From contig OZ287703.1 in assembly GCA_965649825.1 (NCBI GenBank), positions 186,001-250,000 of the forward strand: DNA of 64,000 nt, given 5' to 3'. Both the position numbers and the translations under genes were made by a program. Shown piece after piece: positions 1-64,000 of the stretch. The notes beneath the pieces are model-generated. The model saw only the letters and a list, made by a program, of their open reading frames with translations, ran no database searches and was not told the origin of the DNA. The DNA is from Penicillus capitatus. Taxonomy: Eukaryota; Plantae; Chlorophyta. Positions within the stretch are counted from its first letter, which is position 1, and every line of letters starts with the position of its first letter.

Positions 1-2
1 AA

Positions 3-146
3 GAGGGTGACGTCGCCGATCTCTGTCGAAAAGCCGATCTGCACGTTGCGTCGTTTCTCGAGTCCAATCCATCATTCGACGTGCCAGATCTCGAATCGGT
101 GGAGGCTTTCTTAGCCAAGTCTGGATTTTCGACTGTGCCCATCTGA
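3..146 (+). CDS. 3' end of an upstream gene (partial, unknown product)
   Basis: Frame 3 is open from the window edge (EGDVADLCRK...GFSTVP) to TGA at 144-146; no motif recognised. Confidence 0.35.
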   Translation, partial: EGDVADLCRKADLHVASFLESNPSFDVPDLESVEAFLAKSGFSTVPI

Positions 147-217
147 TACGGCCCGTCACCCAGAGCAATACCTTCGCATCACGCTCGTTTAAACACAGAA
201 TCGATGCCATCATCATC

Positions 218-1643
218 ATGATTCGAACGCGAAACCTTATGGATCTGAAACGGTACAACACGCGAAGCTCGACGTTTCTTGACACCTCGACGCCTTTTAC
301 CCTCAAGTCGGCCGCCGATCGCCGTCCATCGCTCTCGACGAAAGGCTCTTCCGGCTGAACAGGGAACGGTTAAAAGTACTTGTGCTCGGCGTGACCGTCA
401 TCCCCCGCTTCGTCTTGGCATTTGTCGCTCTCTGCTTGTTTGCGCTGGTCAGTGGCATCGCGACCTTTCGATGGTATGTATGTACGTACGTGTGGCGGCT
501 TGGAGGCGATGGGTTTGCGATGTAGTCCAGAGAATCAGCCACTCAAGGGGTGGCGGCGGTGCCTCATGGGCGTCTGTCCTTACTTTTGCCTCACCGTCGT
601 CTTTCTGATGGGCTTCGTTGTGAAGATCAAAGGATGGAGCAATTATAAACGGGCAGTGAAGGAAGGCGTCAACGTCGGTCGACACTCCTCACCTGTCACA
701 TCATCTCACACGTGTGATGCTAGATCGCTGTTTTCAATCACGTCTCCTATGCCGATGCCTTTGTCCTCGTCGGTCTGATGGGATGCTCAGGTCAGCGCCG
801 ATGATGTGACAGGCATCGATATCGATAGGGCGCTGCGTTTGTAGGCGTATCGAAAGAGAGCAACAAGAAACTGCCTATCTTAGGAACCTGTATCAAGGGA
901 CTGCAAAACATCTACCTTCCAGATCGTCGGCAGATTATCCAAAAGAAAAACGGAGAGCCGTCGGAGGCGAAACGATCCGATAGCGTCTCCGCTCAGATCG
1001 CTCAAAGGTCACCATCACAGCTGTCACATCATTTCCGAATGCCGGAGCGGATCATACAGGGCGAAAGATCGACGGTACCCCATAATAGCCCTGGCACCAG
1101 AAGGAACGTGTGGAAGCGGTTATTCATTATTGGAGTTCAGAACGGGAGCATTTGTGGCCGGGGAGCCCGTGCTGCCCGTCACGCTCAAATACGACGCCAC
1201 CAATATCAATCCGGCGTGGACCATCATCAACGAGCCCCTTCATCTCGTACACCGACCCACACCATCTCACACCTCTCATTGTATGATCTATGTGATCCAG
1301 CTTCGTCTGCTCTGCCAGTTTCGTAATCGTGTCGAAGTGACCTTCCTCGAGCCGTACTACCCAACCGACGCCGAGAAGTACGACGCGACGATCTATGCAG
1401 AAGACGTCCGTATGGTCATGGTACAGACGGCAATCATCACAGTCGTCCTGGCAATGCGTGTCGATGTAGGGTAGAGCATTGGGTGTGCCTCTCGTACGCG
1501 AGAACTACAATCATTTCCATGCGCTGTCGAAGCTCGGGGTGCGTGTCGCCTGGGATGGCAAGACGATCGAGGGCCCGCCCGGCGTCATCGATGCCGATGG
1601 GTATGTCGATTTGACACCAATTCTTGACAAAAAGTCTTCTTAA
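218..1643 (+). CDS. Lysophospholipid acyltransferase (LPCAT/LPEAT-like, PlsC family), multi-exon
   Basis: Exon translations give a TM helix PRFVLAFVALCLFALVSG, motif I NHVSYAD (~736-756), motif III APEGTCG (~1094-1114) and FRTGAFVAGEPVLPV, separated by short GT-AG introns. Stop TAA at 1641-1643; start is ATG 218 or 239. Confidence 0.85.
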
Positions 1644-1695
1644 ATGCTTGCAAGATGCACGTCCGTTTGCCCATCGCTGTCACATCACGATGTCC

Positions 1696-4655
1696 TCAAC
1701 GCGCAAAGTTCGGTCCACGATTCTGGATGCCCAAACCCGGAACGCCCGTCGGTTTAGAATCGGCACGGGCATCGGCGTGCGATGCCGGAGCGTAGACCAC
1801 GACAGAGCGACTGGGAGCGTAGACAAAGAAAGAGTGAGGTCGATGATCATGTTGCTCATCTCCCGCTGCGAAACTCGTGTTGTAATCCTTCGAGACATTG
1901 TTGTAGCCACCGAACACCGGCTCATCACTCGACAACACGATCTTATACGGCCCCTCTCCTATGCAGCCAATCTTATAATCCGTAAACGACTGAGTGGGAT
2001 GGAAATTGAACACGAAGACCAATTCCCCACGCTCACACACGATCACCTTATCCCCTAAACGACATCACCTATGATGTGCGTGTGACCTTGTTCGGTGTCC
2101 TGACCTTCGTCTTGGCGGCTGACGTATTGATGGTCGGAATTGGTGAAGCCGAAAGCTTTGTCCAGGTGATTGATGGCACGATCGAAGGCGTTCATGAACT
2201 TGTACTTGAGTCCCTCGTTGTCGGCCAGATCCCAACGCCTTCTGCATTTGTCCAGGCTGCCTTTGTTGCCAGGGACAAACATCCCCGTCGATGGATCGGT
2301 AAAATCATCTCTCGGAAAATCGATCCATTCCGGATGGCCGAATTCATTGCCCATGAAATTGAGGTAGCCTTCGCCGCCCAACGTCATCGTAATCAGACGG
2401 ATCATCTTGTGCAGGGCAATGCCACGATCCACGATCATACTGTGCGCATCGACAGACATGCAATCGTACATGTCTTTATCCATCAGCCAGAAAGCAATGG
2501 TCTTGTCGCCCACCAAAGCCTGATCGTGCGATTCCGCATAGCCAATGCACCCTTCGTTCTGACGTCTGTTCGTGAGCGTGTAGATAATGTTGCCCATATT
2601 CCACGCAAAATCATCGTGCATGCCTAACACTTCGATCCACTTGTCGGCGATGGCCATGTTGAGACGGTAATCGAATCCGACGCCGTTTTCTTGCCACGGA
2701 CGGCAGAAGGTCGGCATTCCGGAAACGTCTTCTCCAATGGTGATGCAGTTGGGAAAGAGATCGTGCAGAAGATGATTGACCAACATCAGGTAGACCACGG
2801 CATCTGTGTCGGTGGCAAAGCCAAAGTATTCACTGTACTGACCGGAGAACGACATCTGTAGCCCGTGATGATGGTACATCATGGACGTCACTCCATCGAA
2901 ACGATAACCGTCGAATTTGTACTCATCGATCCACCAACGCGAATTGGACAGCAGAAATCTCAACGTCTCCCAATTCCCTACCCGCACACCATCACACTTG
3001 GGAGCGATGGCAGGTGGGACGGACCATAATTGAAGAGGCGGCTGTCCCAGACGAAGTGATAACCGCGGCCGCCTGAGTGGAAATATTGTGAATCGGTGCC
3101 GTCGAACATGTTGAGGCCGTCCATGACGTTCTTGGAGGCATGAGAATGGACGACATCCATCAGCACGACCAATCCCAATCGATGGGCCTCATCAATCATC
3201 GCCTTGAGCTCATCCGGCGTTCCGCAGCGACTGCTGGGGGCAAAGAAATTGGTCACGTGGTATCCGAAGCTCCCGTAATAGGCATGCTCCTGAATGGCCA
3301 TGATCTGGATGGCATTGTAACCGAGTTTGCGAATTCTGGGCAGCATCTGTTCTCTGAACTCGAGATAGCTGTTCACTTTGGGCTCCTGACTCGACATCCC
3401 CACGTGACACTCGTAGATGCGTAGATGGCGTGGGCGATCTGGGCGTGGATATTTGAATGTGTACTTCTTCTCTGGATGCACCTCTCCTGGAGCGCCCACC
3501 TCGGGTGGATCCCAATACACACCATTGTACTGCACTTCGTTCCATTCCTGCGTCGCCCATTTGATCCAGGCCGGAATACGCTCCGCCCATTCTCCATAGC
3601 ACGTCTCCAATCGACACTTCACCTTCGTCCTAACGCATCGACCCGCTATGAAGCGCCAGCCATGTGTGAGAAAAAGTGTGAGACCGGTGGGGAATGGCGG
3701 GTGTGCCGTCCTCCTTGTCCGGCAGAAACAGTTGCCACACACCAAAGTCATTTTTCATAGCCCAGTGATTGTTCTCTGCCTGCCAGTTATTGAACTCCCC
3801 GACCAAACACAACGCCTGAACGAACGCACAGCTTTTCGAACGCGCCGCACAGTTCGCATTAGGCCTACTCTGGCAGACGGTGCCCATTCTCTATACCAAA
3901 TACCTTTCTTCCCTTCATTTTCTCCGCGATTGAATCCCATGTAGTTGTACCCTATCTCACTCAAAAGAGTGAGAAAGGCAATGCTGCAAAGCATGACCTT
4001 GTGAAAAGACTTCCATCCCTTTCTCATTCGCATCTACTGCTTGACGGATGTTGCGAAACACATCCCATCGAAACTTGAAGTGATCTTGGTGATCCCAAAG
4101 CATCTGATCCAGACGCATCACTTCTGTCCCGTTGTGTTCAGGCACAGGCGAGATCTTGCCGTAGACATCTTTGTATCCCGCTTCTGCGCCTGCACCAAAA
4201 TCCATAACACGCATAATAATCATATATGTATGGATGATGGATGGCGTCATGCCTTCGACGGCAGGCGACCAGTAATCTTCAGGCGTTTCTGCCTCGACGG
4301 CGGTCTCCGTTTCGTCGTCCGCCTCCCCTTCGCCCTTGGAAGTCTCTTTTTCTTCCTCTTCTCCTTTGAGTAGAACTTTGTTTTTTTGGGCGACTTCGAG
4401 TGGTGTGGTCTTGTCTTCAGAGGCAGCGCAGATCTTGAGACGGCGCACTTTCAATACCGCCCTTGTGCCTAAACGCCACACGTTTGAGATCGCCGAGTGT
4501 CGGGAATGGCAACGTGTCGAGTCACGTGTGAGGACGAGTCTTCGGCTCAAGCGACGTCGACGGCTTTCGCACGACAGGACACGTCGACGGAGAACGGGAA
4601 GGGCGGGACGCTGTCCGACTGGAAGCGAACAAGAGGATAGCAGCCGTTGCGCCAT
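1696..4655 (-). CDS. SBE2: Starch branching enzyme (GH13, SBEII-like) with plastid transit peptide, multi-exon
   Basis: Motifs [58 protein letters not shown] and [14 protein letters not shown]; Arg/Ser-rich N-terminus from MAQRLLSS at 4655. Confidence 0.95.
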
Positions 4656-4912
4656 TTTTAGACAACGGTGGATAAGGCCTTCGTCGATTTTCAAGGAACG
4701 CACGTACCAACAAGGACGCTGCAATGATGTGACGGATGATGTACTGGCCCGCTGAGTCCGTCAACCGCTGAATCCGACTGTACGTGCACCAACTCGCGGT
4801 ATCGTTCGTGTAAATTAATTCTGAATTTCTGCTCTGGTTCCACAAAAGCAAGGACCAAGTGAAGATTCACGGGTGGGATACACGACGTAGACTTTAAAAT
4901 ACTGCGCATGCT

Positions 4913-7279
4913 ATGGGTGCCTATTTGAGCCAACCCATCACAGACAAGGTTGTACCGACTGCATAGACCGCGTGTTCGTGAGGTGTGCGGTGCAGGAACT
5001 CGAGGTCGGCGAGAATGAAACACTCGAATTCGCCGTTGCCGCGATGCAGGGATGGCGAACTGAAATGGTAACTCCGGTTGAGTCGTCTTCCGTATGATGG
5101 TGCTGAACCATGTCTGCAGGAAGATGCGCATGTCTGTGTATTGGATATTGCGGAGAGAACATCGATCTTCGGCGTCTTTGACGGACATGGCGGAAAAGAA
5201 GTGGCGAAATTCGTCGCCCTCCATATCGTTCGTCCGTTGTCTGTTGGGATGCGTGTCGGAATGGCAACGTGTAGGTCGAGGAGCTGTTGGCGGCGAAGAG
5301 CTTTGAGATGGCAAACATGTCGGGTAGCTTGAAACAGGCGTATATGTCTCTCGACGCCATGATACGATCGGAGACGTCACGGACCGAGCTGCTTCGATTG
5401 AGTGCCTGCCAGAAGACGGAGGAAGAGAAATCGCTAGAGTAGGCGGCGGCTGTATCGTGAAGGATGGCGCTGACGCAGACGGTATCTCTGTGCACGTAGG
5501 AGGGTGATTGATATGGATCATCTTCCGGCGCTTTTGAGAGAGGCCATCACGGCTTCGCGTTTCGACGGAGACGATGACGAGGATCGACAGGATGATGACG
5601 ACTCGGATGTTTCGGAGGACGAAACAGGAAACGGCGATAGCAGCAGTGAAGACGATGGCGACGAAGGGCGAAGAAACCACATCGGATCGTATCCCATCGT
5701 CCTGAGCGATTCCTCAAGCGGAAGCGATTCGGAAACGGAAGAGGTTCCGCAACATCACCATCATCATCCACAGAACGAAGTGCCGAACCCATATCAACGA
5801 TCGCCCACGCTGATGGCGGCGCCTGTGGCGGCGGCGTTGTTTAGATCTCTTGCTCTCCAGATGAGGGATGCTCCCAGATCGTCGTCGTCAATATTGGCGA
5901 AACAGAATCTCTTGTGCCACTTGAGCCAAAGGCCGTCTCACAAGACCCCGTTCGGGAACCTGTGCAGAATATCCATATTCCTGGCGAGTCATCTACCGTG
6001 TTCATAGCCTCAGACAGCACAGATAGTACAGAATGTCGATTCTATGACGAGGCAGGAGGAGTCGTGGCAGAAGAAGCCACGCCTGTGTCGACCGATACCC
6101 CGACCGCCAAAGGCGCAATATGTTCCTCGATTGAGAAAAATGAGAGGCGCTCTGGCGATTGCGTTTTCGACAAAAATATCAACGAAAACCACAACCATGA
6201 CTGCAAGTCTAGCTTCATTGGCAATCAAGATACTACAACAACGTCAATCGCAAAACGGGTTTGTCATCGCTCTCACTCTTCTGTCACGCTTCGTCGTACG
6301 GTTTGCTGTGTAGTTGTGCGAGAAACCTGATCAACGATCGACGTCGTTGTTTGGTGGACTTCTGTCTTTTGTGTGTCCCTTTCCTTGTCTACGATCCCCA
6401 ATGATCTTGCCAGAGGAGAGACCCACGAAGATCGTGTCCTGTAGTCCAACCTATTCATCGCACTCGTCGGCATCAAGTTCCTTTGACGCTGCCCCCACTG
6501 TCGAGAAGAAGACGGTTGTGCACGATGCAGACTCCTTCCCGCCCGTCGAGAATCTCTGCACCGACGAAACGGAGGAGCACATTAGCCAGGCAAACGAAGA
6601 TGCGATCGATGAAGAGCAACATCATGGAAGCAGAAAAGAAAAGGAAGACATCAATGGACGAGATGGTAGGCATCGCATCTATCCCCATATGTGATCTGAT
6701 ACGTGCTGTGGCGGCTGGACAGTGACGGTGGCGGGATGCACCGCTGTGGTGGCGGTTATCGAAGGAGAGACGTTGTATGTTGCCAATGCAGGAGACTCGC
6801 GTTGTGTCCTGTGCCATGATGGCATTGCTCTCCCCATGTCCCGTGATCACAAGCCGACGGATCCCGATGAGTACATGCGGATTAAGAGGGCCGGAGGGTT
6901 TGTCTCAGATGGCCGTGTCAACGGCTGCCTCAATCTCTCTCGTGCTCTCGGAGATATGGAATACAAAAGAACGCCGAATTTGTCACCAGAGGAGTATATG
7001 ATTACAGCCAATCCGGATATCAAGTCCATGGATCTGCAGACTGGAGATCAGTTTCTTATTCTGGCATGCGATGGCATCTGGGATGTCCTTTCCGATCAGG
7101 AAGCGTGCGATTTTGTTCTCTCTCGTCTTCGACAGAAACAACCTTTAGCGAAGATTTCGTCAGATCTCTGTGATTTTTGCCTTGCAGAAGATGCCGAAGG
7201 CTCCGGAGAGGGATGCGATAACATGACTGCAATGATTGTTCTATTCAGGGACAGCGCTGTGGGCTATTGCAGTCCATAG
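4913..7279 (+). CDS. PPM1G: Protein phosphatase 2C, PPM1G-like (N-terminal MGAYLSQP, long acidic insertion)
   Basis: MGAYLSQPITDK at 4913, EDAH, FGVFDGHGG, an acidic D/E/S insert (~5560-5750), then GCTAVV, ANAGDSRCV, DHKP, LNLSRALGD, LACDGIWDV and GCDNMT. Confidence 0.9.
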
Positions 7280-8159
7280 TCAACACGGAACATCTATGAT
7301 GCGACACTTGGATCACCACAACTACCACTCCTGGCGACACTCAGACGTTTCATCCATCTATCAGACAGAATTCAGCGCTGTTCGTTTGCTATCTATCTAC
7401 CCACCCTATCCACATTCGACCTCCCTTGGCTGGCTAAGATCATCGTGTCCCCAGTCATCGTTGTTGTTGTTGTTCTTCGTTATCGTGCTGTGTATGGCAC
7501 ATCAGAAGTGATTTCCCCTTACCGTCTTGGCCCATCAGTACACTGTGTCTTTTTGTACGTTGCCTTCGGTGAGTGCTTCCAATAATACTCCCACGGACAT
7601 CACCTCTCTCAGTGGAGGCTATCCTGTGGAGACGATTCTTTATGTAACCGCTTTTGAGTAAAGAATTCGATTTTATAGTTGCCGGAGATTCACACGCGTT
7701 GTTACTAACGGGTAGAGTATTTGCGTTAGTTATCTAGTGCTCTTGTTGTCATCATAGTCGTTCGACATGCATTGGAGAATGAATTGGGTGATTATGTGCT
7801 GTTCTTCTTCCCCGATGCAAATTTTTCAGACATCTCCATCGTCCTCCATCCATCACCCAGCAACCAACCCATCGATCAATGCTGTGTCGTTGTTGCTTGT
7901 ATTGTTTGTTGATAAAGTCTCACGGAAAAATCGATCGTCGGATCTGGAAATAAAAGCTGAAACTCTATTCGAGCTGCTCTGAGTCTTTGAAATGTACTCC
8001 GTTGTCATCTTGATACCAAAATCCGTTCAAAATCAAGACCACGTTTAATTTGAGTGGATAAGTGTGTGTATGCACTCGGGTGTCCAAAGTGGGAACATTC
8101 TGACAGAAGGCACTTAGAGGTCGCCACAGTGTAACCTGAAACCAAAGGATTTCATTGCT

Positions 8160-9992
8160 TCAGCGCACAGCGGCATCCTGCAGGGAGGATAGATCGAGTG
8201 GCAGATCGGCGCACTGTTGATCGAAGAAGTGCAGCAATTCTCTGGCCGTCTGTGCCAGACCCCCCTCGATCTCCGATTCGATATTGAGAACGCAGAGGGG
8301 ATCGTGAATGGATGGACGCAAGAGACACCAGCCTCTCTTCCCATTCCCTTCCTTCACCTGTACACGCCATCCTTCGTAATTCTCCCTCTCCATTGTCCAT
8401 CGCTCCATCGCACCGGACTGCACGAAATCATGAAAGCGCTGCGTGGCCATGGTAGCGATCTCTTTGAAATGGACGTCCTGTGGAGAACAGTGTGTGTGAG
8501 TTGTAGTGAAGAGGGGAAGGGGAGAGCCTAACTTGGATGCGAATACGGAACTCTTGTGCCTCGAGGGGCTCGGGCAACAATTCGATCAGATCCTTGATGC
8601 TGCCCTGTCCTTGCTGTCTGCGTCGAACCATTTCTACGACGATCTTCAGCGACATGTATGCGCCATCGTCCAGAAAGTAATTTTCTTTCAATGCTCCGTG
8701 TCCACTCGTCTCCATCATCAATTCACAGTTCTGGCCTTGGCGATTCAATTCGATGCCTTTGCCGATGACGTTTTTGTAGCCACGTTTGTAACGAAAGTGC
8801 CGTCCACCCAGATCTTCGATAAACTGTGTGAGGCCGTTGGATGTGACGGAGTCCGTGACGATCGTAGTTCCTGGATGCTCGCGAAGGACGATGGCGGACA
8901 TGAGGGCGATCATGCGATTGCTGTTGATACTGACGCCGGATGCGTCGACGACGCCGCTCCGATCGACGTCGGTATCGTAGACGATACCCAGATCGGCGCC
9001 CGATTTCAGCACGGCGTCGATGCCGGCGGCCGCCGCTTCGGGATCCTCAGGATTGGGAATGTGATTCGGAAATCGGCCGTCCGGTTGCAGAAACTGACTG
9101 CCTGTCACATCAGCGCCAAGTGGCGCAAGCACATCGATCGGCACGAAACCACCAGCGCCGTTTCCTGCATCGACGGCGATCTTGAATCCGTCGAGGGGAC
9201 GTTCGCGATCTGTATCGAGAGATCGGCGAATGATCGAACGTAGATGGGATGCGTAGACAGGCATGAAGTCGATCGTCTCGATCAATCCCGGCGTCACCGC
9301 CATCGCCTTGCCCAACAGTAAACTCGTACACTGCATCGCATCCTCTACAGCAAGATCGGACATATCCTTCATGTCGACAAAGGGCACGCGCACCTAGATC
9401 GATGCCAGCGTCGATGCATGCTTTACTGCTACGTTGGAGGATGTTTTTGATGTCCGGTTTGTCCAATCCTCCTGTCCCATCGAAGAATTTCATACCGTTG
9501 CGATTGAACGGAAGATGCGAGGCCGTGAGCATGATGGCACCATCGAAACGGTAATCGTCCATGATGCAGCTCATGAACATAGCCGGCGTCGATGACAGAC
9601 CAAAATCTGCCACATGAACGCCTTGTGATGTTAATCCCAGTGTCACGGATGTTTTTACCAGTTCCCCTGAAAGCCACGACCCATTGTTGACACTCTAATA
9701 CTGCGATTAACCTGATAGTCGCGGATCGCGTCCGATCGAGATGCGCAGATCCGATGGCGATGTATGCGTTCGATCGGACAGCCACTGAACGAAACCGATC
9801 GATATGAAGTAAAGACGAATGGGCGTCAGTGTGATCGCTTCATCGGAGATTCCTAAAAATCGATCGATCCATCAAGGGTTTCGTGAAAGGAAAGAGATGG
9901 TGGGGCCGACCTTCCATGGCAATGCCACGGACATCGCTTCCTTGTTGCAAATCGCCAAACGTTTTCTCGATCGCTTTACCATCGACCGTCAT
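8160..9992 (-). CDS. Phosphoglucomutase/phosphomannomutase family (alpha-D-phosphohexomutase), multi-exon
   Basis: LQQGSDVRGIA, catalytic-serine motif MLTASHLPFNRNG, metal loop DTDVDRSG, YKRGYKNVI and METSGHGA. The 5' end is uncertain and may extend to ~10110. Confidence 0.9.
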
Positions 9993-10179
9993 CGTCACTC
10001 GCGATGGGGCAGCTGCCTGTCGATGCGTCGTGTTTGATGGTCTCCGATGACGGCCGGGACCTGTAAACCGCGTCGATTGTGCCGTGTGCCTTACATGTGG
10101 TTACGCATAGACGTCACGCGTCTTGGCTGGAAGGCAAAACGATGGGGAGATACCCGCAGATGAATCGTCATCATCCAAA

Positions 10180-11169
10180 ATGTCTAAGATCGCTTCGCCG
10201 CTGCCTCGACGGATCACGCGTCTGCCGAGATGTCAAGCGATCAAGAGCGTAAAGACCGATCGAACGTACCAACATTTAGCGAAACGCGTCGCTGTGCAGG
10301 TCGAAGCATCCCAACGCGAAGTTCTGCAATGCTTGGAAAGAGTACCCCGTCGAGGACAGGGAGGATTGGACACGGAATCGAAGCGACGGTTTGAATCTGC
10401 CGTGGAAGTACTGGAAGAGGACGGCGGTTTGCCGGTAAGGCATTCGACGCCTGTCACATCATAAACACAATGAGACAGTGATGTTTAGTGCCCGGCATCG
10501 TCTGAATTACTGATCGGCTGCTGGAAACTGTTGTTTACCTCGGTCCCTGGGACAGAGTCCCCCATACAGAAGACGTTCACTGGGATCGATGCTTTCAACA
10601 TCTATCAAGACATCGTGGACGATGCACTGCAGATTCGGCTCGTGAATCGAGTGGATTTTGGCCCACGGGTTCAGTCACTTCCCCCATGGTTCGGTTTCTA
10701 TAAGGGAGGTACTTGTATAGATCGGCGAGCTAAAAGTGGAGGCGGAGGTTAGTACCCAGAATCGTCCGATCCCTGGTTTTGTACCTCGTCAAGGCGAAGG
10801 ACTGCCGTTTTTCGGCAAAACCATTCTAAAACCGCCGCCTAGAGATGTCTCCCCGACACCATGATGTGACGGACCGCTTGACGAGAGGTGTTGTTGACAG
10901 GACTGCCGATTGGACATTTGGTTTGATCAAGGCGCATTCGACTTCGCCTTTCTCCCCTTCAAGATTCCTTATCCCGTTCCTTTCCGACTCTTCGGAGACG
11001 AAACAAAAGTACGACACCACAGAGAATACCATACCCTTGACTGAAGGCTGCACCCCAGGCCTGGTTTGATGTGACCTATCTCTCCAGAGACGGCACTTTT
11101 CGATTGACCCGTGGCAGCAAAGGAACACTCTTCGTTCTCACCAAAGAAAAAAGTGAAAAGACATCATGA
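10180..11169 (+). CDS. PAP/fibrillin plastid-lipid-associated protein, multi-exon
   Basis: Transit-like N-terminus, GCWKLLFTS, FDQGAFDFAFLPFKIPYPVPFRLFGDETK and WFDVTYLS...RLTRGSKGTLFVL; stop TGA at 11167-11169. Confidence 0.88.
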
Positions 11170-11211
11170 TGTGACAGCCATTCAGCAAAGCCAGACACCA
11201 TCGTATCTCCC

Positions 11212-14075
11212 TCAGAAGAGACGCTCTTCATCCATCGAGATCTTTTCGGATGTCGCAATAAGGACGATGCATGAGTGTGCGAGCATGGGATAGAGATTCT
11301 GTGCAATCCAGGGGGCTTTGAATGATTTTGCCAGTGTTGCTGTCTCCTGATCCAAGGCATCGTCCGAGAGGAGCATGTCAAAGGGCGCCTCTACGCCGGT
11401 ATCGACCACAATCTCCCATTCCTTCCCCTCCAACACCGGCAACTGAACGACGCGCGGGGTGTGACTGGAATTGAAGGCAATATAGATGCCGCTGTCATCA
11501 TCGGCATTGGAAATGGAATACGCAACAAAGCGACTCGTTTCAGACCAGTCCGGCTGATAGGGCACATCTCCATGCCACACGATCTCCTCTCCCGACACAT
11601 GCTCCCTTCTGCAAAACTCAGGTCGAGACAACCTAGACCATGCACTCGCACAGAGGCACACACTCGGTGGACTGACCTGAAACGCGTCAGGAGACGGATG
11701 AAGCGTATGAGATCGTTATCGTGTTTTGCAGCTTGATCCCAGTTGAACCAGTTGAGTGCGTCGTCATGACAGTAGGTATTATTGTTTCCTTCTTTGGAAT
11801 GGCCATATTCGTCGCCCATCACCATCATCGGCACCCCGTGCGACAGCAGCAATGCACAGAAGAAGTTTCGAATCTGACGGCGGCGGAGACGGTGGATGGC
11901 AGGATCGGTTGTGGCGCCTTCACGGCCAGAATTCCAACTCGAGTTGTGTGTCTCACCATCGCGATTCTCTTCGCCGTTAGCTTCGTTGTGTTTCTCATTG
12001 AATGAGACGAGATCTGCCAAGGAGAAGCCGTCGTGTGCCGTGACAAAGTTGATGGAATGCATCGGACCCCGTCCACCAGACCAACGCTTGCCACCATGCG
12101 TTCGCCACCAGTTGGACGAATCTTCGATGTCGTTGCTGTAGAGATCGGGCGATCCGCAGAGAACAGCGGCAAAGTCGCCAGCCCATGTCCCATCGGTGCC
12201 CTTAAGGAAGTTGCGCACCACGTCGCGGAAGTTTCCGTTCCATTCGGCCCAACGGCCACCGTAGTGCGGAAAAGCGCCAACTTGATTCAGTCCATCGCAG
12301 TCCCATGCCTCCGCGATCAGTTTGGTGTTCCGTAGCACCGGATCTTCGCTGATCATCGCAATGAGTGTCGGATCGGAGAGCGGTGTGCCAGTCGCGTCGC
12401 CAGCGCCGCCTTCCATGTGTCCCCTTCCGTCCACCACCGTATCCCCATGAATGCCCAATCGTGTTCCGCCCTCGCCAATCTCGCCCATGTGCCAAGTGGA
12501 ATGCGCACGCGTCATGATCGATGCCAGATCGAAACGAAATCCATCGATGTGCATCTCGGTAACCCAGTACTTTAGGGAATCCACAATGAACTGACGTACG
12601 ACTGGATGATTGCAGTTGAAGGTGTTGCCGCAGCCAGAGTAGTTATAGTATTCGCCTCCGGGAGCCAACATGTAATAGATGCGATTATCGATGCCACGAA
12701 ACGACAGCGATGGTCCTTGATGATTGCCCTCGGCTGTGTGATTGTAGACGACATCCATCACAATTTCCATCCCTCTCTTGTGACATTCGCGCACAAGTGT
12801 CTTGAATTCGGCAAGGAGGTCTTCTCCCGTGCCGCCTTCTGCCACAGCTGCACTGTAACGCGACATCGGAGCGAAGTAATTGACGGTGGAGTAGCCCCAA
12901 AAATTATAGCGATAGGAATTCTCTGTCCCCGGAATGCGTTTGTAGTACTCCAATTCGTTGAACTCGTGAACAGGCATGAGTTCGATGCAGTTGATGCCGA
13001 GTTTCTGAAGATAGTCCAGCCGCTCAATCATTCCACGATACGTTCCTAGATACAGACAGACATCTATGCAGTGATAACAGGCGACAGACATGCACACCAG
13101 GTGCCGAAACGCGACTCGAAGGGTCTTGAGTAAATCCCCTAACATGCATTTCGTAGATAACCAAATCCTGTAGCGGAATATTTGGCGGCCGATCGCCTTG
13201 CCAGTCAAATTCCGATTTTCCGGAGGGAACGCACGAGGCACAGAGCGACCAGGTACGGGAAAGACCCGGAGCCGTCGCATCGTCCAATTCCTGTCTGTAT
13301 GTTCGACAAGGCCAGGAGAGCGAATGGGATTAACGTACGGGTCCCAGTTCTCCAAATTTCCGTCGGCCGATGATGGTCGTGGCATAAGGATCGAGCAAGA
13401 CGACGCGATCATCGTGGCGATCGCCAGCCACATCTGCCCCATCCTCCACTTCTTCGTTCTTCTCTTGATGCCGTCCTCCGATGCGGTATCCTGTAGCAGT
13501 CAGCTGTCTTGTCAGGATGCATGTGATGTGACAGACCGTAGAGGAGCTTCCTTTTGTGAGCTCCGGGCAACGCAATGTGCCAGACATCGCCTGTGCGATT
13601 GTGCAGCGGATCTAATTCGATTTCCGTCTGCTGTGTCCCGCTCTCGAGATCTGTATCGGAGAAGAGCACAAGCGATACTCGTGCGGCACTGGAGCTGAAG
13701 ATCGCAAAGTTGACGGCACCCTACATGCATCCAGACAATGAATGATGTGACGTGAGATCCGTTGCGTGCCAGAGAGGCGTCGTAATGGGCCCCGAGGGGA
13801 CGGGGACGTCCACAGAGTGGAGATTCAAAGAGAGCATGAGCGTTCTGTCCCGAAGGCTCCGTCGCTTCGCGGTCCGAAAAAGGGACGAGACGTGGTGGAG
13901 GGGTAACAGCAGGTGCGACTTTCACCGTCTTTGGTGCCGTGGCACGAATGCAGACACGACGCCTGAGACGACCCGATGCGCCGCGCGTCGCGACAGAACG
14001 ACGCCGTTCGCGACGCGACGACGTTCGGCGAATCGACGGCGCGAGTCGAACAAATCTCGTCGTCGAGAAGATCAT
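11212..14075 (-). CDS. ISA1: Isoamylase 1 (starch debranching enzyme, GH13) with transit peptide, multi-exon
   Basis: [71 protein letters not shown] and NFVTAHDGF. Confidence 0.95.
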
Positions 14076-14540
14076 GTCGCCCGCTCTCGCCTCCGGCTAA
14101 AATGCCCCTTCCTTGGAGCAGAGACGATCGACATACGGCAACTTGTTTCTACGGTTGATCGGATACGCAGGACATACGGCGGATCACTGCATCTGTTACA
14201 ACTGGACAACGAGGCAGCTGTTACATCATAGTAAATTTCGCTCGAATCGTATCCGTGCCATCCATATATGCATGCACTTCTAAAGAGTGACTATGTGTTC
14301 GCAAGGTTGTTCAGAAAGGACAGCGTCGCTGGGGACGTAAATAAAGAGTTTTGTGTGGATCTAGGATCTGGACGGAAACTCACTTGTCGCCATTTTCATT
14401 CATTCTAATTTTGATGGACGCAACCGCGACGGAATTGAAGAATATTCTTCTGTTTTTACCGCCCTTTCCCTTACGTCCGTTGATTCCAGGTCTTTGTTGC
14501 CGTCGTCTGGTCGGTCGAGTGTGCGCACGTCGAACCAGAG

Positions 14541-15677
14541 ATGTCGGCTTCAAGCGCCAGAGAAGAGATTCCAATCTACGTTTTGGAGAGTGGCCAGCTC
14601 TTTGATCCTAATGCCCTTTCTCTGAAAGAGTTTATCGACCCGGTCCTCTCCGCAGATGGCGACGCTGTACATGAGCTTGTCTTGTCAGACGGGTCCGTCG
14701 CAAAAACGCGCTTGGAGCCACGTCTGCGCCGTTTCCCCTCATCCATCCGTTATGACACGCGCGGCCTGGAGCTCTTCGACGAGCTAACGACGCTTGAAGA
14801 TGAGTATTACCTGACGGCATGCGAGAGATCTCTGCTGAAAACGCACATGGATTCTATTGCGGCGCACATTCCCGACGGCGCCGCCATCGTGGAACTCGGA
14901 TGTGGAAGCATGACAAAAACGGCGTTCATCCTTGACCACCTCCGCCGCGTAGCACTGAAAAAGAATCTGCGATTCTATGGCCTCGATATCGACAGCACAT
15001 ACCTGCTGCAGTCTCTTCAAAACCTGAAAGATCAAGAGGCAGAAAAAAATGTTCCTGCTGAAAACGCTATTGCCTATGCGGGTATCCATGGGACATACGA
15101 AGAGTTGGTATCGTTTTTGCCCAAAATCACGGGACCGAGATTCTTCTTGTGGCTGGGATCATCGGTGGGTAATATGACGAGACAGGAGGCAGCTGACTTG
15201 CTGCGCCTCTATGCGCATGCCATGGGTCCTGAAGACGCCTTCATTCTAGCTTCCGATAGACGCAACGATGCCAAGACGGTCTCTCGAGCTTACAACGATT
15301 CAAAGGGAATCATTTCAACCCTTGGCATGAACACACTCGTTTGCCTCAACCGTCTTCTGGGAAGGCCCGTTTTTGACCTCAATCAATTCGAGCGATGGTC
15401 TGGGTACAATGCCGCCGCTGGACGGAACGAGGCTTACATCAGGTCGTTGGTAGATCAGACAGTGTCCATCCCTGCTCCTCACTCTGGGAAGGAGGAAGAC
15501 GTCGAGGTGCATTTGAAGAGAGATGAGCTCATTCATTACCTGGACTCCTTCAAGTACTCTGTGGAGGATCTGAAATCGCTAACGGCAGCGTCTGGGATGT
15601 CCCTGGCCGATTTCTGGACGGATCCGAAAGAGATGTACTGCGCGTCTCTCCTAAAGAGGACGGATGCGGAGGAGTGA
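14541..15677 (+). CDS. EgtD/Methyltransf_33-family SAM-dependent methyltransferase, copy 1 (intronless)
   Basis: 378 aa ORF with YDTRGLELFDELT..EYYLT, SAM motif IVELGCGS, GLDID, WLGSSVGN, AYNDSKG and SFKY. Confidence 0.9.
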   Translation: MSASSAREEIPIYVLESGQLFDPNALSLKEFIDPVLSADGDAVHELVLSDGSVAKTRLEPRLRRFPSSIRYDTRGLELFDELTTLEDEYYLTACERSLLKTHMDSIAAHIPDGAAIVELGCGSMTKTAFILDHLRRVALKKNLRFYGLDIDSTYLLQSLQNLKDQEAEKNVPAENAIAYAGIHGTYEELVSFLPKITGPRFFLWLGSSVGNMTRQEAADLLRLYAHAMGPEDAFILASDRRNDAKTVSRAYNDSKGIISTLGMNTLVCLNRLLGRPVFDLNQFERWSGYNAAAGRNEAYIRSLVDQTVSIPAPHSGKEEDVEVHLKRDELIHYLDSFKYSVEDLKSLTAASGMSLADFWTDPKEMYCASLLKRTDAEE

Positions 15678-15909
15678 AATTCTATCTGCAATTCTTTGAG
15701 GAGTGGCATCCCCGCGGAAACGTGGGTGGACTTAAGTTTAATTTTGAAACATCGAGTGCATTCCATCTCCAACTGCCATGCTGACGGCGACGTGCACGTC
15801 TCTACGTCGCCATCATCGCTTCGATGAGGCTGTCAGCCTCTTTCGTCCACTCGTGCGATAGAAACAGCAGTGCGTAAGTGTCACCTTAGAGGCGTTGGTT
15901 TGGAGAACG

Positions 15910-17523
15910 ATGTTGGTCTACGGTCTGCTGCTTGCGCTGCTGACGTGGGCGGCGGCGCGTGTCCTCTGGCGACGTCTGCGATATGACCTCCATAAGATAC
16001 CCACGCCACGCGGACTTCCTCTTTTGGGTCAGACGCTGGAAATGATTAACATGATCCGACGCAACGAAGAAGAATGTTTTATGCGTGCACGTTGGATGCG
16101 CCAACTCAGATTTTCCAAAATCTTTAGGGTGAGTGGATCCGCTCCTGGAGATGGTTGATGGTTGAGGCAATGTATGGTAGGTGACAATCTTCGGCTCGTC
16201 GATGTTGACGATAACCGACCAACACTGCGCGAAATCTGTCGTGCTATCCCGGTCTGCGGCGTTCCATCGCTCCACATTCGGCGAAAGAGAAATGAGAATC
16301 GTAAGAGATCGTTGTTTGCGTACGACGTCGGCAAGAATGTTCGGCAGCTCGTAGGCCTAAGTTCTAAATCACCAAATCTGCTGACGGCGTCCGCCGTGTC
16401 ACCTTATGTCAAGGCCATACGCAAAGAGTATGCTTCCAGCATGCAAACCAGCAATCTCAAGAAGGCGTTGCCATCGTTATCGAAACTCCTAAACCAATTG
16501 GTCATCACAATCGAAGCACGCAGGACCGAAGGAGCCATTGATTTTCAGCACCTCCTTGTTCGGTTCGCTCTGGACGTCATTGGAGCTGTTGCGTTTGACA
16601 CGACGCTGGGAGGAATGGATGGTAGTGGCAACATCCCAGAGCTTATGATCGAGGTCGGGCACATCTTCAAAGAACGATTATTTGATCCCATCACAACAAC
16701 GTGCTACAAACTCTTCCCTCGCTTGGAAGGCGCACGGAAGAGGCAGAGAGCAATCGATCGTCTGACGCAGGAATACGACAAGATCACTAAAGAGATTCTA
16801 CAGAGAGAAGCGCCGTCAGACGGTTCTCGTCCACTCTGGTTCGGACTACGAAGCTGTTACCATTCAGAGACAGACGTGCCGATGTCATATGATAGCCTCA
16901 GAGCCGAGGTTGCGCTTGTCATTCTTGGAGGAACAGGCACCTCGGCGCACCAGCTCGCGTGGCTCTTCTCTGTTCTAGCCGAGCATCCCCGTGTCGTCGA
17001 CAAGATCTTGGAGGAGCTGAGAGAACGAGGACTCTACGGAGACGGCGCAAGGGAGGTCGTCTTCGAAGATCTGGGAGAACTGCCCTACCTGACAGCCGTC
17101 ATTAAGGAAGGCATGCGGATTGCTTACATCGTCGCATCTACAAGACCTTCGGTGGTTCCGCATGACACAACGCTGATGGGGTATCGAGTCCCGAGGGGCA
17201 CTCTTGTGGTCATTCCGGGTACTCGTTGGATCGGAACGGAGAAGGAATGGGGTGATCCCGACGTCTTTCGACCGGAGCGCTGGTTGACAGATGAAGACAT
17301 GTCCCATGTGCATTACCTTGGATTCTCTTACGGTCCGAGGGACTGCGCCGGACAGAGACTGGCCATGATGGAGATGCGCCTGGTTCTCATCAAGCTGCTC
17401 ACTCAGTTCCGTTTCGAAACTGTCATACCATTCGATGAACTGATGCTCAATGGGAAGAACGGTGTCGTCATCGAATCGGCGAAAGGGATTCCGCTTAACG
17501 TCGTTCTGAGAACGGTGAGTTAA
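15910..17523 (+). CDS. Cytochrome P450, 3 exons (15910-16128, 16181-16300, 16348-17523), about 504 aa
   Basis: TM anchor MLVYGLLLALLTWAAA plus proline hinge IPTPRGLPLLG; ExxR (KEGMR), PERW and heme motif FSYGPRDCAG. Two GT-AG introns (16129-16180, 16301-16347) give one open frame. Confidence 0.92.
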
Positions 17524-17535
17524 AACGTATGTGCT

Positions 17536-19700
17536 TCATAACTCTTTGGCATTAACTAACGCATCCATGTCTTTTTCTTTCCACATTTGCTGTTGGTAAA
17601 CATTATGTGTGGGTTTTTTCGCTTTATCACGAACATTGCCCGAACGCAGTTCCTGTGTGAAGTTTTTTAATCCATCGTAGAAATACAATGTGTCGCTGTC
17701 GGGGATCACAGGAATCGTTAGCGAACTGGCCAATCGATCATGTTGGAAGGCTGCCCATCGAAACTCGGCAGGCGACAAGCCAGAATATTGAAACTTGGGT
17801 ATTCATCTATGTTCTGGCCGTTGAGTGTTGGAGATTGATGGCCTTAGCAGCAGCCGTTCGCGCAGATGATACAAACGACGACGTGATATGGTCGATGAAG
17901 TGGCCGAGCTGCGACCCGATGATGACTCTTCGATCCGTATCGATGCGTCAACGAAGATCGTCGGTGGTCATCTCGCCCTGCTCACAGTTTAAAGACTAAA
18001 AAGGGCAGGTAGTGTCATGGAACCATGTTGGTCGTAGAGTTGCCAGAAATAGCTGTGCTACCAGGTCGTTGCTCGGTAGCTAGAGCGTGTGCTGATCATT
18101 GATTTTGCCGTTGCTCTTTTCCGTCTACGCATACACTTCATCATTTTTTGCCCGAGATAGCATTGCTTGCTGTTCGTTGAAACCCTTCTATCAATGTTTC
18201 TCCCAGAACATTACCCCTCCTCTTTTTGATGTTTTGCAATCAAAATCGTGAGTATCTTCACCGACGTTGACGGCATTCTCTCTTCATTGTGGCCAAGGTT
18301 CCGATTAGATATCAGCGGATTAGAAACACCTTGAATTCTCTACATCGGTTTGTTCTTTGCAGCAAACGTGGTGTCGGGAATCGTGCAAACAACGTCTAAA
18401 AACTCGGGTCGAACTCTTCGTGGTCGATGACGATAGCACACGCTCAGAATTCATACACAAGAACTCGAGATATTTTACGAAGGAAATGAAGCGTTTAAAT
18501 ACCAAGGTGGTTAAGGATTCATAACCTTAGACTCCAACAGCTACGAACTTGTCTATGCACTTGACATCAATATCCCTATTGTTACGTGAAAGATTGAAAC
18601 GAGGTTATCCATTCGTCGCTCTCTATGGCTCTGAGGCGCTTGGATGGTTATTCGGGCGCGCAACAATCGCACTGGTTGTCAAGAGTGATTCGCACGTCTA
18701 ATGTCCATCACGTGGTCACTCGTTTTTGCTCCGATTTGAAACAGCTGATCGGCATGGGAGAGAATGAGCAAGACCTTGACCGAGAGAACGTTCATGCGGC
18801 TCTCGTGGACACAGGCATTGAACCATGACGTCAATTTACGTCAGAAAGACAACGTAAACGGTCGGATAACACCCAGTCCGTCGCGTTTTACTGAACTTAG
18901 CCGCCGATTTTCGTCGTTGAACACGCCTCTCGGCGACCTGCTCTTGTAGCGGTTTGCACCAAGTTTTGAATCAGGATATTCTATAATGATGACAGGACAC
19001 ATGACAGCTTCCACTGTCACATCAAGATTTAAGTCTAATGCGCGCTTGTTGTATTCACTCCTTGCTTCCTTTCCCCTGTAACCCTTTTAGCGTTCATTAC
19101 CTGGATGATATGGTTTCAAATCGAAGGAGCTTCTAGAATCGTAAAATCCGACCGATTGATGTCGCGCAAAAGATCTTGTGTTGCACCTCCGTTTTAACCA
19201 ATTTCGTCCAATCGTCGAGGAATTCGAGATCTTGGATCATCGTTGCAATGTCGACGTTTTCTTGCACATCCGTTCCTTATCGGTCTACCTACGATCAGCT
19301 TCGCATAGTCCTTTTGACTAAAGCCTTCTTCTGTAAACAACTCTACCCACCGATTTAAAGCCGGGATTTTCTTCAGTGGGGAAGGCTCGCAACACGGAGT
19401 ACCGGTAACAATCATCAAGGCCCGCTCAAAATGCCGACCATATCTCGACTCTCTTCAATTGCAGTCTATTTCTTGCAACTCTTTTTAGCGCACAATTTGA
19501 TTGACCATCTTTTGTACAAGAGAACATCACCGTTGATTGACTTGACGTTAACTTCTATACCGACGCCCCGATGCCTATGCAACAATATCCATACGGTTCT
19601 TCCCTTCTTACGGCTTCGACGTGTTCAAGCAATTCGGCGACACCCTTGGTCCTAGAACATCTTTACACAACAGCGTGTGAGTACAAATAGACTGTGATGA
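17536..19700 (-). pseudogene. Decayed coding-like remnant of unknown family (part is duplicated at ~30912-31850; an inverted diverged homolog lies at ~34540-34800)
   Basis: Chain of short minus-strand frames broken by stops. Homology is visible by eye between 18490-18665 and the reverse complement of 34620-34800 (ttaaatacc..ggtggtt, tccaacag, ccctattgtta, gcgcaac). Confidence 0.35.
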
Positions 19701-20229
19701 ACCAATCAATTACTTAGACCTGTCGATCGTTTCGCTCGCACAGTCAATTTTTCTCACGCGAGTCTCGCGTTCGTTCGGCTGATGATTACTGCCATGTGCT
19801 GTTCAGCAAGCTTTAAAGGTGCACTTATCAGTTTTAAGTGAAAATCCGTCCCTGCCTTCTGATCGGGTTGGGCTACAAATAAGGAGAACGCGGTAAATGT
19901 CAAATGTGTCACTTCTCCGTTGTCGCCTCTGGGAACATAGCATTCATTGTCAGTTCCACAAACACCGGACTTGCGTCAACATCGAATCTTGCAACCTGGG
20001 AACACGAGAGAATGGCCCGAGTTAACGAAAAATGTAGCAGTGGAAACTGGCTGTCTCCCCTGTTGGGCAGGTGTCGCTTCGCGAAAGCCCGAAACGTCAA
20101 CAGATTGTTTTCTTTGTTTGACGATGCCGTCTGGACTAAGAAAAGCTGAAGCGCGGTCACGCTCAAGCGCGTGTAGAACAAGCGTATAGATGTTTAGGTT
20201 CTTTGACGTTTAACAGATTGCAAGTGTTA

Positions 20230-21369
20230 TCAACTCAACTTAACTGCGACCACGTTCTTGAGAAGGCCGAAGCAAAACATTCCCTTCGGATCTGTCCAAA
20301 CTTGTTTGATCGTCATTCCAGCGGTCGCCGACAGATCTTGAAGATCGCCTGCCGAGTACTTGACGGAGAAGTGATAGAGTATCAGTTCGTCTGTCTTCAA
20401 CTTCACGTCGACGCTCTTTTTGCTATCTCCGGAGAATGGCGGGGGGATTGTTATCGTCTGGTCGGAGAGAGACTTTATGTAGGACTCGTACTGGCCGTCC
20501 TTGACGTTGTATCCAGACCATCTCTCGAACTTGGTGACATCGAAGACGTTCTTTCCGAGCAGACGATTGAGACAAACGAGGGTGTTCACGCCGAGGGCGG
20601 CGATAATACCCTTAGAGTCGTTGTAGGCACGAAGGATCGTTTTCGGATCATTTCGCCTGTCAGCCGCCAGAAAGAAACCGTCTTCCGGCTCCATCGCGCC
20701 GCCATAGAGTCGCATCAAATCAGCCGCCTCCTGCCTCGTCATGTCGCCCACAGATGATCCCAGCCACAGGAAGAACCTTGGCCCGGGAATGTTCGGCAGA
20801 AAGGAGACCAGATCCTCGTAGGTTCCGTGGATGCCGGCGTAGGAAAAGTTCCACTCTCCAGACGCGTCGTCTGCCTCCACCTTCGCTCTCAGATTCTCCA
20901 GAGACTGGCGGAGGTAGGTGTCGTCGATGTCGAGACCGTAGAACCTGAGACTCTTCTTCTTGGCGACGTTGCGGAGGTAGTCAAGGATGATGGCTGTCTT
21001 CGTCATGCTGCCGCATCCGAGCTCCACGATTGCGGCGCCGTCGGGGATGTGTACTGCGATCTCATCCATGTGTGTTCCGAGAAGGGATCTCTCGCAGGCT
21101 GTCAGATAGTACTCGTCTTCGAGCTTCGTCAGCTCCTCGAACAGCTCCAGGCCTCGCGTGTCGTAGCGCAGAGGCGTGGTAAAGCGCCTTCGGCTTCGAT
21201 CGGTCGAAACGCCGACGACAGTGCCGTCGGCGAGCGTCAGCTCACGAGCGTCTTCCGCGATCGCCCCGGGGTTGATGAAGTCCTTCAGCGGGAGCTCGTC
21301 GGAGGCGAACAGCTGCCCGTCCGTCAGAACGTGGACGGGGACGTCCTCCGCCAAGCCTTCTGTCGTCAT
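20230..21369 (-). CDS. EgtD-family methyltransferase, copy 2 (intronless)
   Basis: 379 aa ORF with the same family motifs; has GSSVGD where the other types have GS(S/T)(V/I)GN. Confidence 0.9.
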   Translation of the reverse strand: MTTEGLAEDVPVHVLTDGQLFASDELPLKDFINPGAIAEDARELTLADGTVVGVSTDRSRRRFTTPLRYDTRGLELFEELTKLEDEYYLTACERSLLGTHMDEIAVHIPDGAAIVELGCGSMTKTAIILDYLRNVAKKKSLRFYGLDIDDTYLRQSLENLRAKVEADDASGEWNFSYAGIHGTYEDLVSFLPNIPGPRFFLWLGSSVGDMTRQEAADLMRLYGGAMEPEDGFFLAADRRNDPKTILRAYNDSKGIIAALGVNTLVCLNRLLGKNVFDVTKFERWSGYNVKDGQYESYIKSLSDQTITIPPPFSGDSKKSVDVKLKTDELILYHFSVKYSAGDLQDLSATAGMTIKQVWTDPKGMFCFGLLKNVVAVKLS

Positions 21370-22463
21370 CTCTCCTTCTGCTGCCTCTAAGCACGACGCC
21401 GAGAAGAACCGTCAAGAATACAGCGAACGTCGGATAAACGAGGCTGGAGGACGGCGAACGAATGCTCGCCGAAGAAGATTCGCTTCGTACGCGAGCGCCT
21501 GTAGTACAATCTTGGATACGTGGATGGCTCTAACGAGGCCATCTGGAGCGTCCCTGTCTCCTCACAACACGGATGCAAGCAGTGGAGGCCTGTGGTGAGG
21601 CGTCTCTTTTCCGACTCCCTCATCGTGACTGTCTGCGCTTGTCATTCTGTCTGGCTTCCTTTCCTAACGCACTACACAGCACCAGCGAACATACAATGGG
21701 GGGTATTGCGTTCTGGGTCTGCAGTGGTCGTCCCTTCGTCACAGTGAACCAGGAATCCAGCACCTGTCACTTCGAGAAGCCATTCTGCCTGTTCTGAAAG
21801 TCTTCTTGAGAACAGCTTCTCGCTCTTCGTCGGGGTGAATATCATTGGCTGCCTTCATTCTAATCACAGAGGAAGCAACGAATGGCTTCTGGGATCTCTG
21901 TGTTCCTGCAGGTCGGACATGTCTCTCCGTGTTGATGTGCTGTCTCGGCGTGATGTAACCTGTCGGGAGGCATTTGATGCCCTGCGTTAGGGATTCCAGC
22001 TTTTGCTCTGATTTCTACTGCAGTGGTACGGGCCTTAAAGATAAAGGCGATAGAGGCGACCGATGTGATTTAGTAACGCCGACCTTATCGCAATGACGTC
22101 AAAACGTGTTTGCGAGAAAAATGGACTAAAACCGAATAGAACATTTCCGAACTGTATTTGGGCGTTCCTTTAAGTGTCAAGTCAAGATGGCTGTTACGGC
22201 AGCCTTCAACGGCGGAATAGCGTATGGTTTTTCATTTTTAGCATGCATGTTCGTTAGTACGCGTTCCATAACGCTTCGGTAGTATTCGCTGACCTTTTAC
22301 CTCCAGGCGTTTCTAATTGCTATCGTTTGTTGAACACCTCGTCTGTGCAAAAACGTCTCGCTGGTCGTGTTGTCGGACCGAAGAGTATCTTTCTCAGTTT
22401 TCGACCGGCAAGCATAAGACGAAGGCATTAAGCGTAGCAACAACACAGTGTTTATTCGTGGAG

Positions 22464-23600
22464 ATGGTATTAAATGTTCAAACTCAAGAAATCCCTGTCT
22501 ACGTGTTGCCAGGAAGTCGACATTCTAACTATGATGTGTTAGTGCTCCTCGACGGATTCATAAATCCGCTCCCTTGCTCAGGGGATAGCGTGCGTGAGAT
22601 GACTTTGCCTGGCGACAGAGTGGAAAAGATTCATCCGGAACTGCGCCGCCGTAGCTTTCCATCGTCACTTGTTTACGACACGCGAGGCCTGGAACTGTTC
22701 GAGGAGTTGACGAAGCTTGAAGACGAGTACTACCTCACCGCCTGCGAGAGATCCCTCCTCAGAACACACATGGATGAGATCGCAGTACACATTCCTGACG
22801 GCGCCGCCATCGTGGAGCTCGGCTGTGGCAGTATGACGAAGACAGCCATCATCTTGGACTACCTCCACAACGTCGCCAAGAAGAAGAATCTCAGGTTCTA
22901 TGGTCTCGACATCGACGACACGTACCTCCGCCAGTCTCTGGAGAATCTGAGATCTGTCGTTGAGAAAGAAGACAGGGACGCCGAATACACGATCTCTTAT
23001 GCTGGCATCCATGGGACCTTTGAGGAGCTGGTCTCCTTCCTTCCTAACATCCCTGGTCCGAGGTACTTCCTCTGGCTGGGGTCCACCATTGGTAATATGA
23101 CGAGGCATGAGGCAGCGGATTTGCTGCGCCTTTATGGCAATGCGATGGAGCCGGCAGATGGTTTCTTTCTTGCAGCGGACAAGCGCAACGATTCGAAGGT
23201 TATCGTGGCTGCATACAATGATTCTCAAGGCAGAGTCGCCGCTTTCACCATGAACATTCTTGTCTGTTTGAATCGTTTGCTGGAGCAGAATGTTTTTGAT
23301 GTGACGAAATTCGAAACTTGGTCTGGATATGATATCGCAGCTGGGCAGAATGAAGTGCATATCAAGTCGCTGGTCGACCAGACCGTTGTGATCCCTGCGC
23401 CCTACTCAGGAGGCGTGGAAAAGAATGCGGAAGTGCACCTGAAAAAGGATGAGCTCATACTGTTTTTCGTCTCCGTGAAGTACTCTAGAGAAGACCTCAA
23501 AACCTTGACTGCCGCTGCTGGACTGACGGTCGAACAGAACTGGACAGATCCAAAAGAGATGTTTTACTTTACTCTTCTTAAGAAGAGCGTTAGATATTAG
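22464..23600 (+). CDS. EgtD-family methyltransferase, copy 3 (intronless)
   Basis: ATG at 22464 (MVLNVQTQEIPVYVL) aligns with the N-termini of the paralogs; VELGCGS, WLGSTIGN, AYNDSQGRVAAFT and SVKY. Confidence 0.9.
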   Translation: MVLNVQTQEIPVYVLPGSRHSNYDVLVLLDGFINPLPCSGDSVREMTLPGDRVEKIHPELRRRSFPSSLVYDTRGLELFEELTKLEDEYYLTACERSLLRTHMDEIAVHIPDGAAIVELGCGSMTKTAIILDYLHNVAKKKNLRFYGLDIDDTYLRQSLENLRSVVEKEDRDAEYTISYAGIHGTFEELVSFLPNIPGPRYFLWLGSTIGNMTRHEAADLLRLYGNAMEPADGFFLAADKRNDSKVIVAAYNDSQGRVAAFTMNILVCLNRLLEQNVFDVTKFETWSGYDIAAGQNEVHIKSLVDQTVVIPAPYSGGVEKNAEVHLKKDELILFFVSVKYSREDLKTLTAAAGLTVEQNWTDPKEMFYFTLLKKSVRY

Positions 23601-23989
23601 TAAATAAATATAACCTTTTTCTGCGCTTGTATTATGTTTGTGCGTGATTTCTTGGACAATGAGGTTCTGTACAATTCTTATCGTCGTGACCTTATTGTTA
23701 TCTACTGGAGCACATCCTGTGGAGTGTGTTGTGAGTTTCGTTGATTATCCGACTCTTGCATATACATAATTCCGTATTTACATGGCGTACTGTTAGGACC
23801 GAGGGCGTCGACGATTAGTCTGAGCACTTCGAGGTCGCATTGCGAAACGAGCCAGACGGGTATTCTTCCAGGTGAGTATGTACTCTTATATAGGTAAACG
23901 TCCTGTCATTCGACAGTGACGTTTACCGATCTAACAGTGCGAGTTAACATGTGCCATGAATGATCGACATAAAAAATCTAAAATCGTGA

Positions 23990-25721
23990 TGCGAAAAAAC
24001 AAGGGAAATCAAGACACATTTGCGAGATCAGAGTTTGTAACGAAACGGCCACATTTGCTAATTGAGTTCGTAGTTTCTTGGAAGACCATACGGATGACCA
24101 GGCCGGCAGTGAGTTGCCACTCTGTACGAAAAGTGTATAGGCAGTTAGAGCATTCAAGCAGGTGGTCTCTGGACTCTGGAACTTGATTGCAAAAGCGGCA
24201 GAGAGTTGAGTTGGTAGCTTCGTCCAAAAGCTTGAATCTTTGCAGATACACTCGATTCGCCATGTGGCCGGATAGAAGTCTGCAGAGAGCTGAGAACTGA
24301 TTTCTACCGAAAGATTTTTACCATTTTGACCGTGTCATCTTAAATTGATCGAAGTCGGTAGCTTTGAGCAAACCGGCTGTATCTGACGAGTCCCAGTAAG
24401 TTTTGCCAATGGTATTGGAGAAGAGGGGCCTCTGAGCGTAGCATCTTCAGGCTCGATTCGTTGCCACGGTGCGATAAACTAATAATGATCTTCTGCCGTG
24501 TTTCCCATTTTTCTTGTGACATCAAATCGTCATACTGACTCTCTTTGAGGATCAGCGGTGACAGATAGGTTCCAGCAGTCGAGGAAGCGTTGAGTGAATG
24601 GGGACAGCGGCAAGATTGGTTTTCTCGAGCAATCTGCGACGAGTGATTTCTGCATTCGGTGACCTTATGCCCGCTAATGCGAGGGCCGCAGTTGTAGACG
24701 TTGTGCGAAAGGATCCTGTAATGAGTAGTGCCCTAGATCGGATAACCGAGGTGAAAGATTTCTTGTTCCGGGCAAAGGCCATTCCTCTAGCTGACCAAAT
24801 ATGTACACCATAGTAAAGCACAGGGGCAATGTGAGGCTTGAAAGAGAGGTCCCGTAACACCAGGATTTGCACCCAAAAGACTGTTACTGATACGTTTAAT
24901 AGACTCCATTCAGTGTAGAGCTTTCGTGCAGGCTCCCAGGACATGAGCACAGAAACGCAACTTGCTGTCCATGTTTAGGCCTAGGTAAGTGAATTCAGCT
25001 TTTTCGTGGAATATAGAATAGGTAAGTGAATTCAGCTTCTTCGTGGAATATAGAATAGCTTAGTGTTGCCTGAATCGGTACTGCTTTACGAAGTCTTGAA
25101 AACCGCACCAGATGGCTCTTTTCGGCGATTAACTGCATCCCGTTAACGACTGCCCATTCGGAAGCTTTATCGAAGGCAGATTGGAGATGTGCTTAACCTT
25201 CGGCTCGGGGACCAATGTTGCAATACAGTAAACTGTCATCGGCAAGTAAGCAGCACTTCATCTCGGGAGGGGTCGCGACAGCGAGGCTGTTGATGAAGCA
25301 CAGAAAGAGTGTGGGTGACAGAGATGATCCTTGCGGCACGCCAGCCGATGGATGACAAGAGACAGAGGATGATGGAAGAGAGATCGTAGCCTTCCTACCC
25401 TCCAAGAAACTGTCTATTTGCCATAGATAAGGCAGAATCTCAAGCTGCCATAGTCTGTACATGAGAATCGGGTGGGGGACTGTGTCGAAGGCGGCCGATA
25501 GATCTGAGCTAACAGCACCGATCTGACTGCGGGAGTTGAACGCCCGGATTATGTTCTCTGCGAACAGGGTTAGTGCTGATAGAGTGCCACGCGACTTTTT
25601 AAATCCAAACTGTCTTTCGACCAAATAGCCGTGGTCTTTAAGGAAGCAGTAGAGGCGGCGCTGTAGGATTCTCTCGACCTTCCCCGGCGTATTCAGTAGA
25701 CTAATTGGTCTCCAGCTTGAC
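23990..25721 (-). mobile_element. Non-LTR retrotransposon (LINE) ORF2 remnant: RT domain plus C-terminal CCHC finger, 5' part missing
   Basis: WRPISLL, QFGF, DLSAAFDTV, GVPQGSSLSP and LADD (degenerate YADD); later P.LYYG..IW and CRFC..ESRDHLLEC. Stops and frameshifts are present, and the sequence ends exactly at the gypsy LTR. Confidence 0.9.
24984..25057. repeat. 37-bp tandem duplication inside the LINE remnant
   Basis: ggtaagtgaattcagct(t/tc)ttcgtggaatatagaata occurs twice head-to-tail (24984-25020, 25021-25057) with one mismatch. Confidence 0.9.
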
Positions 25722-25871
25722 TGTCATTGCGCAGTCGTTTTATTACAAAGAGAGTCCTTTCTTATCCACGCCCCTCCTTAAGTACCTCCCGATCAGGAGG
25801 GGCGACTAATGTCTCATTGATCCGATGACCGCAATTAGTCATCGCTTTTACTATTTGTCTGCAGGAACCCA
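25722..25871 (-). repeat. 3' LTR (~150 bp, TG...CA)
   Basis: Direct repeat of 30763-30911, roughly 75-80% identical by manual alignment. Confidence 0.85.
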
Positions 25872-28800
25872 CATACGTTTCGGGTGCAAACTTCGAAAAT
25901 AAAAACCGTCATTCTTCGCTTCGCACTTCAATCATAGTTCTCTTTAATTCTGCTTGAGTGAACTGGATTCCTCACTGGCCCATGAACACGCCATCTGCAT
26001 CTCCCTATCCTCTCTGCTAACATGTATGGACCTCTCCAGGCTGCAGGTTTGTCCGCTTCTGGGTAAAAGACTAGCACTCTTCTTCCCGTTCTTAAGAATG
26101 ACGATGGGGCTGCGATTTTTCTGCGGCTTCGCTTCATTTTGTCTTCCCTTGATTTTCTGCAATTTTGGATCGCCTTTGCTCTCCATATCTTCAGTCTCTC
26201 GTCGTCGATTCGTTCTCCATTTCGTGTCACGCCCCAGAAGAGCTCATTGGGCGTATATTTCGTTACGCCATGAACGGCATCATTGATTACGTCCTCGAGG
26301 CGCTTGCGGTCGATCGGGAGCTCTTGGTTCGCGGTCATCTTTTCCACTCTCGTCTTGATGTTCCCGACAAGGCGCTCCACCCGGCCATTAGTATTCGCGG
26401 TATAGGTGGGAGAATAGTAATGTGTGATCTGCCGCTTAGTGCAAAAGGCACGCAATCGACGACCACAAAGTGCTTGGCCTTGATCCAAAAATATAGCTTT
26501 TATGCCTCCATGTCTTGCCACGGTAGCATTCCGCCACCTCGTGAGGGCCTTGATCACGGTCTCTTCGTTTGGGTGCGTCGTTATCGTTATCTGGCAGACC
26601 TGGTTAGTCCGTCGACGATTGCTAAGACGTGCTTGTTCTTCTTTTGATATCTTCTAAGCTTGATTGGTCCTAGGAAGTCGAGGAACAACATGTGGTTTGC
26701 CACGAGGCATTCGATGCATCTCCATTCGTCTCTAAGACGGGGTCTGACTCCCCTTTGACAACCCTCGCATCTTCGCACGAACTCTTCAACATCCGTTCGG
26801 GCCGATGGCCATATGCTTCCGTCCCTTTTGAGGTGCTCCCATGTTCGGCTGGAGTTCCAATGACCGTCGTGGGCTGTTCTCAGTCGTTCTGTCTGTTGCT
26901 CTGTGAGAAATGTCGTTGCTGCCTTTTCCAATGATGGCCATCGGCTTAAGACATCTGCCACCCCGTTGGATGCACCGGGAAGGTAGCACACTTCAAGTCT
27001 GGAGGGGATCTCGAAGTTCGTCCAAATCCAATCGAGCAGTCTGGACACCCTTGCGTCGAGGAGTGACCGGCTTCGTGGTGTTTCCATTACGCATTGTATA
27101 CGCTTTGGGAATCTGTCCACACCACTATTCGCGTTCCTGCTGTCATGACCTTTACCTCCTCGAGGGCCCAACAAAGCCCTCTCAGTTCCCCAAGCATGCT
27201 GCTCACAGTGCCGTTGGCTTCACGACGACTGTTGATTCCGATCAACAGTCCTTCGCTCATCGGTCCTGAGAACAGAGCATATCCGGTTCCTACGCCGCTC
27301 CAGTCGACATAGAGGTGCGATTCCTTCGTCGCATTGGTTGGTAGTCGATGCAGTGACATCGAGTTACGCAGCACCAGTTCCCATACTTCCCTTGTCTTCC
27401 TCTGCAGTGTGGCGAGATCTGATCGATCCTTTCCGGGAGACTCGGTTCTTTTTGTAAAGGCTCCAGTCACTGGCTTAGTCTGTGACATGTGGGTCGACAG
27501 ACGTTCAGTATTACGATCATCTTCTGCAGTTGATGCTTCGACGTCGATATGGACACTTGGGTGCATTGCTTGCGAATGTAACTCTCGAGGCTGAACGTTG
27601 ATTCTCGGACACCGTACCCCAGAAAAATCACTTGCTTTTCACAGAACTGCATCTTCTGTCGATTGGTGTGAAGGCAGTGGGCCTCCATCACATTTAATAC
27701 TTCTTCCAGATTGTTGTCATGTTCTCCTTGATCGCGTCTGCCAATCAAGATGTCATCTTGAAAGATGACTGACAGCTTGGGGGTCTCGAAGACCGAGCGC
27801 AGACGGCTAAGGAACAGCGAAGGGCTGCATGACCATCCCATCGGAAGGCATTTGTATGTCCACCTCTTTCCTTGGTGCTCGAATCCGAATAGCTTCTGGA
27901 GGGCATCGCAAACCTGTAGGTGAAAGAACCCACAGTCTAAGTCTAGGACAGTAAACCTGTCCCACTCGACTGGTATGGACGATACTGTCTCTCTCACGCT
28001 CGTCATTTGAGCCTTCCACGTTCGGCAGTATGTACTCAAGAGCCGGAAGTCGAGCGTCTTGCGTGCGTTCCCGTTGGGCTTTTTGACCCATATTGTGGGG
28101 CTCGGAAAGACCCTTTCACCAGGCCTCACTCTTCTAATGACCCCACGCGCCTCCATATCGGCGAGCACTTCGTCGGCTTCTTTGGTAGACGTCCCCAGTC
28201 TCATATCGAGCGCCTCTATTGCAGCTTGGAATGTCTGCCACGTCTTTCAGCCACTCGATCTCTTTGAGGCATATCTTCAATCGTGCGATCGGCTTGCCCA
28301 CGCCGAAGATGCCTTTGGAGAATACCGCTGGGTATTTCTGCACAAAGTGATCCAGATCGGCTTTCTCCGAGTGGGCTGATGCTGAGACGAGACTCATCGA
28401 AGGATTCTCGTCTTCTTCGTGGGACGCTTTCGGCTCGCTGATGTCGAATCGGCTCTCCGGTGTCTTGATGAGTGCCGCTGCCTTGAGTTTCGGACTCAAC
28501 AATTTGGCTTCGTCGGCAGAATTATAGATTTGGACTCTTACCGTTCCTTCATTGGACAGGGAAACGGAAGCTAGTAGGTTACAGACCTGTAGCACTGGCA
28601 GCACGCCTTGGATCCCGTCTCCTACCACGCTGGACGGTAGAACCAGGATTTTTGTTTCCTTGAGGCCCATCACGGTGGACCTTCCGAGGGGCAAGTGAGC
28701 TCGGTTGCCCACGACTGCGACACGCGCCTGTTAAAGTGACGGATTGACTACTGCCCTGAGTCAATCATGTGACGATTCGAAAGATGCGGCGAAAATGAGT

Positions 28801-29821
28801 CGACGGCATTATTTATGCGCATACCGTATTTGCACAAGAGATTATTGGCTGATTGTCTGAGAACTTCAACCCTGTAACCCGCGATCACAATTGATGTCGT
28901 CTGGGCGTCGAAGCGTTCGCTTCGTCCTGGGCCCGATTCGGCATTTCACAGCGCCTTATTCCTTTGGCCGAAGATGGAGATCTCTACTATACGGTGAGCG
29001 GCGGATCTCCCCTGGATTCTTGGCTCTGGGGCTGTAGGCAGTGCCGACTAGTATAGTCACCGCGAGCTGCAACCACGCGATAATCATTGTGTCAACTGTA
29101 CAGGGTAACAATGCAGTGTCCGCCTTTTTTATTCGCATGATTGTCTAGATCATAAAATTAGGCTCACAGGGGCCGAGGTCCCCAGAGCTAGCAGTTTTTT
29201 GCAGCTGAGCTTTTGAGGCTGCATGGCAGAAGAGTCTCTCTCTGCATGGTCTCTGCAGGTATTCCTCGCTGCAGTTGATGCTGAACTCGAACTGACGTAA
29301 GGCTGGAGTGCCCAGTATCGTTTTTCCCAGTTGGGGAACAACCAAGTGCGTCACACTCTTCTCTGAGTTCCCGAGGTGAGTGTTCAGGGTAGTCTGCCCA
29401 AGAACGGGTAGACCCTCGCCTGAGACTCCGTAAACTTCCGTAACGTCGCAAGGCACTGCTGAACGCTCGATCTTTTCGCAGATCCTTCTGGACATCAGGT
29501 TTGCGGACGACCCGGAGTCGATGAGAAATTCCCGGGCCCAAGGCTCGTTTTCGATCCGCCCTTGCACGTGCGTGGAGGAGAGGTCTCCCGTTGCCCCTTT
29601 CCGTTCCACTGACCGCCGCCGTTGTCGGCTGCTGAGAGCACCCTTCATCTGTCCGAACTTCCCCTCCTCTGGGAGAGGACCGGCCACTTCTGAAGCTGAA
29701 CTCATCGTCAATGTCCGATCCCATGCAGGTGGACGCTGTATATGCTCTGTCTTTTCGCTGTTTGGGGCACTCATCCTTCCAGTGCATCCCACGGCATATA
29801 GGACACGGAGCGATGGGCTTG

Positions 29822-30775
29822 CTAGGTCTGGCAGGGCAAGCCCAAATCGGATGATCGTCTCCCCCACATCGTTTGCATCGCTTCCCTCTCGGAGTTCCTC
29901 CGTCCTTTCTCGGAGAAGCAGAGGGTCCGGGAGAATCGAATGAGCGTCGGCGGCTGCGGGTCGGGTTTGTCGACCCTGGAGCCTCGTTTTTCGTCCGAGG
30001 CCAGCCTTAACTCCCTCAGGGCATTCTTTACCTCCCTGAGTTCTTGTCTGAGGTCGTCGTCATTGACTTCTGGCTCGCTTTCCCACTGCAGGCGTCGAAG
30101 GAGTTGGATAAACTGTTGGATGGCTATTCCCAACACCACCCAGATTGGCAGATGGAAATACCACTTTACCACAGCCTTACAGCCTCTCCACATGGCCGTC
30201 GCCTTCAGCTACATCAGGCAGAGCACATTTGTGACGATGAATGCCACGCAGAGGTATAAGATCGTCCACATGATGCGGAGCGACGTGCCTGTGTCCGTCG
30301 CCGCCGCTGTGATGAAGTCGGCGACTGAGGTTCCGATCCAATGGAAGGTTGACCGCCACATCCCGATTTCGAACGCGCCGGCATCCGGCGCAGTAGGCCT
30401 GTCTTCAGCCTTGGAGTGGTCGCGGCAGAGAACCATGCTTTCCAGAACTTCCATCGACGCCCCCGTCGTAGACTCGGCCGTTTCTTCACGACATGGACAG
30501 CATGTAGCCGGACGTTTGCGCAGTCTAACCGACTCTCCCAACAGCTGGTCTTTGTCTTCTCGGCACTCCGCGTTCTCTTGTCGCAAGAGCTTAATGGTCT
30601 GCATTGTCTCCGCCACGTTCTGCCTGGCAGTCATCTCCAAGCCTTCGTTGGACGTATCGTCGCTTGTCGCTGCCTCCGCTTGGACACCTTTGTCGCAATA
30701 AAGGAGTATTGCCACCATCACAGCCATGACCGTCCGTCTGTCCCCATCGCTCCGAAACCAGATGTCATTGCTCAA
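29822..30775 (-). pseudogene. Retroelement ORF1: hydrophobic leader, coiled coils and two predicted TM helices; interrupted by one in-frame TAG at 30209-30211
   Basis: ORFs 30209-30775 and 29822-30193 share a frame (LCLM*LKATAMWRG). Hydrophobic stretches are MAVMVAILLYC, WTILYLCVAFIVTNVLCLM and WYFHLPIWVVLGIAI. Confidence 0.6.
30749..30760 (-). promoter_or_regulatory. Primer binding site (initiator tRNA-Met-like)
   Basis: Minus strand reads TGGTTTCGGAGC, 2 nt inside the 5' LTR; this is two mismatches from the plant iMet PBS TGGTATCAGAGC. Confidence 0.7.
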
Positions 30776-30911
30776 ACGTTTTTCTTAAAAAAGAGATTCC
30801 CTCCTTGTTCATGCCCCTCCTTTAATACCTCCTGATCAGGAGGGGCGACTAAGCGTCATTGATCCGATGACCGAGATTAGTCATCGTGATAATAATGTCT
30901 ACAGGAGCCCA
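30763..30911 (-). repeat. 5' LTR (~149 bp, TG...CA)
   Basis: Direct repeat of 25722-25871; followed on the minus strand by a PBS after a 2-nt spacer. Confidence 0.85.
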
Positions 30912-32381
30912 TGGGAGAGAATGAGCAAGACCTTGACCGAGAGAACGTTCATGCGGCTCTCGTGAACACAGGCATTGAACCATGACGTCAATTTACGTCA
31001 GAAAGACAACGTAAACGGTCGGATAACACCCAGTCCGTCGCGTTTTACTGAACTTAGCCGCCGATTTTCGTCGCTGAACACGCCTCTCGGCGACCTGCTC
31101 TTGTAGCGGTTTGCACCAAGTTTTGAATCAGGACATTCCATAATGATGACAGGATACATGACAGCTTCCACTGTCACATCAAGATCCAGGTCTATGCGCG
31201 TTTGTTGCATTCACTCCTTGCTTCCTTTTCCCTGTAACCCTTTCAGCGTTCATTACCTAGATGATATGGTTTCAAATCGAAGGAGCTCCTAGAATTGTAG
31301 AGTCCGACCGATTGATGCCAAAAGATCTTGTGTTGCACCTCCGTTTTAACCAATTTCGTCCAATCGTCGAGGAATTCGAGATCTTGGATCATCGTTGCAA
31401 TGTCGACGTTTTCTTGCACATCCGTTCCTTATCGGTCTACCTACGATCAGCTTCGCATAGTCCTTTTGACTAAAGCCTTCTTCTGTAAACAACTCTACCC
31501 ACCGATTTAAAGCCGGGATTTTCTTCAGTGGGGAAGGCTCGCAACACGGAGTACCGGTAACAATCATCAAGGCCCGCTCAAAATGCCGACCATATCTCGA
31601 CTCTCTTCAATTGCAGTCTATTTCTTGCAACTCTTTTTAGCGCACAATTTGATTGACCATCTTTTGTACAAGAGAACATCACCGTTGATTGACTTGACGT
31701 TAACTTCTGTAACGACGCCCCGATGCCTATGCAACAATATCCATACGGTTCTTCCCTTCTTACGGCTTCGACGTGTTCAAGCAATTCGGCGACACCCTTG
31801 GTCCTAGAACATCTTTACACAACAGCGTGTGAGTACAAATAGACTGTGATGAACCAATCAATTACTTAGACCTGTCGATCGTTTCGCTCGCACAGTCAAT
31901 TTTTCTCACGCGAGTCTCGCGTTCGTTCGGCTGATGATTACTGCCATGTGCTGTTCAGCAAGCTTTAAAGGTGCACTTATCAGTTTTAAGTGAAAATCCG
32001 TCCCTGCCTTCTGATCGGGTTGGGCTACAAATAAGGAGAACGCGGTAAATGTCAAATGTGTCACTTCTCCGTTGTCGCCTCTGGGAACATAGCATTCATT
32101 GTCAGTTCCACAAACACCGGACTTGCGTCAACATCGAATCTTGCAACCTGGGAACACGAGAGAATGGCCCGAGTTAACGAAAAATGTAGCAGTGGAAACT
32201 GGCTGTCTCCCCTGTTGGGCAGGTGTCGCTTCGCGAAAGCCCGAAACGTCAACAGATTGTTTTCTTTGTTTGACGATGCCGTCTGGACTAAGAAAAGCTG
32301 AAGCGCGGTCACGCTCAAGCGCGTGTAGAACAAGCGTATAGATGTTTAGGTTCTTTGACGTTTAACAGATTGCAAGTGTTA

Positions 32382-33521
32382 TCAACTCAACTTAACTGCG
32401 ACCACGTTCTTGAGAAGGCCGAAGCAAAACATTCCCTTCGGATCTGTCCAAACTTGTTTGATCGTCATTCCAGCGGTCGCCGACAGATCTTGAAGATCGC
32501 CTGCCGAGTACTTGACGGAGAAGTGATAGAGTATCAGTTCGTCTGTCTTCAACTTCACGTCGACGCTCTTTTTGCTATCTCCGGAGAATGGCGGGGGGAT
32601 TGTTATCGTCTGGTCGGAGAGAGACTTTATGTAGGACTCGTACTGGCCGTCCTTGACGTTGTATCCAGACCATCTCTCGAACTTGGTGACATCGAAGACG
32701 TTCTTTCCGAGCAGACGATTGAGACAAACGAGGGTGTTCACGCCGAGGGCGGCGATAATACCCTTAGAGTCGTTGTAGGCACGAAGGATCGTTTTCGGAT
32801 CATTTCGCCTGTCAGCCGCCAGAAAGAAACCGTCTTCCGGCTCCATCGCGCCGCCATAGAGTCGCATCAAATCAGCCGCCTCCTGCCTCGTCATGTCGCC
32901 CACAGATGATCCCAGCCACAGGAAGAACCTTGGCCCGGGAATGTTCGGCAGAAAGGAGACCAGATCCTCGTAGGTTCCGTGGATGCCGGCGTAGGAAAAG
33001 TTCCACTCTCCAGACGCGTCGTCTGCCTCCACCTTCGCTCTCAGATTCTCTAGAGACTGGCGGAGGTACGTATCGTCGATGTCCAGACCGTAGAACCTGA
33101 GACTCTTCTTCTTGGCGACGTTGCGGAGGTAGTCCAGAATGATGGCCGTCTTTGTCATGCTGCCGCATCCGAGCTCCACGATGGCGGCGCCGTCAGGAAT
33201 GTGTACTGCGATCTCATCCATGTGTGTTCTGAGAAGTGATCTCTCGCAGGCTGTCAGATAGTACTCGTCTTCGAGCTTCGTCAGCTCCTCGAACAGCTCC
33301 AGGCCTCGCGTGTCGTAGCGCAGAGGCGTGGTAAAGCGCCTTCGGCTTCGATCGGCCGAAACGCTGACGACAGTGCCGTCGGCGAGCGTCAGCTCACGAG
33401 CGTCTTCCGCGATCGCCCCGGGATTGATGAAGTCCTTCAGCGGGAGCTCGTCGGAGGCGAACAGCTGCCCGTCCGTCAGAACGTGGACGGGGACGTCCTC
33501 CGCCAAGCCTTCTGTCGTCAT
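32382..33521 (-). CDS. EgtD-family methyltransferase, copy 4 (3 aa different from copy 2)
   Basis: 379 aa ORF differing from copy 2 at GVST->SVSA and LLGT->LLRT. Confidence 0.9.
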   Translation of the reverse strand: MTTEGLAEDVPVHVLTDGQLFASDELPLKDFINPGAIAEDARELTLADGTVVSVSADRSRRRFTTPLRYDTRGLELFEELTKLEDEYYLTACERSLLRTHMDEIAVHIPDGAAIVELGCGSMTKTAIILDYLRNVAKKKSLRFYGLDIDDTYLRQSLENLRAKVEADDASGEWNFSYAGIHGTYEDLVSFLPNIPGPRFFLWLGSSVGDMTRQEAADLMRLYGGAMEPEDGFFLAADRRNDPKTILRAYNDSKGIIAALGVNTLVCLNRLLGKNVFDVTKFERWSGYNVKDGQYESYIKSLSDQTITIPPPFSGDSKKSVDVKLKTDELILYHFSVKYSAGDLQDLSATAGMTIKQVWTDPKGMFCFGLLKNVVAVKLS

Positions 33522-35049
33522 CTCTCCTTCTGCTGCCTCTAAGCACGACGCCGAGAAGAACCGTCAACACTATAGCGAACGTCGGATCGACGAGGCGGGA
33601 GGACGGCGAACGAATACTCGCCGAAGAAGATTCGCTTCGTACGCAAGCGCCTGTAGTACAATCTTAGAGACATGAATGGCTCTAACGAGGCCATCTGGAG
33701 CGTCCCTGTCTCCTTACAGCACGGATGCAAGCAGTGGAGGCCTGTGGTGAGGCGTCTCGATTCCGACTCCCTCATCGTGACTGTCTGCACTTGTCATTCT
33801 GTCTGGCTTCCTTTCCTAACGCACTACACAGCACCAGCGAACGTAGAATGGGGGGTATTGCGTTCTGGGTCTGCAGTGGTCGTCCCTTCGTCACAGTGAA
33901 CCAGGCATCCAGCACCTGTCACTTCGAGAAGCCATTCTGCCTGTTCTGAAGTCTTCTCGAGAACAGCTTCTCGCTCTTCGTCGGGGTGAATATCATTGGC
34001 TGCCTTCATTCTCTTCGAAGAGGAAGCAATGAATGGCTTCTGGGATCTCTGTGTTCCTGCAGGTCGAACATGTCTCTCCGTGTAGATGTGCTGTCTCGGC
34101 GTGATGTAACCTGTCGGGAGGCATTTGATGCCCTGCGTTAGGGATTCCAGCTTTTGCTCTGATTTCTACTGCAGTGGTAAGGGCCTTAAGGATAGAGGCG
34201 ATAGAGGTGACCGATGTGATTTAGTAACGCCGACCTTATCGCAATGACGTCAAAACGTGTTTGCGAGAAGAATGGACTAAAACCGATTAGAGCATTTCCG
34301 AACTTTATTTGGGCGTTCCTCTTTTAAGTGTTAAGTCAAGATGGCTGTTACGGCAGCCTTTAACGGCGGAACACCGTTGCGGTGTCAAACGCCCTTCGAC
34401 ATACGAACATAAATACGACCTCGTTCCGTGACATCAGAACGGTATTCGACGTCCAGATTTGACATTGTGTCGATTTTCTTTCGGCGTGTACATTGGCGGA
34501 GTCCGTAGCGCTCTAGTGCTCTTTCGTTAACTTGCTACCTTCCGATGTTTATAATTGCTATCGGTTGTTGAAGACCTTGTACTGGAGATGTAGCGTCTAA
34601 TGCGTTGTTCGTAGCCGTCGGAAGCGGTTGCGCGTCATGTTAACCACCTCGGCGCGCTAGCCATCAGCTGCGACGGATGCTAGTCTCCGAGTCAACCATC
34701 TTTTAACAATAGGGTAATGGTTTTCGAACAAGCCTTGAACTTCTCGACTGTTGGATGTTATGGTTAGGGAACTCACAACCACCGTGGGTATTTAAGGGTG
34801 ACATTCCCGTTGTAAACAATCTCGAGTTCCTGTGTTATAATCTGAGCGTTCGTCTGCGTCGTCGTTCGCGCGTCTCTCGACTCCGAGTTTCTCTAAAGCG
34901 ATTACACGATCCTGACACCTTGTCTACACAATAACGTCACGTTGCTCGTGTTGTTGGACCGACGAGAATCTCTTTTGCGTTTTTCGAGTGGCAAGTATAC
35001 TACGATGGGCAAGGCGCAGAGCAAAAACCGCGTGTTCATTCGTGGAGAA

Positions 35050-36192
35050 ATGGCATTCAATGTTCAGACTCAAGAAATCCCTGTCCATGTGTTGCTAGGA
35101 AGCCGACATTCTAACCGCGACGTGTTAGTGCTCCTCGACGGATTCATAAACCCGCTCCCTTGCTCAGGGGATGGCGTGCGTGAGATGACTTTGCCTGGCG
35201 ACAGAGTGGAAAAGATTCATCCGGAACTGCGCCGCCGTAGCTTTCCATCGTCACTTGTTTACGACACGCGAGGCCTGGAACTGTTCGAAGAGCTGACGAA
35301 GCTCGAAGACGAGTACTACCTCACCGCCTGCGAGAGATCCCTCCTCAGAACACACATGGATGAGATCGCAGTACACATTCCTGACGGCGCCGCCATCGTG
35401 GAGCTCGGATGCGGCAGCATGACGAAGACAGCCATCATCTTGGACTACCTCCGCAACGTCGCCAAGAAGAAGAATCTCAGGTTCTACGGTCTCGACATCG
35501 ACGACACGTACCTTCGCCAGTCGCTGGAGAATCTGAGATCTGTCGTTGAGAAAGAAGACAGGGACGCCGAATACACGATCTCTTATGCTGGTATCCATGG
35601 GACTTTTGAGCAGCTGGTCTCCTTCCTTCCTAACATCCCTGGTCCGAGGTACTTCCTCTGGCTGGGGTCCACCATTGGTAATATGACGAGGCAGGAGGCA
35701 GCGGATTTGCTGCGCCTTTACGGCAATGCGATGGATCCGGCAGATGGCTTCTTTCTTGCAGCGGACAAGCGTAATGACCCCCGAACGATCGTTCGTGCTT
35801 ACAATGATTCTCAGGGCAGAGTCGCCGCTTTCACCATGAACATTCTTGTCTGTTTGAATCGTTTGCTGGAGCAGAATGTTTTTGATGTGACGAAATTCGA
35901 AACTTGGTCTGGATATGATATCGCAGCTGGGCAGAATGAAATGTACTTCAAGTCGCTGGTCGACCAGACCATTGTCATCCCTGCTCCATACTCGGGAGGC
36001 GTCAAAAAGTATGCAGAAGTGCGCCTGAAAAAAGATGAGCTCATACTGTGTTTCGTCTCCGTGAAGTACTCTAGCGATGATCTAAAACTCCTAGCTGCTG
36101 CTGCTGAGTTAGCCGTTGCACAAATCTGGACCGATCCACAAGAGATGTTCTATTTTGCTCTCCTTAGGAAAAGTAGCAGCACCAAAGAATGA
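35050..36192 (+). CDS. EgtD-family methyltransferase, copy 5 (paralog of copy 3)
   Basis: ATG at 35050 (MAFNVQTQEIPVHVL); family motifs intact; QNEMYF and LCFVSVKY differ from copy 3. Confidence 0.9.
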   Translation: MAFNVQTQEIPVHVLLGSRHSNRDVLVLLDGFINPLPCSGDGVREMTLPGDRVEKIHPELRRRSFPSSLVYDTRGLELFEELTKLEDEYYLTACERSLLRTHMDEIAVHIPDGAAIVELGCGSMTKTAIILDYLRNVAKKKNLRFYGLDIDDTYLRQSLENLRSVVEKEDRDAEYTISYAGIHGTFEQLVSFLPNIPGPRYFLWLGSTIGNMTRQEAADLLRLYGNAMDPADGFFLAADKRNDPRTIVRAYNDSQGRVAAFTMNILVCLNRLLEQNVFDVTKFETWSGYDIAAGQNEMYFKSLVDQTIVIPAPYSGGVKKYAEVRLKKDELILCFVSVKYSSDDLKLLAAAAELAVAQIWTDPQEMFYFALLRKSSSTKE

Positions 36193-37071
36193 AAACAAAC
36201 CTCGACATATGCGCTTGTATGATGTCTGTCTCAGTGATTTCCTGAGCAGTGATGGGGGTCCTCCCGATTTCCGTCGTGATTTGGTATCATCTACTGGAGC
36301 ACCGTTCGAACTGTATTATAAGTTTCATTGATTATCTGAACGAATATTACATCGCACTAGTTTAAGAATTTAAATCCGTTTCGACTAGGACGATCTCAGT
36401 TGTTACACCTCATTAAGCAAAACTCACTTCCATAAAGCAAATTGATTAAGTAATAAGATTTGCTCGATTATTTTTGTGTACGTCGAATTACAGTATTCGT
36501 GTCTGTCAGCGACGGAGTTCAGCCGACACTCAGCTTCATCGAACAAGTGTTGTGCACGTGCAAACATAGATCACACAGAGTCTTCCCAACACAGCGCATG
36601 AACTTAAAGTTTCGTCAATTCTCTTCACAGTGACTAGTCGATCAGCCTAAAGAGTTCATCCGCTTCACGATCTCAAGCGTCGAGAATGCCAAACCCCGTA
36701 TGTGTGATGTCACACAAAAGACATCAATCAGTCTGGAGACGAGATGATGTCTTCGAGGGATATGTGAGGGTGATATCGAAGGTATGAAGGCATGAGACCC
36801 GTGTCAATAGAGCAATGCGACGGTAACTTAAGGAGTAATGCACCATCGCCGACTTCGGCGTCACCTAGAACAGCGTAAGCAAAAATAGAACGTCGACATC
36901 AAAGAGCGGCGGTTTAAGCTCAGAGCCGTTTTCGATTTTGCGGTTTGAGCCGATTAAATAGCCGGTTAAATTTTCGTTGTTTGTTAGACTGCTTCACGAA
37001 CACGACCTTTAGCGTCTCATCCTTTTCAGTTTGACTGTGGACGCATTTTGCTCGTATTGCACGTAAATCAA

Positions 37072-38229
37072 ATGTTAGGGCTGAGAGGAATAGATTCCAA
37101 CGATTGGCGCGAAACCATTCCGATCCACGTTTTGGAAGGAGGCCAGCTCTTCGACCCCAACGAGCTCTCTCTCGACGAATTCATAAACCCAAGTTGTTGC
37201 TCGGCGAATGACATCCGCGAGTTGTTCTTGCCTGGTGGCATACTGAAGAAGATCTATCCAGAACAACGCCGCCGAAGCTTTTCGTCGTCTCTGCTGTACG
37301 ACACGCGAGGCCTGGAGCTGTTCGAAGAGCTGACGAAGCTCGAAGACGAATACTACTTGACGGCCTGTGAGAAATCCCTACTGAAATGTCGCTTGCGCGA
37401 GATCGCAGTACACATTCCTGACGGCGCCGCCATCGTGGAGCTCGGATGCGGCAGCATGACGAAGACAGCCATCATCTTAGACTACCTCCGCAACGTCGCC
37501 AAGAAGAAGAATCTCAGGTTCTACGGTCTCGACATCGACGACACGTACCTTCGCCAGTCGCTGGAGAATCTGAGATCTGTCGTTGAGAAAGAAGACAGGG
37601 ACGCCGAATACACGATCTCTTATGCTGGCATCCATGGGACCTTTGAGGAGCTGGTCTCTTTCCTTCCTAACATCCCTGGTCCGAGGTACTTCCTCTGGCT
37701 GGGGTCCACCATTGGTAATATGACGAGGCAGGAGGCAGCGGATTTGCTGCGCCTCTATAGAGAAACAATGGAGCCGGAAGACGGCTTCTTTCTGGCAGCC
37801 GACAAGCGTAATGACCCCAGAACCATCGTCCGTGCCTACAACGACTCGAAGGGTATCATCGCCGCCCTCGGCATGAACACCCTTGTGTGTCTCAACCGTT
37901 TACTAGGACAGAACGTCTTCGATGTCACCAAGTTCGAGAGATGGTCTGGATACAACATTGCTGACGGCCAGAACGAAGCCTACATCAAATCGCTAACCGA
38001 TCAAAAAATCGTGATCCCTGCACCCTTTTCAGGAGACAAAGAGAAAAGTGCCGAGGTGCACTTGAAGAAGGACGAATTGATCCATTACCTCTATTCCGTC
38101 AAGTACTCTTCAGAAGATCTCAAAACCTTGGCTGTCGCTGCTGGACTGACGGTCGAACAGATCTGGACGGATCCGAAGGAGATGTTTTATTTCACTCTCC
38201 TTAAGAAGAGCAGCAGCACCGAGGAATGA
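37072..38229 (+). CDS. EgtD-family methyltransferase, copy 6 (mosaic)
   Basis: First in-frame ATG at 37072; the core at 37401-37755 is nearly identical in DNA to copy 5, while the flanks resemble copies 1, 2 and 3. Confidence 0.88.
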   Translation: MLGLRGIDSNDWRETIPIHVLEGGQLFDPNELSLDEFINPSCCSANDIRELFLPGGILKKIYPEQRRRSFSSSLLYDTRGLELFEELTKLEDEYYLTACEKSLLKCRLREIAVHIPDGAAIVELGCGSMTKTAIILDYLRNVAKKKNLRFYGLDIDDTYLRQSLENLRSVVEKEDRDAEYTISYAGIHGTFEELVSFLPNIPGPRYFLWLGSTIGNMTRQEAADLLRLYRETMEPEDGFFLAADKRNDPRTIVRAYNDSKGIIAALGMNTLVCLNRLLGQNVFDVTKFERWSGYNIADGQNEAYIKSLTDQKIVIPAPFSGDKEKSAEVHLKKDELIHYLYSVKYSSEDLKTLAVAAGLTVEQIWTDPKEMFYFTLLKKSSSTEE

Positions 38230-38338
38230 AGACAGATTCCATCCTTCTGATTTTACAAGAGGTTTGTTATCTGTTTTTGACGTAAATTGCGGTCTTTAAT
38301 ACATTTTGAGCGATGATGTTTGTGTCTTTCTGCACCAC

Positions 38339-41058
38339 ATGTCCGCCGTTACCGTCAAGATCTACGATGCCTTGCACACCTTCGGACCTGCTTTTCTCGT
38401 TTCGGTCTCTCTTGCCTTCGTCTGGCCCATCGTCGACGATACGTTAGCAGGTGGCGTACCTTGATCCGGGAAACTGGGCCACGGCTATCGAAGGCGGTTC
38501 TCGTTTTGGCTATCAACTCGTATTGCACACGCTTTTGTCACGCATCCACGCATCGGAATGCCTTGTCTCGCAGATTTGGGTCGTCGTCGTGTCGAATCTC
38601 ATCGCCATCCTTCTCCAAGTATTGGCCGCTCGACTTGGCATCGTATCAGGAAAACACCTCGCTGAAGTCTGCCCCCAGAGCGTCGCTTTCTGCCGTCATT
38701 CTTGCCCTTAGGTCTGTCGAGAGCAATATCCTCCATCCGTTTGCCTCCTTCTCTGGTCTCTCTCCGAAATCAGCATCGTAGCGTTGGATCTCACAATGGT
38801 CTTGGGTATGCATATACATCCTTGATGGGACACCTGTCACATCCGAATCTATGTTCTCTTTAGGTACAGCTGTCGGTCTGAATCTTCTCTTTGGCATCGC
38901 ATTGCTTCCAAGCATCCTCCTAACGAGTCTGGATTTTGTCGTCATCCTGTTGGCCGTGCCAAAAGTTGGAAGGGTGCGTTTGTTCGAGCTCTTTACGGTA
39001 TCCATCGTCGGCATCGTCCTGACATGTTTCGCCGTGGATGTGGCACTGACGGCCCCTTCACTAAGGCAGGTGCTCGGTGGTCTGGTGCCAACCCTGGATC
39101 GATCGTCGATTTACACAGCTGTGTCATTGTTGGGTGCCAATGTGATGCCACACAACTTCTATCTCCACTCAGCTCTCGTGAAAAGCCGCCATCGAGGAAA
39201 CTGTTCCATCGAGTCTCTCTGCAGACTGAATCTCATTGATGTGACGTTGGCCCTGGGGGTGGCACTGTTCATCAATCTAGCTCTTCTCGTCGTTTCAGCA
39301 TCCACCTTCCATTCTGCAGGCACGGTCGTCTTCTTTGGACCGAGGACAAAGCTGTTGTCGCAGGAGTCGTGGTGGAGACGCTTCAGGCGGCACATGATTT
39401 GATGGAGCAGCTTCTGAGCAGCCACTTAGCTCCAGCTGTATTCGGATCGGCGCTTTTGCTTACCAGTCAACTGTCCACCTTCACAGGCACGATCTCAGGT
39501 CAAGTCATCCTCCAGGTGAGGCAAAACTGAACAGCATCACAATTTGTGACGCTTATCTGCAGGGATTCCTAAATTGCGAGATTAGTCCTTGGCTACGTCG
39601 ACTCCTGACCCGTTCCTTAGCCATTCTCCCTGCCATGACGCTGCAGATGATCTACGGCGATGAAGGGACATACAAGTATACCATGCCGCTCAGCATCGTA
39701 TGATCACTGAGTAGGCGTATAGGATGTTGGTCATTGCCCAAGTGGTGCTGGCCATTCAGTTGCCGTTTACACTCGTCCCTTTAATTAAGGCCACATCCAA
39801 TCGCACCCTCATGGGATCCTTTGCCAATAGCCTTATCGTTCAGATCATGGCTTGGATGTCGACGCTCCTGATCTTCTTGGCGAATCTGATGCTCTTCGCT
39901 GCGATGGTTCTCCCGTCGGAGCGGTCGCATCAACAGTCTTATCAACTCCTACCGCGTCTCAGGGATGTTATGCTCTCATGGACGAGCGTTTCGTGGCTAA
40001 GGCTCTTGTCTGGTTCGCTGCTGTTCTTGGTGACCGGTCTTGGCATTGCACTGCTCATCTGGATGCTCATGACCCCCATTTCCTATGCAGAACGGATCGA
40101 CAGTCCCGTCGTTGTCACCGTGCAACAGCTCGTCGCACAGGATGCCAAACAAGCAGCAGCAGATTTAGAAGAGATCGTGCTGAGGGAAGACACGAGGACA
40201 TGTCGTCTGGCATTTCTGGACGAAAAGAAATTTGGCAAAGCCGCTAGAAAAGCATTCGCAATAAAACTCGATGAGTTCTGGAGTCAGTTCTACGATTCCT
40301 ACGGCAAAGCGATCTCATCGACAGAGGCTTCGGAAAGGGACGAGTCCATCAGGCATTGTCTCCTGTCCATCCACAACCTGGAGAATGCATCGGAGGTGCT
40401 CTCCCTTTCGGAAGCGTCTCCTTGGGACATCGTCGATCAGGCGATTCTCTCTCTACTGCATGTGGCGCTCACAGATCTGCCAGCGTCGGAGCATTTGTAT
40501 CCCTGGAAGTGCAAGCAATGCCATATGGAGGTTTCGGATCCCTCGGCGATCGAACTCGTAACGGCGGCCGAACGAGATCCGCAAGACTCAAAGGAGATGT
40601 TTCTTTTTGGACTGTGGTCATTGAGGCAGCTGCTCCGTCTATGTTCATCAGAACCGCGTCCGGAGTTATGGGGAAAGTACAGCGGTGTGTTGAATCGACT
40701 CCAGTGGCTGCTGCCACACATACCCTGCAATGTAAACCGCACCGAAATCACGACAGATGACGTCCTCTATCTCTTACAAATACTGCAGCAGCACATCCAA
40801 GCGAAGAAAGGTGCCAAAGACACACTCCCGGCCGCCACAGCCTTCCCGAAAGTACGCACCGACGACCTATGCCTTAACCGTTTGCGATGGAAACTGCCTC
40901 AGGGAAAAGAGATCGTTATGTCTGTGATAAAGAGATATAGACGGGCACTCAAGAGAAGCCCATCCGCAGCGTCCAGTGGAGCTGCGAGATTTGGAGCTGG
41001 TATTGGATTATTACACTTCTTGTTCTGTCTCGTCGACATCGATAACGCAACGACATAG
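38339..41058 (+). CDS. EIN2: EIN2-like protein: NRAMP-type membrane domain fused to an EIN2 C-terminal (CEND) domain, multi-exon
   Basis: [22 protein letters not shown] and MPHNFYLHS; CEND boxes [59 protein letters not shown] and AFPK|[16 protein letters not shown] (51-nt in-frame intron at 40852-40902). The last exon is uncertain. Confidence 0.88.
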
Positions 41059-41071
41059 GAGACAAGATGTA

Positions 41072-43619
<2,548 letters not shown>

Positions 43620-43879
43620 CGCGTTTGATCGAAATCGAATCGATGATTCTTCGATTGATGATGACGTCGGTCACACCTTTCTCACACTTGTGTCGAATTC
43701 ACGGTAACACACGCGGTCCGTACGTTCGTAGTTTATCGCGTTTTGGCTTATTCGCGTAATAAAACTTCGTCATCGTCGCGGTCGTCGTCGATCGTGATTT
43801 CGCGAAAAGACGCTCGCTCGCATCGCGTTCGTGTCTAGCATCGCGCGCTATCGTAGACATCGTTCGCTCCTCTCCCCTA

Positions 43880-45724
43880 TCATGCGCCTCCGAAATTGAA
43901 CGGCATGCCTTCCTCCCCTCCTTCCCCACCGCCACCACCATTGCCAAACAGATACGCACCCTGATCCTGACCCGGAGGCGGGACCAGATTCTCCCCTTCC
44001 ACATCCTCCAACTCAAAATACGACTCCAGCAGTGTCACAGCCTTATTGTAGATATCTTCATTCTGATGCTCCTGCAGATGTTCAATCTTATCCAATCCAC
44101 CTGCATCTTCGATTTGTGTGACATATGGATTCATACCATTCGCTGTCTTCTCATCCTCCCCCACCTTGAGGATGTTCTCCAATCCCTCTAGTGCCACGAT
44201 AATGATACGTGCATCGGAGCAGGTCAACAGATCGCACAGTGGCTTGATGCATCCACAGGTGACGAGAAACTTAATCTGGTGTGGCATTCCGCCAGATGTG
44301 GCATTGCTCAGCGCCCAAGCGGCCTCCTTCTTGATGTCAAACTCAGCATAGCTGAGAAGCTGGACGAGGGGAGGAATAATATTGGCATCGATAACGGCTT
44401 GGATCTGCTCCTTTGTTCCTGCCGTGATGTTGGACAGTGTCCAGCACGTCTCTTTCTTAATGCTCTTCTTCTGATTGCTCGTTACGAGATGCAACAGACA
44501 AGACAGCGCTCCACAGTTGATGATCACCTGGGTCTGCATGTCATCTCCTGTGACGATATTCCCAACGGTGCGCAAGGCAGGGACCAGTACATTAGGTGCC
44601 GGATGCATCAGGAGCTCGACCAAACGACGACAGACACCAGCCTGGATGACTTTATCGATTTTGTCGTTGGGGCCATCGGAGAGATAAGACAGTGCCCAAC
44701 AGGCATCTGTCAAGATCTCTTCGTCTGTACTGTGGATGTGACGTGCCAAAGCCGGCAGCGCATTGCGAATGAGTTCAAAATCGGGTCCAGGTTTGCCTCT
44801 GCAGAAATTGGACAGCGTCCATGTCGCATTGCGCAACATTGAGAGCTTTGATGATTCGCGCAGCTGTTCGAGCAACGGCCAAAGGGCACCCGCTTCCAAC
44901 ACCTTGTTACGGTATCCCGTCGAATCTCCAGCGATATTCCCCAATGCCCACACGGCCTAAATCGCCACGATCTCACACCTGTGGATGATGTGACAGGTGC
45001 ATAACCTGTTCTCGGACATCGTCGTTGGGGGAACTCAGTAGACGGACGAAAATGGGAATAGCGTTGTTATCGATCACAACGCGCGTGTGATCCGATGTCC
45101 CCGATGCGACATTCGTCAATGCCCACGCAGCTTCGAACTAGACCGCACACCGCCGCCAGAATGCGTGCGTCCTGTCATCTCTGTGATGTGACGTTTCTAC
45201 CTGAAGTTTCGGGAAGTCGTTGCGTTCGAGGAATTCCACAAATCTGGGAATAACGCCTTGCTTAATCACCTCGTCAATGGGCGGATTGCGCTCTGCACGT
45301 ACCAACACCTCGTCAGCGTCGTCCTTTGGTCGAAGTCATACCAATCGAAAGGATCTTTCGGAACTTCTGTGTCGCTTCGAACTGTTCCTGCGGATTATCA
45401 CTCCAGCAACCGTACACCATGTTCGGCATCTCCTCAAACTACACCCCCACCGACCGACTCGCGCTGCGTTCCCCGAGCGACGAGCGTGAGAAGAGAGACC
45501 GTTTGCGCGAGGGGGTTGGCTGTGGAGCTGCTTGTGTCTGGCGGCGGAGGGGCGGCGCCGACACCTTCCAACGCCGTCAGACGTTTTTTCTGTAAGTTCT
45601 CTTCGCGTTTGTTCTTGCGCTGCGCCACGATGTCGTTGCCACGACGTCGACGACTCTCTTCTAAATCGACCCCTTTTTTAAATTCCTGCCGACGGCGGGC
45701 GCTGTTTCCATTTGGACGATCCAT
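43880..45724 (-). CDS. IMPA: Importin subunit alpha
   Basis: IBB domain [27 protein letters not shown]; ARM repeats [34 protein letters not shown] and [13 protein letters not shown]. Confidence 0.96.
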
Positions 45725-45829
45725 CGCTCAACGCGCAGCAAAACGCGAAACAGAAGATGAAGAACACGCACGTCTGAATCAAACGATTCCGCGACCTTTC
45801 ATGGCTCACGTCACATCATGACATCAACA

Positions 45830-46639
45830 TTAGATGCCGTTTCTTTGTGCCGCGGCCTCACGTTCCATCACACTGGCCTCGAACTTCATCAGAATCGTCG
45901 TTTGGGGTTTGGACTGACCCGGAGCGTCGACGAAATGCGCAGAGACCCTGAACAACAGTGATCTGTCACATCATGATGCAACATCGGCCAAACCGGGCTG
46001 GAAAGTTGGACGCGTCCAGGATGCCCTTGATAATGCCGGCGACAAATGCGGAGGGATGAAAGGCGCCCATATCACGTGGAACGGAAATGAATCGGCTCAT
46101 CTGCAGATCGACATCATTGATCATATATTCGTCATCGACCTAATCGAACGCACGACGATCGATCGATGACGTTCGATAGAGCATCGAACATGACCGCATT
46201 GGCCTGTTCTAACGAATCGGCGGTCTTGCCGAACATATAAGGCCATAGGGTGCTGTGAATGAATCGCAGAATGTCGATGACGCGTTGCTTTCGCTTCGGC
46301 GTCTTCTCACGGAATGTCAACAGTTCGAGCAATCGCACACCAACTTCGACGCCCAGCGTCTCCAATCTACAGAGACGGCCCTTCGTCCGTCACATCAGGA
46401 AGAGATGTATGATGACAGACGTGCCTCTCTTCGAGCTCTGCTGTGCTCGTGACTTTGGACTGACTGTATTGGATGAGGCCACTAAAGAGGTGCGCGAAGG
46501 CGCAGAAACTCACGCTTGAGACCTGAGCGCGCTGAAATGCTCTTCGGGGTGAAACGCTGGCAATGTTTACTTCTTGTTTCCCGCGCGTGATGGGTCGGTC
46601 GACGATGCTCTGTAGATGGCGCATGGGACGCATGGACAT
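45830..46639 (-). CDS. TRAPPC5: TRAPP complex subunit 5 (Trs31), multi-exon
   Basis: IVDRPITRGKQE, FAHLFSGLIQYSQSKV, GVRLLELLTFREK, FGKTADSLE, FVAGIIKGIL, VSAH and TTILMKF. Confidence 0.9.
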
Positions 46640-46694
46640 GTTGTTAGGGCGAGATAAACGGTGCGCGCACCGGCAACTGTGTGCTTGCTCTGCG

Positions 46695-48109
46695 ATGGCG
46701 TCGACGAACAGAACCACGGCGGTGGCCAGTACAAGTATGTGCGTTCACCTAGTCGGGAAATCACGGATCCGAGTGGATCGCAGGCCGAGCACCTCCTCGA
46801 ACGTCATCGAGGCGCTTTTCGGTTCGATGTGTCGCACCGTCGGCATCCGAAGGACATCACCGTTCTATCAGTCGACGGCAACTTCTGACGCAGTCGGGTC
46901 TCTTTCTCACAACCTCCCTGGCTCTGACGACTGGCGGTCTGACGACGTCACCTGACGCCTATGCCAACACACCGATCTCCAATCGGTGGGAGCTGGTGTG
47001 GCCACTTCTCTTGCAGGTCACATCCGTCACATCATCTGTCTGCAGATCGACCTGCCGATCGACAAAGAAGTGGTGCTACTGGACATCGGCTTTACCGGAT
47101 CGGACCCCAAACACGGTACCCTCTCCTCCTTAGGCAAGACATGTCGGATGGTGGCGGCCTACCCTTAGGGTTTCTGCTCGGCACGCGACAGACGTTGCTA
47201 GAAACATTTGACGGCGGGAGGACATGGGAGCCACGTTCGATTCAGGCGGCTGTGGACGAAGGCTTCAACTACCGCTTCAACACAATCAGCTTCAGCCAAG
47301 ATGAAGGATGGATCGCAGGAAAACCGTCGATTCTGCTCCACACAACCGACGGCGGAAAGAACTGGGAACGCATTCCACTGAGCTCCAAGCTTCCCGGTGC
47401 GCCCATTCTCATCACAGCGCTCTCCGGCGAAGGCGGCCAAGCTGAGATGTCCACCGATCAAGTAGGATCTGCCTGCTGCCCATGGTATGCGTGAGATGAT
47501 GGATGGGATTAGGGGGCGATCTATGTGACGAACAATGCGGCCTATACTTGGCAGGCTGCCGTGCAGGAGACCGTCGATGCGACGCTCAATCGCACCGTCT
47601 CCAGTGGCATCACTGGCGCCTCTTACTACGAGGGATTCTTTGCCAATATCCGTCGAAGTCCTGCGTCGGGTGACTATGTCGCCGTGAGCTCGCGTGGGAA
47701 TTTTTATATGACGTGGTCGCCCGGCGATACTTTCTGGATGCCACATAACCGTCCGGTCAATCGACGGGTTCAGAATATGGGATGGACACCCGATTCCCGT
47801 CTTTGGATCACGTCTCGTGGCGGCGATCTCTCCATCGGCGACCAGCCTGGCATCACAGAATCCTTCTCGGCGTCGAAACTAGGATCGAGGGGATTCGGAT
47901 TACTCGATGTCGGATTCCGAACAGAAAACGAAGGTTTCGCCTGTGGCGGCAGCGGAACGCTCTTCTATTCCAACGACGGCGGAAAAACGTGGAAACGCGA
48001 ACGGGCAGCCGATGGCATCCCTGGCAATCTCTATCTGGTGAAATTCCAGTCGGCCACTCAGGGATTCATTCTCGGAAACAACAAGATCTTACTACGTTAC
48101 ATTGCATGA
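46695..48109 (+). CDS. HCF136: Photosystem II assembly factor HCF136/Ycf48, multi-exon
   Basis: [60 protein letters not shown] and [10 protein letters not shown]. The start is inferred. Confidence 0.93.
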
Positions 48110-48165
48110 CAGCCAGAAGGACAGTTTTGAACAGGCATCTGTTTTTTCGATCGCATCGCGACGGA

Positions 48166-51100
48166 TCACGCGATATCGTCGTCGTCGTCGTCTTCCAATC
48201 CCCAATCGTCCAAATCGGCCTCTTCTGTACCGACAGCCGCCGGCGGCGCCTCCTCTGCTTCGAGAAATGTCTCTTCTGTTGTCGCGTCCTGTGGAACGCC
48301 GCCGTTTTCGTTTGGCCTTTGTGTCTCCTGCATCTCTCTCAGCGGATGCGCTCGATTCGATCCCTCCACTTCGGGAAACGCCGATGCTGGAGGGGGATGC
48401 GCCATGCGTTGTCTGGCAAAGCCTTCGGCCTTTAACGCCAGCTCCAAGTCTTCAAACATGTTTGGGTACTCTTTGGGATCGGCCAGTGCCTCGGCCGCTT
48501 TCGGATTGATCTTACGGACGTCCTGTTTCCAAAGATGCACGATATCGGAGATACGACTAGGTGCATAGGTCCGTGCAAAGAAGGCCGCTTCCGGCAGACG
48601 GTCACTCTCGACCAGCAGATCCACACAGGCATCGATCTCTCCCAGCAATAGATGGCACATGAAGGCTATGTTTGTCTTTCCGGTGGCTTTGGCCAGGGGA
48701 AGGAGTTTCTGCATGCCGGATCGTCGACTGGTGGAGCTGTAGAGCAACAGCAGTCCACTCACATCTTTGCCACGCAGCAGACACTCCTCACAGAGTTGCA
48801 TCTTTCCTTTGGCCATGGCCAGTTCGCCCAACTGCTTCCATTTCACTTCACTGTCCATCTCCTGTGCAATCTCATGCGCCGTCTCTAATCGTCCCAACTG
48901 AACGGCCAGATCGAATCGGTAATCGGGATCTGTTGCCACGTCCAATGCCTCGGACACGAGTTCTCTGGTCTCCAAGAATTTAGCAATCTCATTGAGCTTC
49001 TCTTTGGGAATCATCTTCAAAACCTCCTTAGCCGTATCCATGTCCCCACGAATCACAAGTGTCTTGTACTCAATAACCGTCAGCAATAAAGTATAGGAGG
49101 TGATCGAGAACTCCTTGTCGATCAGAAATACGCGACTCTGTGCTGCCATGTAGCCCAGGAGATACATCGGACGATCGAGATGAAAAAGCGTAAACACATC
49201 GCCTCCCACACAGTAGTTCAGTCTCCAGGCACTGTTGTTATAGACAAAACAGTCTCCAATCCACACAGCAGATACCACCTGGACGCATCAATCATCGATC
49301 CGTGCCCGATGGAATCAAGATTACCTGTTCCGAAACGTCCTGCACAACTTCGAAGGCATCTTCGATGCCATCTTCGTCCACCGCCTCTCCACTACTGAAC
49401 ACCTCATCCACGACGTCTTGCTTGAATTCTAAGATGTAGAACGAATCGGCGGTGGTAATGGCCAACCAGTCGCCTGAATCGGACCAGTAGACGTTCTTGA
49501 CACTGACATCGATCCTAAACCATCGCCGCTATGGATGGATCCGATCAGATGGATGTGAACTGGATGGAGGGTGCGCTTCATCCCGAGGCACTTACCGTCG
49601 AACAATGCGACCAGCTGTCCAGTCGTAGAAGACGATGAAGTCCGAGGCCTTGACGCCGATCAATGCCCCGCCGAAGATCGTCTCCATCGAGAAGCTGCAC
49701 TTGATCGTCTGCTTCTCCTGAAAATTCTTGAAGATCTGCACCTTCGACCTGTCACATCACATTGCCTCACACAAAAGCAATGCGATCGACAAAAGTGTGA
49801 CCAGCCAGATTTGATGGCATACTCATTGGCTTCGGATCCCCAAACAAACTGCTCAGCATTTCCAAAGCTCTTGTTGCGCCAGGCCAACGCCGTATAGATA
49901 ATATACTCCCCATCGCCACACACGGCCACGAATCTCCCGTTTCGGTTATGCTGCAGAGAGTGGGGATAGGCATCCGTCGATCCGAGATCTTTAATACCCA
50001 ATGGCAAACGCTCCCCATCTGACATCGCATAGTCTGCCGGAAGCGATTTGAGATTCGTTGTCTGGATCTCGTTGTTCTTCGCCCACAGAATTTTCCCAGA
50101 AGCATCCATCGATGCAAGCGGCTCATCTTTGCCCAGTTTCAAAATCAGGACGCCTTCATCGTAGCCCACGCCCACGAGATTCAGACCCTTGCGGCAGCTG
50201 ATGGCCCAGACACGTTCTTTCCCTTCGGCGATCGTGTCTTCCAGACGGAACGTCGTTGAATGGAAGAGTCGTATCGTCCCGTCTTCAGATCCCGATATGA
50301 TAATGGGCTTCTCTGGATGGAAACATACGGACGAGACATTATGTGTATGTCCTTCCAGCACTTGCACACAGCCTTTCGTCTGGTAGTCCCATACACGGAC
50401 AGTCTTGTCATCGGCACCGCTCACAAGATACGGTCTGTCTCCCCCTAAGCATCCATCCGTCCATCCTCCACGTCACATCACAGCGATGACCGCACCGGTG
50501 AAGTAGTCGACGGTGTTGACACCCTTTTCGTGTCCTTCCAGAGTGAAGTTGGGCACAGGGGAACCCAGACTCCACACTTTGACGGTGCGATCCAACGAAG
50601 CACTGGCGAAGGTGTTTGTATCTTTGGGATTGAACGTTACCTATGACACAACGCTCGTATCATTGCCCACTCATGCACTTCTCACTCAAGGTCACACTTG
50701 CATGACGTAATGCGCATGGCCTTCAAACATCTGAACGCATTTCCAGTTCTACACCAAAGATCACCTCACGCAAAGTGGCAGAGCTGAGAGAGACAAGGAC
50801 GCACGTTGTCCCAGTCCCACAGTTTGATCAACATGTCATCGGATGAGGAGAGGAGGTAAGGAAGGGTTGGATGCACAGCTAAGCTTCTGCACAAACGCAC
50901 GGAGTCAGAAGCGACGGACTGGCAGTAGACACGAACGACCGTATGTAATCCGTATGCGCCTCGAAGCTTTTCTCTTTGTCCATCGTATTGTAATTAAACA
51001 CACGAATCGTCATGTCATCCGATCCAGCGACAACCCATTGCTTACGGACAATGAATTTGGCGGCGCGGACTGCAGAGAGGACGCATGCTCAATGAGGTGT

Positions 51101-51400
51101 CCTTGTCTGGTATGCAGACCTGGCAGTTCGGTCACTTCAAACGATTTGGTCACCGTCCCATCATTGTAGTTCCACACATAAACGTGTCCACTGTAGAGAC
51201 AGGCCAAGAGCCATGGCTCTGTCGGATGCAGGTCGATGCCTTTGACGCGGTCCGTGCGTTGGGAGAACAGTCTCTGCGTGATAGCTTTGTTGAGAGTCAC
51301 TGACGTGACGTTTGCGTTACCTTGGTCTCGAGGTTGAGCGGCTGAGTGCCGAGAACAGCGAAGCTATCGAGTGAGAGGGAAGAGCGATGGGGCGTACCAT
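48166..51400 (-). CDS. COPB2: Coatomer subunit beta' (WD40), multi-exon; the first exon is the ATG alone
   Basis: M|PLNLETK|[46 protein letters not shown] and [13 protein letters not shown]. Confidence 0.95.
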
Positions 51401-52222
51401 GACGGCGGCGTCTGTAGGACGCGTCTGGCAATATCGAATCGATCGATCGATCGATTACGAACGTCGAGGTCGTTTAATGTCGTCGATTCGGACAGTGACG
51501 TACTTTGCCTGACCTTCGATGGCGCTTTGTTTTCGCACTGATGCGTCTATGCACGTACCTTGCGTTGCCTTTTGCGACGGATGAAATTTCGAACGCGGCG
51601 CTCATCGACGCCAACGAACGCGACGATGATTTGGGAACGTGTGTTCTTTCTTTACTATCGCAAACAATTGCGTTTGTTTCGCCGTGAAACAGATAAGCCG
51701 CTTTTCTCACACGTTACCTGTCGTTTTCCCAGGCGTGTTCAATTTTCTCCGCCCTCATCTGGCACTTTAGCGAACGGCATGTGCGTTCTTAGGTGCGGAT
51801 GGCTTCCCGACAAGAAAGTCGTTTTTTAATGCGTTCATTGGGTTGGTTAAAGGACCGGATGAGGTGGCGCCAAAAAATCGACAGGACAGGTAAAAGTCGC
51901 TGCTGACGTGCCCTTCGCTGCTTACGGAATCGTTCGGCCCGCTAAAGACTTCGTTTCAGCAGCAGTCGTCCCCTTTCAAGCGCCATTCCAGTTTACCAGT
52001 GAGTATGTTCGTTCGGTGTCGCGATTGGGTCGACACGCGTTGCCCCCGAGGACGGCGCGCTGCGTCTGCGTAGATCAACGGCACGGCCCCGACCCGTCGA
52101 TCGCCACGCGCACGTGCTCCGGCCCTCGCATCACGCCTCGGTTCCTCGCCGACCCTCGGCGCAACCGTTTGTTTGTGCGGACCATGTCTGACAGTTAATG
52201 TGCCTCCGGACAGGTTCGCTGA

Positions 52223-54044
52223 ATGGGAGCCGTCGCGCCACAAAGCATCAACGAAGCTCAACACAACGCCGTCCTCGTCGCCGGTGAAGAATCCGTCGGA
52301 CGACAGCTACGTCTCCGCACACTCAGTGCTCAGGAATACATCGGCGGGCAGCTTACTGAATTTCGCTCAGAAACGGGAGAGCACAAATTCACCGCGCATG
52401 ACGGACGGGAAGAATGGGTCTCCTTAGCCCATCGGGCCTTCCAATGGATGTCGCCCATGCCAGCAAATGCTCGACCCAATCCAACCTTTATGCATTTCCC
52501 GGGGAATCACGAAGCCATTGGTTGGAAAGTCCAAGTGTACTGGAACGAGATGGGCCGATGGTATAAGGGACGCGTTCGTGCCTACGACCAAATGACCGGA
52601 CTGCATCAAGTCAAGTATTTTGATGGAGATGTTCGATGGTATACCGTACGTGATGAGGCCATCTTGTGGATCTCCGAGATGCATGGAACAACGGCGACAG
52701 CGACGGCGGCGGCGGTTAAGAAATCTACAAACGGCATTACGGGAACGGCACCGGAGGGATCGGAAACGGACACGCAACGAACGAAAACGCCAAGAAGCAA
52801 AACAAAAACGCCGAGACATCAGAAGAATACACCGTCGACCGTGCCATCGACCTCCACATCATCGTAGATTGGACATTTGTGTGAGAAGACAGAGAGAGTG
52901 CATTGATCCGAGTGTTGTGCGCAGGATGGAATCGTCGCAGAGCGGTCGATTAGGACATGAGATGCATGACATCCCCCGACGAAATCAGTTGCCTGGTGGA
53001 ATGACGCTGCGACCGAGAAAACCTTCAAACCTAGGTCATCATACCATTGACAAGAACCCCAAAGCTTGTATTCTGCATTGCCGTGTTGCGATTTTTTGGC
53101 CAAGCGATGACAAGTACTACAGGGTAGGCATCCTTCATCGCGCCGCCCATCTGTACCTTGGACGTCGGAGAGGGTGATGTGACAGGGTACGGTTCAAGGA
53201 TACAATGAAGAGAGTGAGAAATATCGAGTGCTGTACGACGACCAACAAGACGAAGAAATGTCATTGGAGAAGGAGGTGTTCAGATGGCTCGGGCCTAAAG
53301 GCATCACCGCAGGATACACAACATCGATGCACGAGATCATGGCCGTTCGTGGAGCAACGAACGTGTGCCGTATTCGGTCATCGCCAACCATCGAAACGGC
53401 GCGCACGGATCTCGCGGCGCTCTCTCGGCCGAAAGAGGCAGTCGGCCGACGGCTGTTTATCTATTGGGAGGCAACGGGCGAGAAGATCGAAGCCGAAGTG
53501 CTCTCGTATGATCATCGACGGAAACTGCATTATGTATGGTATCGCGATGGAGAGTTAGAATGGGTCGACCTGAAACGCGAGCGCTTTGCCTGGATCGATG
53601 ACAAGAATAACAATCGGTTGGTTCGGGAATTCCCCGCTGGCCTCGATGAAGGTAGTGTTGTTGGTTCGTTCGGTTTCTTCAAGACATATACACACCACAG
53701 GCGAGACAATACCTCGCGGGAAAGCGGCCGTTGGTTGGCGAGTTGCGGTGTACTGGAGCGAAGACGTTCAGTTTTATGACGGTCGCATATCAAGTGCGCG
53801 AGGCATTGGTGCATCAAGAGTGAGATTGAGTGAGATACTGTATGTAGAGTACAACGCCGATACGGGACGGCATGACGTCGATTACGACGACGGACAGATG
53901 GAGACGCTGTCGTTATCTTCGGAGAAGATCACGTGGAAATCCTCGCCGCATGCACCGAAGAGCACCTGCCATTCCATCGATTCCAGTTCCAGTTCAGAAC
54001 ATCAGGTGATTCTCACGCCACATCGACATCGACAAGTGATGTGA
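52223..54044 (+). CDS. Protein with about five tandem Tudor-like domains, multi-exon; ends uncertain
   Basis: Repeated G(W/R)R/KV.VYW....Y.G.V..Y......H.V.Y.DG..E...L units at ~52300, 52510, 53070, 53440 and 53720. Confidence 0.75.
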
Positions 54045-54522
54045 CGTCCACTCTCGTGCCTACGACCACGTGTTGGATGGCGTGACGCGCGTCGCTTCGT
54101 CGCACATTCTTGCTTTTCCTATCGCTTGACGGCACAGGACCCTCGACATCTGGTCGCACGTACGAACGTCCGTATCACGACGACCCATGCACGCACGTAC
54201 ATACGCACATACGTAGTACGTCTTTTACGACGAGCGAGATTCCGATGCACCGCACGCGCGAGACGTTGACTTTGCCAAAGGCGTCTGTCTTAGTCGAACA
54301 ACAGCAACTGGTTTGCGAATGGCTTCCTGAATGATGGAACCCGTTTGTGTGATGTAGAAGACAACTCCGACGCGGAAGAAAACTGCAGGGCACGTTCAGG
54401 GCAGTCCCAAACAGAAACGTCCCCGTCTGCCGTCACCCCCTTCGACTGACCTTGCCAAAGAGAACAACGCTGGCCCCGAGCCAGCCACTCGTCCACAGGA
54501 AACGTCACTTCACGGGGAAACG

Positions 54523-55359
54523 GTGGAAGATGTCCGAGCGTCGACCAGAGCGTGCTTTTTCCAAGAGCCATCTCTGAAGAGACCTGCCGCCGCCGAGCTT
54601 CAGCCATCGTCGGAAGGAGAAGAAGAGGAGCTGGATATTCTGCCCGTCATGCAGATTCCACCCGATCCGTTGCCACCTCTGAATCATACCCGATTGGCGA
54701 AGCTTCCGCTTCACTGTGGCGGTTCGGCTTTTCAAGTCAAGCTCATCGCAGCGGGTATGGACGAGAGCGATCGGGAAGCGTGTGGACTGGATGCGCTGTT
54801 GAGCTGTGTGCAGGACTATCAGTCGACATCCATCAAAATCGGCCGCCTGCCATCGGCGATCGAAGTGTCAGCTTCTTCGCAGCTTCTACCACCAGGACCT
54901 GTCACATCCGCCTATCCAACGAAAGAAATGACGGGAATGGAGACCGTGACATCCCGAGTGGGATTCCCCCTCCATCGTCGATCGCCTGTGGCACGGGGAC
55001 GCGGACGGAAGAAGGGACGGCCGACGATATTGCGTAAGAGTGAGATGGGTGGGACCCCTGCATCACTTGGATCCGTACTGGCCTCCTTCCCTTCCGTTTC
55101 TGTTCCCCAAATCTCCCCGTCCACTGTCCGGCCTTCCGTGCCTCCAGTGATTTTGCCGGAAACCATGGTGCCTCCCTTAGACTATTCGAAGACCCTGTTC
55201 GATCATGCTGCTCGGTGCGGGAAGCTCACCACACCCTTTGTGGATTTTTCTTCTTCTTCTTCGGATGCCCTTTGCTTGCTAAAAGATAATATAGGCACAA
55301 CATCTGGCAGTCCTGCGTTTCAAAAACGAGATCCGTCAATGGGAGGCGATCCTGTTTAG
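54523..55359 (+). CDS. Hypothetical Pro/Ser-rich ORF with a basic RGRGRKKGRP patch (possibly the 3' part of a larger gene)
   Basis: 278 aa open frame followed by TGTAA at ~55523; no family motif recognised. Confidence 0.45.
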   Translation: MEDVRASTRACFFQEPSLKRPAAAELQPSSEGEEEELDILPVMQIPPDPLPPLNHTRLAKLPLHCGGSAFQVKLIAAGMDESDREACGLDALLSCVQDYQSTSIKIGRLPSAIEVSASSQLLPPGPVTSAYPTKEMTGMETVTSRVGFPLHRRSPVARGRGRKKGRPTILRKSEMGGTPASLGSVLASFPSVSVPQISPSTVRPSVPPVILPETMVPPLDYSKTLFDHAARCGKLTTPFVDFSSSSSDALCLLKDNIGTTSGSPAFQKRDPSMGGDPV

Positions 55360-55575
55360 CCTCTTTCTGCTGTGCGTTTGACGATGGATCGTTTTAATGA
55401 TGTACACTACATGAGCAGCATCTCATTGGATAAGAGATCTGTCGGATTGACGGGCGAGACAGCGAACGAACGAACAGGCCGATACACACAACAGACAGAA
55501 AATTCATTGACAGGGAGCGTCATGTAATTGCTATCATATCTCTGTTAACAACCTTCCGGCAGATACAGTCGACCA

Positions 55576-56303
55576 TCAGCTCGGAGCGTGGGGATAAAAT
55601 GGCTTGGCGTTCGGGTTCATCGATTTGAAGGGAGGCACGTTGGGATTCAAGACAGATGAAGAGGTGGACGGGCGCGTCTTCAATGTGGAATCATCATCCA
55701 ACCTAAGAACGCCTCTGACGAGACAGCGCAAACCAAATGTGTGAGAACGACGGTGTGTCAAGAGGGGCGTAGATGAGGGGAGATGTCGTGCGGTTATTGG
55801 TCGACTCCTGCTCTTCGGGAAAACGAGCCGGAGAAGGCTCTCGCGATTCGAAATCACGGGGACTTGTCTGGACAGCGACAGAACGAGAAGGTCGAGACTT
55901 CTAGTACATAAGACCTTCTCACACTTGTCACACTTTTGTGACAATGATACTTCACGCTTCTTTTTCCGACGCTCGGCCCTCTGGGCTTTTCTCAGTGCCG
56001 AGCAGCGCTCGAGGAGAAGCCAATGGCGATGTGGCCTGTATCACACACGCACCTTTCAATCGATGCAACACACACCGTACTTAAGGACAAGATTCGGCAG
56101 TGTGGATGCTGGTTCAGGTCGGCGGGCTGCACAGCGAGCGGTCGACGACAAGTTGGACACAACATTCCTGACAATTCGACCTGACCGTCACAGCTCAAGT
56201 CGGCACTGCCATCCGAGGAGGCAGACTGCCGAGGAGCGTAGCAGGACGAGTCGAACGATGAACACGACGAAGACACACGTGAGAGAGACATATCTGATAG
56301 CAA
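55576..56303 (-). CDS. Hypothetical Cys-containing protein ending in two PAM2-like motifs; exon structure unresolved
   Basis: CPTC and CDKC pairs; C-terminus SVLNPNVPPFKSMNPNAKPFYP. Confidence 0.45.
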
Positions 56304-56732
56304 TTGACAGGATAAAATCGTTCAGGCCATCACAGTGTACGACATGGACACACGCGTGACATCCACACGTAGTGAGAGGGCGACCATTTATGAACTTCGC
56401 CCGGAGTTCATATGGAACTTCATTGGCTGCTTAGAGTCCACGAAGGATGAAAGTCGCTTCTGACGGACAACAGTCAGCCGCCGGCGCGCGGACAGAGGTC
56501 GCGCGCTCCGTTGCGCTCCCTGGGCACGTCATCGCAAACAATACGATATGTCACATCATCATGCAACTTTCAAGATTCACGCGTGATGTGACAGGACACG
56601 ACATGTGAGCTGTTGTCCATCCATCCGACTCACATCTGTCGGCGTCGTTTCAATACCAAACAGTACAGGTGCCTGGTCCCTCTCATCACGTTCTGAAGGT
56701 ATTGGATCAAATAAGTGATTTTCGGTTGCCGT

Positions 56733-58482
56733 TTATTGGACATAGCGATTGAGTGCGCCGGGCAGGACTTCAATCAGAGAGCAAACGCGGCGGTCGCTTG
56801 CTTCCAGTGTGTATTCCCTACCTAGCAGCCATTCCTTGTGGCCGTCCATCTCTCCAAGATGCGTTTGGAGTTCGGGAGCGTCGAGAGCGAAGATACTGTG
56901 GATGTGACGGGTTGTCTGGATACCGTTCATCTGAAGGTTATCCCACATCGATCGTTCGGGATGCGTCATGATCTTCCGAAACATCGACGGCTCCCATCTG
57001 ATCACGATCGCCGTCGATGAGGTCACACTTGAGTGAGATACCGTGAAAGAGCGTAGAGAACGGGATCATTGGTCTCAGCCACGCGCAGGACGATTTGCCT
57101 CTCGATGAGGGGCTCCGTCATCGACGGCGTCCATACTGCATCCCACTTCCATGCCATATCCAATTCCGCCACAGACGTGCGATCCTGTCGCGCCATCCTG
57201 CGTCTAGAGAATGAGAAACGGCTCGTGTACCACGACAATGGCAGACTGAACGAGATTTTCCAGTTGCTGCGTCATCGAACCCGTGTTCACTAACATCTGC
57301 ATACCGATACCGTTGCTGTATCCTCCCAACGAGGGACCCTTACCTGAATCTGCGCATGGTATGCCACGGAGCATTCCTGCAAAGCCTCTTCTGGAGTCGC
57401 CTCCAAATCGACACCATCAGACAACGTCGGACGTTCATCTGCTTACTTTCCAAACCAAACGTGCGTCGATGCGTTGTTGCGGTGAGTTGTCGTATGATCC
57501 TCGAATTGTCGAGAGCGCGATGTGTCGATTGCCTCGGCCTTTGATTTTCGCCATAGACTTGACATCGCGCACGCCGTGCGAAGAGATTCTTGTAATCACC
57601 ATCTTCAGCCGTTGTGCGTTGAGCGTGTCGTCTACATTACGCACGCCGTCGAAAGCCCCGCCCCTATTCTCAGCGTCGTGTTCGAAACGTCGCCAGTCGT
57701 ATGGAGCCAAAAGCCAACGGGCCGTATGTCATTTCGGTCGACCAAGCGAGTCCCGACGCTGCGACGTCTGCTCTCGATAGATTCCAACCCACTTCAGAAG
57801 CCTTTACCATGCACAGCATCTCTGGTCCCTCCTTCATCCGCCGCCAGAAAGAATTAGCCGCCCCCTGTTACCCAAGTCATCCCCTCCACACACCTCTCGC
57901 CTATTCACCTTTTGCATTCTTTCAGTTTCAGCCTTGGCATGGTATCTCCTGCGTGATGTCTGTGATTGGTATGACTCAGACTTCACTCAAGATGGAGAAG
58001 AGAATTCGCCAACGCGATCCATCTCCATTCGGCTTCTCCTCCTCTTTGTTCCCCTCCTGGCTGCAGTGGACTGCATTGTGAACCTCTTCGTTTGTCTTCT
58101 CATCTTCCCCATGATCTTTCTCAAATGTTGCTATCCTTTCAAACCCAAGCTCGTCGAGGCCAGAAAGAACGGACCGCCTGTCTCCTGTACATCGTCCCTG
58201 TCTACCGGCCACTCATGTGTGATGACTGTGTGATGTGACAGGTTGTTGTTTGCATGAGGCGTGTGATCCGCTTTTGAGAGTACTGACCTCGCTCAGTCTG
58301 ATCATCCATACGCCATTGGTGCTCTCAGGGATCTGCATTCCCGAACGTGTAGTGGATCGGTTTGTCTACTGGGCAGATGGTCACACATCTGGATTCCTTT
58401 ACATCGATCGAGGATGCCTGTGCTGTTCGACGCAGTATTCCTTCGGAATCTTTTTTCGAAATCGCTCAGTAGGCGACGTCAT
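56733..58482 (-). CDS. Hypothetical multi-exon protein
   Basis: Exon-like frames join through short GT-AG introns (for example WK|ATPEEALQECSVAYHAQIQ|MLVNTG..AIVV|TSVAELDMAWKWD). Putative start MTSPTERF at 58482; family not recognised. Confidence 0.5.
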
Positions 58483-58715
58483 GACCTGAGTATCGCCGTT
58501 ATCAGCAATAGTAACGCATCATCAAGTCCTCATCGATATTTGATTAATAGATGATCGGAAACGAACGTTGGAGCGCACGACGCAGCGCCGATTCGCATCG
58601 TTGTTATGTCCAACCATCCATCGATCGATCTATCGACACTTGTCTGATTCGATACGTATAATATCATGGTGTAATTGGATGGTCATTCGGGTCATCGCGA
58701 CGATAGCGACAGACG

Positions 58716-59280
58716 ATGGCCACGAGTGGCGACGACGATGCATCATCGACACCAATCGACAAGATCTTCGTCTTCCGTCAGGCAAGGCGTCATGCGTGCG
58801 GTGTCGATTCGAGCGTTGTCTTGGTGACAGTATCGCGATGAGCGCGATTTATGTCTGGTGATGCAGTTGGTCGATAATGAACTGAGCGAGCCGTATCACA
58901 TCTTCACCTATCGCTTTTTTCTGCACAACTGGCCGAGTCTGTGCTTCCTGTGCTTCGATGGCGATCACTGCTTCGGGACAGTCGTCTGCAAACTCGAGAA
59001 ACGCATGACAGACATGTCCATGCGTGGTTACATTGCGATGCTGGTCGTGGAGAAGCCCTATCGATCGAAAGGCATCGGCAAAGAACTCGTCCGACGTGCC
59101 ATTCGAGAGATGATCCAGCAGGGGGCACACGAGATCAGTCTAGAAGCTGAAGTGTCCAATTCGGGAGCGTTGAAGCTGTATGAGAGCCTTGGCTTTATTC
59201 GCGACAAACGTTTACATCGTTATTATTTGAGTGGCACCGATGCGTTTCGTCTGAAGCTTCTGTTGCCGGTGGCGTTGTAA
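58716..59280 (+). CDS. NAA30: N-alpha-acetyltransferase 30 (NatC catalytic subunit, MAK3)
   Basis: ELSEPYHIFTYRFFL, RGYIAMLVV, GIGKELV, LEAEVSN.GALKLYESLGF.RDKRL.RYYL; the first intron (58782-58830) fits a GC-AG intron. Confidence 0.93.
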
Positions 59281-59394
59281 ACAACGATCTGCATTACAGT
59301 AAGCAGAAACTGCCCATGTGTGGCGTTTTGGGATCAGCCCTCATGCGAAAAACGAAACACAAAGGAGAAAAGGCACATCGAGGGAGCCAGCCTT

Positions 59395-61819
59395 TCACAA
59401 GGCTACAGATTTTGCCTTTGTGAGGAAAGAAGACGTGATGGGCGCTGCCGCGCTGCTGGTGCTATTGCGGGTTGAATCTGTACGCAGGGATTTGGGGACA
59501 AAGGGCGGTGCACTGGGATCCAGCTTCACAATCGCATTCTCCGCAACGGCACGTTCCGTCTCAAAACCACGAGATCCATCAGGACCTCTTGCTATTCGAC
59601 TGGCACTTCCACCAATATTCCCTGTCCCCGGCATCAGCCTCGTGCGCTCTGGTACGGACACAGAACGGTTTAGGGCGCGCTCCATCGCCAACAGAGGAAT
59701 CTTCTTCTCCACCAGAGACGTCCCATCATCTTCAATTCTGTAGAATGATGGTGTTGGACACGAGAGACAATGGGGATATTACTTGATGACACGTCGAGCC
59801 TGGTGCTGTTGTTTATTGGGATTATACACGCGCACGAATTGGACGGTGTCATCGACATTGAGGATGGTATTGTTGTCCACTTCACTGCAGTGGAAGAAAA
59901 TGTGTGACGTGCCTCTTTCGTGCTCGTAATCGATGAAGCCATACGATCCGTTCTGCACGATCGAGGCAATGCGTCCCATATACTTCACTAAGGACACCTG
60001 TGTCGCGCGGCGACCTCCCGCTTTGGCTCTCAGTCCATCTAAACGCTCAGCTGCTTTGGCCTGGGCCAGATTCACAGCAATACGAAAAGACGCCTTATCT
60101 CCCACTTGGGGATTTAGTTGCCGGTCCTGTAGAGCATCGTGCGTTATCTCACACATACCAAAAGAGTGAGATACCTCGAGATCAGAGGGCCCGTAAGAGA
60201 GTTTTTCTGACTGTCCGTCTTCGCTCTCGTAGAGAATCGTTCCGGTGCTCCCCGGTCCGTACTGCTTCCATAGTCCCAGTCTCTCCACGACCACTCCATA
60301 AAACACTTCGTCTGTCACTGTCTCAAAAACAGCGGATCCAGGTGCAGCTTTGGAGACCCTGAATTTCGGTCCAGGCGCGATGACGAGGGCACATGGAGGT
60401 TTCACTTGATGGCGATCTGTTTGCCTTTCTCGAGATCCCATTTCACAGTGAAGGCAACGTCGTCTCCTAATTGAAGCTCCTCTGGATCCACATGATCTAA
60501 CTCATCAAAGTTAAACAACACTTCGTTATGCCTCTCACAACACTTGATAAAACCAAACGATCCTTTCTTTATAGAAATCTGCCAGAGGCAAAAGAGTGAC
60601 GTGACGTCGAGAAAGAGTGAGAGCATTTGTCCTGCGCACTTTGCCAAATTCACGTTGATCCGGTGCCTTTTCGAGCAGCTTTATATCCAGGGCACGGCCT
60701 TCCTGTCGATAAATCTGACGATAGATACGAAACTGCACTTCATCTCTTTCATCCATAGCGACCTTTTGATCCTCCACCTATCCGCCAAACAATTCTCTCC
60801 TTGTCAGAGGAGATCACACGTGTGACATGGTGATGGCCATAAAAGGCTTTCTGTTCAATGCCATCGTCATCGGTGTAGCCGATAAGACCGTCTTCTCGAT
60901 GATCATCTGGCGTCGGTGCTGTTGCTGGTTTGATGATGTGACCTTTGAAATGCCCTTCCACTTCGCTCTCTTGTACAATCGTCCCTTTCGGCAGCAGAAC
61001 AACATCGGCCGCAAACATACGACTGCCTTCTTGACAAACAATGTACGAAACCTCCGATCCGATCTCGAGCATCGACGGCTTCCATCCACTTTCGCAACGA
61101 ACGTACTTAAAATGAAAGAAAAGCCGACCGAGATGCGGACGTGGTCGACTACGATGCACAGGAAGCGTGATCAGACAAGTGTGTCCAATACCGAAAGCAA
61201 TAGCGAAACCTGATGAATCCATTCGTGTCCTTCAACCGGCACACAATTCCATGCTCGCGATACTTTCCCTCCACTTCGCCCGTAGGAACGTGTGTGTTCA
61301 TCGCCATCTGAAACATCGGCTCTGTGTGGGAGAGGACATAGAAGGCGACAGCTTGCTTTCTCGGCTTCCTGAATCTCGTGCGGGAGGAGTTTTCGAACCT
61401 GATGGGACATATCATACAGCGTTCCCTGCTGCCAAATGCGTGTGTGACCTTGTAGGCATGAAGCTGTCCATTTTTGCGCTCGCCCACGACGAAACTAACA
61501 TCCGTGCCCGGAGTCAGGTGGAGATGAAGGTCGAAGGCTGTGGTGTCTTTCGGTCTGTCGGTGACGTCGTCTGCTTGGAACAAAAGTGGGTCCACAATCG
61601 ACGGCGATCTAGGGGAAGCGTCAAAATCGATGATGGCGTTCGGAAAAGATGCGGAGACTGGACGGACCGCAAGAAACCAAAGCCTTCCTTAACCGCCACC
61701 ACGATTCCTTGTTCGGTCCTCTCTTCGACTTCGCCGTCTGACAATGTTGGTATGTTCGCTTCGGCGCGGTCGGCGATTTCTTCTTGCGCCCCATTCGATA
61801 CAGGCACTGTCTCAGTCAT
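59395..61819 (-). CDS. Multi cold-shock-domain RNA-binding protein, CSDE1/UNR-like, multi-exon
   Basis: Repeated G.V...K..FGFI....LFFH units (VKEGFGFL, KDTNGFI..LFFHF, KKGSFGFI, NGSYGFI..IFFHCSE); C-terminal IARGPDGSRGF (SUZ-C-like) and LDPSAPPFVP (PAM2-like). Confidence 0.8.
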
Positions 61820-61878
61820 AAGCGTACGTGTTGTTGCAGAGATGCGTAAAGTGGCTCAGAAAAGATGACGAGACGTTT

Positions 61879-63038
61879 TCAGCCTAATGTTAAGACATGT
61901 CGCTTTGACAGCCCGTTTTTGAAATCGCGAATTCCGAGAGGTTTGCTGCCCGGTCGCTGGACCAACAACACTTCCAATACAGTTCCCTCGCCGCATTGAA
62001 CGAACAAACGCCGATTCCGTTCGAAACAGACGCCTTGACGAAAATCCAAAAGTGCAGCTGTCGTATCGTCTGGCATTCGGGTTTCCAGAATTCGGAGCTC
62101 GAGATCACGAAACGATGCATCAAGGGTGTCGAACACTTTGAACAGCGCTCTGGTGCCTGGCCACGGCGCAAAGGCTCGAACCTTGTTGTGCAAAGCAATC
62201 GCTGGCCGTTCGAACAGGAGCAGCGATTCCGAGGCATCCATCTTAGGCGCATGGGTAACGCCAGCGGTGTTTTGCGGTGTGTAAACGGCGGTTCCGTTAA
62301 AGACGGACGGCAACGATGCGATCAGCAACTCGGTCCCGATCGAAAAGAGCTCATCGAGCAGTTCAGGCGCCTGAAAAGAGGGACGTCGTGACGGAGAGAG
62401 ACGATGAGATAGGTGACTTGGATATTGGCGTCGATGTCGACGGCATGTATCGCGAGAATGGGACCGGCGTCCAGTTCTCTCACTGTGCGGGCAATCGAGA
62501 CGCCCGTTCGATCGACGCCATCTTCGATCGCACGGTTCACCGGCGCCGCTCCACGATACTTCGGCAGCAGACTGGGATGGATGTTGAGCGTTCCGCACGG
62601 CGGTATCCGCAAAAAACGCGTCGGCAGAAGATTCCCGTACGCAGCTGTGATGCAGAGATCGGGTTTCAGTATCTCCATCTGAGCCAGAAATGCATCGTCT
62701 CTTGCCGAGGCAGGTGTCAAGAGTGTGGTCTCGGGGATGTAACCGCAGTCCAACGCCAAGGCAGAGACGGGCGTCGGCGATGGAATGTTTCGGTTTTTCC
62801 GCCCTACAGGTTTGTTGGGCTGACTCACGACGGCCGTGATCTCGAAAGGACACATCGGTTTTCTCGACTCCTCCAACAATCGCTCCAGTACATTGGCTGC
62901 GACGGATGGCGTCCCGAGAAAGACGGCGGATTTCTTAGCGAATGCCCTGACGCCATGACGTGTACTTAAGACACGGACCCGCGGCAAAGAAAGCGCTGAG
63001 ACAATCCGCGGCATTTGCGTGAAGGTCGCTATCGCCAT
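61879..63038 (-). CDS. FMT: Methionyl-tRNA formyltransferase, organellar
   Basis: VFLGTP, VVSQP, DLCITAAYG, LNIHPSLLPKYRGAAPV, LDAGPIL and NKVRAFAPWPG; start at 63038 or 63014. Confidence 0.93.
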
Positions 63039-64000
63039 GCGACATGCGTCGCGACATCTCTTCCTGCAAGTTTGGCTCAATGGATCAGCCGCCCGTCCGC
63101 TCTTGACCGTGGATCGAACGCATTCGCTCTTTGCGTCATTCTCGAGCGGAGCCGAACCACCGGATGACGATTCGAAATCGCCGACGGTGTCCGGATCGAC
63201 GGAAACGACAAAGCCGAACCTCAAACGCAAAGTGGACGCTGCTTATCGTCCCGTTTACGGCCTCAACCAACCGCATCCGAAGATCTCATCCGAGATGGAT
63301 CAATACATCTTCAAAGACATGAAATCGTGCATCCCCCGTCCGATCGTTTCGTCATGTGGATTTCGCTTTCATCAGATGCGAAGAGATCGAAGGCGCGGTC
63401 TACGAGATTTGGGATCGAATGACGATGCGCGAGGTCGAAGCTGCCTTCTATGCCCTGAAGCGACTCAACGAATATCCCCCGACGTCTCTCCTCGAAAAAC
63501 TCTCGCAGAAGACCATTCAAGTGGCCGACGAGATCACCTGTCGTAACATCTCCTCCATCTTTCTTGCCGCCGCCCGTCTTAAGTACTGGCAAATGGATGG
63601 TATGGAGCGAGGGAAAGAAGGCCGGGCCATGTGTCTGTAGGTATTTCAATCCTGCATTGTTTAATTGTCTGGCGAGGGAGGCTATGAAGCCAGAGAAGCT
63701 ACAGGACTTTCAAGGCGTCTTCTGCGGAACGATCGTCTATGCAATGGGCGCCCTGCAACGGCATTTCACTCGATCGCGGCCTCCCGTTACGAATGACGAA
63801 TCCATTGAGCTGTACTTCCCTCTGCAACTGGACCTGCTCGAGACGATGGCGCATCGAACGTTAACAGTACGCGACGAAGCTGGGCATACCAACAAGAACA
63901 TCGGCAACTTTGTCTACGGTCTAGCCATGATGCGACACAGGTCTGTCACATCAATGATGTCCTTCTCGAAGTCTGTGTGGTGATTGGACAGGCATGAGCC
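63037..64000 (+). CDS. Organelle-targeted helical-repeat (OPR/RAP/FASTK-like) protein, 3' partial
   Basis: Arg/Ser-rich presequence, then repeats such as REVEAAFYALKRL, RNISSIFLAAARL and KNIGNFVYGLAMM. Confidence 0.6.

What the first reader, a model, noticed from the sequence alone, without database searches (positions are those of the whole stretch)
693..63953. A 9-12 bp motif (CCTGTCACATCA) saturates short introns and UTR gaps but avoids the island
Seen: about 30 exact GTCACATCA/TGATGTGAC copies, against roughly 0.5 expected for a random 9-mer on both strands of 64 kb. About nine extend to CCTGTCACATCA. Most lie in ~50-nt introns or tiny intergenic gaps and occur in both orientations relative to transcription. 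Some form palindromes (acatcatgatgt at 11161; 45810; 45965; 63945), and TCACAC/GTGTGA variants are common in other introns. Only two copies, duplicates of each other, fall in 14.3-38.2 kb. Inference: orientation independence points to a DNA-level signal, such as a site for an abundant chromatin or general regulatory factor, a nucleosome-linker mark, or the relic of an intron-generating transposon, rather than a splice signal.
Basis: partly seen in the sequence, partly recalled or inferred. Interest (0 to 1): 0.75.

Follow-up and report, generated by a model that had tools for sequence, protein, structure and literature searches.

The report
Conserved two-way motif in algal introns
A siphonous green alga and its sister species keep an exact 9-base word (GTCACATCA) in about one in five of their tiny introns, in either orientation and under strong selection, while close relatives lack it, so it looks like a young signal read on double-stranded DNA and is neither a splice signal nor transposon debris.

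Summary
GTCACATCA/TGATGTGAC occurs 32 times in 64 kb against about 1 expected. It is the top-ranked k-mer at k=7-10 against order-3 and order-5 Markov backgrounds. The window comes from a very compact Bryopsidales green alga with ~50-nt introns and weak splice signals.

Seventeen copies lie in introns (3.6 per kb), 5 in other non-coding DNA (0.6 per kb) and 4 in the 24-kb methyltransferase/P450 island. Intronic copies are 9 sense and 8 antisense, at variable distances from the splice sites.

The motif is very sharp: 32 exact copies against 27 for all single-mismatch variants together (22 expected).

In a sister species (~88% DNA identity), 20 of 24 non-coding copies are exactly preserved, against 13% of control intronic 9-mers (P~1e-14). 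Both orientations are conserved equally.

A syntenic outgroup (~70% identity, 45 kb), Bryopsis and Ostreobium have no copies. Every orthologous intron that could be aligned in the outgroup is present there without the motif.

There are no inverted-repeat partners, no whole-intron similarity and no extra intron length. The introner/relic reading and the splice-signal reading are therefore rejected.

Best reading: a clade-specific, selected duplex-DNA element in gene bodies, probably a protein-binding site. Its function is inferred, not shown.

The parts
695..703 (+). Motif copy, sense, in intron 674-723 of the LPLAT-like acyltransferase gene (+). Exact in the sister species.
802..810 (-). Motif copy, antisense, in intron 791-844 of the LPLAT-like gene (+). 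Exact in the sister.
1023..1031 (+). Motif copy, sense, in intron 1008-1059 of the LPLAT-like gene (+). Exact in the sister.
1679..1687 (+). Motif copy in the 52-nt gap between convergent stop codons (1643 and 1696). Exact in the sister. The outgroup gap is about 10 nt and lacks the motif.
4725..4733 (-). Motif copy, sense, in the 5' region of the starch-branching-enzyme gene (-). The exact feature (5'UTR, first intron or transit-peptide region) is uncertain. Exact in the sister.
9104..9112 (+). Motif copy inside the phosphoglucomutase coding exon (gene on -). Not conserved in the sister, so probably a chance occurrence.
10453..10461 (+). Motif copy, sense, in intron 10435-10488 of the fibrillin-like gene (+). 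Absent in the sister (CTCCCATCG at the same position, with no indel).
10862..10870 (-). Motif copy, antisense, in intron 10847-10900 of the fibrillin-like gene (+). One mismatch in the sister.
11067..11075 (-). Motif copy inside a coding exon of the fibrillin-like gene (+), antisense. Kept in the sister; differs in the outgroup.
11167..11175 (-). Motif copy overlapping the TGA stop codon of the fibrillin-like gene (+), in the 45-nt gap before the convergent isoamylase stop codon. Exact in the sister.
13524..13532 (-). Motif copy, sense, in isoamylase intron 13491-13536 (-), 4 nt after the 5' splice site. One mismatch in the sister.
13743..13751 (-). Motif copy, sense, in isoamylase GC-AG intron 13721-13769 (-). 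Exact in the sister.
19016..19024 (+). Island copy in non-coding DNA; a duplicate of the copy at 31173.
23297..23305 (-). Island copy inside a Methyltransf_33 ORF; a duplicate of the copy at 35883.
31173..31181 (+). Island copy in non-coding DNA; a duplicate of the copy at 19016.
35883..35891 (-). Island copy inside a Methyltransf_33 ORF; a duplicate of the copy at 23297.
39237..39245 (-). Motif copy inside an Nramp/EIN2-like coding exon (gene on +), antisense. Kept in the sister; the outgroup has GTGACATCG.
44986..44994 (-). Motif copy, sense, in importin-alpha intron 4 (44957-45005), 11 nt after the 5' splice site. Exact in the sister. The intron is present without the motif in the outgroup, L002, Bryopsis and Ostreobium.
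45184..45192 (-). Motif copy, sense, in importin-alpha intron 3 (45138-45200), 8 nt after the 5' splice site. Exact in the sister. The intron is ancient and lacks the motif in the outgroup.
45810..45818 (+). Motif copy in the ~100-nt gap between the TRAPP stop codon and the importin ATG, antisense to both genes. Exact in the sister.
45965..45973 (+). Motif copy, antisense, in TRAPP-subunit intron 45948-45993 (-). Exact in the sister.
46389..46397 (+). Motif copy, antisense, in TRAPP-subunit GC-AG intron 46367-46424 (-). Exact in the sister.
47026..47034 (+). Motif copy, sense, in Ycf48/HCF136 intron 46996-47045 (+), with a tandem near-copy GTCACATCC at 47017. Kept in the sister, where the exact copy is the first of the tandem pair.
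49751..49759 (+). Motif copy, antisense, abutting the 3' splice site (TGATGTGACAG|) of COPB' intron 49749-49801 (-). Lost or absent in the sister.
50472..50480 (+). Motif copy, antisense, in COPB' intron 50445-50495 (-). Exact in the sister.
53175..53183 (-). Motif copy, antisense, abutting the 3' splice site of Tudor/Agenet-like gene intron 53124-53185 (+). Exact in the sister; the outgroup intron lacks it.
54037..54045 (-). Motif copy overlapping the predicted stop codon at the end of the Tudor/Agenet-like gene (+), antisense. Exact in the sister. The annotation of this gene end is provisional.
56550..56558 (+). Left arm of the only inverted pair (GTCACATCA-N25-TGATGTGAC) in an unannotated stretch. 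Both arms are exact in the sister while the spacer has diverged.
56584..56592 (-). Right arm of the inverted pair. Exact in the sister.
58231..58239 (-). Motif copy, antisense, abutting the 3' splice site of intron 58187-58241 of an unnamed + strand gene. Exact in the sister; the outgroup intron lacks it.
60934..60942 (-). Motif copy inside a coding exon of the cold-shock-domain gene (-), sense. Kept in the sister; differs in the outgroup.
63945..63953 (+). Motif copy, sense, 4 nt after the 5' splice site of intron 63941-63991 of the FASTK/RESC6-like gene (+). Exact in the sister; the outgroup intron lacks it.

Best explanation
[C/A][T/C]GTCACATCA is a young, clade-specific cis-element that natural selection maintains. 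It is read on double-stranded DNA, so orientation does not matter. It lies mainly in the ~50-nt introns, and secondarily in the UTR-sized gaps, of ordinary intron-containing nuclear genes of this compact Bryopsidales alga.

Most likely it is the binding site of one highly sequence-specific DNA-binding protein acting inside transcribed gene bodies. A 9-bp asymmetric site fits, for example, a three-finger C2H2 protein or a TALE-homeodomain pair, and a subset of sites carry an abutting half-palindrome that suggests occasional dimer binding. The effect could be to license or boost expression, as in DNA-level intron-mediated enhancement, or to help co-transcriptional recognition of introns whose own splice signals are minimal (GT/GC...YAG).

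Shown here: the enrichment, sharpness, feature distribution, orientation independence, purifying selection, clade restriction, and origin inside pre-existing introns.

Inferred, not shown: that a protein reads the motif, and what the outcome is.
For: Enrichment and sharpness:
- 32 copies against about 1 expected; top k-mer at every k from 7 to 10.
- 32 exact copies against 27 copies over all 27 single-mismatch variants (22 expected).

Distribution:
- Introns 3.64 per kb, other non-coding 0.62, CDS 0.22, island 0.17.
- Introns vs other non-coding, P=1.3e-4. Island non-coding vs non-island non-coding, P=2e-6.

Orientation:
- 9 sense and 8 antisense in curated introns, at variable distances from both splice sites.
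- The same 5' flank preference (CT) appears in both orientation classes (sequence listings).

Selection:
- 20 of 24 non-coding copies are exact in the sister species (~88% identity) against 12.9% of 1006 control intronic 9-mers scored the same way; binomial P=1e-14.
- Flanks diverge right up to the motif edges.
- Sense and antisense copies are equally conserved.

Clade restriction:
- The sister has 33 copies in 52.7 kb.
- A syntenic outgroup has 0 in 45 kb and no comparable word of its own.
- Bryopsis, Ostreobium and L002 have 0.

Half-palindrome: TGATG abuts the motif in 3 of 32 copies, P=4e-5.

Precedent for orientation-independent, DNA-level signals in introns: PMC3355757 and bioRxiv 10.1101/269852.
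Against: - No binding protein, expression data or chromatin data are available.
- Typical transcription-factor sites show a halo of weaker variants; here there is almost none.
- The 6-fold preference for introns over UTRs and gaps is not predicted by a simple 'any free DNA will do' binding-site model.
- There is no significant bias toward gene 5' ends (median 532 vs 657 nt from the ATG, P=0.27), whereas plant intron-mediated enhancement needs proximity to the transcription start.
- There is no spacing periodicity.
- Gene models are my own, built from codon statistics plus conservation, so some feature assignments are provisional (4725, 54037, 56550/56584).
- Only about 64 kb of this genome and about 60 kb of the sister were available.
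Confidence: 0.55

Rival explanations
1. The motif acts at the RNA level. It would be an intronic or UTR element bound in the pre-mRNA (a splicing enhancer or silencer, a branch-site helper, a retention or decay signal). The two orientations would be read by two different factors, or would pair with each other within or between transcripts.
For: The motif is about 6 times denser in introns than in other non-coding DNA. Splice signals in this alga are very weak: 5' splice site GT or GC only, 3' splice site YAG|G, so auxiliary intronic signals are plausible. Three antisense copies supply the 3' splice-site AG (49751, 53175, 58231), and two sense copies sit 4 nt from the 5' splice site (13524, 63945). 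Both orientations contain a GU[C/G]AC stretch.
Against: Sense and antisense copies are equally frequent and equally conserved. The same 9 of 9 bases are required in both orientations, which a single RNA reader cannot explain. Position within the intron varies from 4 to 51 nt from either end. Only one inverted pair exists, and the predicted hairpin there is unremarkable (z=-1.6). The partner stem in importin intron 4 is not conserved in the sister. Copies also occur in 3' gaps and exons.
Confidence: 0.15
2. The copies are remains of a mobile element: an introner that created these introns, a tiny MITE, or excision footprints. They would now be neutral.
For: There are many dispersed copies in both orientations in non-coding DNA, restricted to one clade. 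One inverted pair, GTCACATCA-N25-TGATGTGAC, has intron-like size. One pair of introns shares 20 of 21 nt around the motif in opposite orientations. There is copy turnover between the sister species.
Against: All motif-bearing introns that could be aligned exist at the same positions in the outgroup without the motif; importin introns 3 and 4 are also shared with L002, Bryopsis and Ostreobium. There is no inverted partner beyond chance. Intron-to-intron similarity is limited to 14-21 nt and never reaches the splice boundaries, which is the defining criterion of PMC9860276. Motif introns are not longer (52 vs 51 nt). Copies are 83% exactly conserved against 13% for neutral intronic 9-mers. There are too few one-mismatch variants for decaying relics.
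Confidence: 0.05
3. The motif is a nucleosome-phasing or linker mark. This is a special case of the DNA-level reading, in which a barrier factor bound at the motif positions nucleosomes so that short introns sit in linkers.
For: Orientation independence and intron preference. Several neighbour distances are near 200, 410 and 630 nt.
Against: The periodogram of pairwise distances is no stronger than for random placement in non-coding DNA (maximum power 3.5, P=0.42). About 80% of introns lack the motif.
Confidence: 0.1
4. The pattern is produced by a non-selective, motif-generating or motif-preserving mutational process (targeted gene conversion, templated repair or modification-dependent mutation bias), without organismal function.
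For: Lineage-specific copies differ from the other species by patches of 3-4 substitutions within the 9-mer without indels (10453; sister copies at window ~40520 and ~40558, which include non-synonymous changes). GTCACATCA is one CpG-deamination product of GTCACGTCA, and window TGACGTGAC corresponds to sister TGATGTGAC at ~51301.
Against: The other deamination product, GTCATGTCA, is not enriched (1 copy). No template or repeat source was seen. Conservation stops exactly at the motif edges at 20 independent loci. Depletion from island non-coding DNA is hard to explain by mutation alone.
Confidence: 0.07

Closest known systems
Intron-mediated enhancement (IME) signals of plants, e.g. TTNGATYTG in Arabidopsis (PMC3355757; bioRxiv 10.1101/269852)
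   Same: Short sequence signals that lie in introns, and also work from UTRs or exons, of transcribed genes. They work in either orientation, and the authors interpret them as acting on DNA rather than RNA.
   Different: IME motifs are degenerate and redundant, and are confined to roughly the first kb after the transcription start. Here the word is an invariant 9-mer with no significant 5' bias. It also sits at stop codons and in 3' gaps, and it is restricted to one young clade. No expression effect has been measured.
Binding sites of general regulatory or insulator-type factors (yeast Reb1/Abf1/Cbf1; Drosophila BEAF-32/DREF; CTCF sites in introns that slow RNA polymerase II) - comparison from my own knowledge
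   Same: High-copy, sharply defined, orientation-independent DNA words associated with housekeeping genes in compact genomes. They are conserved between close species and can influence co-transcriptional events.
   Different: Those sites concentrate in promoters and nucleosome-free intergenic regions, not in about 20% of introns. The binder here is unknown.
Introner elements / transposon-derived introns (PMC9860276)
   Same: A repeated sequence found in many short introns of an alga, in both orientations, and lineage-specific.
   Different: Introners share similarity across the whole intron up to both splice boundaries, often have TIRs and TSDs, and create new introns. Here only 9-11 nt (rarely up to 21) are shared, there are no TIRs or TSDs, and the host introns are ancient.
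TALE-homeodomain (KNOX/BELL, PBX-MEIS type) composite sites such as TGAT-TGACAG (from my own knowledge); TALE genes are expanded in Caulerpa (PMC6476727)
   Same: Read on the other strand, the extended motif is TGAT-G-TGACAG(G): two TGAY cores in tandem ending in the TGACAG core.
   Different: The spacing differs by one base from the animal PBX-MEIS consensus. The resemblance is recalled, not tested. TALE factors are developmental regulators and are not known to have thousands of intronic sites.

Membership tests
Introner / transposon-derived introns | Groups of introns whose sequence similarity extends to near both splice boundaries (PMC9860276). | tested here: not met
   All-against-all blastn-short of 88 curated introns gave only 14-21-nt matches centred on the motif; none reached the intron ends.
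Introner / transposon-derived introns | The host introns are lineage-specific gains. | tested here: not met
   The 13 motif-bearing introns that could be aligned (two each in importin, TRAPP, COPB', fibrillin-like and isoamylase; one each in Ycf48, Tudor and FASTK-like, plus 58187-58241) exist at the same positions in the outgroup species without the motif. Importin introns 3 and 4 are also present in L002, Bryopsis and Ostreobium. The three LPLAT introns were not covered by the outgroup contig.
MITE / DNA transposon | Terminal inverted repeats and target-site duplications flanking a unit of defined length. | tested here: not met
   The best inverted match within 70 nt of each copy is no better than at random positions (5 of 32 with at least 7 of 9 matches, null fraction 0.12). 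Only the 56550/56584 pair is inverted. Motif introns are not longer than other introns.
Spliceosomal signal (5' splice site, branch point, 3' splice site, polypyrimidine tract) | Strand-specific, at a fixed or narrow distance from a splice site. | tested here: not met
   9 sense and 8 antisense copies. Distance to the 5' splice site is 4-51 nt and to the 3' splice site 2-46 nt. A subset (3 copies) does donate the 3' splice-site AG.
Functional cis-regulatory DNA element (protein-binding site) | Over-represented, orientation-independent, and conserved beyond neutral expectation at orthologous positions. | tested here: met
   32 vs about 1 expected; both orientations; 83% vs 13% exact conservation, P=1e-14.
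Functional cis-regulatory DNA element (protein-binding site) | A specific protein binds the site, and mutating the site changes an output. | not testable with these tools
   No proteome-DNA binding or expression data are available. The organism is known only from metagenome-type assemblies.
Intron-mediated enhancement signal | Works in either orientation from within the transcribed region. | tested here: met
   Distribution and conservation are orientation-independent, and copies lie in introns, UTR gaps and some exons. This shows location only, not activity.
Intron-mediated enhancement signal | Concentrated within about 1 kb downstream of the transcription start. | tested here: inconclusive
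   Motif introns have a median of 532 nt from the ATG against 657 nt for other introns (P=0.27). 14 of 16 lie within about 1.3 kb, but the genes are short.
TALE-homeodomain composite site | Match to an experimentally defined KNOX/BELL or PBX-MEIS site, bound by such a dimer. | not tested
   The resemblance of TGAT-G-TGACAG is recalled from memory. A TALE expansion is reported for Caulerpa (PMC6476727). No matrix or protein was tested here.

The most novel reading that the evidence does not exclude
A previously undescribed kind of genome-wide 'gene-body mark'. In one young lineage of siphonous green algae, an invariant 9-11-bp word was written into about a fifth of the pre-existing ultra-short introns, and into the stop-codon-proximal gaps, of native genes. 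It is kept there by selection and read on duplex DNA by a dedicated factor. The factor would either license expression (distinguishing native, intron-bearing genes from foreign or silent DNA such as the intronless methyltransferase/P450 island) or slow RNA polymerase so that introns with almost no splice-site information are recognised.
Probability: 0.2. Interest if true: 0.85.

Novelty: new variant of a known kind. Interest (0 to 1): 0.7.

Why it matters
If this reading holds, the case is unusually clean. A single exact DNA word arose recently: it is absent at about 70% sequence identity and fixed and conserved at about 88%. It spread into many old introns and came under strong selection in both orientations.

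That would give a tractable natural system for three open questions:
- How DNA-level intronic signals such as intron-mediated enhancement work.
- How genomes with near-minimal introns and almost no splice-site information define their introns.
- How a new genome-wide binding-site repertoire is born.

It also cautions that repeated words in algal introns are not automatically introner debris.

Tried and rejected
- **Introner or MITE origin:** rejected (ancient host introns, no TIR/TSD, no whole-intron similarity, no extra length).
- **Branch point or other fixed splice signal:** rejected (both orientations, variable distance).
- **Structured RNA:** no Rfam family and no tRNA in the window. The single inverted pair folds no better than shuffles. 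The stem in importin intron 4 is not conserved.
- **CpG-decay by-product of GTCACGTCA:** rejected, because the sister product GTCATGTCA is not enriched.
- **Nucleosome-scale periodicity:** not detected.
- **5'-end bias:** not significant.
- **A counterpart motif in the outgroup lineage:** none found.
- **Literature string searches** for the motif and for intronic motifs in Bryopsidales found only incidental primer matches.
- **Technical dead ends:**
  - The first retraining of my gene finder ran away and was discarded.
  - The conservation-aware version over-predicts on the wrong strand, so it was used only after curation by known strand and gene bounds.
  - Two exact-protein look-ups found nothing.


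Full report
**1. The observation**

GTCACATCA/TGATGTGAC occurs 32 times in the 64-kb window. Dinucleotide-preserving shuffles give a mean of 1.0 and a maximum of 4. The 12-mer CCTGTCACATCA occurs 9 times against 0.02 expected.

An unbiased k-mer scan against order-3 and order-5 Markov expectations puts this word and its sub-words first at k=7, 8, 9 and 10.

The motif is extremely sharp. There are 32 exact copies, while all 27 single-mismatch variants together have 27 copies against 22 expected. The flank preference is [C/A] at -2 and [T/C] at -1; nothing is conserved on the 3' side.

**2. What the window is**

- Importin-alpha, COPB', Ycf48/HCF136, starch-branching enzyme, isoamylase, phosphoglucomutase and other genes identify a photosynthetic green alga.
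- The closest named relatives of its importin-alpha are Caulerpa lentillifera (81%), Ostreobium quekettii (79%) and Bryopsis sp. (77%), so it belongs to the Bryopsidales.
- The same contig is present in an ENA assembly.
- No eukaryotic gene finder was available, so I wrote a dynamic-programming gene finder. It uses codon log-odds and GT/GC-AG introns, and later adds codon-position conservation from two related species. I checked it against spliced protein alignments.
- Outside the island there are about 18 genes in 40 kb.
- Introns are 40-70 nt (median about 51). The 5' splice site is little more than GT (sometimes GC), and the 3' splice site is YAG|G.
- Gaps between genes can be as small as 52 nt between convergent stop codons.
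- The 'island' (14.3-38.2 kb) is a duplicated cluster of intronless Methyltransf_33 and P450 genes.

**3. Where the copies are**

| Feature class | Length (nt) | Copies | Copies per kb |
|---|---|---|---|
| Curated introns | 4,671 | 17 | 3.64 |
| Other non-coding DNA outside the island | 8,045 | 5 | 0.62 |
| Span classed as CDS | 27,383 | 6 | 0.22 |
| Island | 23,901 | 4 | 0.17 |

- Two of the six 'CDS' copies are uncertain (4725) or overlap a stop codon (54037). The four island copies are two duplicated pairs.
- Introns are denser than other non-coding DNA (P=1.3e-4). Island non-coding DNA is depleted relative to non-island non-coding DNA (2 copies in 15.4 kb vs 22 in 12.7 kb, P=2e-6).
- About 17 of 88 introns (about 20%) carry a copy.
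- Within introns, the top 7-mers are all sub-words of the motif and are enriched on both the sense and antisense strands.

**4. Orientation and position**

- In curated introns, 9 copies are sense and 8 antisense relative to the host gene.
- Distances to the splice sites vary widely: sense copies lie 4-30 nt from the 5' site, and antisense copies 2-46 nt from the 3' site.
- Three antisense copies abut the 3' splice site as TGATGTGACAG|G (49751, 53175, 58231).
- Two copies overlap TGA stop codons (11167, 54037).
- There is no bias toward gene 5' ends (P=0.27), no intron-length difference (52 vs 51 nt, P=0.44), and no spacing periodicity (P=0.42, low power).

**5. Related genomes**

- **Sister species.** Exact-protein look-ups retrieved contigs of a sister species that is about 87-89% identical in DNA over about 49 kb of the window (L003/L004, L008, L010/L011).
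- **Outgroup species.** Syntenic contigs of a more distant relative are about 65-74% identical, with GC 0.45 (L007, L009, L012).
- **Other relatives.** I also retrieved a short contig of another relative (L002) and loci from Bryopsis (L005) and Ostreobium (L006).
- **Motif counts.** The sister has 33 copies in 52.7 kb (z about 31). The outgroup has none in 45 kb and no comparable over-represented word of its own. Bryopsis, Ostreobium and L002 have none.

The motif system is therefore an innovation of the window-plus-sister clade.

**6. Selection**

- Of the 24 non-coding, non-island copies in the window, 20 are exactly preserved at the orthologous place in the sister. Two differ by one base (10862, 13524) and two are absent (10453, 49751).
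- Control 9-mers from the interiors of the same kind of introns, scored by the same lenient local best-match procedure, are exactly preserved in 12.9% of 1006 cases (mean per-base identity 0.77). The binomial P is 1e-14.
- Alignments show substitutions and indels right up to the motif edges.
- Sense and antisense intronic copies are equally preserved (7 of 9 and 6 of 8), so both orientations matter.
- There is some turnover: about five copies are sister-only (window ~1284, ~40520, ~40558, ~47497, ~51301).

**7. Origin**

- Every motif-bearing intron that could be aligned is present at the same position in the outgroup, without the motif. This covers the two importin, two COPB', two TRAPP, two fibrillin-like and two isoamylase introns, and the Ycf48, Tudor, FASTK-like and 58187-58241 introns. 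The three LPLAT introns were not covered by the outgroup contig.
- Importin introns 3 and 4 are also shared with L002. By tblastn exon boundaries, Bryopsis and Ostreobium share them too.
- Copies have no inverted partner beyond chance; the only exception is the 56550/56584 pair. That pair's predicted hairpin is unremarkable.
- Intron-to-intron similarity is limited to 14-21 nt around the motif. This fails the published Introner criterion, which requires similarity to reach both splice boundaries (PMC9860276).

The motif was therefore acquired inside old introns. It did not create them, and it is not decaying. How the copies arose (point substitutions under selection, or short patch conversion) is open. 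One pair of introns shares 20 of 21 nt in opposite orientations, and several lineage-specific differences are patches of 3-4 substitutions without indels.

**8. Mechanism**

Four properties point to recognition of duplex DNA by a highly specific reader, most simply a DNA-binding protein:
- an invariant, asymmetric 9-11-bp word;
- equal use and equal conservation of both orientations;
- the same flank preference in both orientations;
- occasional abutting half-palindromes (TGATG within 0-1 nt of the motif in 3 of 32 copies, P=4e-5).

The strong preference for introns of ordinary genes, and the avoidance of the intronless island, tie the motif to transcribed gene bodies.

The closest documented behaviour is plant intron-mediated enhancement. 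Its signals work in either orientation and from UTRs or exons, and are argued to act on DNA (PMC3355757; bioRxiv 10.1101/269852).

From my own knowledge, the sites of general regulatory or insulator factors, and intragenic CTCF sites that slow polymerase and affect splicing, are further analogues.

Read on the other strand, the extended motif TGAT-G-TGACAG resembles tandem TALE-homeodomain cores. TALE genes are expanded in Caulerpa (PMC6476727). This is a lead only.

What the element does is inferred, not shown. It could license expression, help co-transcriptional recognition of introns with minimal splice signals, or act as a chromatin barrier.

**9. Rivals**

- An RNA-level role fits the intron preference and the overlap with splice sites. 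It cannot easily explain why both strands need the same 9 bases and are equally conserved.
- A neutral transposon relic is contradicted on five independent counts (section 7, plus the conservation result).
- A nucleosome-linker mark is a sub-case of the DNA reading, without positive evidence here.
- A purely mutational process is unlikely. The alternative CpG-decay product is not enriched, and conservation stops at the motif edges.

**10. Novelty and verdict**

- Full-text searches found no description of this word or of a comparable intronic motif in Bryopsidales.
- I class it as a new variant of a known kind: a conserved DNA cis-element with IME-like placement.
- Its unusual properties are invariance, occupancy of about 20% of introns, strand symmetry, youth and clade restriction.

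**11. Limits**

- About 64 kb of this genome, and about 60 kb of the sister, were available.
- The gene models are my own.
- There are no expression, chromatin or binding data.

Noticed in passing
window 14300-38200 (ORFs 14541-15677, 16162-17523, 20230-21369, 22317-23600, 32382-33521, 34942-36192, 37048-38229): The 'island' is a cluster of intronless Methyltransf_33 (EgtD-like SAM methyltransferase) genes plus a cytochrome P450, with large internal duplications. It looks like a biosynthetic gene cluster, which is unusual in a green alga amid intron-rich housekeeping genes. A foreign origin or special regulation is worth testing.
   Followed up: partly
sister contig ctg303800: L004, L008, L011 vs window 1-14000 and 38157-54929: In the sister species the two housekeeping blocks that flank the island have the opposite relative orientation. 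Further methyltransferase/P450 copies lie beyond the equivalent of the window's right end (L010 ~19-20 kb). The island borders a rearrangement breakpoint.
   Followed up: partly
window 46367-46424 and 13721-13769: Two introns use GC-AG in this species (GCACGT, GCACGC), where the sister species has GT at the same position. Both carry the motif.
   Followed up: partly
window 706-717 and 60814-60825: The 12-nt perfect palindrome TCACACGTGTGA (a G-box-like CACGTG core) occurs in two introns; the expected count is about 0.01.
   Followed up: no
window, 15 sites, e.g. 3955/3967, 43155, 51369, 53818/53828, 60164, 60615: A second word, TCTCACTC/GAGTGAGA, is over-represented (15 copies vs 2.4 expected; 13 vs 2.0 in the sister). 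Eight of the 15 copies are in introns, on both genomic strands (orientation relative to the host gene appears mixed, judged from the intron listings only). Intron 3952-3997 holds it as a hairpin, TCTCACTC-TTTT-GAGTGAGA. The main motif may not be the only intronic word in this genome.
   Followed up: partly
window 1643-1696; 11169-11212; 45724-45830: The genome is extremely compact. Convergent stop codons lie 52 and about 45 nt apart, and about 100 nt separate one gene's stop codon from the next gene's ATG. In the outgroup the first gap is only about 10 nt. Neighbouring transcripts must overlap, or UTRs are almost absent.
   Followed up: no
window 45138-45200 and 50445-50495: Importin intron 3 and a COPB' intron share 20 of 21 nt (ACGTCACATCACAGNGATGAC) in opposite orientations. 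This is more than the core motif and hints that some copies arose by copying a longer patch. The extension is not conserved in the sister.
   Followed up: partly
L003 positions aligned to window ~40520 and ~40558 (Nramp/EIN2-like C-terminal exon): The sister species has two exact motif copies 38 nt apart inside coding sequence, where the window differs by four substitutions each, including amino-acid changes. Either direction of change is unusual for neutral drift.
   Followed up: no
window 53850-57700: A stretch of about 3.8 kb has no convincing gene model on either strand, yet is about 89% identical to the sister. It contains the only inverted motif pair (56550/56584).
   Followed up: no

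Follow-up and report, generated by a model that had tools for sequence, protein, structure and literature searches.

Organization of the locus

We analysed a 64,000-nucleotide stretch of Penicillus capitatus DNA, referred to here as the window. It contains six intact intronless genes of the EgtD (Methyltransf_33) family, which we call MT1 to MT6, and one intact cytochrome P450 gene. All six methyltransferase ORFs match PF10017 over nearly the full Pfam profile (E 1e-68 to 1e-77), and chance cannot be the source of six paralogues in 24 kb. When MT1, MT2 and the P450 were used as tblastn queries against the whole window, six methyltransferase copies and one P450 were recovered, and no extra fragments of either were found. 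The Pfam and tblastn results confirm the first-pass annotation, which described six intact intronless EgtD-like ORFs among a LINE, a gypsy element and a segmental duplication.

The methyltransferases display three combinations of pocket residues, which we call types A, B and C. Residues are given in a validated EgtD numbering. MT1 (14541-15677, plus strand; PF10017 E 2e-73) is of type A, with I213, L282 and A252. MT2 (20230-21369, minus strand; E 1.6e-68) is of type B, with I213, H282, S252 and N166D, and is arranged head-to-head with MT3 (22464-23600, plus strand; E 1.2e-77), which is of type C, with R212, V213, F282 and V252. The MT3 ORF opens at 22317, and the ATG was taken at 22464, the start of P0004. 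MT4 (32382-33521, minus strand; E 4e-69) is a recent duplicate of MT2 with the same type B pocket, and MT5 (P0005; 35050-36192, plus strand; E 6e-77) is a duplicate of MT3 with a type C pocket carrying M252. The MT5 ORF opens at 34942; if translation began instead at a second ATG further upstream, at 35005, the protein would have 395 aa. MT6 (37072-38229, plus strand; E 2e-75; ORF opening at 37048) has a type A-like pocket (I213, L282, A252). An Nramp gene follows it directly downstream, and this adjacency recurs on an environmental contig (L013).

MT2 to MT5 are contained in a 4.8-kb segmental duplication. Copy A (18753-23584) comprises a spacer, MT2 and MT3; copy B (30910-36175) repeats it at an offset of about 12.15 kb, with a spacer, MT4 and MT5. 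The copies are 98.4% identical over the 3.5 kb of the MT2/MT4 part and 90% identical over the MT3/MT5 part. Between them is a decayed non-LTR (LINE-like) reverse-transcriptase fragment (24552-25624, minus strand), recognized by an RVT_1 match (E 3e-17) on ORF 25193-25624; no Pfam match was found for the adjoining ORF 24552-24950. It is followed by a decayed Ty3/gypsy-type LTR retrotransposon (25738-30852, minus strand) with protease, RT, RNase H and integrase domains at 25.9-29.9 kb, in a reading frame broken into many ORFs. RVT_1 and Integrase_H2C2 score above the Pfam gathering score, which the weak matches to rve, RT_RNaseH and Asp_protease_2 do not reach. The terminal direct repeats of this element (25738-25809 and 30781-30852) are 72 nt long and 82% identical. 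The spacer at 17524-18752 is low in GC and showed no convincing coding sequence in an ORF scan; no ORF longer than 103 aa was found between 17524 and 20229, and GC is 0.457 at 18-20 kb.

The island has starch-metabolism genes on one side and the Nramp gene on the other. The left flank holds an alpha-amylase-family gene, a phosphoglucomutase gene and an ISA1-type isoamylase gene (11391-14231, upstream end approximate; minus strand; main exon 11391-13442; Pfam Alpha-amylase), whose best named homologues are from Caulerpa lentillifera (79%) and Bryopsis (72%). On the right, the Nramp-domain gene (38320-41058, plus strand; Pfam Nramp on ORFs 38851-39402 and 39724-41058) is interrupted by several very short introns and is extended at its C-terminus by over 400 aa. 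Compared with the colinear contig L013, the window version carries four additional segments of 45-58 nt each. AAA ATPase, importin-alpha, coatomer, CSD and formyltransferase genes also lie on this side. As noted in the first-pass annotation, a sulfoxide synthase (EgtB/Egt1) appears to be absent: the window ORFs scanned gave no match to an FGE-sulfatase/EgtB-type domain. Nor does the window hold a gene that could form a scaffold, such as one for a prenyltransferase or an NRPS.

Growth and selection of the array

A neighbour-joining tree, built without support values, places the methyltransferases inside the eukaryotic Egt1-type sequences, beside proteins of Bryopsis and Caulerpa. Members of the clade itself also occur in these two algae, and the sister clade includes Bryopsis P0011. 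Beyond the algal clade, the closest sequences are Egt1-type fusions (44% identity), one of them from Euglena gracilis.

Purifying selection acts on each of the six methyltransferases, with dN/dS of 0.06-0.21 over all pairs, the youngest included. MT2 and MT4 are 99.2% identical in protein and differ by three nonsynonymous and 13 synonymous changes (dS 0.05, although dS values here, like the tree, are blurred by gene conversion). MT1 is 92-93% identical to its sister-species orthologue, with dN/dS of 0.06-0.08. Because methyltransferase copies decay at other loci, the intactness of these genes is not merely a matter of youth.

Across nucleotides 360-630, MT3, MT5 and MT6 share 94-100% identity, against 46-70% in the flanks, and in this segment MT5 matches MT6 at 99-100%. 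This indicates gene conversion between MT5 and MT6. Conversion keeps the SAM-binding core nearly uniform, whereas the parts that bind substrate, at the N- and C-terminal ends, remain distinct. The array grew in this genome through tandem and segmental duplication. Recent tandem duplication accounts for five of the six genes, and the newest step is the 4.8-kb copy around the retroelement insertions. The earlier description of an expanding, diversifying EgtD-family array is borne out, and every copy is under purifying selection. The array resembles plant tandem arrays of P450s and O-methyltransferases in its tandem and segmental duplication, its retroelements, its lineage-specific copy number, and in gene conversion alongside divergence at substrate-contact residues. 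It differs in the family involved and in its host, a siphonous green alga; in the literature searched, we found no description of Methyltransf_33 genes or of a siphonous green alga in such a specialized-metabolism array.

The linked P450 gene

The P450 gene (15910-17523, plus strand; PF00067; about 504 aa) was described as intact, and this holds, but it consists of three exons starting at 15910 (15910-16128, 16181-16300 and 16348-17523) and so is not intronless. The exon model was built with full-length homologues as a guide. Its two tiny introns (16129-16180 and 16301-16347) have GT/AG boundaries that are conserved in five paralogues, with a 7-nt difference in the length of intron 1. The long ORF at 16162-17523 matches PF00067 (E 1.5e-58) beginning only at profile position 93, and its first 80 aa or so are an out-of-frame reading. 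The protein has an N-terminal membrane anchor and the heme motif FSYGPRDCAG. It is anchored in the ER, belongs to a large lineage-specific expansion and was ancestrally paired with the type A methyltransferase.

MT1 and the P450 lie on the same strand, 233 bp apart. The pair is kept with the same spacing in a sister species at a dS of about 0.5 (L001-L003), where duplication as a unit has given an MT-P450-MT arrangement at three loci, and immediately upstream of every P450-subfamily member examined is a methyltransferase or a methyltransferase remnant. This tight, conserved spacing could reflect functional coupling. Together with the purifying selection on the P450 (dN/dS 0.18-0.54), it argues for a two-enzyme cluster in which N-methylation of an aromatic or hydrophobic amino acid by one or more of the methyltransferases would be followed by oxidation of the product, by the neighbouring P450, to an alkaloid-like compound or hydroxylated betaine, the linkage being selected for co-inheritance or co-regulation. 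We consider this possible but unlikely. The adjacency descends from one ancestral pair and counts as a single event, and only two enzyme classes are involved. At three loci (L004, L005 and L010) the P450 paralogue is intact beside a decayed methyltransferase. Only in the window copy is the conserved I-helix acid missing, the motif being GGTGTS instead of the AGxDT(S/T) of its paralogues. The family also forms methyltransferase-free tandem arrays, one of which, in this same genome, contains at least six related P450s. No P450 was found within 10 kb of Bryopsis P0011, and the best Caulerpa P450 matches, g324 and g362 (31-38% identity), are not adjacent by gene number to the methyltransferases g613 and g2081; both Caulerpa homologues thus apparently lack a P450 neighbour.

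Among relatives, the linkage holds in the sister species and is missing at the Bryopsis homologue tested and apparently at both from Caulerpa. The suggested role of the P450 in tailoring the methyltransferase products is not supported. The P450 may oxidize or demethylate an array product, and coupling is optional for explaining the array.

The locus is a real, selected methyltransferase array, but there are only two enzyme classes and one linked gene. In ergot alkaloid clusters, EasF/FgaMT, an EgtD-family methyltransferase that acts on dimethylallyl-tryptophan, is found with the P450 CloA, a prenyltransferase, oxidases and often NRPSs. The likeness is the company of an EgtD-family methyltransferase and a P450; the window has no prenyltransferase, oxidases or NRPSs, and its array is made of paralogues of a single enzyme. 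We describe the locus as a paralogue array plus one linked gene, for which a biosynthetic-cluster reading is only partly supported.

Substrate pockets and predicted chemistry

Substrate-binding roles of EgtD residues were taken from PMC8593015. The backbone binders Y39, F47, Y56, Y206 and S284 are kept in all six methyltransferases, and the carboxylate-binding triad Y56/Y206/S284 is invariant. The alpha-amino binder N166 is kept in four and is aspartate in MT2 and MT4, which could alter or lower their activity. The histidine-recognition sites are replaced in every copy: T213 is I or V, and E282 is L, H or F. Position 252, methionine in EgtD, is A, S, V or M, and the pocket is also remodelled at 212, 216, 217 and 283. 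MT1 and MT6 share combination A, MT2 and MT4 combination B, and MT3 and MT5 combination C. An AF2 model of MT1 (mean pLDDT 83.7) has the EgtD fold (TM 0.81-0.88); its top 15 PDB matches are all EgtD (TM 0.79-0.88, normalized to target length), and the next reach at most 0.63.

The window enzymes share with EgtD and the Egt1 methyltransferase domain the Pfam family, fold, SAM-binding core, and carboxylate and amino-group binders. They differ in the loss of T213 and E282, an additional N-terminal segment of about 60 aa, the lack of a fused or adjoining sulfoxide synthase, and in having six copies rather than one. Specificity is known to switch at sites 252 and 282, because the double mutant EgtD-M252V,E282A has a structure with bound tryptophan (PDB 4pip), the amino acid to which these changes turn EgtD. 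As in this mutant, the algal enzymes have no acid at 282 and a smaller or different residue at 252, MT3 carrying V252 with F282, and MT1 and MT6 A252 with L282. Certain fungal enzymes of the EgtD family are reportedly aromatic amino-acid betaine synthases, for tyrosine or tryptophan; we liken them by family, and they belong to another lineage. The algal enzymes differ from the engineered and fungal proteins in being changed also at 213 and in having three pocket combinations.

As the histidine-recognition residues have given way to hydrophobic residues or histidine and the backbone binders are kept, the earlier proposal that the products are N-methylated amino acids of aromatic or hydrophobic kind fits. 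Judging from the EgtD alignment (about 29% identity) and the AF2 model, the substrates are likely to be hydrophobic or aromatic amino acids. We think it rather improbable that they are instead something other than simple proteinogenic amino acids, such as a modified amino acid, a peptide N-terminus or an amine, with products that are not betaines. The seven altered pocket positions, N166D in MT2 and MT4, and the monomethylation of prenylated tryptophan by EasF, of the same family, would agree with such substrates, but the invariant Y56/Y206/S284 triad argues for a free alpha-carboxylate, and the window lacks scaffold-forming genes. That these are ordinary histidine trimethyltransferases, amplified to make hercynine for ergothioneine, is very improbable: the Pfam family is named histidine-specific, its solved relatives are EgtD only and Bryopsis P0011 retains T213 and E282, but both residues are gone from all six copies, whereas the Egt1-type fusions examined keep E282 (18 of 18, as does M. 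smegmatis EgtD) and T213 (17 of 18), E282A with M252V is an engineered switch away from histidine, and the scanned ORFs hold no sulfoxide-synthase domain.

In sum, the locus holds SAM-dependent N-methyltransferases of the EgtD family in tandem array, in a siphonous green alga of the Bryopsidales, and we favour, as the more probable reading of the sequences and the model, that they act on non-histidine amino acids. We propose that an Egt1-type ancestor, with its methyltransferase fused to a sulfoxide synthase, gave rise to a stand-alone intronless gene that then lost the two residues recognizing the imidazole. In each enzyme, the conserved binders of carboxylate and amine would anchor a free L-amino acid other than histidine, probably one with a hydrophobic or aromatic side chain, and its alpha-nitrogen would receive between one and three methyl groups donated by SAM. 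The array as a whole would then make a few different N-methyl amino acids or betaines.

Gene content of the locus and evolution of the array

The locus contains exactly six methyltransferase (MT) genes and one P450 gene, and no extra fragments of either were found across the 64-kb window by tblastn with MT1, MT2 and P450 queries. MT1 (14541-15677), MT3 (22464-23600), MT5 (35050-36192) and MT6 (37072-38229) are on the plus strand, and MT2 (20230-21369) and MT4 (32382-33521) are on the minus strand. Each was called from the ORF listing and Pfam PF10017 (Methyltransf_33). The ORFs end at 378-385 amino acids, and all six match the profile with scores of 231-261 bits (gathering cut-off, 23 bits), spanning profile positions 9 or 13 to 303 of 304. 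The first-pass annotation had described six intact Methyltransf_33 genes and one intact P450, and the ORF listing, Pfam and tblastn bore this out. It had also reported that an EgtB/Egt1-type sulfoxide synthase was missing from the window. This was confirmed in the scanned window ORFs: Pfam detected no sulfoxide-synthase domain (FGE-sulfatase/DinB) fused or adjacent to the MTs. MT1-MT6 thereby differ from Egt1-type enzymes, which carry that domain; the comparison protein P0273, an Egt1-type fusion, contains PF10017 plus PF03781, its FGE-sulfatase domain being confirmed.

An AF2 model of MT1 had a mean pLDDT of 83.7. When this model was used in a Foldseek search, the top 15 matches were all EgtD (target-normalised TM 0.79-0.88, rmsd 2.3-4.2 Å), while the best non-EgtD folds reached a TM of at most 0.63. 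By sequence, fold and backbone-binding residues, the MTs belong to the EgtD family.

Housekeeping genes flank the array, as judged by Pfam of the window ORFs. An alpha-amylase-family gene, phosphoglucomutase and isoamylase lie on the left, and Nramp, AAA ATPase, importin-alpha, coatomer, CSD and formyltransferase genes on the right. The three starch-metabolism genes stand side by side at 2055-14231, and the phosphoglucomutase-isoamylase adjacency is also found at locus L003 of the sister species, for which a second ENA assembly stands. The isoamylase shares 79% identity with its Caulerpa lentillifera counterpart, 72% with that of Bryopsis sp. KO-2023 and about 68% with those of Trebouxia and other chlorophytes, which places this green alga in or near the order Bryopsidales. 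In the Nramp-domain gene (38320-41058), the last ORF, of 444 amino acids, matches Nramp in its first 36 residues only; its protein therefore appears to continue for more than 400 amino acids beyond the Nramp domain at the C-terminus, an EIN2-like layout.

Two retroelements lie within the array. One is a dead LINE-like reverse-transcriptase fragment (25193-25624) found by Pfam. The other, at about 25738-30852 on the minus strand, is a gypsy-type LTR element recognized by its domain order and direct repeats: it has the protease-RT-RNase H-integrase order of Ty3/gypsy elements, and its terminal direct repeats are 72 nt long and 82% identical. RVT_1 and Integrase_H2C2 scored above the Pfam gathering score, and rve, RT_RNaseH and Asp_protease_2 below it. 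The coding frame is broken and this element is therefore dead as well. Between the P450 gene and MT2, the ORF listing contains no ORF longer than 103 amino acids.

One could regard the MTs as pseudogenes or transposon cargo, but we reject this because Nei-Gojobori pairwise dN/dS was 0.06-0.21 for every MT pair, in contrast to truly decayed copies elsewhere. For MT1 and its orthologues the ratio was 0.06-0.08.

The segment at 18753-23584 is duplicated at 30910-36175. MT2 and MT4, the youngest pair, differ by 3 nonsynonymous and 13 synonymous changes. Within this one segmental duplication, dS is 0.05 for MT2/MT4 and 0.25 for MT3/MT5, a disparity that we attribute to gene conversion, which distorts the dS values. 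The MT1 orthologue of the sister species shows a dS of 0.47-0.50. In a sliding-window comparison, MT3, MT5 and MT6 share 94-100% identity over nucleotides 360-630, which encode the SAM-binding core, and MT2 and MT6 share 93-96% over nucleotides 360-450, whereas identity falls to 46-70% in the N- and C-terminal parts of these pairs. Such a mosaic is the mark of gene conversion acting on the core while the substrate-binding parts stay divergent.

MT2/MT3 and MT4/MT5 are arranged head-to-head across gaps of 1.1 kb (21370-22463) and 1.5 kb (33522-35049). Such an arrangement would fit shared bidirectional promoters. A matching ENA assembly contig of 494,854 bp (L008) is 99.64% identical to window positions 27053-48227 over 21 kb, with 7 gaps, and two of the four amino-acid differences in its MT4 fall at positions that distinguish MT2 from MT4. 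The differences suggest a second haplotype, a different version of the assembly, or an exchange between the duplicates or their collapse.

Pocket residues and candidate substrates

We mapped the six MT proteins onto the sequence of Mycobacterium smegmatis EgtD. Identity in this alignment is about 29%, but the key positions lie inside conserved motifs and the numbering was validated. The roles of the residues were taken from structures of M. tuberculosis EgtD (PMC8593015). The SAM-motif glycines G86 and G88 are invariant in the six MTs, as are Y39, F47 and the carboxylate binders Y56, Y206 and S284. MT1, MT3, MT5 and MT6 retain the amine binder N166, which is an aspartate in MT2 and MT4.

The positions that recognize the imidazole of histidine are changed. 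Position 213, a threonine in EgtD, is isoleucine or valine in every MT. Position 282, a glutamate in EgtD, is leucine in MT1/MT6, histidine in MT2/MT4 and phenylalanine in MT3/MT5, and position 252, a methionine in EgtD, is occupied by A, S, V or M. There are thus three pocket types: A (MT1 and MT6), B (MT2 and MT4) and C (MT3 and MT5). An exhaustive HMMER search returned 5003 homologues, and we tabulated the pocket positions in the closest 40. Among these, all 18 Egt1-type proteins with a C-terminal sulfoxide-synthase part have E282 and F216, and 17 have T213. M. smegmatis EgtD matches these fusions (T213, F216, E282), while the window MT clade lacks both T213 and E282.

Could the MTs nevertheless make hercynine? 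They share the family and the backbone binders with EgtD, but T213 and E282, the imidazole-recognition pair of histidine-specific EgtD, are both replaced in all six, and we reject a hercynine synthase role on these pocket residues. The METHYLTRANSFERASES are alive and are unlikely to be histidine enzymes.

A PDB entry bears on what the pockets may accept instead. Entry 4pip is described as "EgtD-M252V,E282A in complex with tryptophan", so positions 252 and 282 are a known switch away from histidine. The MTs resemble this engineered, tryptophan-accepting EgtD in being altered at these same two positions. They presumably also resemble fungal aromatic betaine synthases and EasF there. As the backbone binders are kept, the imidazole binders are replaced and 4pip holds tryptophan, the substrates are probably free, non-histidine L-amino acids of a hydrophobic or aromatic kind.

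The P450 gene and its pairing with MT1

The P450 gene (15910-17523, plus strand) begins with an ATG at 15910 and has three exons (15910-16128, 16181-16300 and 16348-17523) separated by introns of 52 and 47 nt. This model was built by comparison with full-length homologues and five paralogous or orthologous loci. A single-exon gene starting at 16162 was rejected: the long ORF (16162-17523) matches PF00067 with 199 bits but only from profile position 93, and the first ~80 amino acids are off-frame, the membrane anchor and proline-rich hinge lying upstream in another frame as exon 1. The three-exon model fits the homologues and the conserved splice sites. Its GT/AG boundaries are kept across the paralogues, and intron 1 varies in length by 7 nt among copies, as introns do. 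Introns of 45-58 nt also occur in the adjoining Nramp gene, as seen by comparison with the environmental contig L013.

The window gene has the N-terminal anchor, the PF00067 domain and the heme-binding FxxGxRxCxG motif (FSYGPRDCAG) of a P450. Its I-helix departs from the (A/G)Gx(D/E)T(T/S) consensus. The sequence is GGTGTS, with the threonine retained and glycine in place of the acid, so that the oxygen-activation pair lacks its conserved acidic member; all five paralogues and orthologues have AG(T/A)DT(S/T). In this species the acid is missing only from the P450 copy beside the intact MT1. A PDB sequence search with the P450 gave distant matches only (CYP11A1, 3A, 46A1 and 97; E about 1e-26 to 1e-21), and its reaction therefore cannot be inferred from them.

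The first-pass annotation had proposed that the P450 and the MTs form a cluster. What stands is the pairing of one MT with the P450. MT1 lies 233 bp from the P450 on the same strand, and an MT-P450 pair is also found beside isoamylase in the sister species (L003), whose P450 differs from the window P450 by a dS of 0.54-0.59. There, two further loci (L001 and L002) carry the pair duplicated as an MT-P450-MT unit. The second MT of the module was called as two ORFs at L001 14156-15344 and L002 14156-15343, with a frameshift in L001 (tblastn); this gene seems to be decaying there but is intact in L003.

Several observations speak against the pair as a functional unit. This genome has two other P450 paralogues, 79% and 85% identical in protein sequence to the window P450, about 4 kb and about 32 kb past the right end of the window. 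We at first took these to be unlinked to MTs and revised this when tblastn found MT remnants upstream of them. Type-A remnants with stops, deletions or frameshifts lie 250-300 bp upstream of the P450s in L004 (8967-9278), L005 (8958-9234) and L010 (8503-9013), the last being the sister-species orthologue; on the contig of the window, remnant positions would correspond to roughly 67-69 kb and 96-97 kb from the window start. With these remnants and the intact P450s beyond the window, the MT/P450 region spans about 100 kb of the contig. Every MT-P450 instance goes back to a single ancestral pair. In three instances the MT has decayed, while the P450s beside the remnants are intact (dN/dS 0.18-0.32).

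No P450 was found within 10 kb of the stand-alone Bryopsis MT protein P0011, and the best Caulerpa P450 matches (g324 and g362, 31-38% identity) are not numbered next to the MT genes g613 and g2081. Another contig of the same assembly (L009, 1.46 Mb) carries at least six P450 genes in tandem, which share 37-46% identity with the window P450 and have no MT among them, and the P450 family is a lineage-specific expansion. In a metagenome scan for deeper synteny, the contigs from relatives were only 1.3-1.7 kb long. The conserved pair in the sister species thus speaks for the proposed cluster, but the lack of a P450 near Bryopsis P0011 and the decay of MTs beside three P450s speak against it, and we consider functional coupling of MT1 and the P450 doubtful. 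Between the flanks there are two enzyme classes only, MT and P450, with no further enzyme genes among the window ORFs, and the label 'biosynthetic gene cluster' is premature.

Origin of the methyltransferases and meaning of the locus

In a neighbour-joining tree, built without support values, the window MT clade falls inside eukaryotic Egt1-type sequences, including one from Euglena gracilis (44% identity). The stand-alone Bryopsis proteins come next, of which P0011 keeps T213/E282 and P0275 does not, followed by two Caulerpa proteins and environmental sequences, all lacking T213 and E282. Recent horizontal transfer from bacteria is not favoured, as the sequences closest to the MTs come from eukaryotic Egt1-type proteins and from other members of the Bryopsidales. 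A likely path would be that the sulfoxide-synthase part was lost, that histidine recognition was lost after it, and that the enzymes then radiated.

The JGI environmental contig L013 (1-1717) is colinear with the MT6-Nramp end of the array (37342-39189). It holds the 3' part of an MT gene (56% identical), a spacer of ~165 bp and the start of Nramp. As this MT lies directly upstream of Nramp, as MT6 does, the MT6-Nramp end may be the ancestral position. L013 lacks four segments of 45-58 nt that are found in the window, and would derive either from a read-through transcript, as spliced cDNA, or from a relative that has no such tiny introns.

Ergothioneine synthesis is the main known role of EgtD-family enzymes, which also serve in a few fungal alkaloid and betaine pathways. 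To our knowledge, very few biosynthetic gene clusters have been described from green algae. In the literature searched we found nothing relevant on an algal Methyltransf_33 cluster or on betaine enzymes of Bryopsidales, in agreement with the earlier statement that no described green-algal cluster of this composition was known. From the sequence comparisons, we rate the locus as a putative Bryopsidales radiation of non-histidine EgtD-like MTs, with local amplification and an ancestral P450 partner. A bolder proposal is that Bryopsidales turned an ergothioneine-pathway enzyme into an N-methyltransferase family with several new specificities, in which a type-A MT and its paired P450 form a two-gene pathway to oxidised N-methyl or betaine amino acids. 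We hold this to be improbable. A functional MT-P450 pair, if true, would be notable for green algae, and present evidence falls short of establishing it. It would be an early specialised-metabolite gene pair of eukaryotic algae, assembled and amplified by segmental duplication, with a metabolite class so far undescribed.

The locus is also a clear case from nature in which gene conversion preserves a cofactor-binding core and the substrate-binding parts diverge, and its six MTs are a short list of genes fit for direct expression and assay. Across a clade of siphonous green algae (this species, its sister, Caulerpa and Bryopsis), MTs appear to have dropped the histidine-binding residues and to have been kept by selection in several pocket types. 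Bryopsidales are reef and coral-associated, chemically defended seaweeds, and the MT clade points to so far undescribed N-methylated amino acids or betaines in these ecologically important algae.

Follow-up and report, generated by a model that had tools for sequence, protein, structure and literature searches.

Six intact, neighbouring and intronless genes of the EgtD family (PF10017) lie between 14.5 and 38.2 kb of the window, i.e., the whole 64,000-nt stretch of Penicillus capitatus DNA that was analyzed. Their presence raises the question of whether they encode histidine methyltransferases like EgtD or enzymes with other substrates, and whether the six copies differ in what they accept. 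All six (c1 to c6) are complete ORFs without internal stops, with catalytic and SAM motifs that are invariant across the copies. The PF10017 (Methyltransf_33) profile matched them with 231 to 262 bits (cutoff 23), and positions 9-303 of its 304 were covered in every copy. A tblastn search across the window did not find additional methyltransferase copies or fragments. The genes, with the pocket classes described below, are:

14541-15677, + strand: c1, PF10017 247 bits, phmmer against EgtD E=2.5e-30, class A
20230-21369, - strand: c2, PF10017 231 bits, class B
22464-23600, + strand: c3, PF10017 262 bits, ATG start checked, class C
32382-33521, - strand: c4, PF10017 match, near-copy of c2, class B
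35050-36192, + strand: c5, PF10017 match, ATG start checked, class C
37072-38229, + strand: c6, PF10017 match, mosaic gene with a class A pocket

The c2 and c3 genes are divergently transcribed, and the window copies have an N-terminal extension of approximately 30 residues relative to EgtD. Structure prediction, which the first-pass annotation had proposed as a check, gave an AlphaFold2 model of c1 (pLDDT 87) with the predicted two-domain fold of EgtD; target-normalised TM-scores against EgtD structures were 0.80-0.88, and the top 15 Foldseek matches of this model in the PDB were all EgtD (E about 1e-26).

Residues equivalent to those of M. smegmatis EgtD were assigned by phmmer pairwise alignment to PDB 4uy7/4pim (E about 1e-30, ungapped around the motifs), by MAFFT L-INS-i and by hmmalign. 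All three alignments gave identical equivalences, which are based on sequence alignment together with the global fold match. The roles of Y56, Y206, S284, N166 and T213 in EgtD are established (PMC8593015); Y56, Y206 and S284 contact the substrate carboxylate and G161 and N166 the amino group (PMC8593015, PMC9103826), with N166 controlling how the alpha-amino group is bound and how methylation advances from step to step (PMC9103826). Y39, F47, Y56, G161, Y206 and S284 are present in 6/6 copies, so that the retention of Y56, Y206 and S284 reported by the first-pass annotation is seen in all three alignments. Position 166 is N in c1, c3, c5 and c6 and Asp in c2 and c4. This substitution was absent from the earlier reading, as were the segmental duplication and the gene conversion described below.

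The side-chain end of the pocket is different. From c1 to c6, T213 is replaced by I/I/V/I/V/I, N217 by G/G/T/G/T/G and E282 by L/H/F/H/F/L, while the residues at position 252 (M in EgtD) are A/S/V/S/M/A; all of these match the earlier residue list exactly. Position 216, F in EgtD, is Leu in four copies and F in c3 and c5. The first-pass annotation had listed the changes at all four positions under a loss of histidine-recognition residues, and they are informative at only two of them. The histidine-recognising pair T213/E282 is gone from 6/6 copies in the three alignments. In a family table of 174 sequences (the best 150 cluster representatives plus closer homologues), T/S213 and E282 occurred together in 147, so that losing both residues sets the copies genuinely apart. 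Among these 147 histidine-type sequences, N166 and F216 were each found in 146; by comparison, N217 was found in 74 and M252 in 53, and changes at 217 and 252 are thus uninformative because these positions are not conserved among histidine-type enzymes. G217 and A252 are the usual residues in eukaryotic relatives of histidine type, e.g., P0274 with T,G,A,E, and the same two residues in the window copies provide no evidence for a specificity switch. The statement that changes at 252 and 282 together can switch EgtD specificity is confirmed by PDB 4pip, the structure of EgtD M252V,E282A with tryptophan. Since T213 and E282 are replaced by hydrophobic or His residues, the probable substrates of the six copies are free amino acids, but not histidine.

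The residue table agrees with the earlier claim that the side-chain subsite differs among copies. The accompanying claim of at least four distinct specificities went too far, as the pocket sequences give three classes only:

Class A, c1 and c6: I213, L216, G217, A252, L282, N166
Class B, c2 and c4: I213, L216, G217, S252, H282, D166
Class C, c3: V213, F216, T217, V252, H253, F282
Class C, c5: V213, F216, T217, M252, Y253, F282

The pockets of c2 and c4 are identical, with all three residue differences between these copies falling outside the pocket, and the c3 and c5 pockets differ only at 252-254 and 281. Side-chain positions 213, 216, 217, 252, 253, 282 and 283 were variable in 7/7 cases, compared to 42% of columns (hypergeometric P=0.002, for a position list that is partly post hoc); with the strictly literature-defined subsite set, 3/3 positions were variable, a weak enrichment (P=0.07). 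Only 1/6 of the backbone contacts varied among copies. Sequences from elsewhere bear on the same classes. In a related organism, the c1 ortholog P0001 (92% identical) has the same residues at 213, 217, 252 and 282, and P0007, the counterpart of c3 (71-73% identical), shares F282. P0006 and P0008 (53-57% identical) have a class A-like pocket (A,L,G,A,M).

Pairwise dN/dS among the copies was 0.05-0.21, indicating purifying selection for all pairs. The c2 and c4 genes are 98.6% identical in nucleotide and 99.2% in amino-acid sequence (dN/dS 0.07), while c3 and c5 are 91.3% identical in nucleotide and 90% in protein sequence, with more divergence in the pocket-bearing half. The two halves of the genes have different histories. 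Regional dS was 0.26-0.47 in the SAM core; in the pocket-bearing half, it had reached saturation for most pairs of copies from different classes. In a sliding window, the SAM-binding core of c6 was 96-100% identical in nucleotide sequence to c5 and 93-99% to c3; this gene is a mosaic of a c5/c3-like core and a class A pocket like that of c1. According to these patterns, gene conversion between copies homogenises the SAM-binding core, and the pocket-bearing half is old and divergent. As read from the metagenome assembly, part of the array appears to be a recent segmental duplication, with the following features:

18753-23584: first copy of the duplicated unit (c2 and c3), from self-BLAST
30910-36170: second copy of the duplicated unit (c4 and c5), from self-BLAST
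25722-30911, - strand: degenerate LTR (gypsy-like) retroelement, between the duplicated units
25193-25624: separate reverse-transcriptase fragment

In self-BLAST, 18753-22217 matched 30910-34371 at 97.6% and 22334-23584 matched 34915-36170 at 90.4%. The retroelement carries RVT_1, RNase H, Integrase_H2C2, rve and Asp_protease_2 domains on several broken ORFs, and its 150-nt terminal repeats (25722-25871 and 30763-30911) are 81% identical.

One further gene of the locus also has methyltransferase neighbours in a related organism:

15910-17523, + strand: cytochrome P450 gene, PF00067 199 bits, with an N-terminal membrane anchor

Its first exon spans about 15910-16128, its main exon ends at 17523 and at least one short intron lies between about 16129 and 16310; full-length P450 homologues align over 15958-17520, and an in-frame stop falls inside a GTGAGT...TAG segment that differs from the orthologs by a 7-nt indel. 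The related organism carries a class A methyltransferase - P450 - class C methyltransferase module at a syntenic site that adjoins PGM and isoamylase genes, as well as a second copy of the module; one of its class C copies is broken. The shared module is the one element of context that would favour the stepwise or combinatorial pathway put forward in the first-pass annotation. P450 paralogs that are 79-85% identical are found elsewhere on the same contig, and at the one such locus examined (P0032, 85%) there was no methyltransferase neighbour. In Bryopsis, where a P450 neighbour was not found, the homologues are solitary, and the link between methyltransferase and P450 is therefore narrow. Among the scanned ORFs, no prenyltransferase, NRPS or precursor-peptide genes were seen.

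The reading that we favour, with a probability of about 0.6, is that these tandem genes, as an array specific to the lineage, encode stand-alone SAM-dependent N-alpha-methyltransferases of Egt1/EgtD type that have been retargeted and are maintained by selection as three pocket classes. They would descend from a eukaryotic histidine methyltransferase of Egt1/EgtD type, more precisely from its methyltransferase domain. The SAM site and the clamp for the carboxylate and amino groups (Y39, Y56, G161, N166, Y206 and S284) are kept, and T213 and E282, the two polar residues by which the imidazole ring is recognised, are exchanged for hydrophobic or histidine residues. From these replacements we infer that the substrates are free amino acids, probably with hydrophobic or aromatic side chains. 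Selection maintains class A in c1 and c6, class B in c2 and c4 and class C in c3 and c5, and the Asp that replaces N166 in class B may alter the number of methyl groups added. The array would have started from an ancestral class A methyltransferase - P450 - class C methyltransferase module, to which a class B gene, a sixth, mosaic gene assembled through gene conversion and a recent segmental duplication of the c2-c3 pair were added, with the duplicated units now flanking the retroelement.

Several other explanations must be weighed against selected specificities. The array could simply raise flux through one reaction, e.g., to an osmolyte betaine, all six copies sharing one substrate and the pocket differences being neutral or a matter of kinetic tuning. 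The similarity within the c2/c4 and c3/c5 pairs indicates that at least part of the array is indeed simple duplication, and cores kept alike by gene conversion also fit amplification for dosage. However, every position of the side-chain subsite varies across classes A, B and C, with differences in charge and size at 282 (L, H or F), the anciently diverged pocket-bearing halves are still under purifying selection, and the related organism has kept classes A and C each as separate genes, all of which makes a common substrate unlikely. Less likely still is an array of duplicates that are decaying or without function, or one that the assembly has partly created, e.g., by joining haplotypes in tandem. 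The metagenome source of the assembly (30x), the retroelement between the units and the broken class C copy in the related organism would fit such a history, but the ORFs are complete in 6/6 cases with invariant catalytic and SAM motifs and low dN/dS, and between the two units, which show 2.4-9.6% divergence, lie approximately 7 kb of unique and retroelement sequence, all within a contig of 495 kb.

The enzymes could also act on targets other than free proteinogenic amino acids, such as a P450-modified amino acid, a peptide N-terminus or an amine, or the copies could perform successive methylation steps on one scaffold. We consider this doubtful, if slightly less so than a role in dosage. The P450 neighbour is conserved in two organisms and at three loci, and N166 is relaxed in the clade (D in c2 and c4, S in P0001 and M, S or D in other members). 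Fungal EasF, an enzyme of the same family, N-methylates prenylated tryptophan, and the family member P0307 from Galerina marginata is annotated as a DMAT N-methyltransferase (UniRef name). Against other targets, G161 and the three residues that bind the carboxylate never vary, a pattern that points to an alpha-amino acid whose carboxylate is free; in addition, prenyltransferase, NRPS and precursor-peptide genes were missing from the scanned ORFs, and P450 paralogs exist without methyltransferases.

If the array does represent retargeted enzymes of three classes, these classes might be undescribed specificities of the EgtD family that, together with the P450, make an unknown family of green-algal N-methylated or betaine amino-acid metabolites, although we regard this as a long shot. 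More speculatively, an aromatic amino acid could be quaternised and lose trimethylamine to leave an acrylate unit that the P450 couples or oxidises, a route that could be relevant to caulerpin and other indole-acrylate-derived products made by siphonous green algae. Our literature searches found no report that deals with EgtD-like enzymes of algae or with the way in which caulerpin is made. Marine and freshwater algae are rich in amino-acid betaines and N-methylated alkaloids, and to our knowledge few of the enzymes that make these compounds have been identified. The locus offers five distinct candidate genes that are compact, intronless and directly expressible. With a constant backbone-binding scaffold and differences in the side-chain subsite alone, the copies represent a natural experiment that could take the EgtD-family specificity code past histidine and tryptophan, and the homogenisation of one domain by gene conversion alongside divergence of the other bears on how enzyme families diversify in tandem arrays.

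Comparison with known systems places the array within the family. EgtD of M. smegmatis and M. tuberculosis (PDB 4pim, 4pin, 4uy7, 7scf) shares the Pfam domain, the fold and the SAM motif with the window copies at 28-33% identity; its backbone contacts Y39, Y56, G161, Y206 and S284 are found in all copies and N166 in 4/6. EgtD keeps T213, E282 and F216, whereas the copies replace the first two in 6/6 cases and F216 with Leu in four. No EgtB, EgtC or EgtE partner or fusion occurs in the window, where a tblastn search that used the EgtB-like regions of P0273 and P0274 as queries found nothing (best E=0.12). A histidine N-alpha-methyltransferase (EgtD/Egt1, hercynine synthase) identity is unlikely, as the T(S)213 and E282 pair is missing in 6/6 copies. 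A simple neighbor-joining (distance) tree, which carries no support values, places the clade within eukaryotic sequences of histidine type; Egt1-like fusions of 810-872 aa, e.g., from Euglena gracilis, belong to these. Such fusions of methyltransferase and sulfoxide synthase (E. gracilis P0273; P0274) rank with the closest histidine-type relatives in the tree. The N-terminal extension is present in them too (profile match from positions 18-24), and, like class A, they have G or A at 217 and A252, but they keep T213/E282 and a C-terminal EgtB-like domain, while the window genes are unfused and no longer carry the pair.

The same clade is found in Caulerpa and Bryopsis. These uncharacterised Bryopsidales homologues (Caulerpa lentillifera g613.t1 and g2081.t1; Bryopsis sp. 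KO-2023 BSKO_05818 and BSKO_11097) are 39-45% identical, stand-alone, intronless in Bryopsis and mostly without the histidine pair, which BSKO_11097 retains. Their pockets differ again, with F, L or N at 213 and M, I or S at 282.

A parallel is provided by the fungi, in which TrpM arose by duplication of an ergothioneine gene (PMC11659798). The tryptophan-type (TrpM) signature was not found in the window copies, which have a bulky L, H or F at 282 and I or V at 213 rather than Ala282 with T213; the TrpM-like Galerina P0307, used as a stand-in for this signature, has T213, A217, A252 and A282, and the pocket of Rhizophlyctis P0291 is T,A,A,A. Since the copies' signatures differ from the tryptophan type (4pip, P0307), the analogy fails to identify their substrate. 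The TrpM gene is also single and without a linked P450, whereas the window genes form an array. Nevertheless, Psilocybe serbica TrpM is a stand-alone enzyme derived from an ergothioneine gene and retargeted through pocket changes at 252 and 282, the positions altered in the engineered, tryptophan-type EgtD M252V,E282A, and the window copies probably took a similar evolutionary route. Fungal TrpM also nests among eukaryotic histidine-type Egt1-like enzymes, with a fungal origin that is independent of the green-lineage clade.

The window is eukaryotic nuclear DNA, in which the housekeeping genes (COPB', importin-alpha, NRAMP, PGM and PP2C) are interrupted by introns. It is part of a 494,854-bp contig in the ENA metagenome assembly ERZ25074695, and its COPB' exon has its best named matches in Viridiplantae (52-63% identity), which points to the green lineage. 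Between 14.5 and 38.2 kb, six intronless, complete ORFs of 378-385 codons each were found to match PF10017 (Methyltransf_33, EgtD family), with scores of 231-262 bits each. These methyltransferase genes, designated c1 to c6 in window order, are located as follows.

14541-15677, + strand, c1, PF10017 match
20230-21369, - strand, c2, PF10017 match
22464-23600, + strand, c3, PF10017 match
32382-33521, - strand, c4, PF10017 match
35050-36192, + strand, c5, PF10017 match
37072-38229, + strand, c6, PF10017 match

The methyltransferase genes of Bryopsis are intronless as well. A tblastn search of the window identified exactly these six methyltransferase copies and one cytochrome P450 gene, with no hidden extras of either; EgtB-like domains used as queries gave no match in the 64-kb window, and no other ergothioneine genes were found there. 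Long ORFs (115-231 codons) antisense to the methyltransferase genes recur in each copy. These ORFs, which are listed below, are not backed by independent evidence and seem to result from codon composition in the sense genes.

20203-20757, opposite strand to the methyltransferase gene, antisense ORF
20827-21390, opposite strand to the methyltransferase gene, antisense ORF
22665-23360, opposite strand to the methyltransferase gene, antisense ORF
32355-32909, opposite strand to the methyltransferase gene, antisense ORF
35251-35598, opposite strand to the methyltransferase gene, antisense ORF

Comparison of c1 with the M. smegmatis EgtD chains 4uy7 and 4pim by phmmer (E ~1e-30) was gap-free in the relevant motifs, and MAFFT and hmmalign sequence alignments gave identical residue equivalences. 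The 15 best PDB matches to an AlphaFold2 model of c1 (pLDDT 87, pTM 0.85) were all EgtD structures, with target-normalised TM-scores of 0.80-0.88. In EgtD numbering, Y39, F47, Y56, G161, Y206 and S284 are unchanged in all six copies; in EgtD itself, Y56, Y206 and S284 hold the carboxylate and N166 holds the alpha-amino group (PMC8593015). Position 213 (T in EgtD) is I/I/V/I/V/I in c1-c6, position 217 (N) is G/G/T/G/T/G, position 252 (M) is A/S/V/S/M/A and position 282 (E) is L/H/F/H/F/L. The residues listed in the first-pass annotation at positions 56, 206, 284, 213, 217, 252 and 282 match these alignments exactly, and its description of Y56, Y206 and S284 as carboxylate binders kept in the six copies agrees with both the alignments and PMC8593015. 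It had also assigned T213 and E282 to imidazole binding; this is upheld for T213, which positions a water bound to the imidazole, and E282 is listed among the important EgtD residues (PMC8593015).

When 1.84 billion cluster representatives were searched with the profile, 8369 family members were identified, the best 150 of which were tabulated together with closer homologues (174 sequences). T or S213 is found together with E282 in 147 of the 174 sequences; losing both T213 and E282 is therefore a genuine departure from the histidine-type enzyme. Among these 147 histidine-type sequences, N166 and F216 are each present in 146, compared with only 74 for N217 and 53 for M252. Moreover, G217 and A252 are usual in the nearest histidine-type eukaryotic relatives, such as P0274, whose signature at 213, 217, 252 and 282 is T,G,A,E. 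Judged from these homologues, changes at 217 and 252 are uninformative by themselves.

The alignments give three pocket classes, rather than the four or more specificities proposed in the first-pass annotation, whose interpretation that specificity is for substrates other than histidine remains likely.

Class A (c1, c6): I213, L216, G217, A252, L282
Class B (c2, c4): I213, L216, G217, S252, H282; D instead of N166
Class C (c3, c5): V213, F216, T217, V/M252, F282

All three residue differences between c2 and c4 are away from the pocket, and the pocket differences between c3 and c5 are at 252-254 and 281. In the side-chain subsite, 7/7 listed positions vary among the copies, compared with 42% of columns overall (P=0.002, for a list that is partly post hoc); the literature-defined trio 213/252/282 varies at 3/3 positions (P=0.07), and the backbone contacts vary at 1/6. 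The favoured reading, with a probability of roughly 0.6, is that c1-c6 are SAM-dependent N-alpha-methyltransferases of free non-histidine alpha-amino acids, with three pocket classes and probably with a preference for hydrophobic or aromatic side chains. The machinery that binds the amino-acid backbone is intact, and the side-chain subsite has turned apolar in classes A and C and histidine-bearing in class B.

N166, a position absent from the first-pass annotation, controls how the amino group is bound and how the enzyme moves through its three methylation steps (PMC9103826). D166 may therefore change the number of methyl transfers in class B, and the Ser, Met or Asp that replaces N166 in further members of the non-histidine clade (P0001, P0010, P0012 and P0013) may have the same effect.

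A rival explanation is that the enzymes act on a modified amino acid or carry out stepwise methylation; it has on its side the relaxed position 166 and against it the intact carboxylate site. Dosage amplification, in which all copies would supply a single activity, is another rival; it has on its side the near-identity of c2 and c4 and against it the three pocket classes. Decay or an assembly artefact would be compatible with the retroelement between the duplicated units described below, and has to be set against six complete ORFs and pairwise dN/dS values of 0.05-0.21 where dS is measurable.

Self-comparison of the window revealed a segmental duplication made up of two matching pairs, 18753-22217 with 30910-34371 (97.6%) and 22334-23584 with 34915-36170 (90.4%). 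Two features lie between the duplicated units, which contain c2 and c3 and c4 and c5, respectively.

25193-25624, separate reverse-transcriptase fragment
25722-30911, - strand, degenerate gypsy-like LTR retroelement whose broken ORFs encode protease, RT, RNase H and integrase domains

The LTR element ends in 150-nt repeats (25722-25871 and 30763-30911) that are 81% identical, and the second duplicated unit begins right beside the right-hand repeat. To gauge selection, dN/dS was calculated for pairs and for regions and complemented by a simple enrichment test; a codon-model test for positive selection at the pocket sites was set aside because pervasive gene conversion among six sequences would make it unreliable. 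For c1, dS is saturated because this copy is so old. Among c2-c6, dS is 0.26-0.47 in the SAM-binding core (alignment columns 60-160), and in the C-terminal, pocket-bearing half every between-class pair is saturated or has a dS above 1.2. The core of c6 (codons ~105-210) has a nucleotide identity of 96-100% with c5 and 93-99% with c3. The C-terminal half of c6 is nearer to c2, with the pocket residues of c1; c6 is thus a mosaic, recombinant gene. Small conversion tracts also set c3 apart from c5, in that codons ~225-255 in c5 and the final ~50 codons in c3 are similar to c6. Together, the mosaicism of c6, these tracts and the regional divergence show that the cofactor domain has been homogenised by gene conversion and that three pocket types have persisted, which fits selection for distinct pockets; chance placement of tract boundaries is a possible alternative explanation of the conversion pattern.

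The P450 gene is located directly downstream of c1, with a membrane anchor encoded at ~15910-16128 and full-length homologues aligning from 15958 to 17520. Its one in-frame stop is in a GTGAGT...TAG segment that differs from the orthologs by a 7-nt indel; since this indel is not a multiple of three, the segment is intronic, and a pseudogene reading was rejected. The introns within 15910-16310 are very short (roughly 45-55 nt), and the stop in one of them is the reason why a prokaryote-style gene call begins downstream and misses the anchor. A lone 52-nt GT-AG intron would shift the frame, so there must be either an additional intron or a different splice site. Homology was uninformative as to function, as the closest homologues with names are hypothetical proteins of green algae (28% identity) and the PDB relatives are generic CYP3/11/17-type enzymes. 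The P450 subfamily is much expanded among related metagenomic eukaryotes.

At the syntenic site of a related organism (L004), beside PGM and an isoamylase-like gene, a class A methyltransferase, a P450 and a class C methyltransferase are found in this order. A second copy of the module, ~66 kb off, has a broken class C gene, with a frameshift near 14905 in one locus (L002, 14156-15344) and a division into two ORFs near 14815 in another (L003, 14156-15343); the intact class C copy, at L004, is P0007. The presence of this module in the window and at these loci indicates that it is ancestral to both organisms and that the window lineage has since gained the class B genes, c6 and the duplication. 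Directly upstream of the array are two isoamylase-like genes of the alpha-amylase family and one for phosphoglucomutase (2978-3751, 8428-9393 and 11391-13442), and the same starch/glycogen metabolism neighbours flank the module at L004. An NRAMP metal-transporter gene with several exons (38851-41058) directly follows c6, and downstream of the module the related organism has different genes (MFS transporter fragments). Synteny therefore breaks where the array ends.

P0032, a P450 paralog (85% identical) on the same contig, ~70-90 kb from the window, has no methyltransferase neighbour, and a further paralog, P0036 (79% identical), is also on this contig. A pyrroline-5-carboxylate reductase gene is located near P0032 (L007). 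The Bryopsis methyltransferase loci are solitary genes, with no P450 linkage. The link between P450 and methyltransferases is thus weaker than at first sight, and the idea of a stepwise or combinatorial pathway would have only this narrowly conserved neighbour as its basis.

Few close homologues were found. The c1 ortholog P0001, from a related organism in metagenome ERZ26696514, shows 92% identity and agrees with c1 at 213, 217, 252 and 282, with Ser at 166 and Tyr at 283. The class C counterpart P0007 has 71-73% identity to c3 and retains F282, and P0006 and P0008 (53-57% identical) have class-A-like pockets (A,L,G,A,M). The named members are proteins of siphonous green algae, two from Caulerpa lentillifera (P0271, P0012) and two from Bryopsis sp. 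KO-2023 (P0272, P0011); their pockets are different again, except for BSKO_11097 of Bryopsis, which has T213 and E282. JGI metagenomes, searched for additional genomic context, yielded three contigs of 1.3-1.7 kb. A distance tree placed the non-histidine clade within eukaryotic histidine-type sequences, with neighbours that include Egt1-like fusions of 810-872 residues (P0273 from Euglena gracilis and the eukaryotic P0274), which have an N-terminal extension in common with this clade. The most economical explanation would be that the methyltransferase domain of an Egt1-type enzyme, copied as a stand-alone gene, ceased to recognise histidine and subsequently radiated in green algae.

Apart from reviews, a paper on EgtD inhibitors and the one on TrpM, literature searches on non-histidine EgtD-like enzymes, hypaphorine and tyrosine-betaine synthases and caulerpin biosynthesis returned nothing. 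A paper on lysine trimethylation in muscarine biosynthesis was rejected as a precedent, as it mentions EgtD by analogy only. That EgtD-family enzymes can switch substrate is already known; what is new here is an uncharacterised green-algal radiation of the family with novel pocket signatures, arranged in a six-gene array that has been shaped by duplication and by gene conversion confined to one domain. The route proposed above for the non-histidine clade was taken independently by fungal TrpM (PMC11659798). The TrpM-like protein of Galerina (P0307) has the signature T,A,A,A, which is in line with the tryptophan-binding engineered variant of EgtD, M252V,E282A (PDB 4pip), and is unlike those of the window copies.

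Follow-up and report, generated by a model that had tools for sequence, protein, structure and literature searches.

Reviews still hold that EIN2, which is central to ethylene signalling and whose structure is the least understood among the components of that pathway, is absent from chlorophytes (PMC10518463; bioRxiv 10.1101/2024.02.21.581324). We asked whether an EIN2-like gene in the 64-kb stretch of DNA analysed here (the window) is a genuine single gene, to which lineage it belongs, and how its product may work. The gene runs from ATG to TAG at 38339..41058 on the plus strand, as do all features described below, and is supported by a spliced reading frame and by an orthologue in a sister species. 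Its first and last codons fall exactly where the original prediction had placed the start and end of the gene.

Gene structure and its recurrence in a sister species

Translation of the window after splicing gives nine exons and 775 codons in an unbroken frame. Exon 1 (38339..38404) encodes aa 1-22 and has splice sites that are kept in the sister species; exon 2 (38451..38519) encodes the 23 residues that carry TM1, with an intron position common to Ostreobium. The spliced frame and a comparison of intron positions with Ostreobium support exon 3 (38574..38666), exon 4 (38712..38805; TM3 with its DLTM motif, also supported by alignment) and exon 7 (39563..39675). Exon 5 (38864..39319), which spans TM4-TM7 and includes a 13-residue motif, is supported by the spliced frame and alignment, and exon 6 (39364..39515) by the spliced frame. 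Between these two lies intron 5 (39320..39363), 44 nt long with a non-canonical GC-AG boundary. Its removal is the sole way to regain the frame and an 11-residue junction motif, and its position is common to Ostreobium. The eight introns measure 44-58 nt, and the remaining seven have GT-AG boundaries.

Exon 8 (39723..40851; 376 codons, spliced frame) encodes TM10-TM12, a linker and boxes 1-3 of the EIN2 C-terminal domain (CEND). Because its frame is continuous across both domains, the NRAMP and CEND parts cannot be separate genes, and the fusion that had been read from the letters is thereby borne out. Complete single transcripts known in Tetraselmis and Picocystis likewise place both domains in one polypeptide. 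Intron 8 (40852-40902, spliced frame) splits box 4 after AFPK, at a position common to Ostreobium, the sister species and two further related loci (L004 and L005). Exon 9 (40903..41058) supplies the 18 residues that complete box 4, a hydrophobic tail and the stop codon, in agreement with the spliced frame and the sister alignment.

A gene model that requires one GC donor and whose introns are all unusually short invites the suspicion of a pseudogene, a mis-assembly that fused two genes, or chance open frames. The sister-species locus, which is syntenic with the window and sits on an independent contig, speaks against all of these. It keeps every splice site, the GC donor included, and encodes an intact 776-aa frame of the same structure with 88% amino-acid identity; its exons show no indels relative to the window except one additional codon at the start of the gene, and its introns do carry indels. 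Between the two species dN/dS is 0.037 in the NRAMP domain, 0.31 in the linker and 0.153 in the CEND core, far under 1 in NRAMP and tail alike. The order of the EIN2-like gene followed by a convergent AAA ATPase is moreover repeated in three relatives. To the extent that sequence alone can do so, these data already refute an artefact, to which we give practically no credence. It is thus highly probable, in our estimate, that the locus is an intact, constrained, single nuclear gene, a chlorophyte-type EIN2 orthologue in a core chlorophyte host. Among its neighbours in the window are genes for a PSII assembly factor and for starch enzymes. A nearly identical open reading frame (P0001) and the sister protein (P0139) sit on ENA metagenome contigs.

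An EIN2-type NRAMP domain and a compact C-terminal domain

The N-terminal part of the protein contains twelve hydrophobic or helical segments according to hydropathy and an AlphaFold2 model, the last of which, TM12 (aa 447-465, 40018..40074), has a hydropathy of 2.37 and corresponds to a helix at 439-464 in the full-length model. The NRAMP domain proper (PF01566; aa 31-384, 38475..39831, spanning introns 2-7) is recognized by Pfam at E 3.7e-110 and matches the solved MntH structure 5M94 at E 1.4e-76. Compared with canonical NRAMP/MntH proteins (S. capitis DMT, 5M94, and the Nramp-USP fusions P0019 and P0039), fold and metal-site residues are alike, and identity to bacterial Nramp/MntH is 50-52% over ~385 aligned positions. 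The tail of bacterial NRAMPs, if there is any, is a universal-stress-protein domain, whereas that of the window protein is a CEND.

The metal-binding residues, TM1 Asp and Asn and TM6 Ala and Met, are all present, as an alignment of DPGN and GANVMPH with canonical NRAMPs shows. DPGN (38463..38474) is kept as in those proteins, and the originally quoted motif IEGGSRFGY lies at 38487-38513. The 13-residue TM6 motif (39133..39171, by alignment) keeps two metal-site residues, Ala and Met, as well as both His, and its Asn is an EIN2-type change from Thr. In TM3 the aligned motif is DLTM (38787..38798), where canonical NRAMPs have DLAE, and this Glu-to-Met change is common to all EIN2-type proteins in the alignment, the window protein included. 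The glutamate that is lost stands beside the metal site and belongs to the pathway taken by protons (E134 in Deinococcus Nramp); canonical NRAMPs use it in proton coupling, as seen in studies of bacterial NRAMPs. DLTM, GANVMPH in TM6 and GQLST in TM8 occur in the window protein, in 11 chlorophyte proteins and in liverwort EIN2, but in none of the five canonical NRAMPs aligned, bacterial and eukaryotic, which carry DLAE, GATVMPH and GQSST. EIN2-type proteins show further clade-specific changes in TM1, TM6 and TM8. The domain had been described as transporter-like, but given these substitutions in all EIN2-type proteins it is probably not that of a plain transporter. Likewise, DPGN and the TM6 Met are retained as had been noted, but they do not mark an intermediate form, as all chlorophyte-type proteins keep both and so does the EIN2 of the liverwort Calypogeia fissa, which retains DPGN and MPH. 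Loss of the metal-site Asn is seen in the angiosperm EIN2 examples P0305 and P0322 (IDLGK), unlike in the window protein.

Downstream of TM12, a short linker (aa 471-515, 40090..40224) is predicted to be disordered, with pLDDT <50 for aa 471-507, and contains no S645-type motif. It leads into the CEND core (aa 516-745, 40225..40965, interrupted by intron 8), which AlphaFold2 predicts to be compact and mostly helical with pLDDT of about 70-95; a model of the tail only has a pLDDT of 76.9 and a pTM of 0.75. Family alignment places box 1 at 40231..40311 (27 residues, within which the quoted 25-letter motif is found) and box 2 at 40348..40407 (20 residues, including IRHC). Box 3 (40600..40716, 39 residues), with invariant columns in alignment A1, is the best-conserved stretch of the family and contains the quoted 33-letter motif. 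Box 4 (40804..40956, by alignment) consists of 16 residues before intron 8 and 18 after it, so that the quoted AFPK and the 14 letters that follow are readable only once the intron is removed. Its 10-residue basic motif matches the land-plant LKRYKRRL 'NLS' and is predicted to lie in a confident helix (aa 716-741). The consensus boxes G.AR+..LD.FW..YD.HG, C[LIV]..L..LEG, FG.W...L.L...E.RPELWG+Y..VLNRLQ and AFPKGKE...SV.KRY are thus all in the window, as is every motif quoted earlier. The modelled fold suggests that what appear as scattered 'boxes' in plant EIN2 form one compact domain of ~230 residues. Between boxes 2 and 3, a CxxC element (PWKCKQCH, 40501..40524) aligns with and is kept in close relatives; land plants carry CxxxC at the matching place. 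We rejected a universal zinc site built from conserved cysteines, as Tetraselmis and Picocystis are without the CxxC element.

Sequence searches connect this tail to EIN2. Searched against 5.8 billion proteins, the C-terminal 305 aa alone match fragments of angiosperm EIN2 at E 1e-14 to 1e-9, and a profile of the tail family recovers ETHYLENE-INSENSITIVE 2 proteins at E 1e-83 to 1e-69. The profile matches no more than 176 clusters in a set of 1.84 billion representatives, and the ten that we looked up were mostly angiosperm EIN2 and added no algal classes. A sequence search of the PDB with the tail gave no match (best E 1.1), and Foldseek with the tail model against the PDB gave none at E <= 0.001, with TM-scores <= 0.25.

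The statement that every conserved EIN2 C-terminal box is present is correct for the four pan-green-plant boxes. It fails for five short streptophyte EIN2 motifs, (E/D)GPxS(F/Y)R...GSGSLSR, ERRYSSL, QPATxHGY, KKYxSxPDISG and SLWSRQPFE, all of which are missing from the window protein. These motifs, which include the CTR1-site regions, occur in streptophyte-type sequences and are missing from all chlorophyte-type proteins compared. We take KKYxSxPDISG to be the S924 region, by counting on the Arabidopsis EIN2 sequence. The S645 region corresponds to Arabidopsis EIN2 aa 630-647 (PMC3909086). The absence of CTR1 phosphosite regions is therefore upheld, and so is that of the long linker. At 775 aa the protein is the shortest among those compared: the other chlorophyte proteins have 857-1192 aa and those of streptophytes about 1250-1730 aa. 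Land-plant EIN2, also about 1250-1730 aa long, has long disordered inserts bearing the streptophyte motifs, and the window protein is without them. From membrane to box 1 it measures ~45-60 aa, compared with ~120-190 aa in other chlorophyte EIN2-like proteins.

The protein ends in a 19-residue hydrophobic segment (40984..41040; hydropathy 1.63, borderline for a membrane helix), a possible tail anchor. The segment is identical in the sister species and divergent in sequence, though still hydrophobic, in L004, L005, Ostreobium, Scenedesmus and P0352, so that its hydrophobicity rather than its sequence is kept across seven chlorophyte proteins. It is missing in the Tetraselmis, Picocystis and liverwort proteins, and land-plant EIN2 in general is without it. 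As full-length AlphaFold2 leaves this tail at low confidence (pLDDT <50), the idea of a tail anchor draws on conserved hydropathy only. The conserved hydrophobic C-terminus argues for a membrane-held domain and not a released messenger.

Host lineage and the age of the tail

We compared the window protein with EIN2-like proteins of Ostreobium quekettii (CAD7702742.1, P0282), Tetraselmis astigmatica (P0002), Picocystis salinarum (P0009 cluster), Scenedesmus ('nramp2', P0007) and Chlamydomonas reinhardtii (XP_001700793.1, P0005). All share the two-domain architecture, the EIN2-type NRAMP substitutions and boxes 1-3, with NRAMP domains 57-71% identical to that of the window; box 4 is found in all but the retrieved models of Chlamydomonas and Scenedesmus. 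Land-plant EIN2 (AT5G03280, Calypogeia fissa P0017, moss PpEIN2A/B) is alike in its 12-TM NRAMP-like domain with DLTM in TM3 and in boxes 1-4, including a shared 14-residue motif and AFPKGKE...SV.KRY+R. A role in ethylene or ABA signalling is shown only for the land-plant proteins (PMC10518463, PMC12290401).

In a neighbour-joining tree of the NRAMP domain, which included liverwort EIN2 as its single streptophyte sequence, the window protein groups with Ostreobium at 90% bootstrap inside a chlorophyte clade at 96%, with the liverwort protein outside. Within the clade Picocystis lies outermost, then Tetraselmis, then Ulvophyceae and Chlorophyceae, an order that follows the chlorophyte species tree. 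Six of the eight intron positions match the Ostreobium gene, which spans 7.5 kb and has long introns, unlike the window gene. The apparent chlorophyte host is thereby supported: most likely it is a core chlorophyte, with Ostreobium (Ulvophyceae) the closest named relative for this gene. We found no synteny with Ostreobium.

Were the host instead a streptophyte alga, or had the gene passed from a streptophyte to a chlorophyte, it would say nothing of the age of EIN2. The lineage draws on a single gene tree together with an isoamylase in the window that places it in green plants but discriminates weakly within them (64% identity to a Chlamydomonas versus 58-61% to land plants), and the matching contigs derive from metagenome assemblies. 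Yet a gene tree that mirrors the species tree and excludes the liverwort, the intron positions common to Ostreobium, and streptophyte-specific motifs missing from all chlorophyte-type proteins make either scenario very improbable. No ETR, CTR1 or EIN3/EBF genes were found within the window.

The tail is older than the streptophytes, as it is found in Picocystis, Tetraselmis, Ostreobium, Chlamydomonas (boxes 1-3 in the model retrieved) and Scenedesmus. Given similar proteins in several green-algal classes, the EIN2 'signalling tail' is older than most reviews state; the NRAMP-plus-tail protein predates the chlorophyte/streptophyte split, where current reviews date EIN2 to streptophyte algae. 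Repeated loss of EIN2 follows, because surveys report it missing in Klebsormidium, Mesotaenium, Chlorokybus and Mesostigma. The original prediction had allowed that wide documentation of NRAMP-CEND proteins in chlorophytes would lower the novelty of the find, and at database level this is the case: complete proteins of this kind from at least four chlorophyte classes are already public (Tetraselmis, Picocystis, Ostreobium and Scenedesmus). A Chlamydomonas gene, Cre07.g315200, was named NRM3 and annotated as NRAMP in a 2013 paper and serves as the outgroup 'Chlamydomonas EIN2-like' (CrEIN2L) in a 2025 paper. Since homologues are already public and this label stands in the literature, the wider evolutionary point is independent of the window, and the present gene is an incremental, though useful, addition. 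The label Cre07.g315200 (CrEIN2L/NRM3) comes from the literature, and this gene may be the one behind P0005 (XP_001700793.1). RET1 is presumably an old Chlamydomonas name for an EIN2-related NRAMP; literature searches for this connection found nothing.

Possible modes of action

Our best overall explanation, at a probability of about 0.5, is a chlorophyte-type EIN2 orthologue whose membrane-held tail acts in place. The protein consists of a 12-TM NRAMP part, a predicted disordered linker of ~45 aa, a helical domain of ~230 aa in which the model packs the four boxes together, and a short hydrophobic C-terminus. Because the D, N, A and M residues are intact, the NRAMP part would still bind a divalent metal, for instance Mn2+ or Fe2+, and given the loss of the TM3 glutamate it is probably an uncoupled or slow carrier or a metal-sensing 'transceptor'. 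It would keep the folded C-terminal domain on the cytosolic side of an endomembrane, where that domain may be a docking platform for stress-signalling partners by analogy with moss EIN2. Moss EIN2 works together with histidine kinases, a B3-Raf kinase and SnRK2, and nuclear EIN3 plays no part in this. The last 80 aa of the moss protein, which are conserved, are required for an ABA/osmostress response in which the NLS arginines and EIN3 are dispensable (PMC12290401); in streptophyte algae EIN2 co-precipitates with SnRK2 (bioRxiv 10.64898/2026.05.21.726866). As the long disordered inserts with the CTR1-site motifs are missing, and with them presumably the phosphorylation-gated cleavage, and as the membrane probably holds the tail at each of its two ends, we would expect it to act in place rather than as a nuclear messenger set free. 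The specific mechanism of a metal-sensing, membrane-held docking platform we propose only tentatively.

The same protein could be a plain Mn2+/Fe2+ transporter whose C-terminal domain is an appendage for autoregulation, trafficking or metal buffering with no signalling in chlorophytes, EIN2 signalling having arisen later by streptophyte co-option. The four residues of the metal site and both histidines of TM6 are still in place, the NRAMP domain is constrained four times more tightly than the tail and hits solved MntH structures at E 1e-76, its identity to the bacterial proteins is 50-52%, and the Chlamydomonas gene carries its NRAMP annotation, all as a transporter would have it. Set against this are the replacement of the TM3 Glu by Met in every EIN2-type protein with the other clade-specific changes in TM1, TM6 and TM8, purifying selection on the tail itself, and the conservation of its boxes from chlorophytes to angiosperms, where they act in signalling; we think this reading unlikely, if the strongest of the rivals. 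Considerably more doubtful is an angiosperm-like course, the 'signalling tail' of the original prediction, in which a signal leads to proteolysis and the freed C-terminal domain moves to the nucleus and/or cytoplasmic RNA granules to change gene expression. In Arabidopsis the C-terminal part is released and carries an NLS (PMC3909086; PMC12290401), the window protein has retained boxes 1-4 and the basic motif KRYRR, and its predicted disordered linker (aa 471-507) could be cleavable. But it lacks the motifs that surround the CTR1 sites in streptophytes, the hydrophobic C-terminus would retain the domain on the membrane unless a second cut freed it, EIN3 is reported missing from chlorophytes in published surveys (PMC10518463; bioRxiv 10.1101/2024.02.21.581324), and the moss tail performs one of its two roles without nuclear localisation (PMC12290401).

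Returning to the membrane-held tail, we can imagine, though we would not call it probable, that the boxes are a single ancient helical fold not seen before, joined to an NRAMP before the chlorophyte/streptophyte split and kept nearly bare in the window protein, and that the original protein was a membrane-held Mn/Fe 'transceptor' to stress kinases that became the ethylene switch later. If so, it would report Mn/Fe status or another membrane cue to those kinases, and CTR1 sites, cleavage and nuclear EIN3 control would have been added later via disordered inserts. The 775-aa protein would then offer a naturally minimal construct with which to solve the fold and look for the ancestral partners. 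Being almost free of disorder, the window copy is in any event a practical construct for structure determination and partner screens. Two observations stand beside these readings: the NRAMP dN/dS of 0.037 suits a working transporter as well as a sensor, and with the KRYRR motif, an NLS in Arabidopsis, conserved, nuclear import could still occur.

Gene model and splicing

Three-frame translation of 38200-41250 revealed NRAMP-like and EIN2-like peptide segments on the forward strand, separated by short frame shifts. Joining these segments at GT-AG boundaries yielded nine exons, separated by introns of 44-58 nt each, and an open frame of 775 codons from an ATG at 38339 to a TAG at 41056-41058. 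Intron 5 (39320-39363) required a GC donor: no other junction restores both the reading frame and [11 protein letters not shown], a stretch that aligns gap-free with homologues. A motif check recovered each motif of the original prediction at the position assigned to it, and AFPKGKE...KRYRR became readable only once intron 8 was spliced out. The predicted fusion of the N-terminal NRAMP domain to the EIN2 C-terminal domain (CEND, or tail) in one gene also held: exon 8 (39723-40851), a single exon of 376 codons, runs continuously from TM10 to TM12, through the linker and into boxes 1-3 of the tail, and complete transcripts of Tetraselmis astigmatica and Picocystis salinarum likewise encode both domains.

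This gene model gains support from an independently assembled second copy of the locus. On a sister-species contig from a separate ENA metagenome assembly, the gene lies between the same neighbors as in the window. Its exons are 83-93% identical at the DNA level, with a single extra codon after the start and indels otherwise confined to introns (one of 4 nt), and all 16 splice dinucleotides are kept, GC donor included. The spliced product is intact, 776 aa long and 88% identical to the window protein. Intron number and size differ greatly among EIN2-like orthologues, with eight introns of 44-58 nt in the window and sister species, only two in a more distant relative (L004, GC 43%), and at least eight long introns over a 7.5 kb span in Ostreobium, where, unlike in the window, the gene also has other neighbors; the host is therefore not Ostreobium itself.

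Family identity and host lineage

The Pfam Nramp model covers aa 31-384 (E 3.7e-110), and this region matches solved bacterial MntH structures (E 1e-76). A search of 5.8 billion proteins with the C-terminal 305 aa alone retrieved four close relatives and the Ostreobium protein (E 1e-29 for the latter), followed by angiosperm proteins at E 1e-14 to 1e-9, one of them named ‘ethylene-insensitive protein 2’. A profile of aligned tails (alignment A1) matched only 176 clusters among 1.84 billion representatives, and its strong matches include proteins annotated as ETHYLENE-INSENSITIVE 2 in Dioscorea, Elaeis, Ananas and Asparagus. Comparison of the window and sister-species copies gives dN/dS values of 0.037 in the NRAMP core, 0.153 in the tail core, 0.31 in the linker and 0.52 in the last 30 codons, and selection therefore maintains both domains, the NRAMP domain very tightly. 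The gene product is a membrane protein of EIN2 lineage that is intact, under constraint and composed of two domains.

The best full-length matches all combine NRAMP and CEND: Tetraselmis (889 aa), two MMETSP/EukProt transcripts (871 and 911 aa), Chlamydomonas reinhardtii XP_001700793.1 (1029 aa), two Ostreobium paralogues (857 and 958 aa), Scenedesmus ‘nramp2’ (1192 aa) and Picocystis (893 aa). Boxes 1-3 are discernible in all of these proteins, and box 4 in all except the Chlamydomonas and Scenedesmus models. Among chlorophytes, this architecture is therefore not new.

The literature on EIN2 in chlorophytes is inconsistent. A 2024 transcriptome survey reported most chlorophyte lineages to be without an ‘EIN2 signaling domain’ (bioRxiv 10.1101/2024.02.21.581324), and the Draparnaldia genome paper found none. 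A 2025 moss paper rooted its EIN2 tree with ‘Chlamydomonas reinhardtii EIN2-like (CrEIN2L, Cre07.g315200)’ (PMC12290401), a gene that a 2013 paper calls NRM3 and describes as deleted in the 2pac mutant together with RBD1, so that 2pac cells complemented with only RBD1 still lack NRM3 (PMC3772215). The CrEIN2L/NRM3 label belongs to Cre07.g315200, and we do not assume that this is the same gene as XP_001700793.1. As we found no description of the tail boxes in chlorophytes in the open literature, the tail is under-appreciated in this group, yet the sequences and the ‘EIN2-like’ label are public. The family to which the window protein adds an unusually compact new member can be seen in chlorophyte database entries and is hinted at in publications on the group, although reviews contradict its presence there.

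Database entries for the family include two irregular cases. Ostreobium has two EIN2-like paralogues (entries P0006, P0141, P0283 and P0282), one of which EukProt divides into separate gene models for its NRAMP and tail parts, united in the NCBI model; such splitting may be one cause of surveys scoring EIN2 as absent from chlorophytes. A protein that EukProt assigns to the haptophyte Diacronema (Pavlova) lutheri (P0135, in the cluster of P0011) shares 90% identity or more with a Picocystis-like EIN2-like protein, and is most simply explained as contamination of that assembly by a small green alga, not as evidence for EIN2 outside green plants.

Other products of the window are a YCF48/HCF136 PSII assembly factor, importin-alpha, beta'-COP, a starch-branching enzyme and an isoamylase, which together indicate a photosynthetic eukaryote that makes starch. 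Its isoamylase belongs to the ISA1 type of green plants and is a weakly discriminating marker (64% identity to a Chlamydomonas, 59% to Auxenochlorella and 58-61% to land plants); the EIN2-like gene is more informative on lineage. In a bootstrapped neighbor-joining tree of 384 NRAMP-domain columns, the window protein is sister to that of Ostreobium quekettii (90%), a bryopsidalean ulvophyte, and the pair then joins Chlorophyceae (100%); chlorophyte proteins all fall in one clade (96%), with the EIN2 of the liverwort Calypogeia fissa, the single streptophyte sequence, outside it. NRAMP-domain identity to the window falls from 70.8% in Ostreobium through 64-67% in Chlorophyceae and Tetraselmis and 57-58% in Picocystis to 45.8% in the liverwort, and of the eight introns, six sit where the Ostreobium gene also has a junction. 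The chlorophyte host originally proposed is thus backed by the gene tree and the shared introns, but the isoamylase separates lineages poorly. These comparisons point to a core chlorophyte, possibly on the ulvophyte side, a placement that is strong but not final because it relies on one streptophyte sequence and a distance method.

The NRAMP domain and a compact tail

In the window protein, DPGN of TM1, both histidines of TM6 and the GANVMPH residues Ala and Met are all retained. None of this is peculiar to it: the same residues persist in 11 of 11 chlorophyte proteins and in the liverwort EIN2. Angiosperm representatives carry IDLGK in place of DPGN; Arabidopsis EIN2 presumably reads DPGK. 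All EIN2-type proteins have DLTM in TM3 (its Met is residue 105 of the window protein) where canonical bacterial and eukaryotic NRAMPs have DLAE, and they further differ in TM1 (ATA versus ATD, with VTL in the liverwort), TM6 (GAN versus GAT) and TM8 (GQLST versus GQSST, and VL.GF versus VMEGF). In Deinococcus and Eremococcus Nramp the TM3 glutamate adjoins the metal site and is part of the proton pathway, and that every EIN2-type protein lacks it suggests that coupling is altered throughout this clade. Because they share these derived characters, the chlorophyte proteins show, at the level of sequence, true EIN2 orthology in both halves, and the window gene is very probably a chlorophyte EIN2 orthologue.

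At 775 aa, the window protein is the shortest full-length member seen, followed by those of the sister species (776 aa) and the L004 relative (about 780 aa). TM12 and box 1 lie some 45-60 aa apart, unlike in other chlorophytes (some 120-190 aa) and the liverwort (some 240 aa), and LDEFW is separated from RPELWG by 130 aa, compared with 127 in Tetraselmis, 180 in Ostreobium, 320 in Chlamydomonas and 497 in the liverwort. AlphaFold2 gave a mean pLDDT of 76.9 and a pTM of 0.75 for the tail alone (16 aligned sequences), and a pLDDT of 80.5 overall for the full-length protein, with the short linker (aa 471-507), predicted to be disordered, below 50 and the core (aa 516-743) at 70-94. In these models each of boxes 1-4 forms helices, all within one compact domain; the boxes, which in plant EIN2 are spread across 600-900 residues, are therefore predicted to belong to a single fold. 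Foldseek found no similar fold in the PDB, and we found no solved structure of any tail relative. Between boxes 2 and 3, a CxxC element occupies 40501-40524, and both boxes hold a conserved single cysteine in alignment A1; CxxC occurs in the window clade and Ostreobium, is CxxxC in land plants and is missing from Tetraselmis and Picocystis, and may be a lineage-variable metal or disulphide site.

Several short motifs occur in streptophyte-type sequences and in no chlorophyte-type protein: (E/D)GPxS(F/Y)R followed by GSGSLSR, directly upstream of box 1, and ERRYSSL, QPATxHGY, KKYxS(L/M)PDISG and SLWSRQPFE. We take S645 of Arabidopsis to fall in the GPPSFR motif and S924 in KKYSSMPDISG, using a sequence that we presume correct as it fits published peptide coordinates (511-539, K629, R647, 648-662 and 1269-1284). 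The study giving those coordinates places the CTR1 site S645 within tryptic peptide 630-647 (PMC3909086). With these motifs absent, the claim that the window protein lacks the CTR1-site linker holds; the claim that ‘every’ conserved C-terminal box is present does not, since the streptophyte short motifs are lacking. The original observation is confirmed and its interpretation partly supported.

C-terminal to KRYRRALKR, the window protein has a final hydrophobic stretch (aa 752-770, 40984-41040; hydropathy 1.63) that is identical in the sister species. Two more distant relatives (L004 and L005), Ostreobium (P0282), Scenedesmus and the P0352 protein end in stretches of other sequence that are equally or more hydrophobic (1.97-2.21 where computed); Tetraselmis, Picocystis and land plants (the liverwort) have none. 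AlphaFold2 did not resolve the segment. Hydrophobicity kept without sequence looks like the pattern of a membrane anchor, and if the segment is a tail anchor, the EIN2 tail would be tethered at both ends in ulvophyte-type and chlorophycean-type algae.

We favor, at a probability of roughly 0.3, a membrane-held protein in which the NRAMP part would bind metal and then carry it slowly or sense it, while the tail core, at the cytosolic membrane face and perhaps fixed by both ends, would recruit signaling partners. The best available model is moss EIN2, in which the conserved last 80 residues are needed both for SnRK2 activation via a B3-Raf kinase and for binding ETR-type histidine kinases, independently of the NLS arginines and EIN3 (PMC12290401). 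In streptophyte algae, EIN2 and SnRK2 co-precipitate (bioRxiv 10.64898/2026.05.21.726866). A plain transporter carrying a regulatory tail is an alternative only slightly less probable. The KRYRR box is kept, the CTR1-site motifs are missing and the protein ends in a candidate anchor; that the tail acts as a released messenger, in the angiosperm style, seems quite improbable. An EIN2 tail older than ethylene signaling is a real message, if not one unique to the window; in practice, this protein is useful as a minimal EIN2 for work on structure and partners.

Neighboring genes

Tail to tail with the EIN2-like gene lies a two-AAA-domain ATPase (41163-42965, reverse strand), the stop codons being about 105 nt apart, and this pair is kept in three relatives of falling similarity (L003, the sister species, then L004 and L005). 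Beyond the ATPase are importin-alpha (43880-44953, reverse), YCF48/HCF136 (about 46961-48109, forward) and beta'-COP (48166-50424, reverse); a TRAPP subunit also belongs to this neighborhood, as seen in L003 and L004.

Upstream, 14541-38229 holds six paralogous Methyltransf_33 genes (histidine-specific, EgtD-like SAM methyltransferases), four on the forward strand (14541-15677, 22317-23600, 34942-36192 and 37048-38229) and two on the reverse (20230-21369 and 32382-33521). Two blocks, at about 20203-21390 and 32355-33521, are almost the same in sequence, which suggests a recent segmental duplication. Between them lies a reverse-strand retrotransposon (25928-29867) with a reverse transcriptase (Pfam RVT_1, 27467-28204) and integrase-like and gag/protease-like ORFs. 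A P450 gene (16162-17523) sits among the methyltransferases, and these same neighbors, P450 and methyltransferase, recur in the sister species. The window's left end holds a group of three carbohydrate-metabolism genes, all on the reverse strand: a starch-branching enzyme (2055-3751) and a phosphoglucomutase/phosphomannomutase-like gene (8428-9646), both named from ORF translation only, and the ISA1 isoamylase (11391-13442), for which a homologue search found copies 96% identical in the sister species and 82% identical in another relative.
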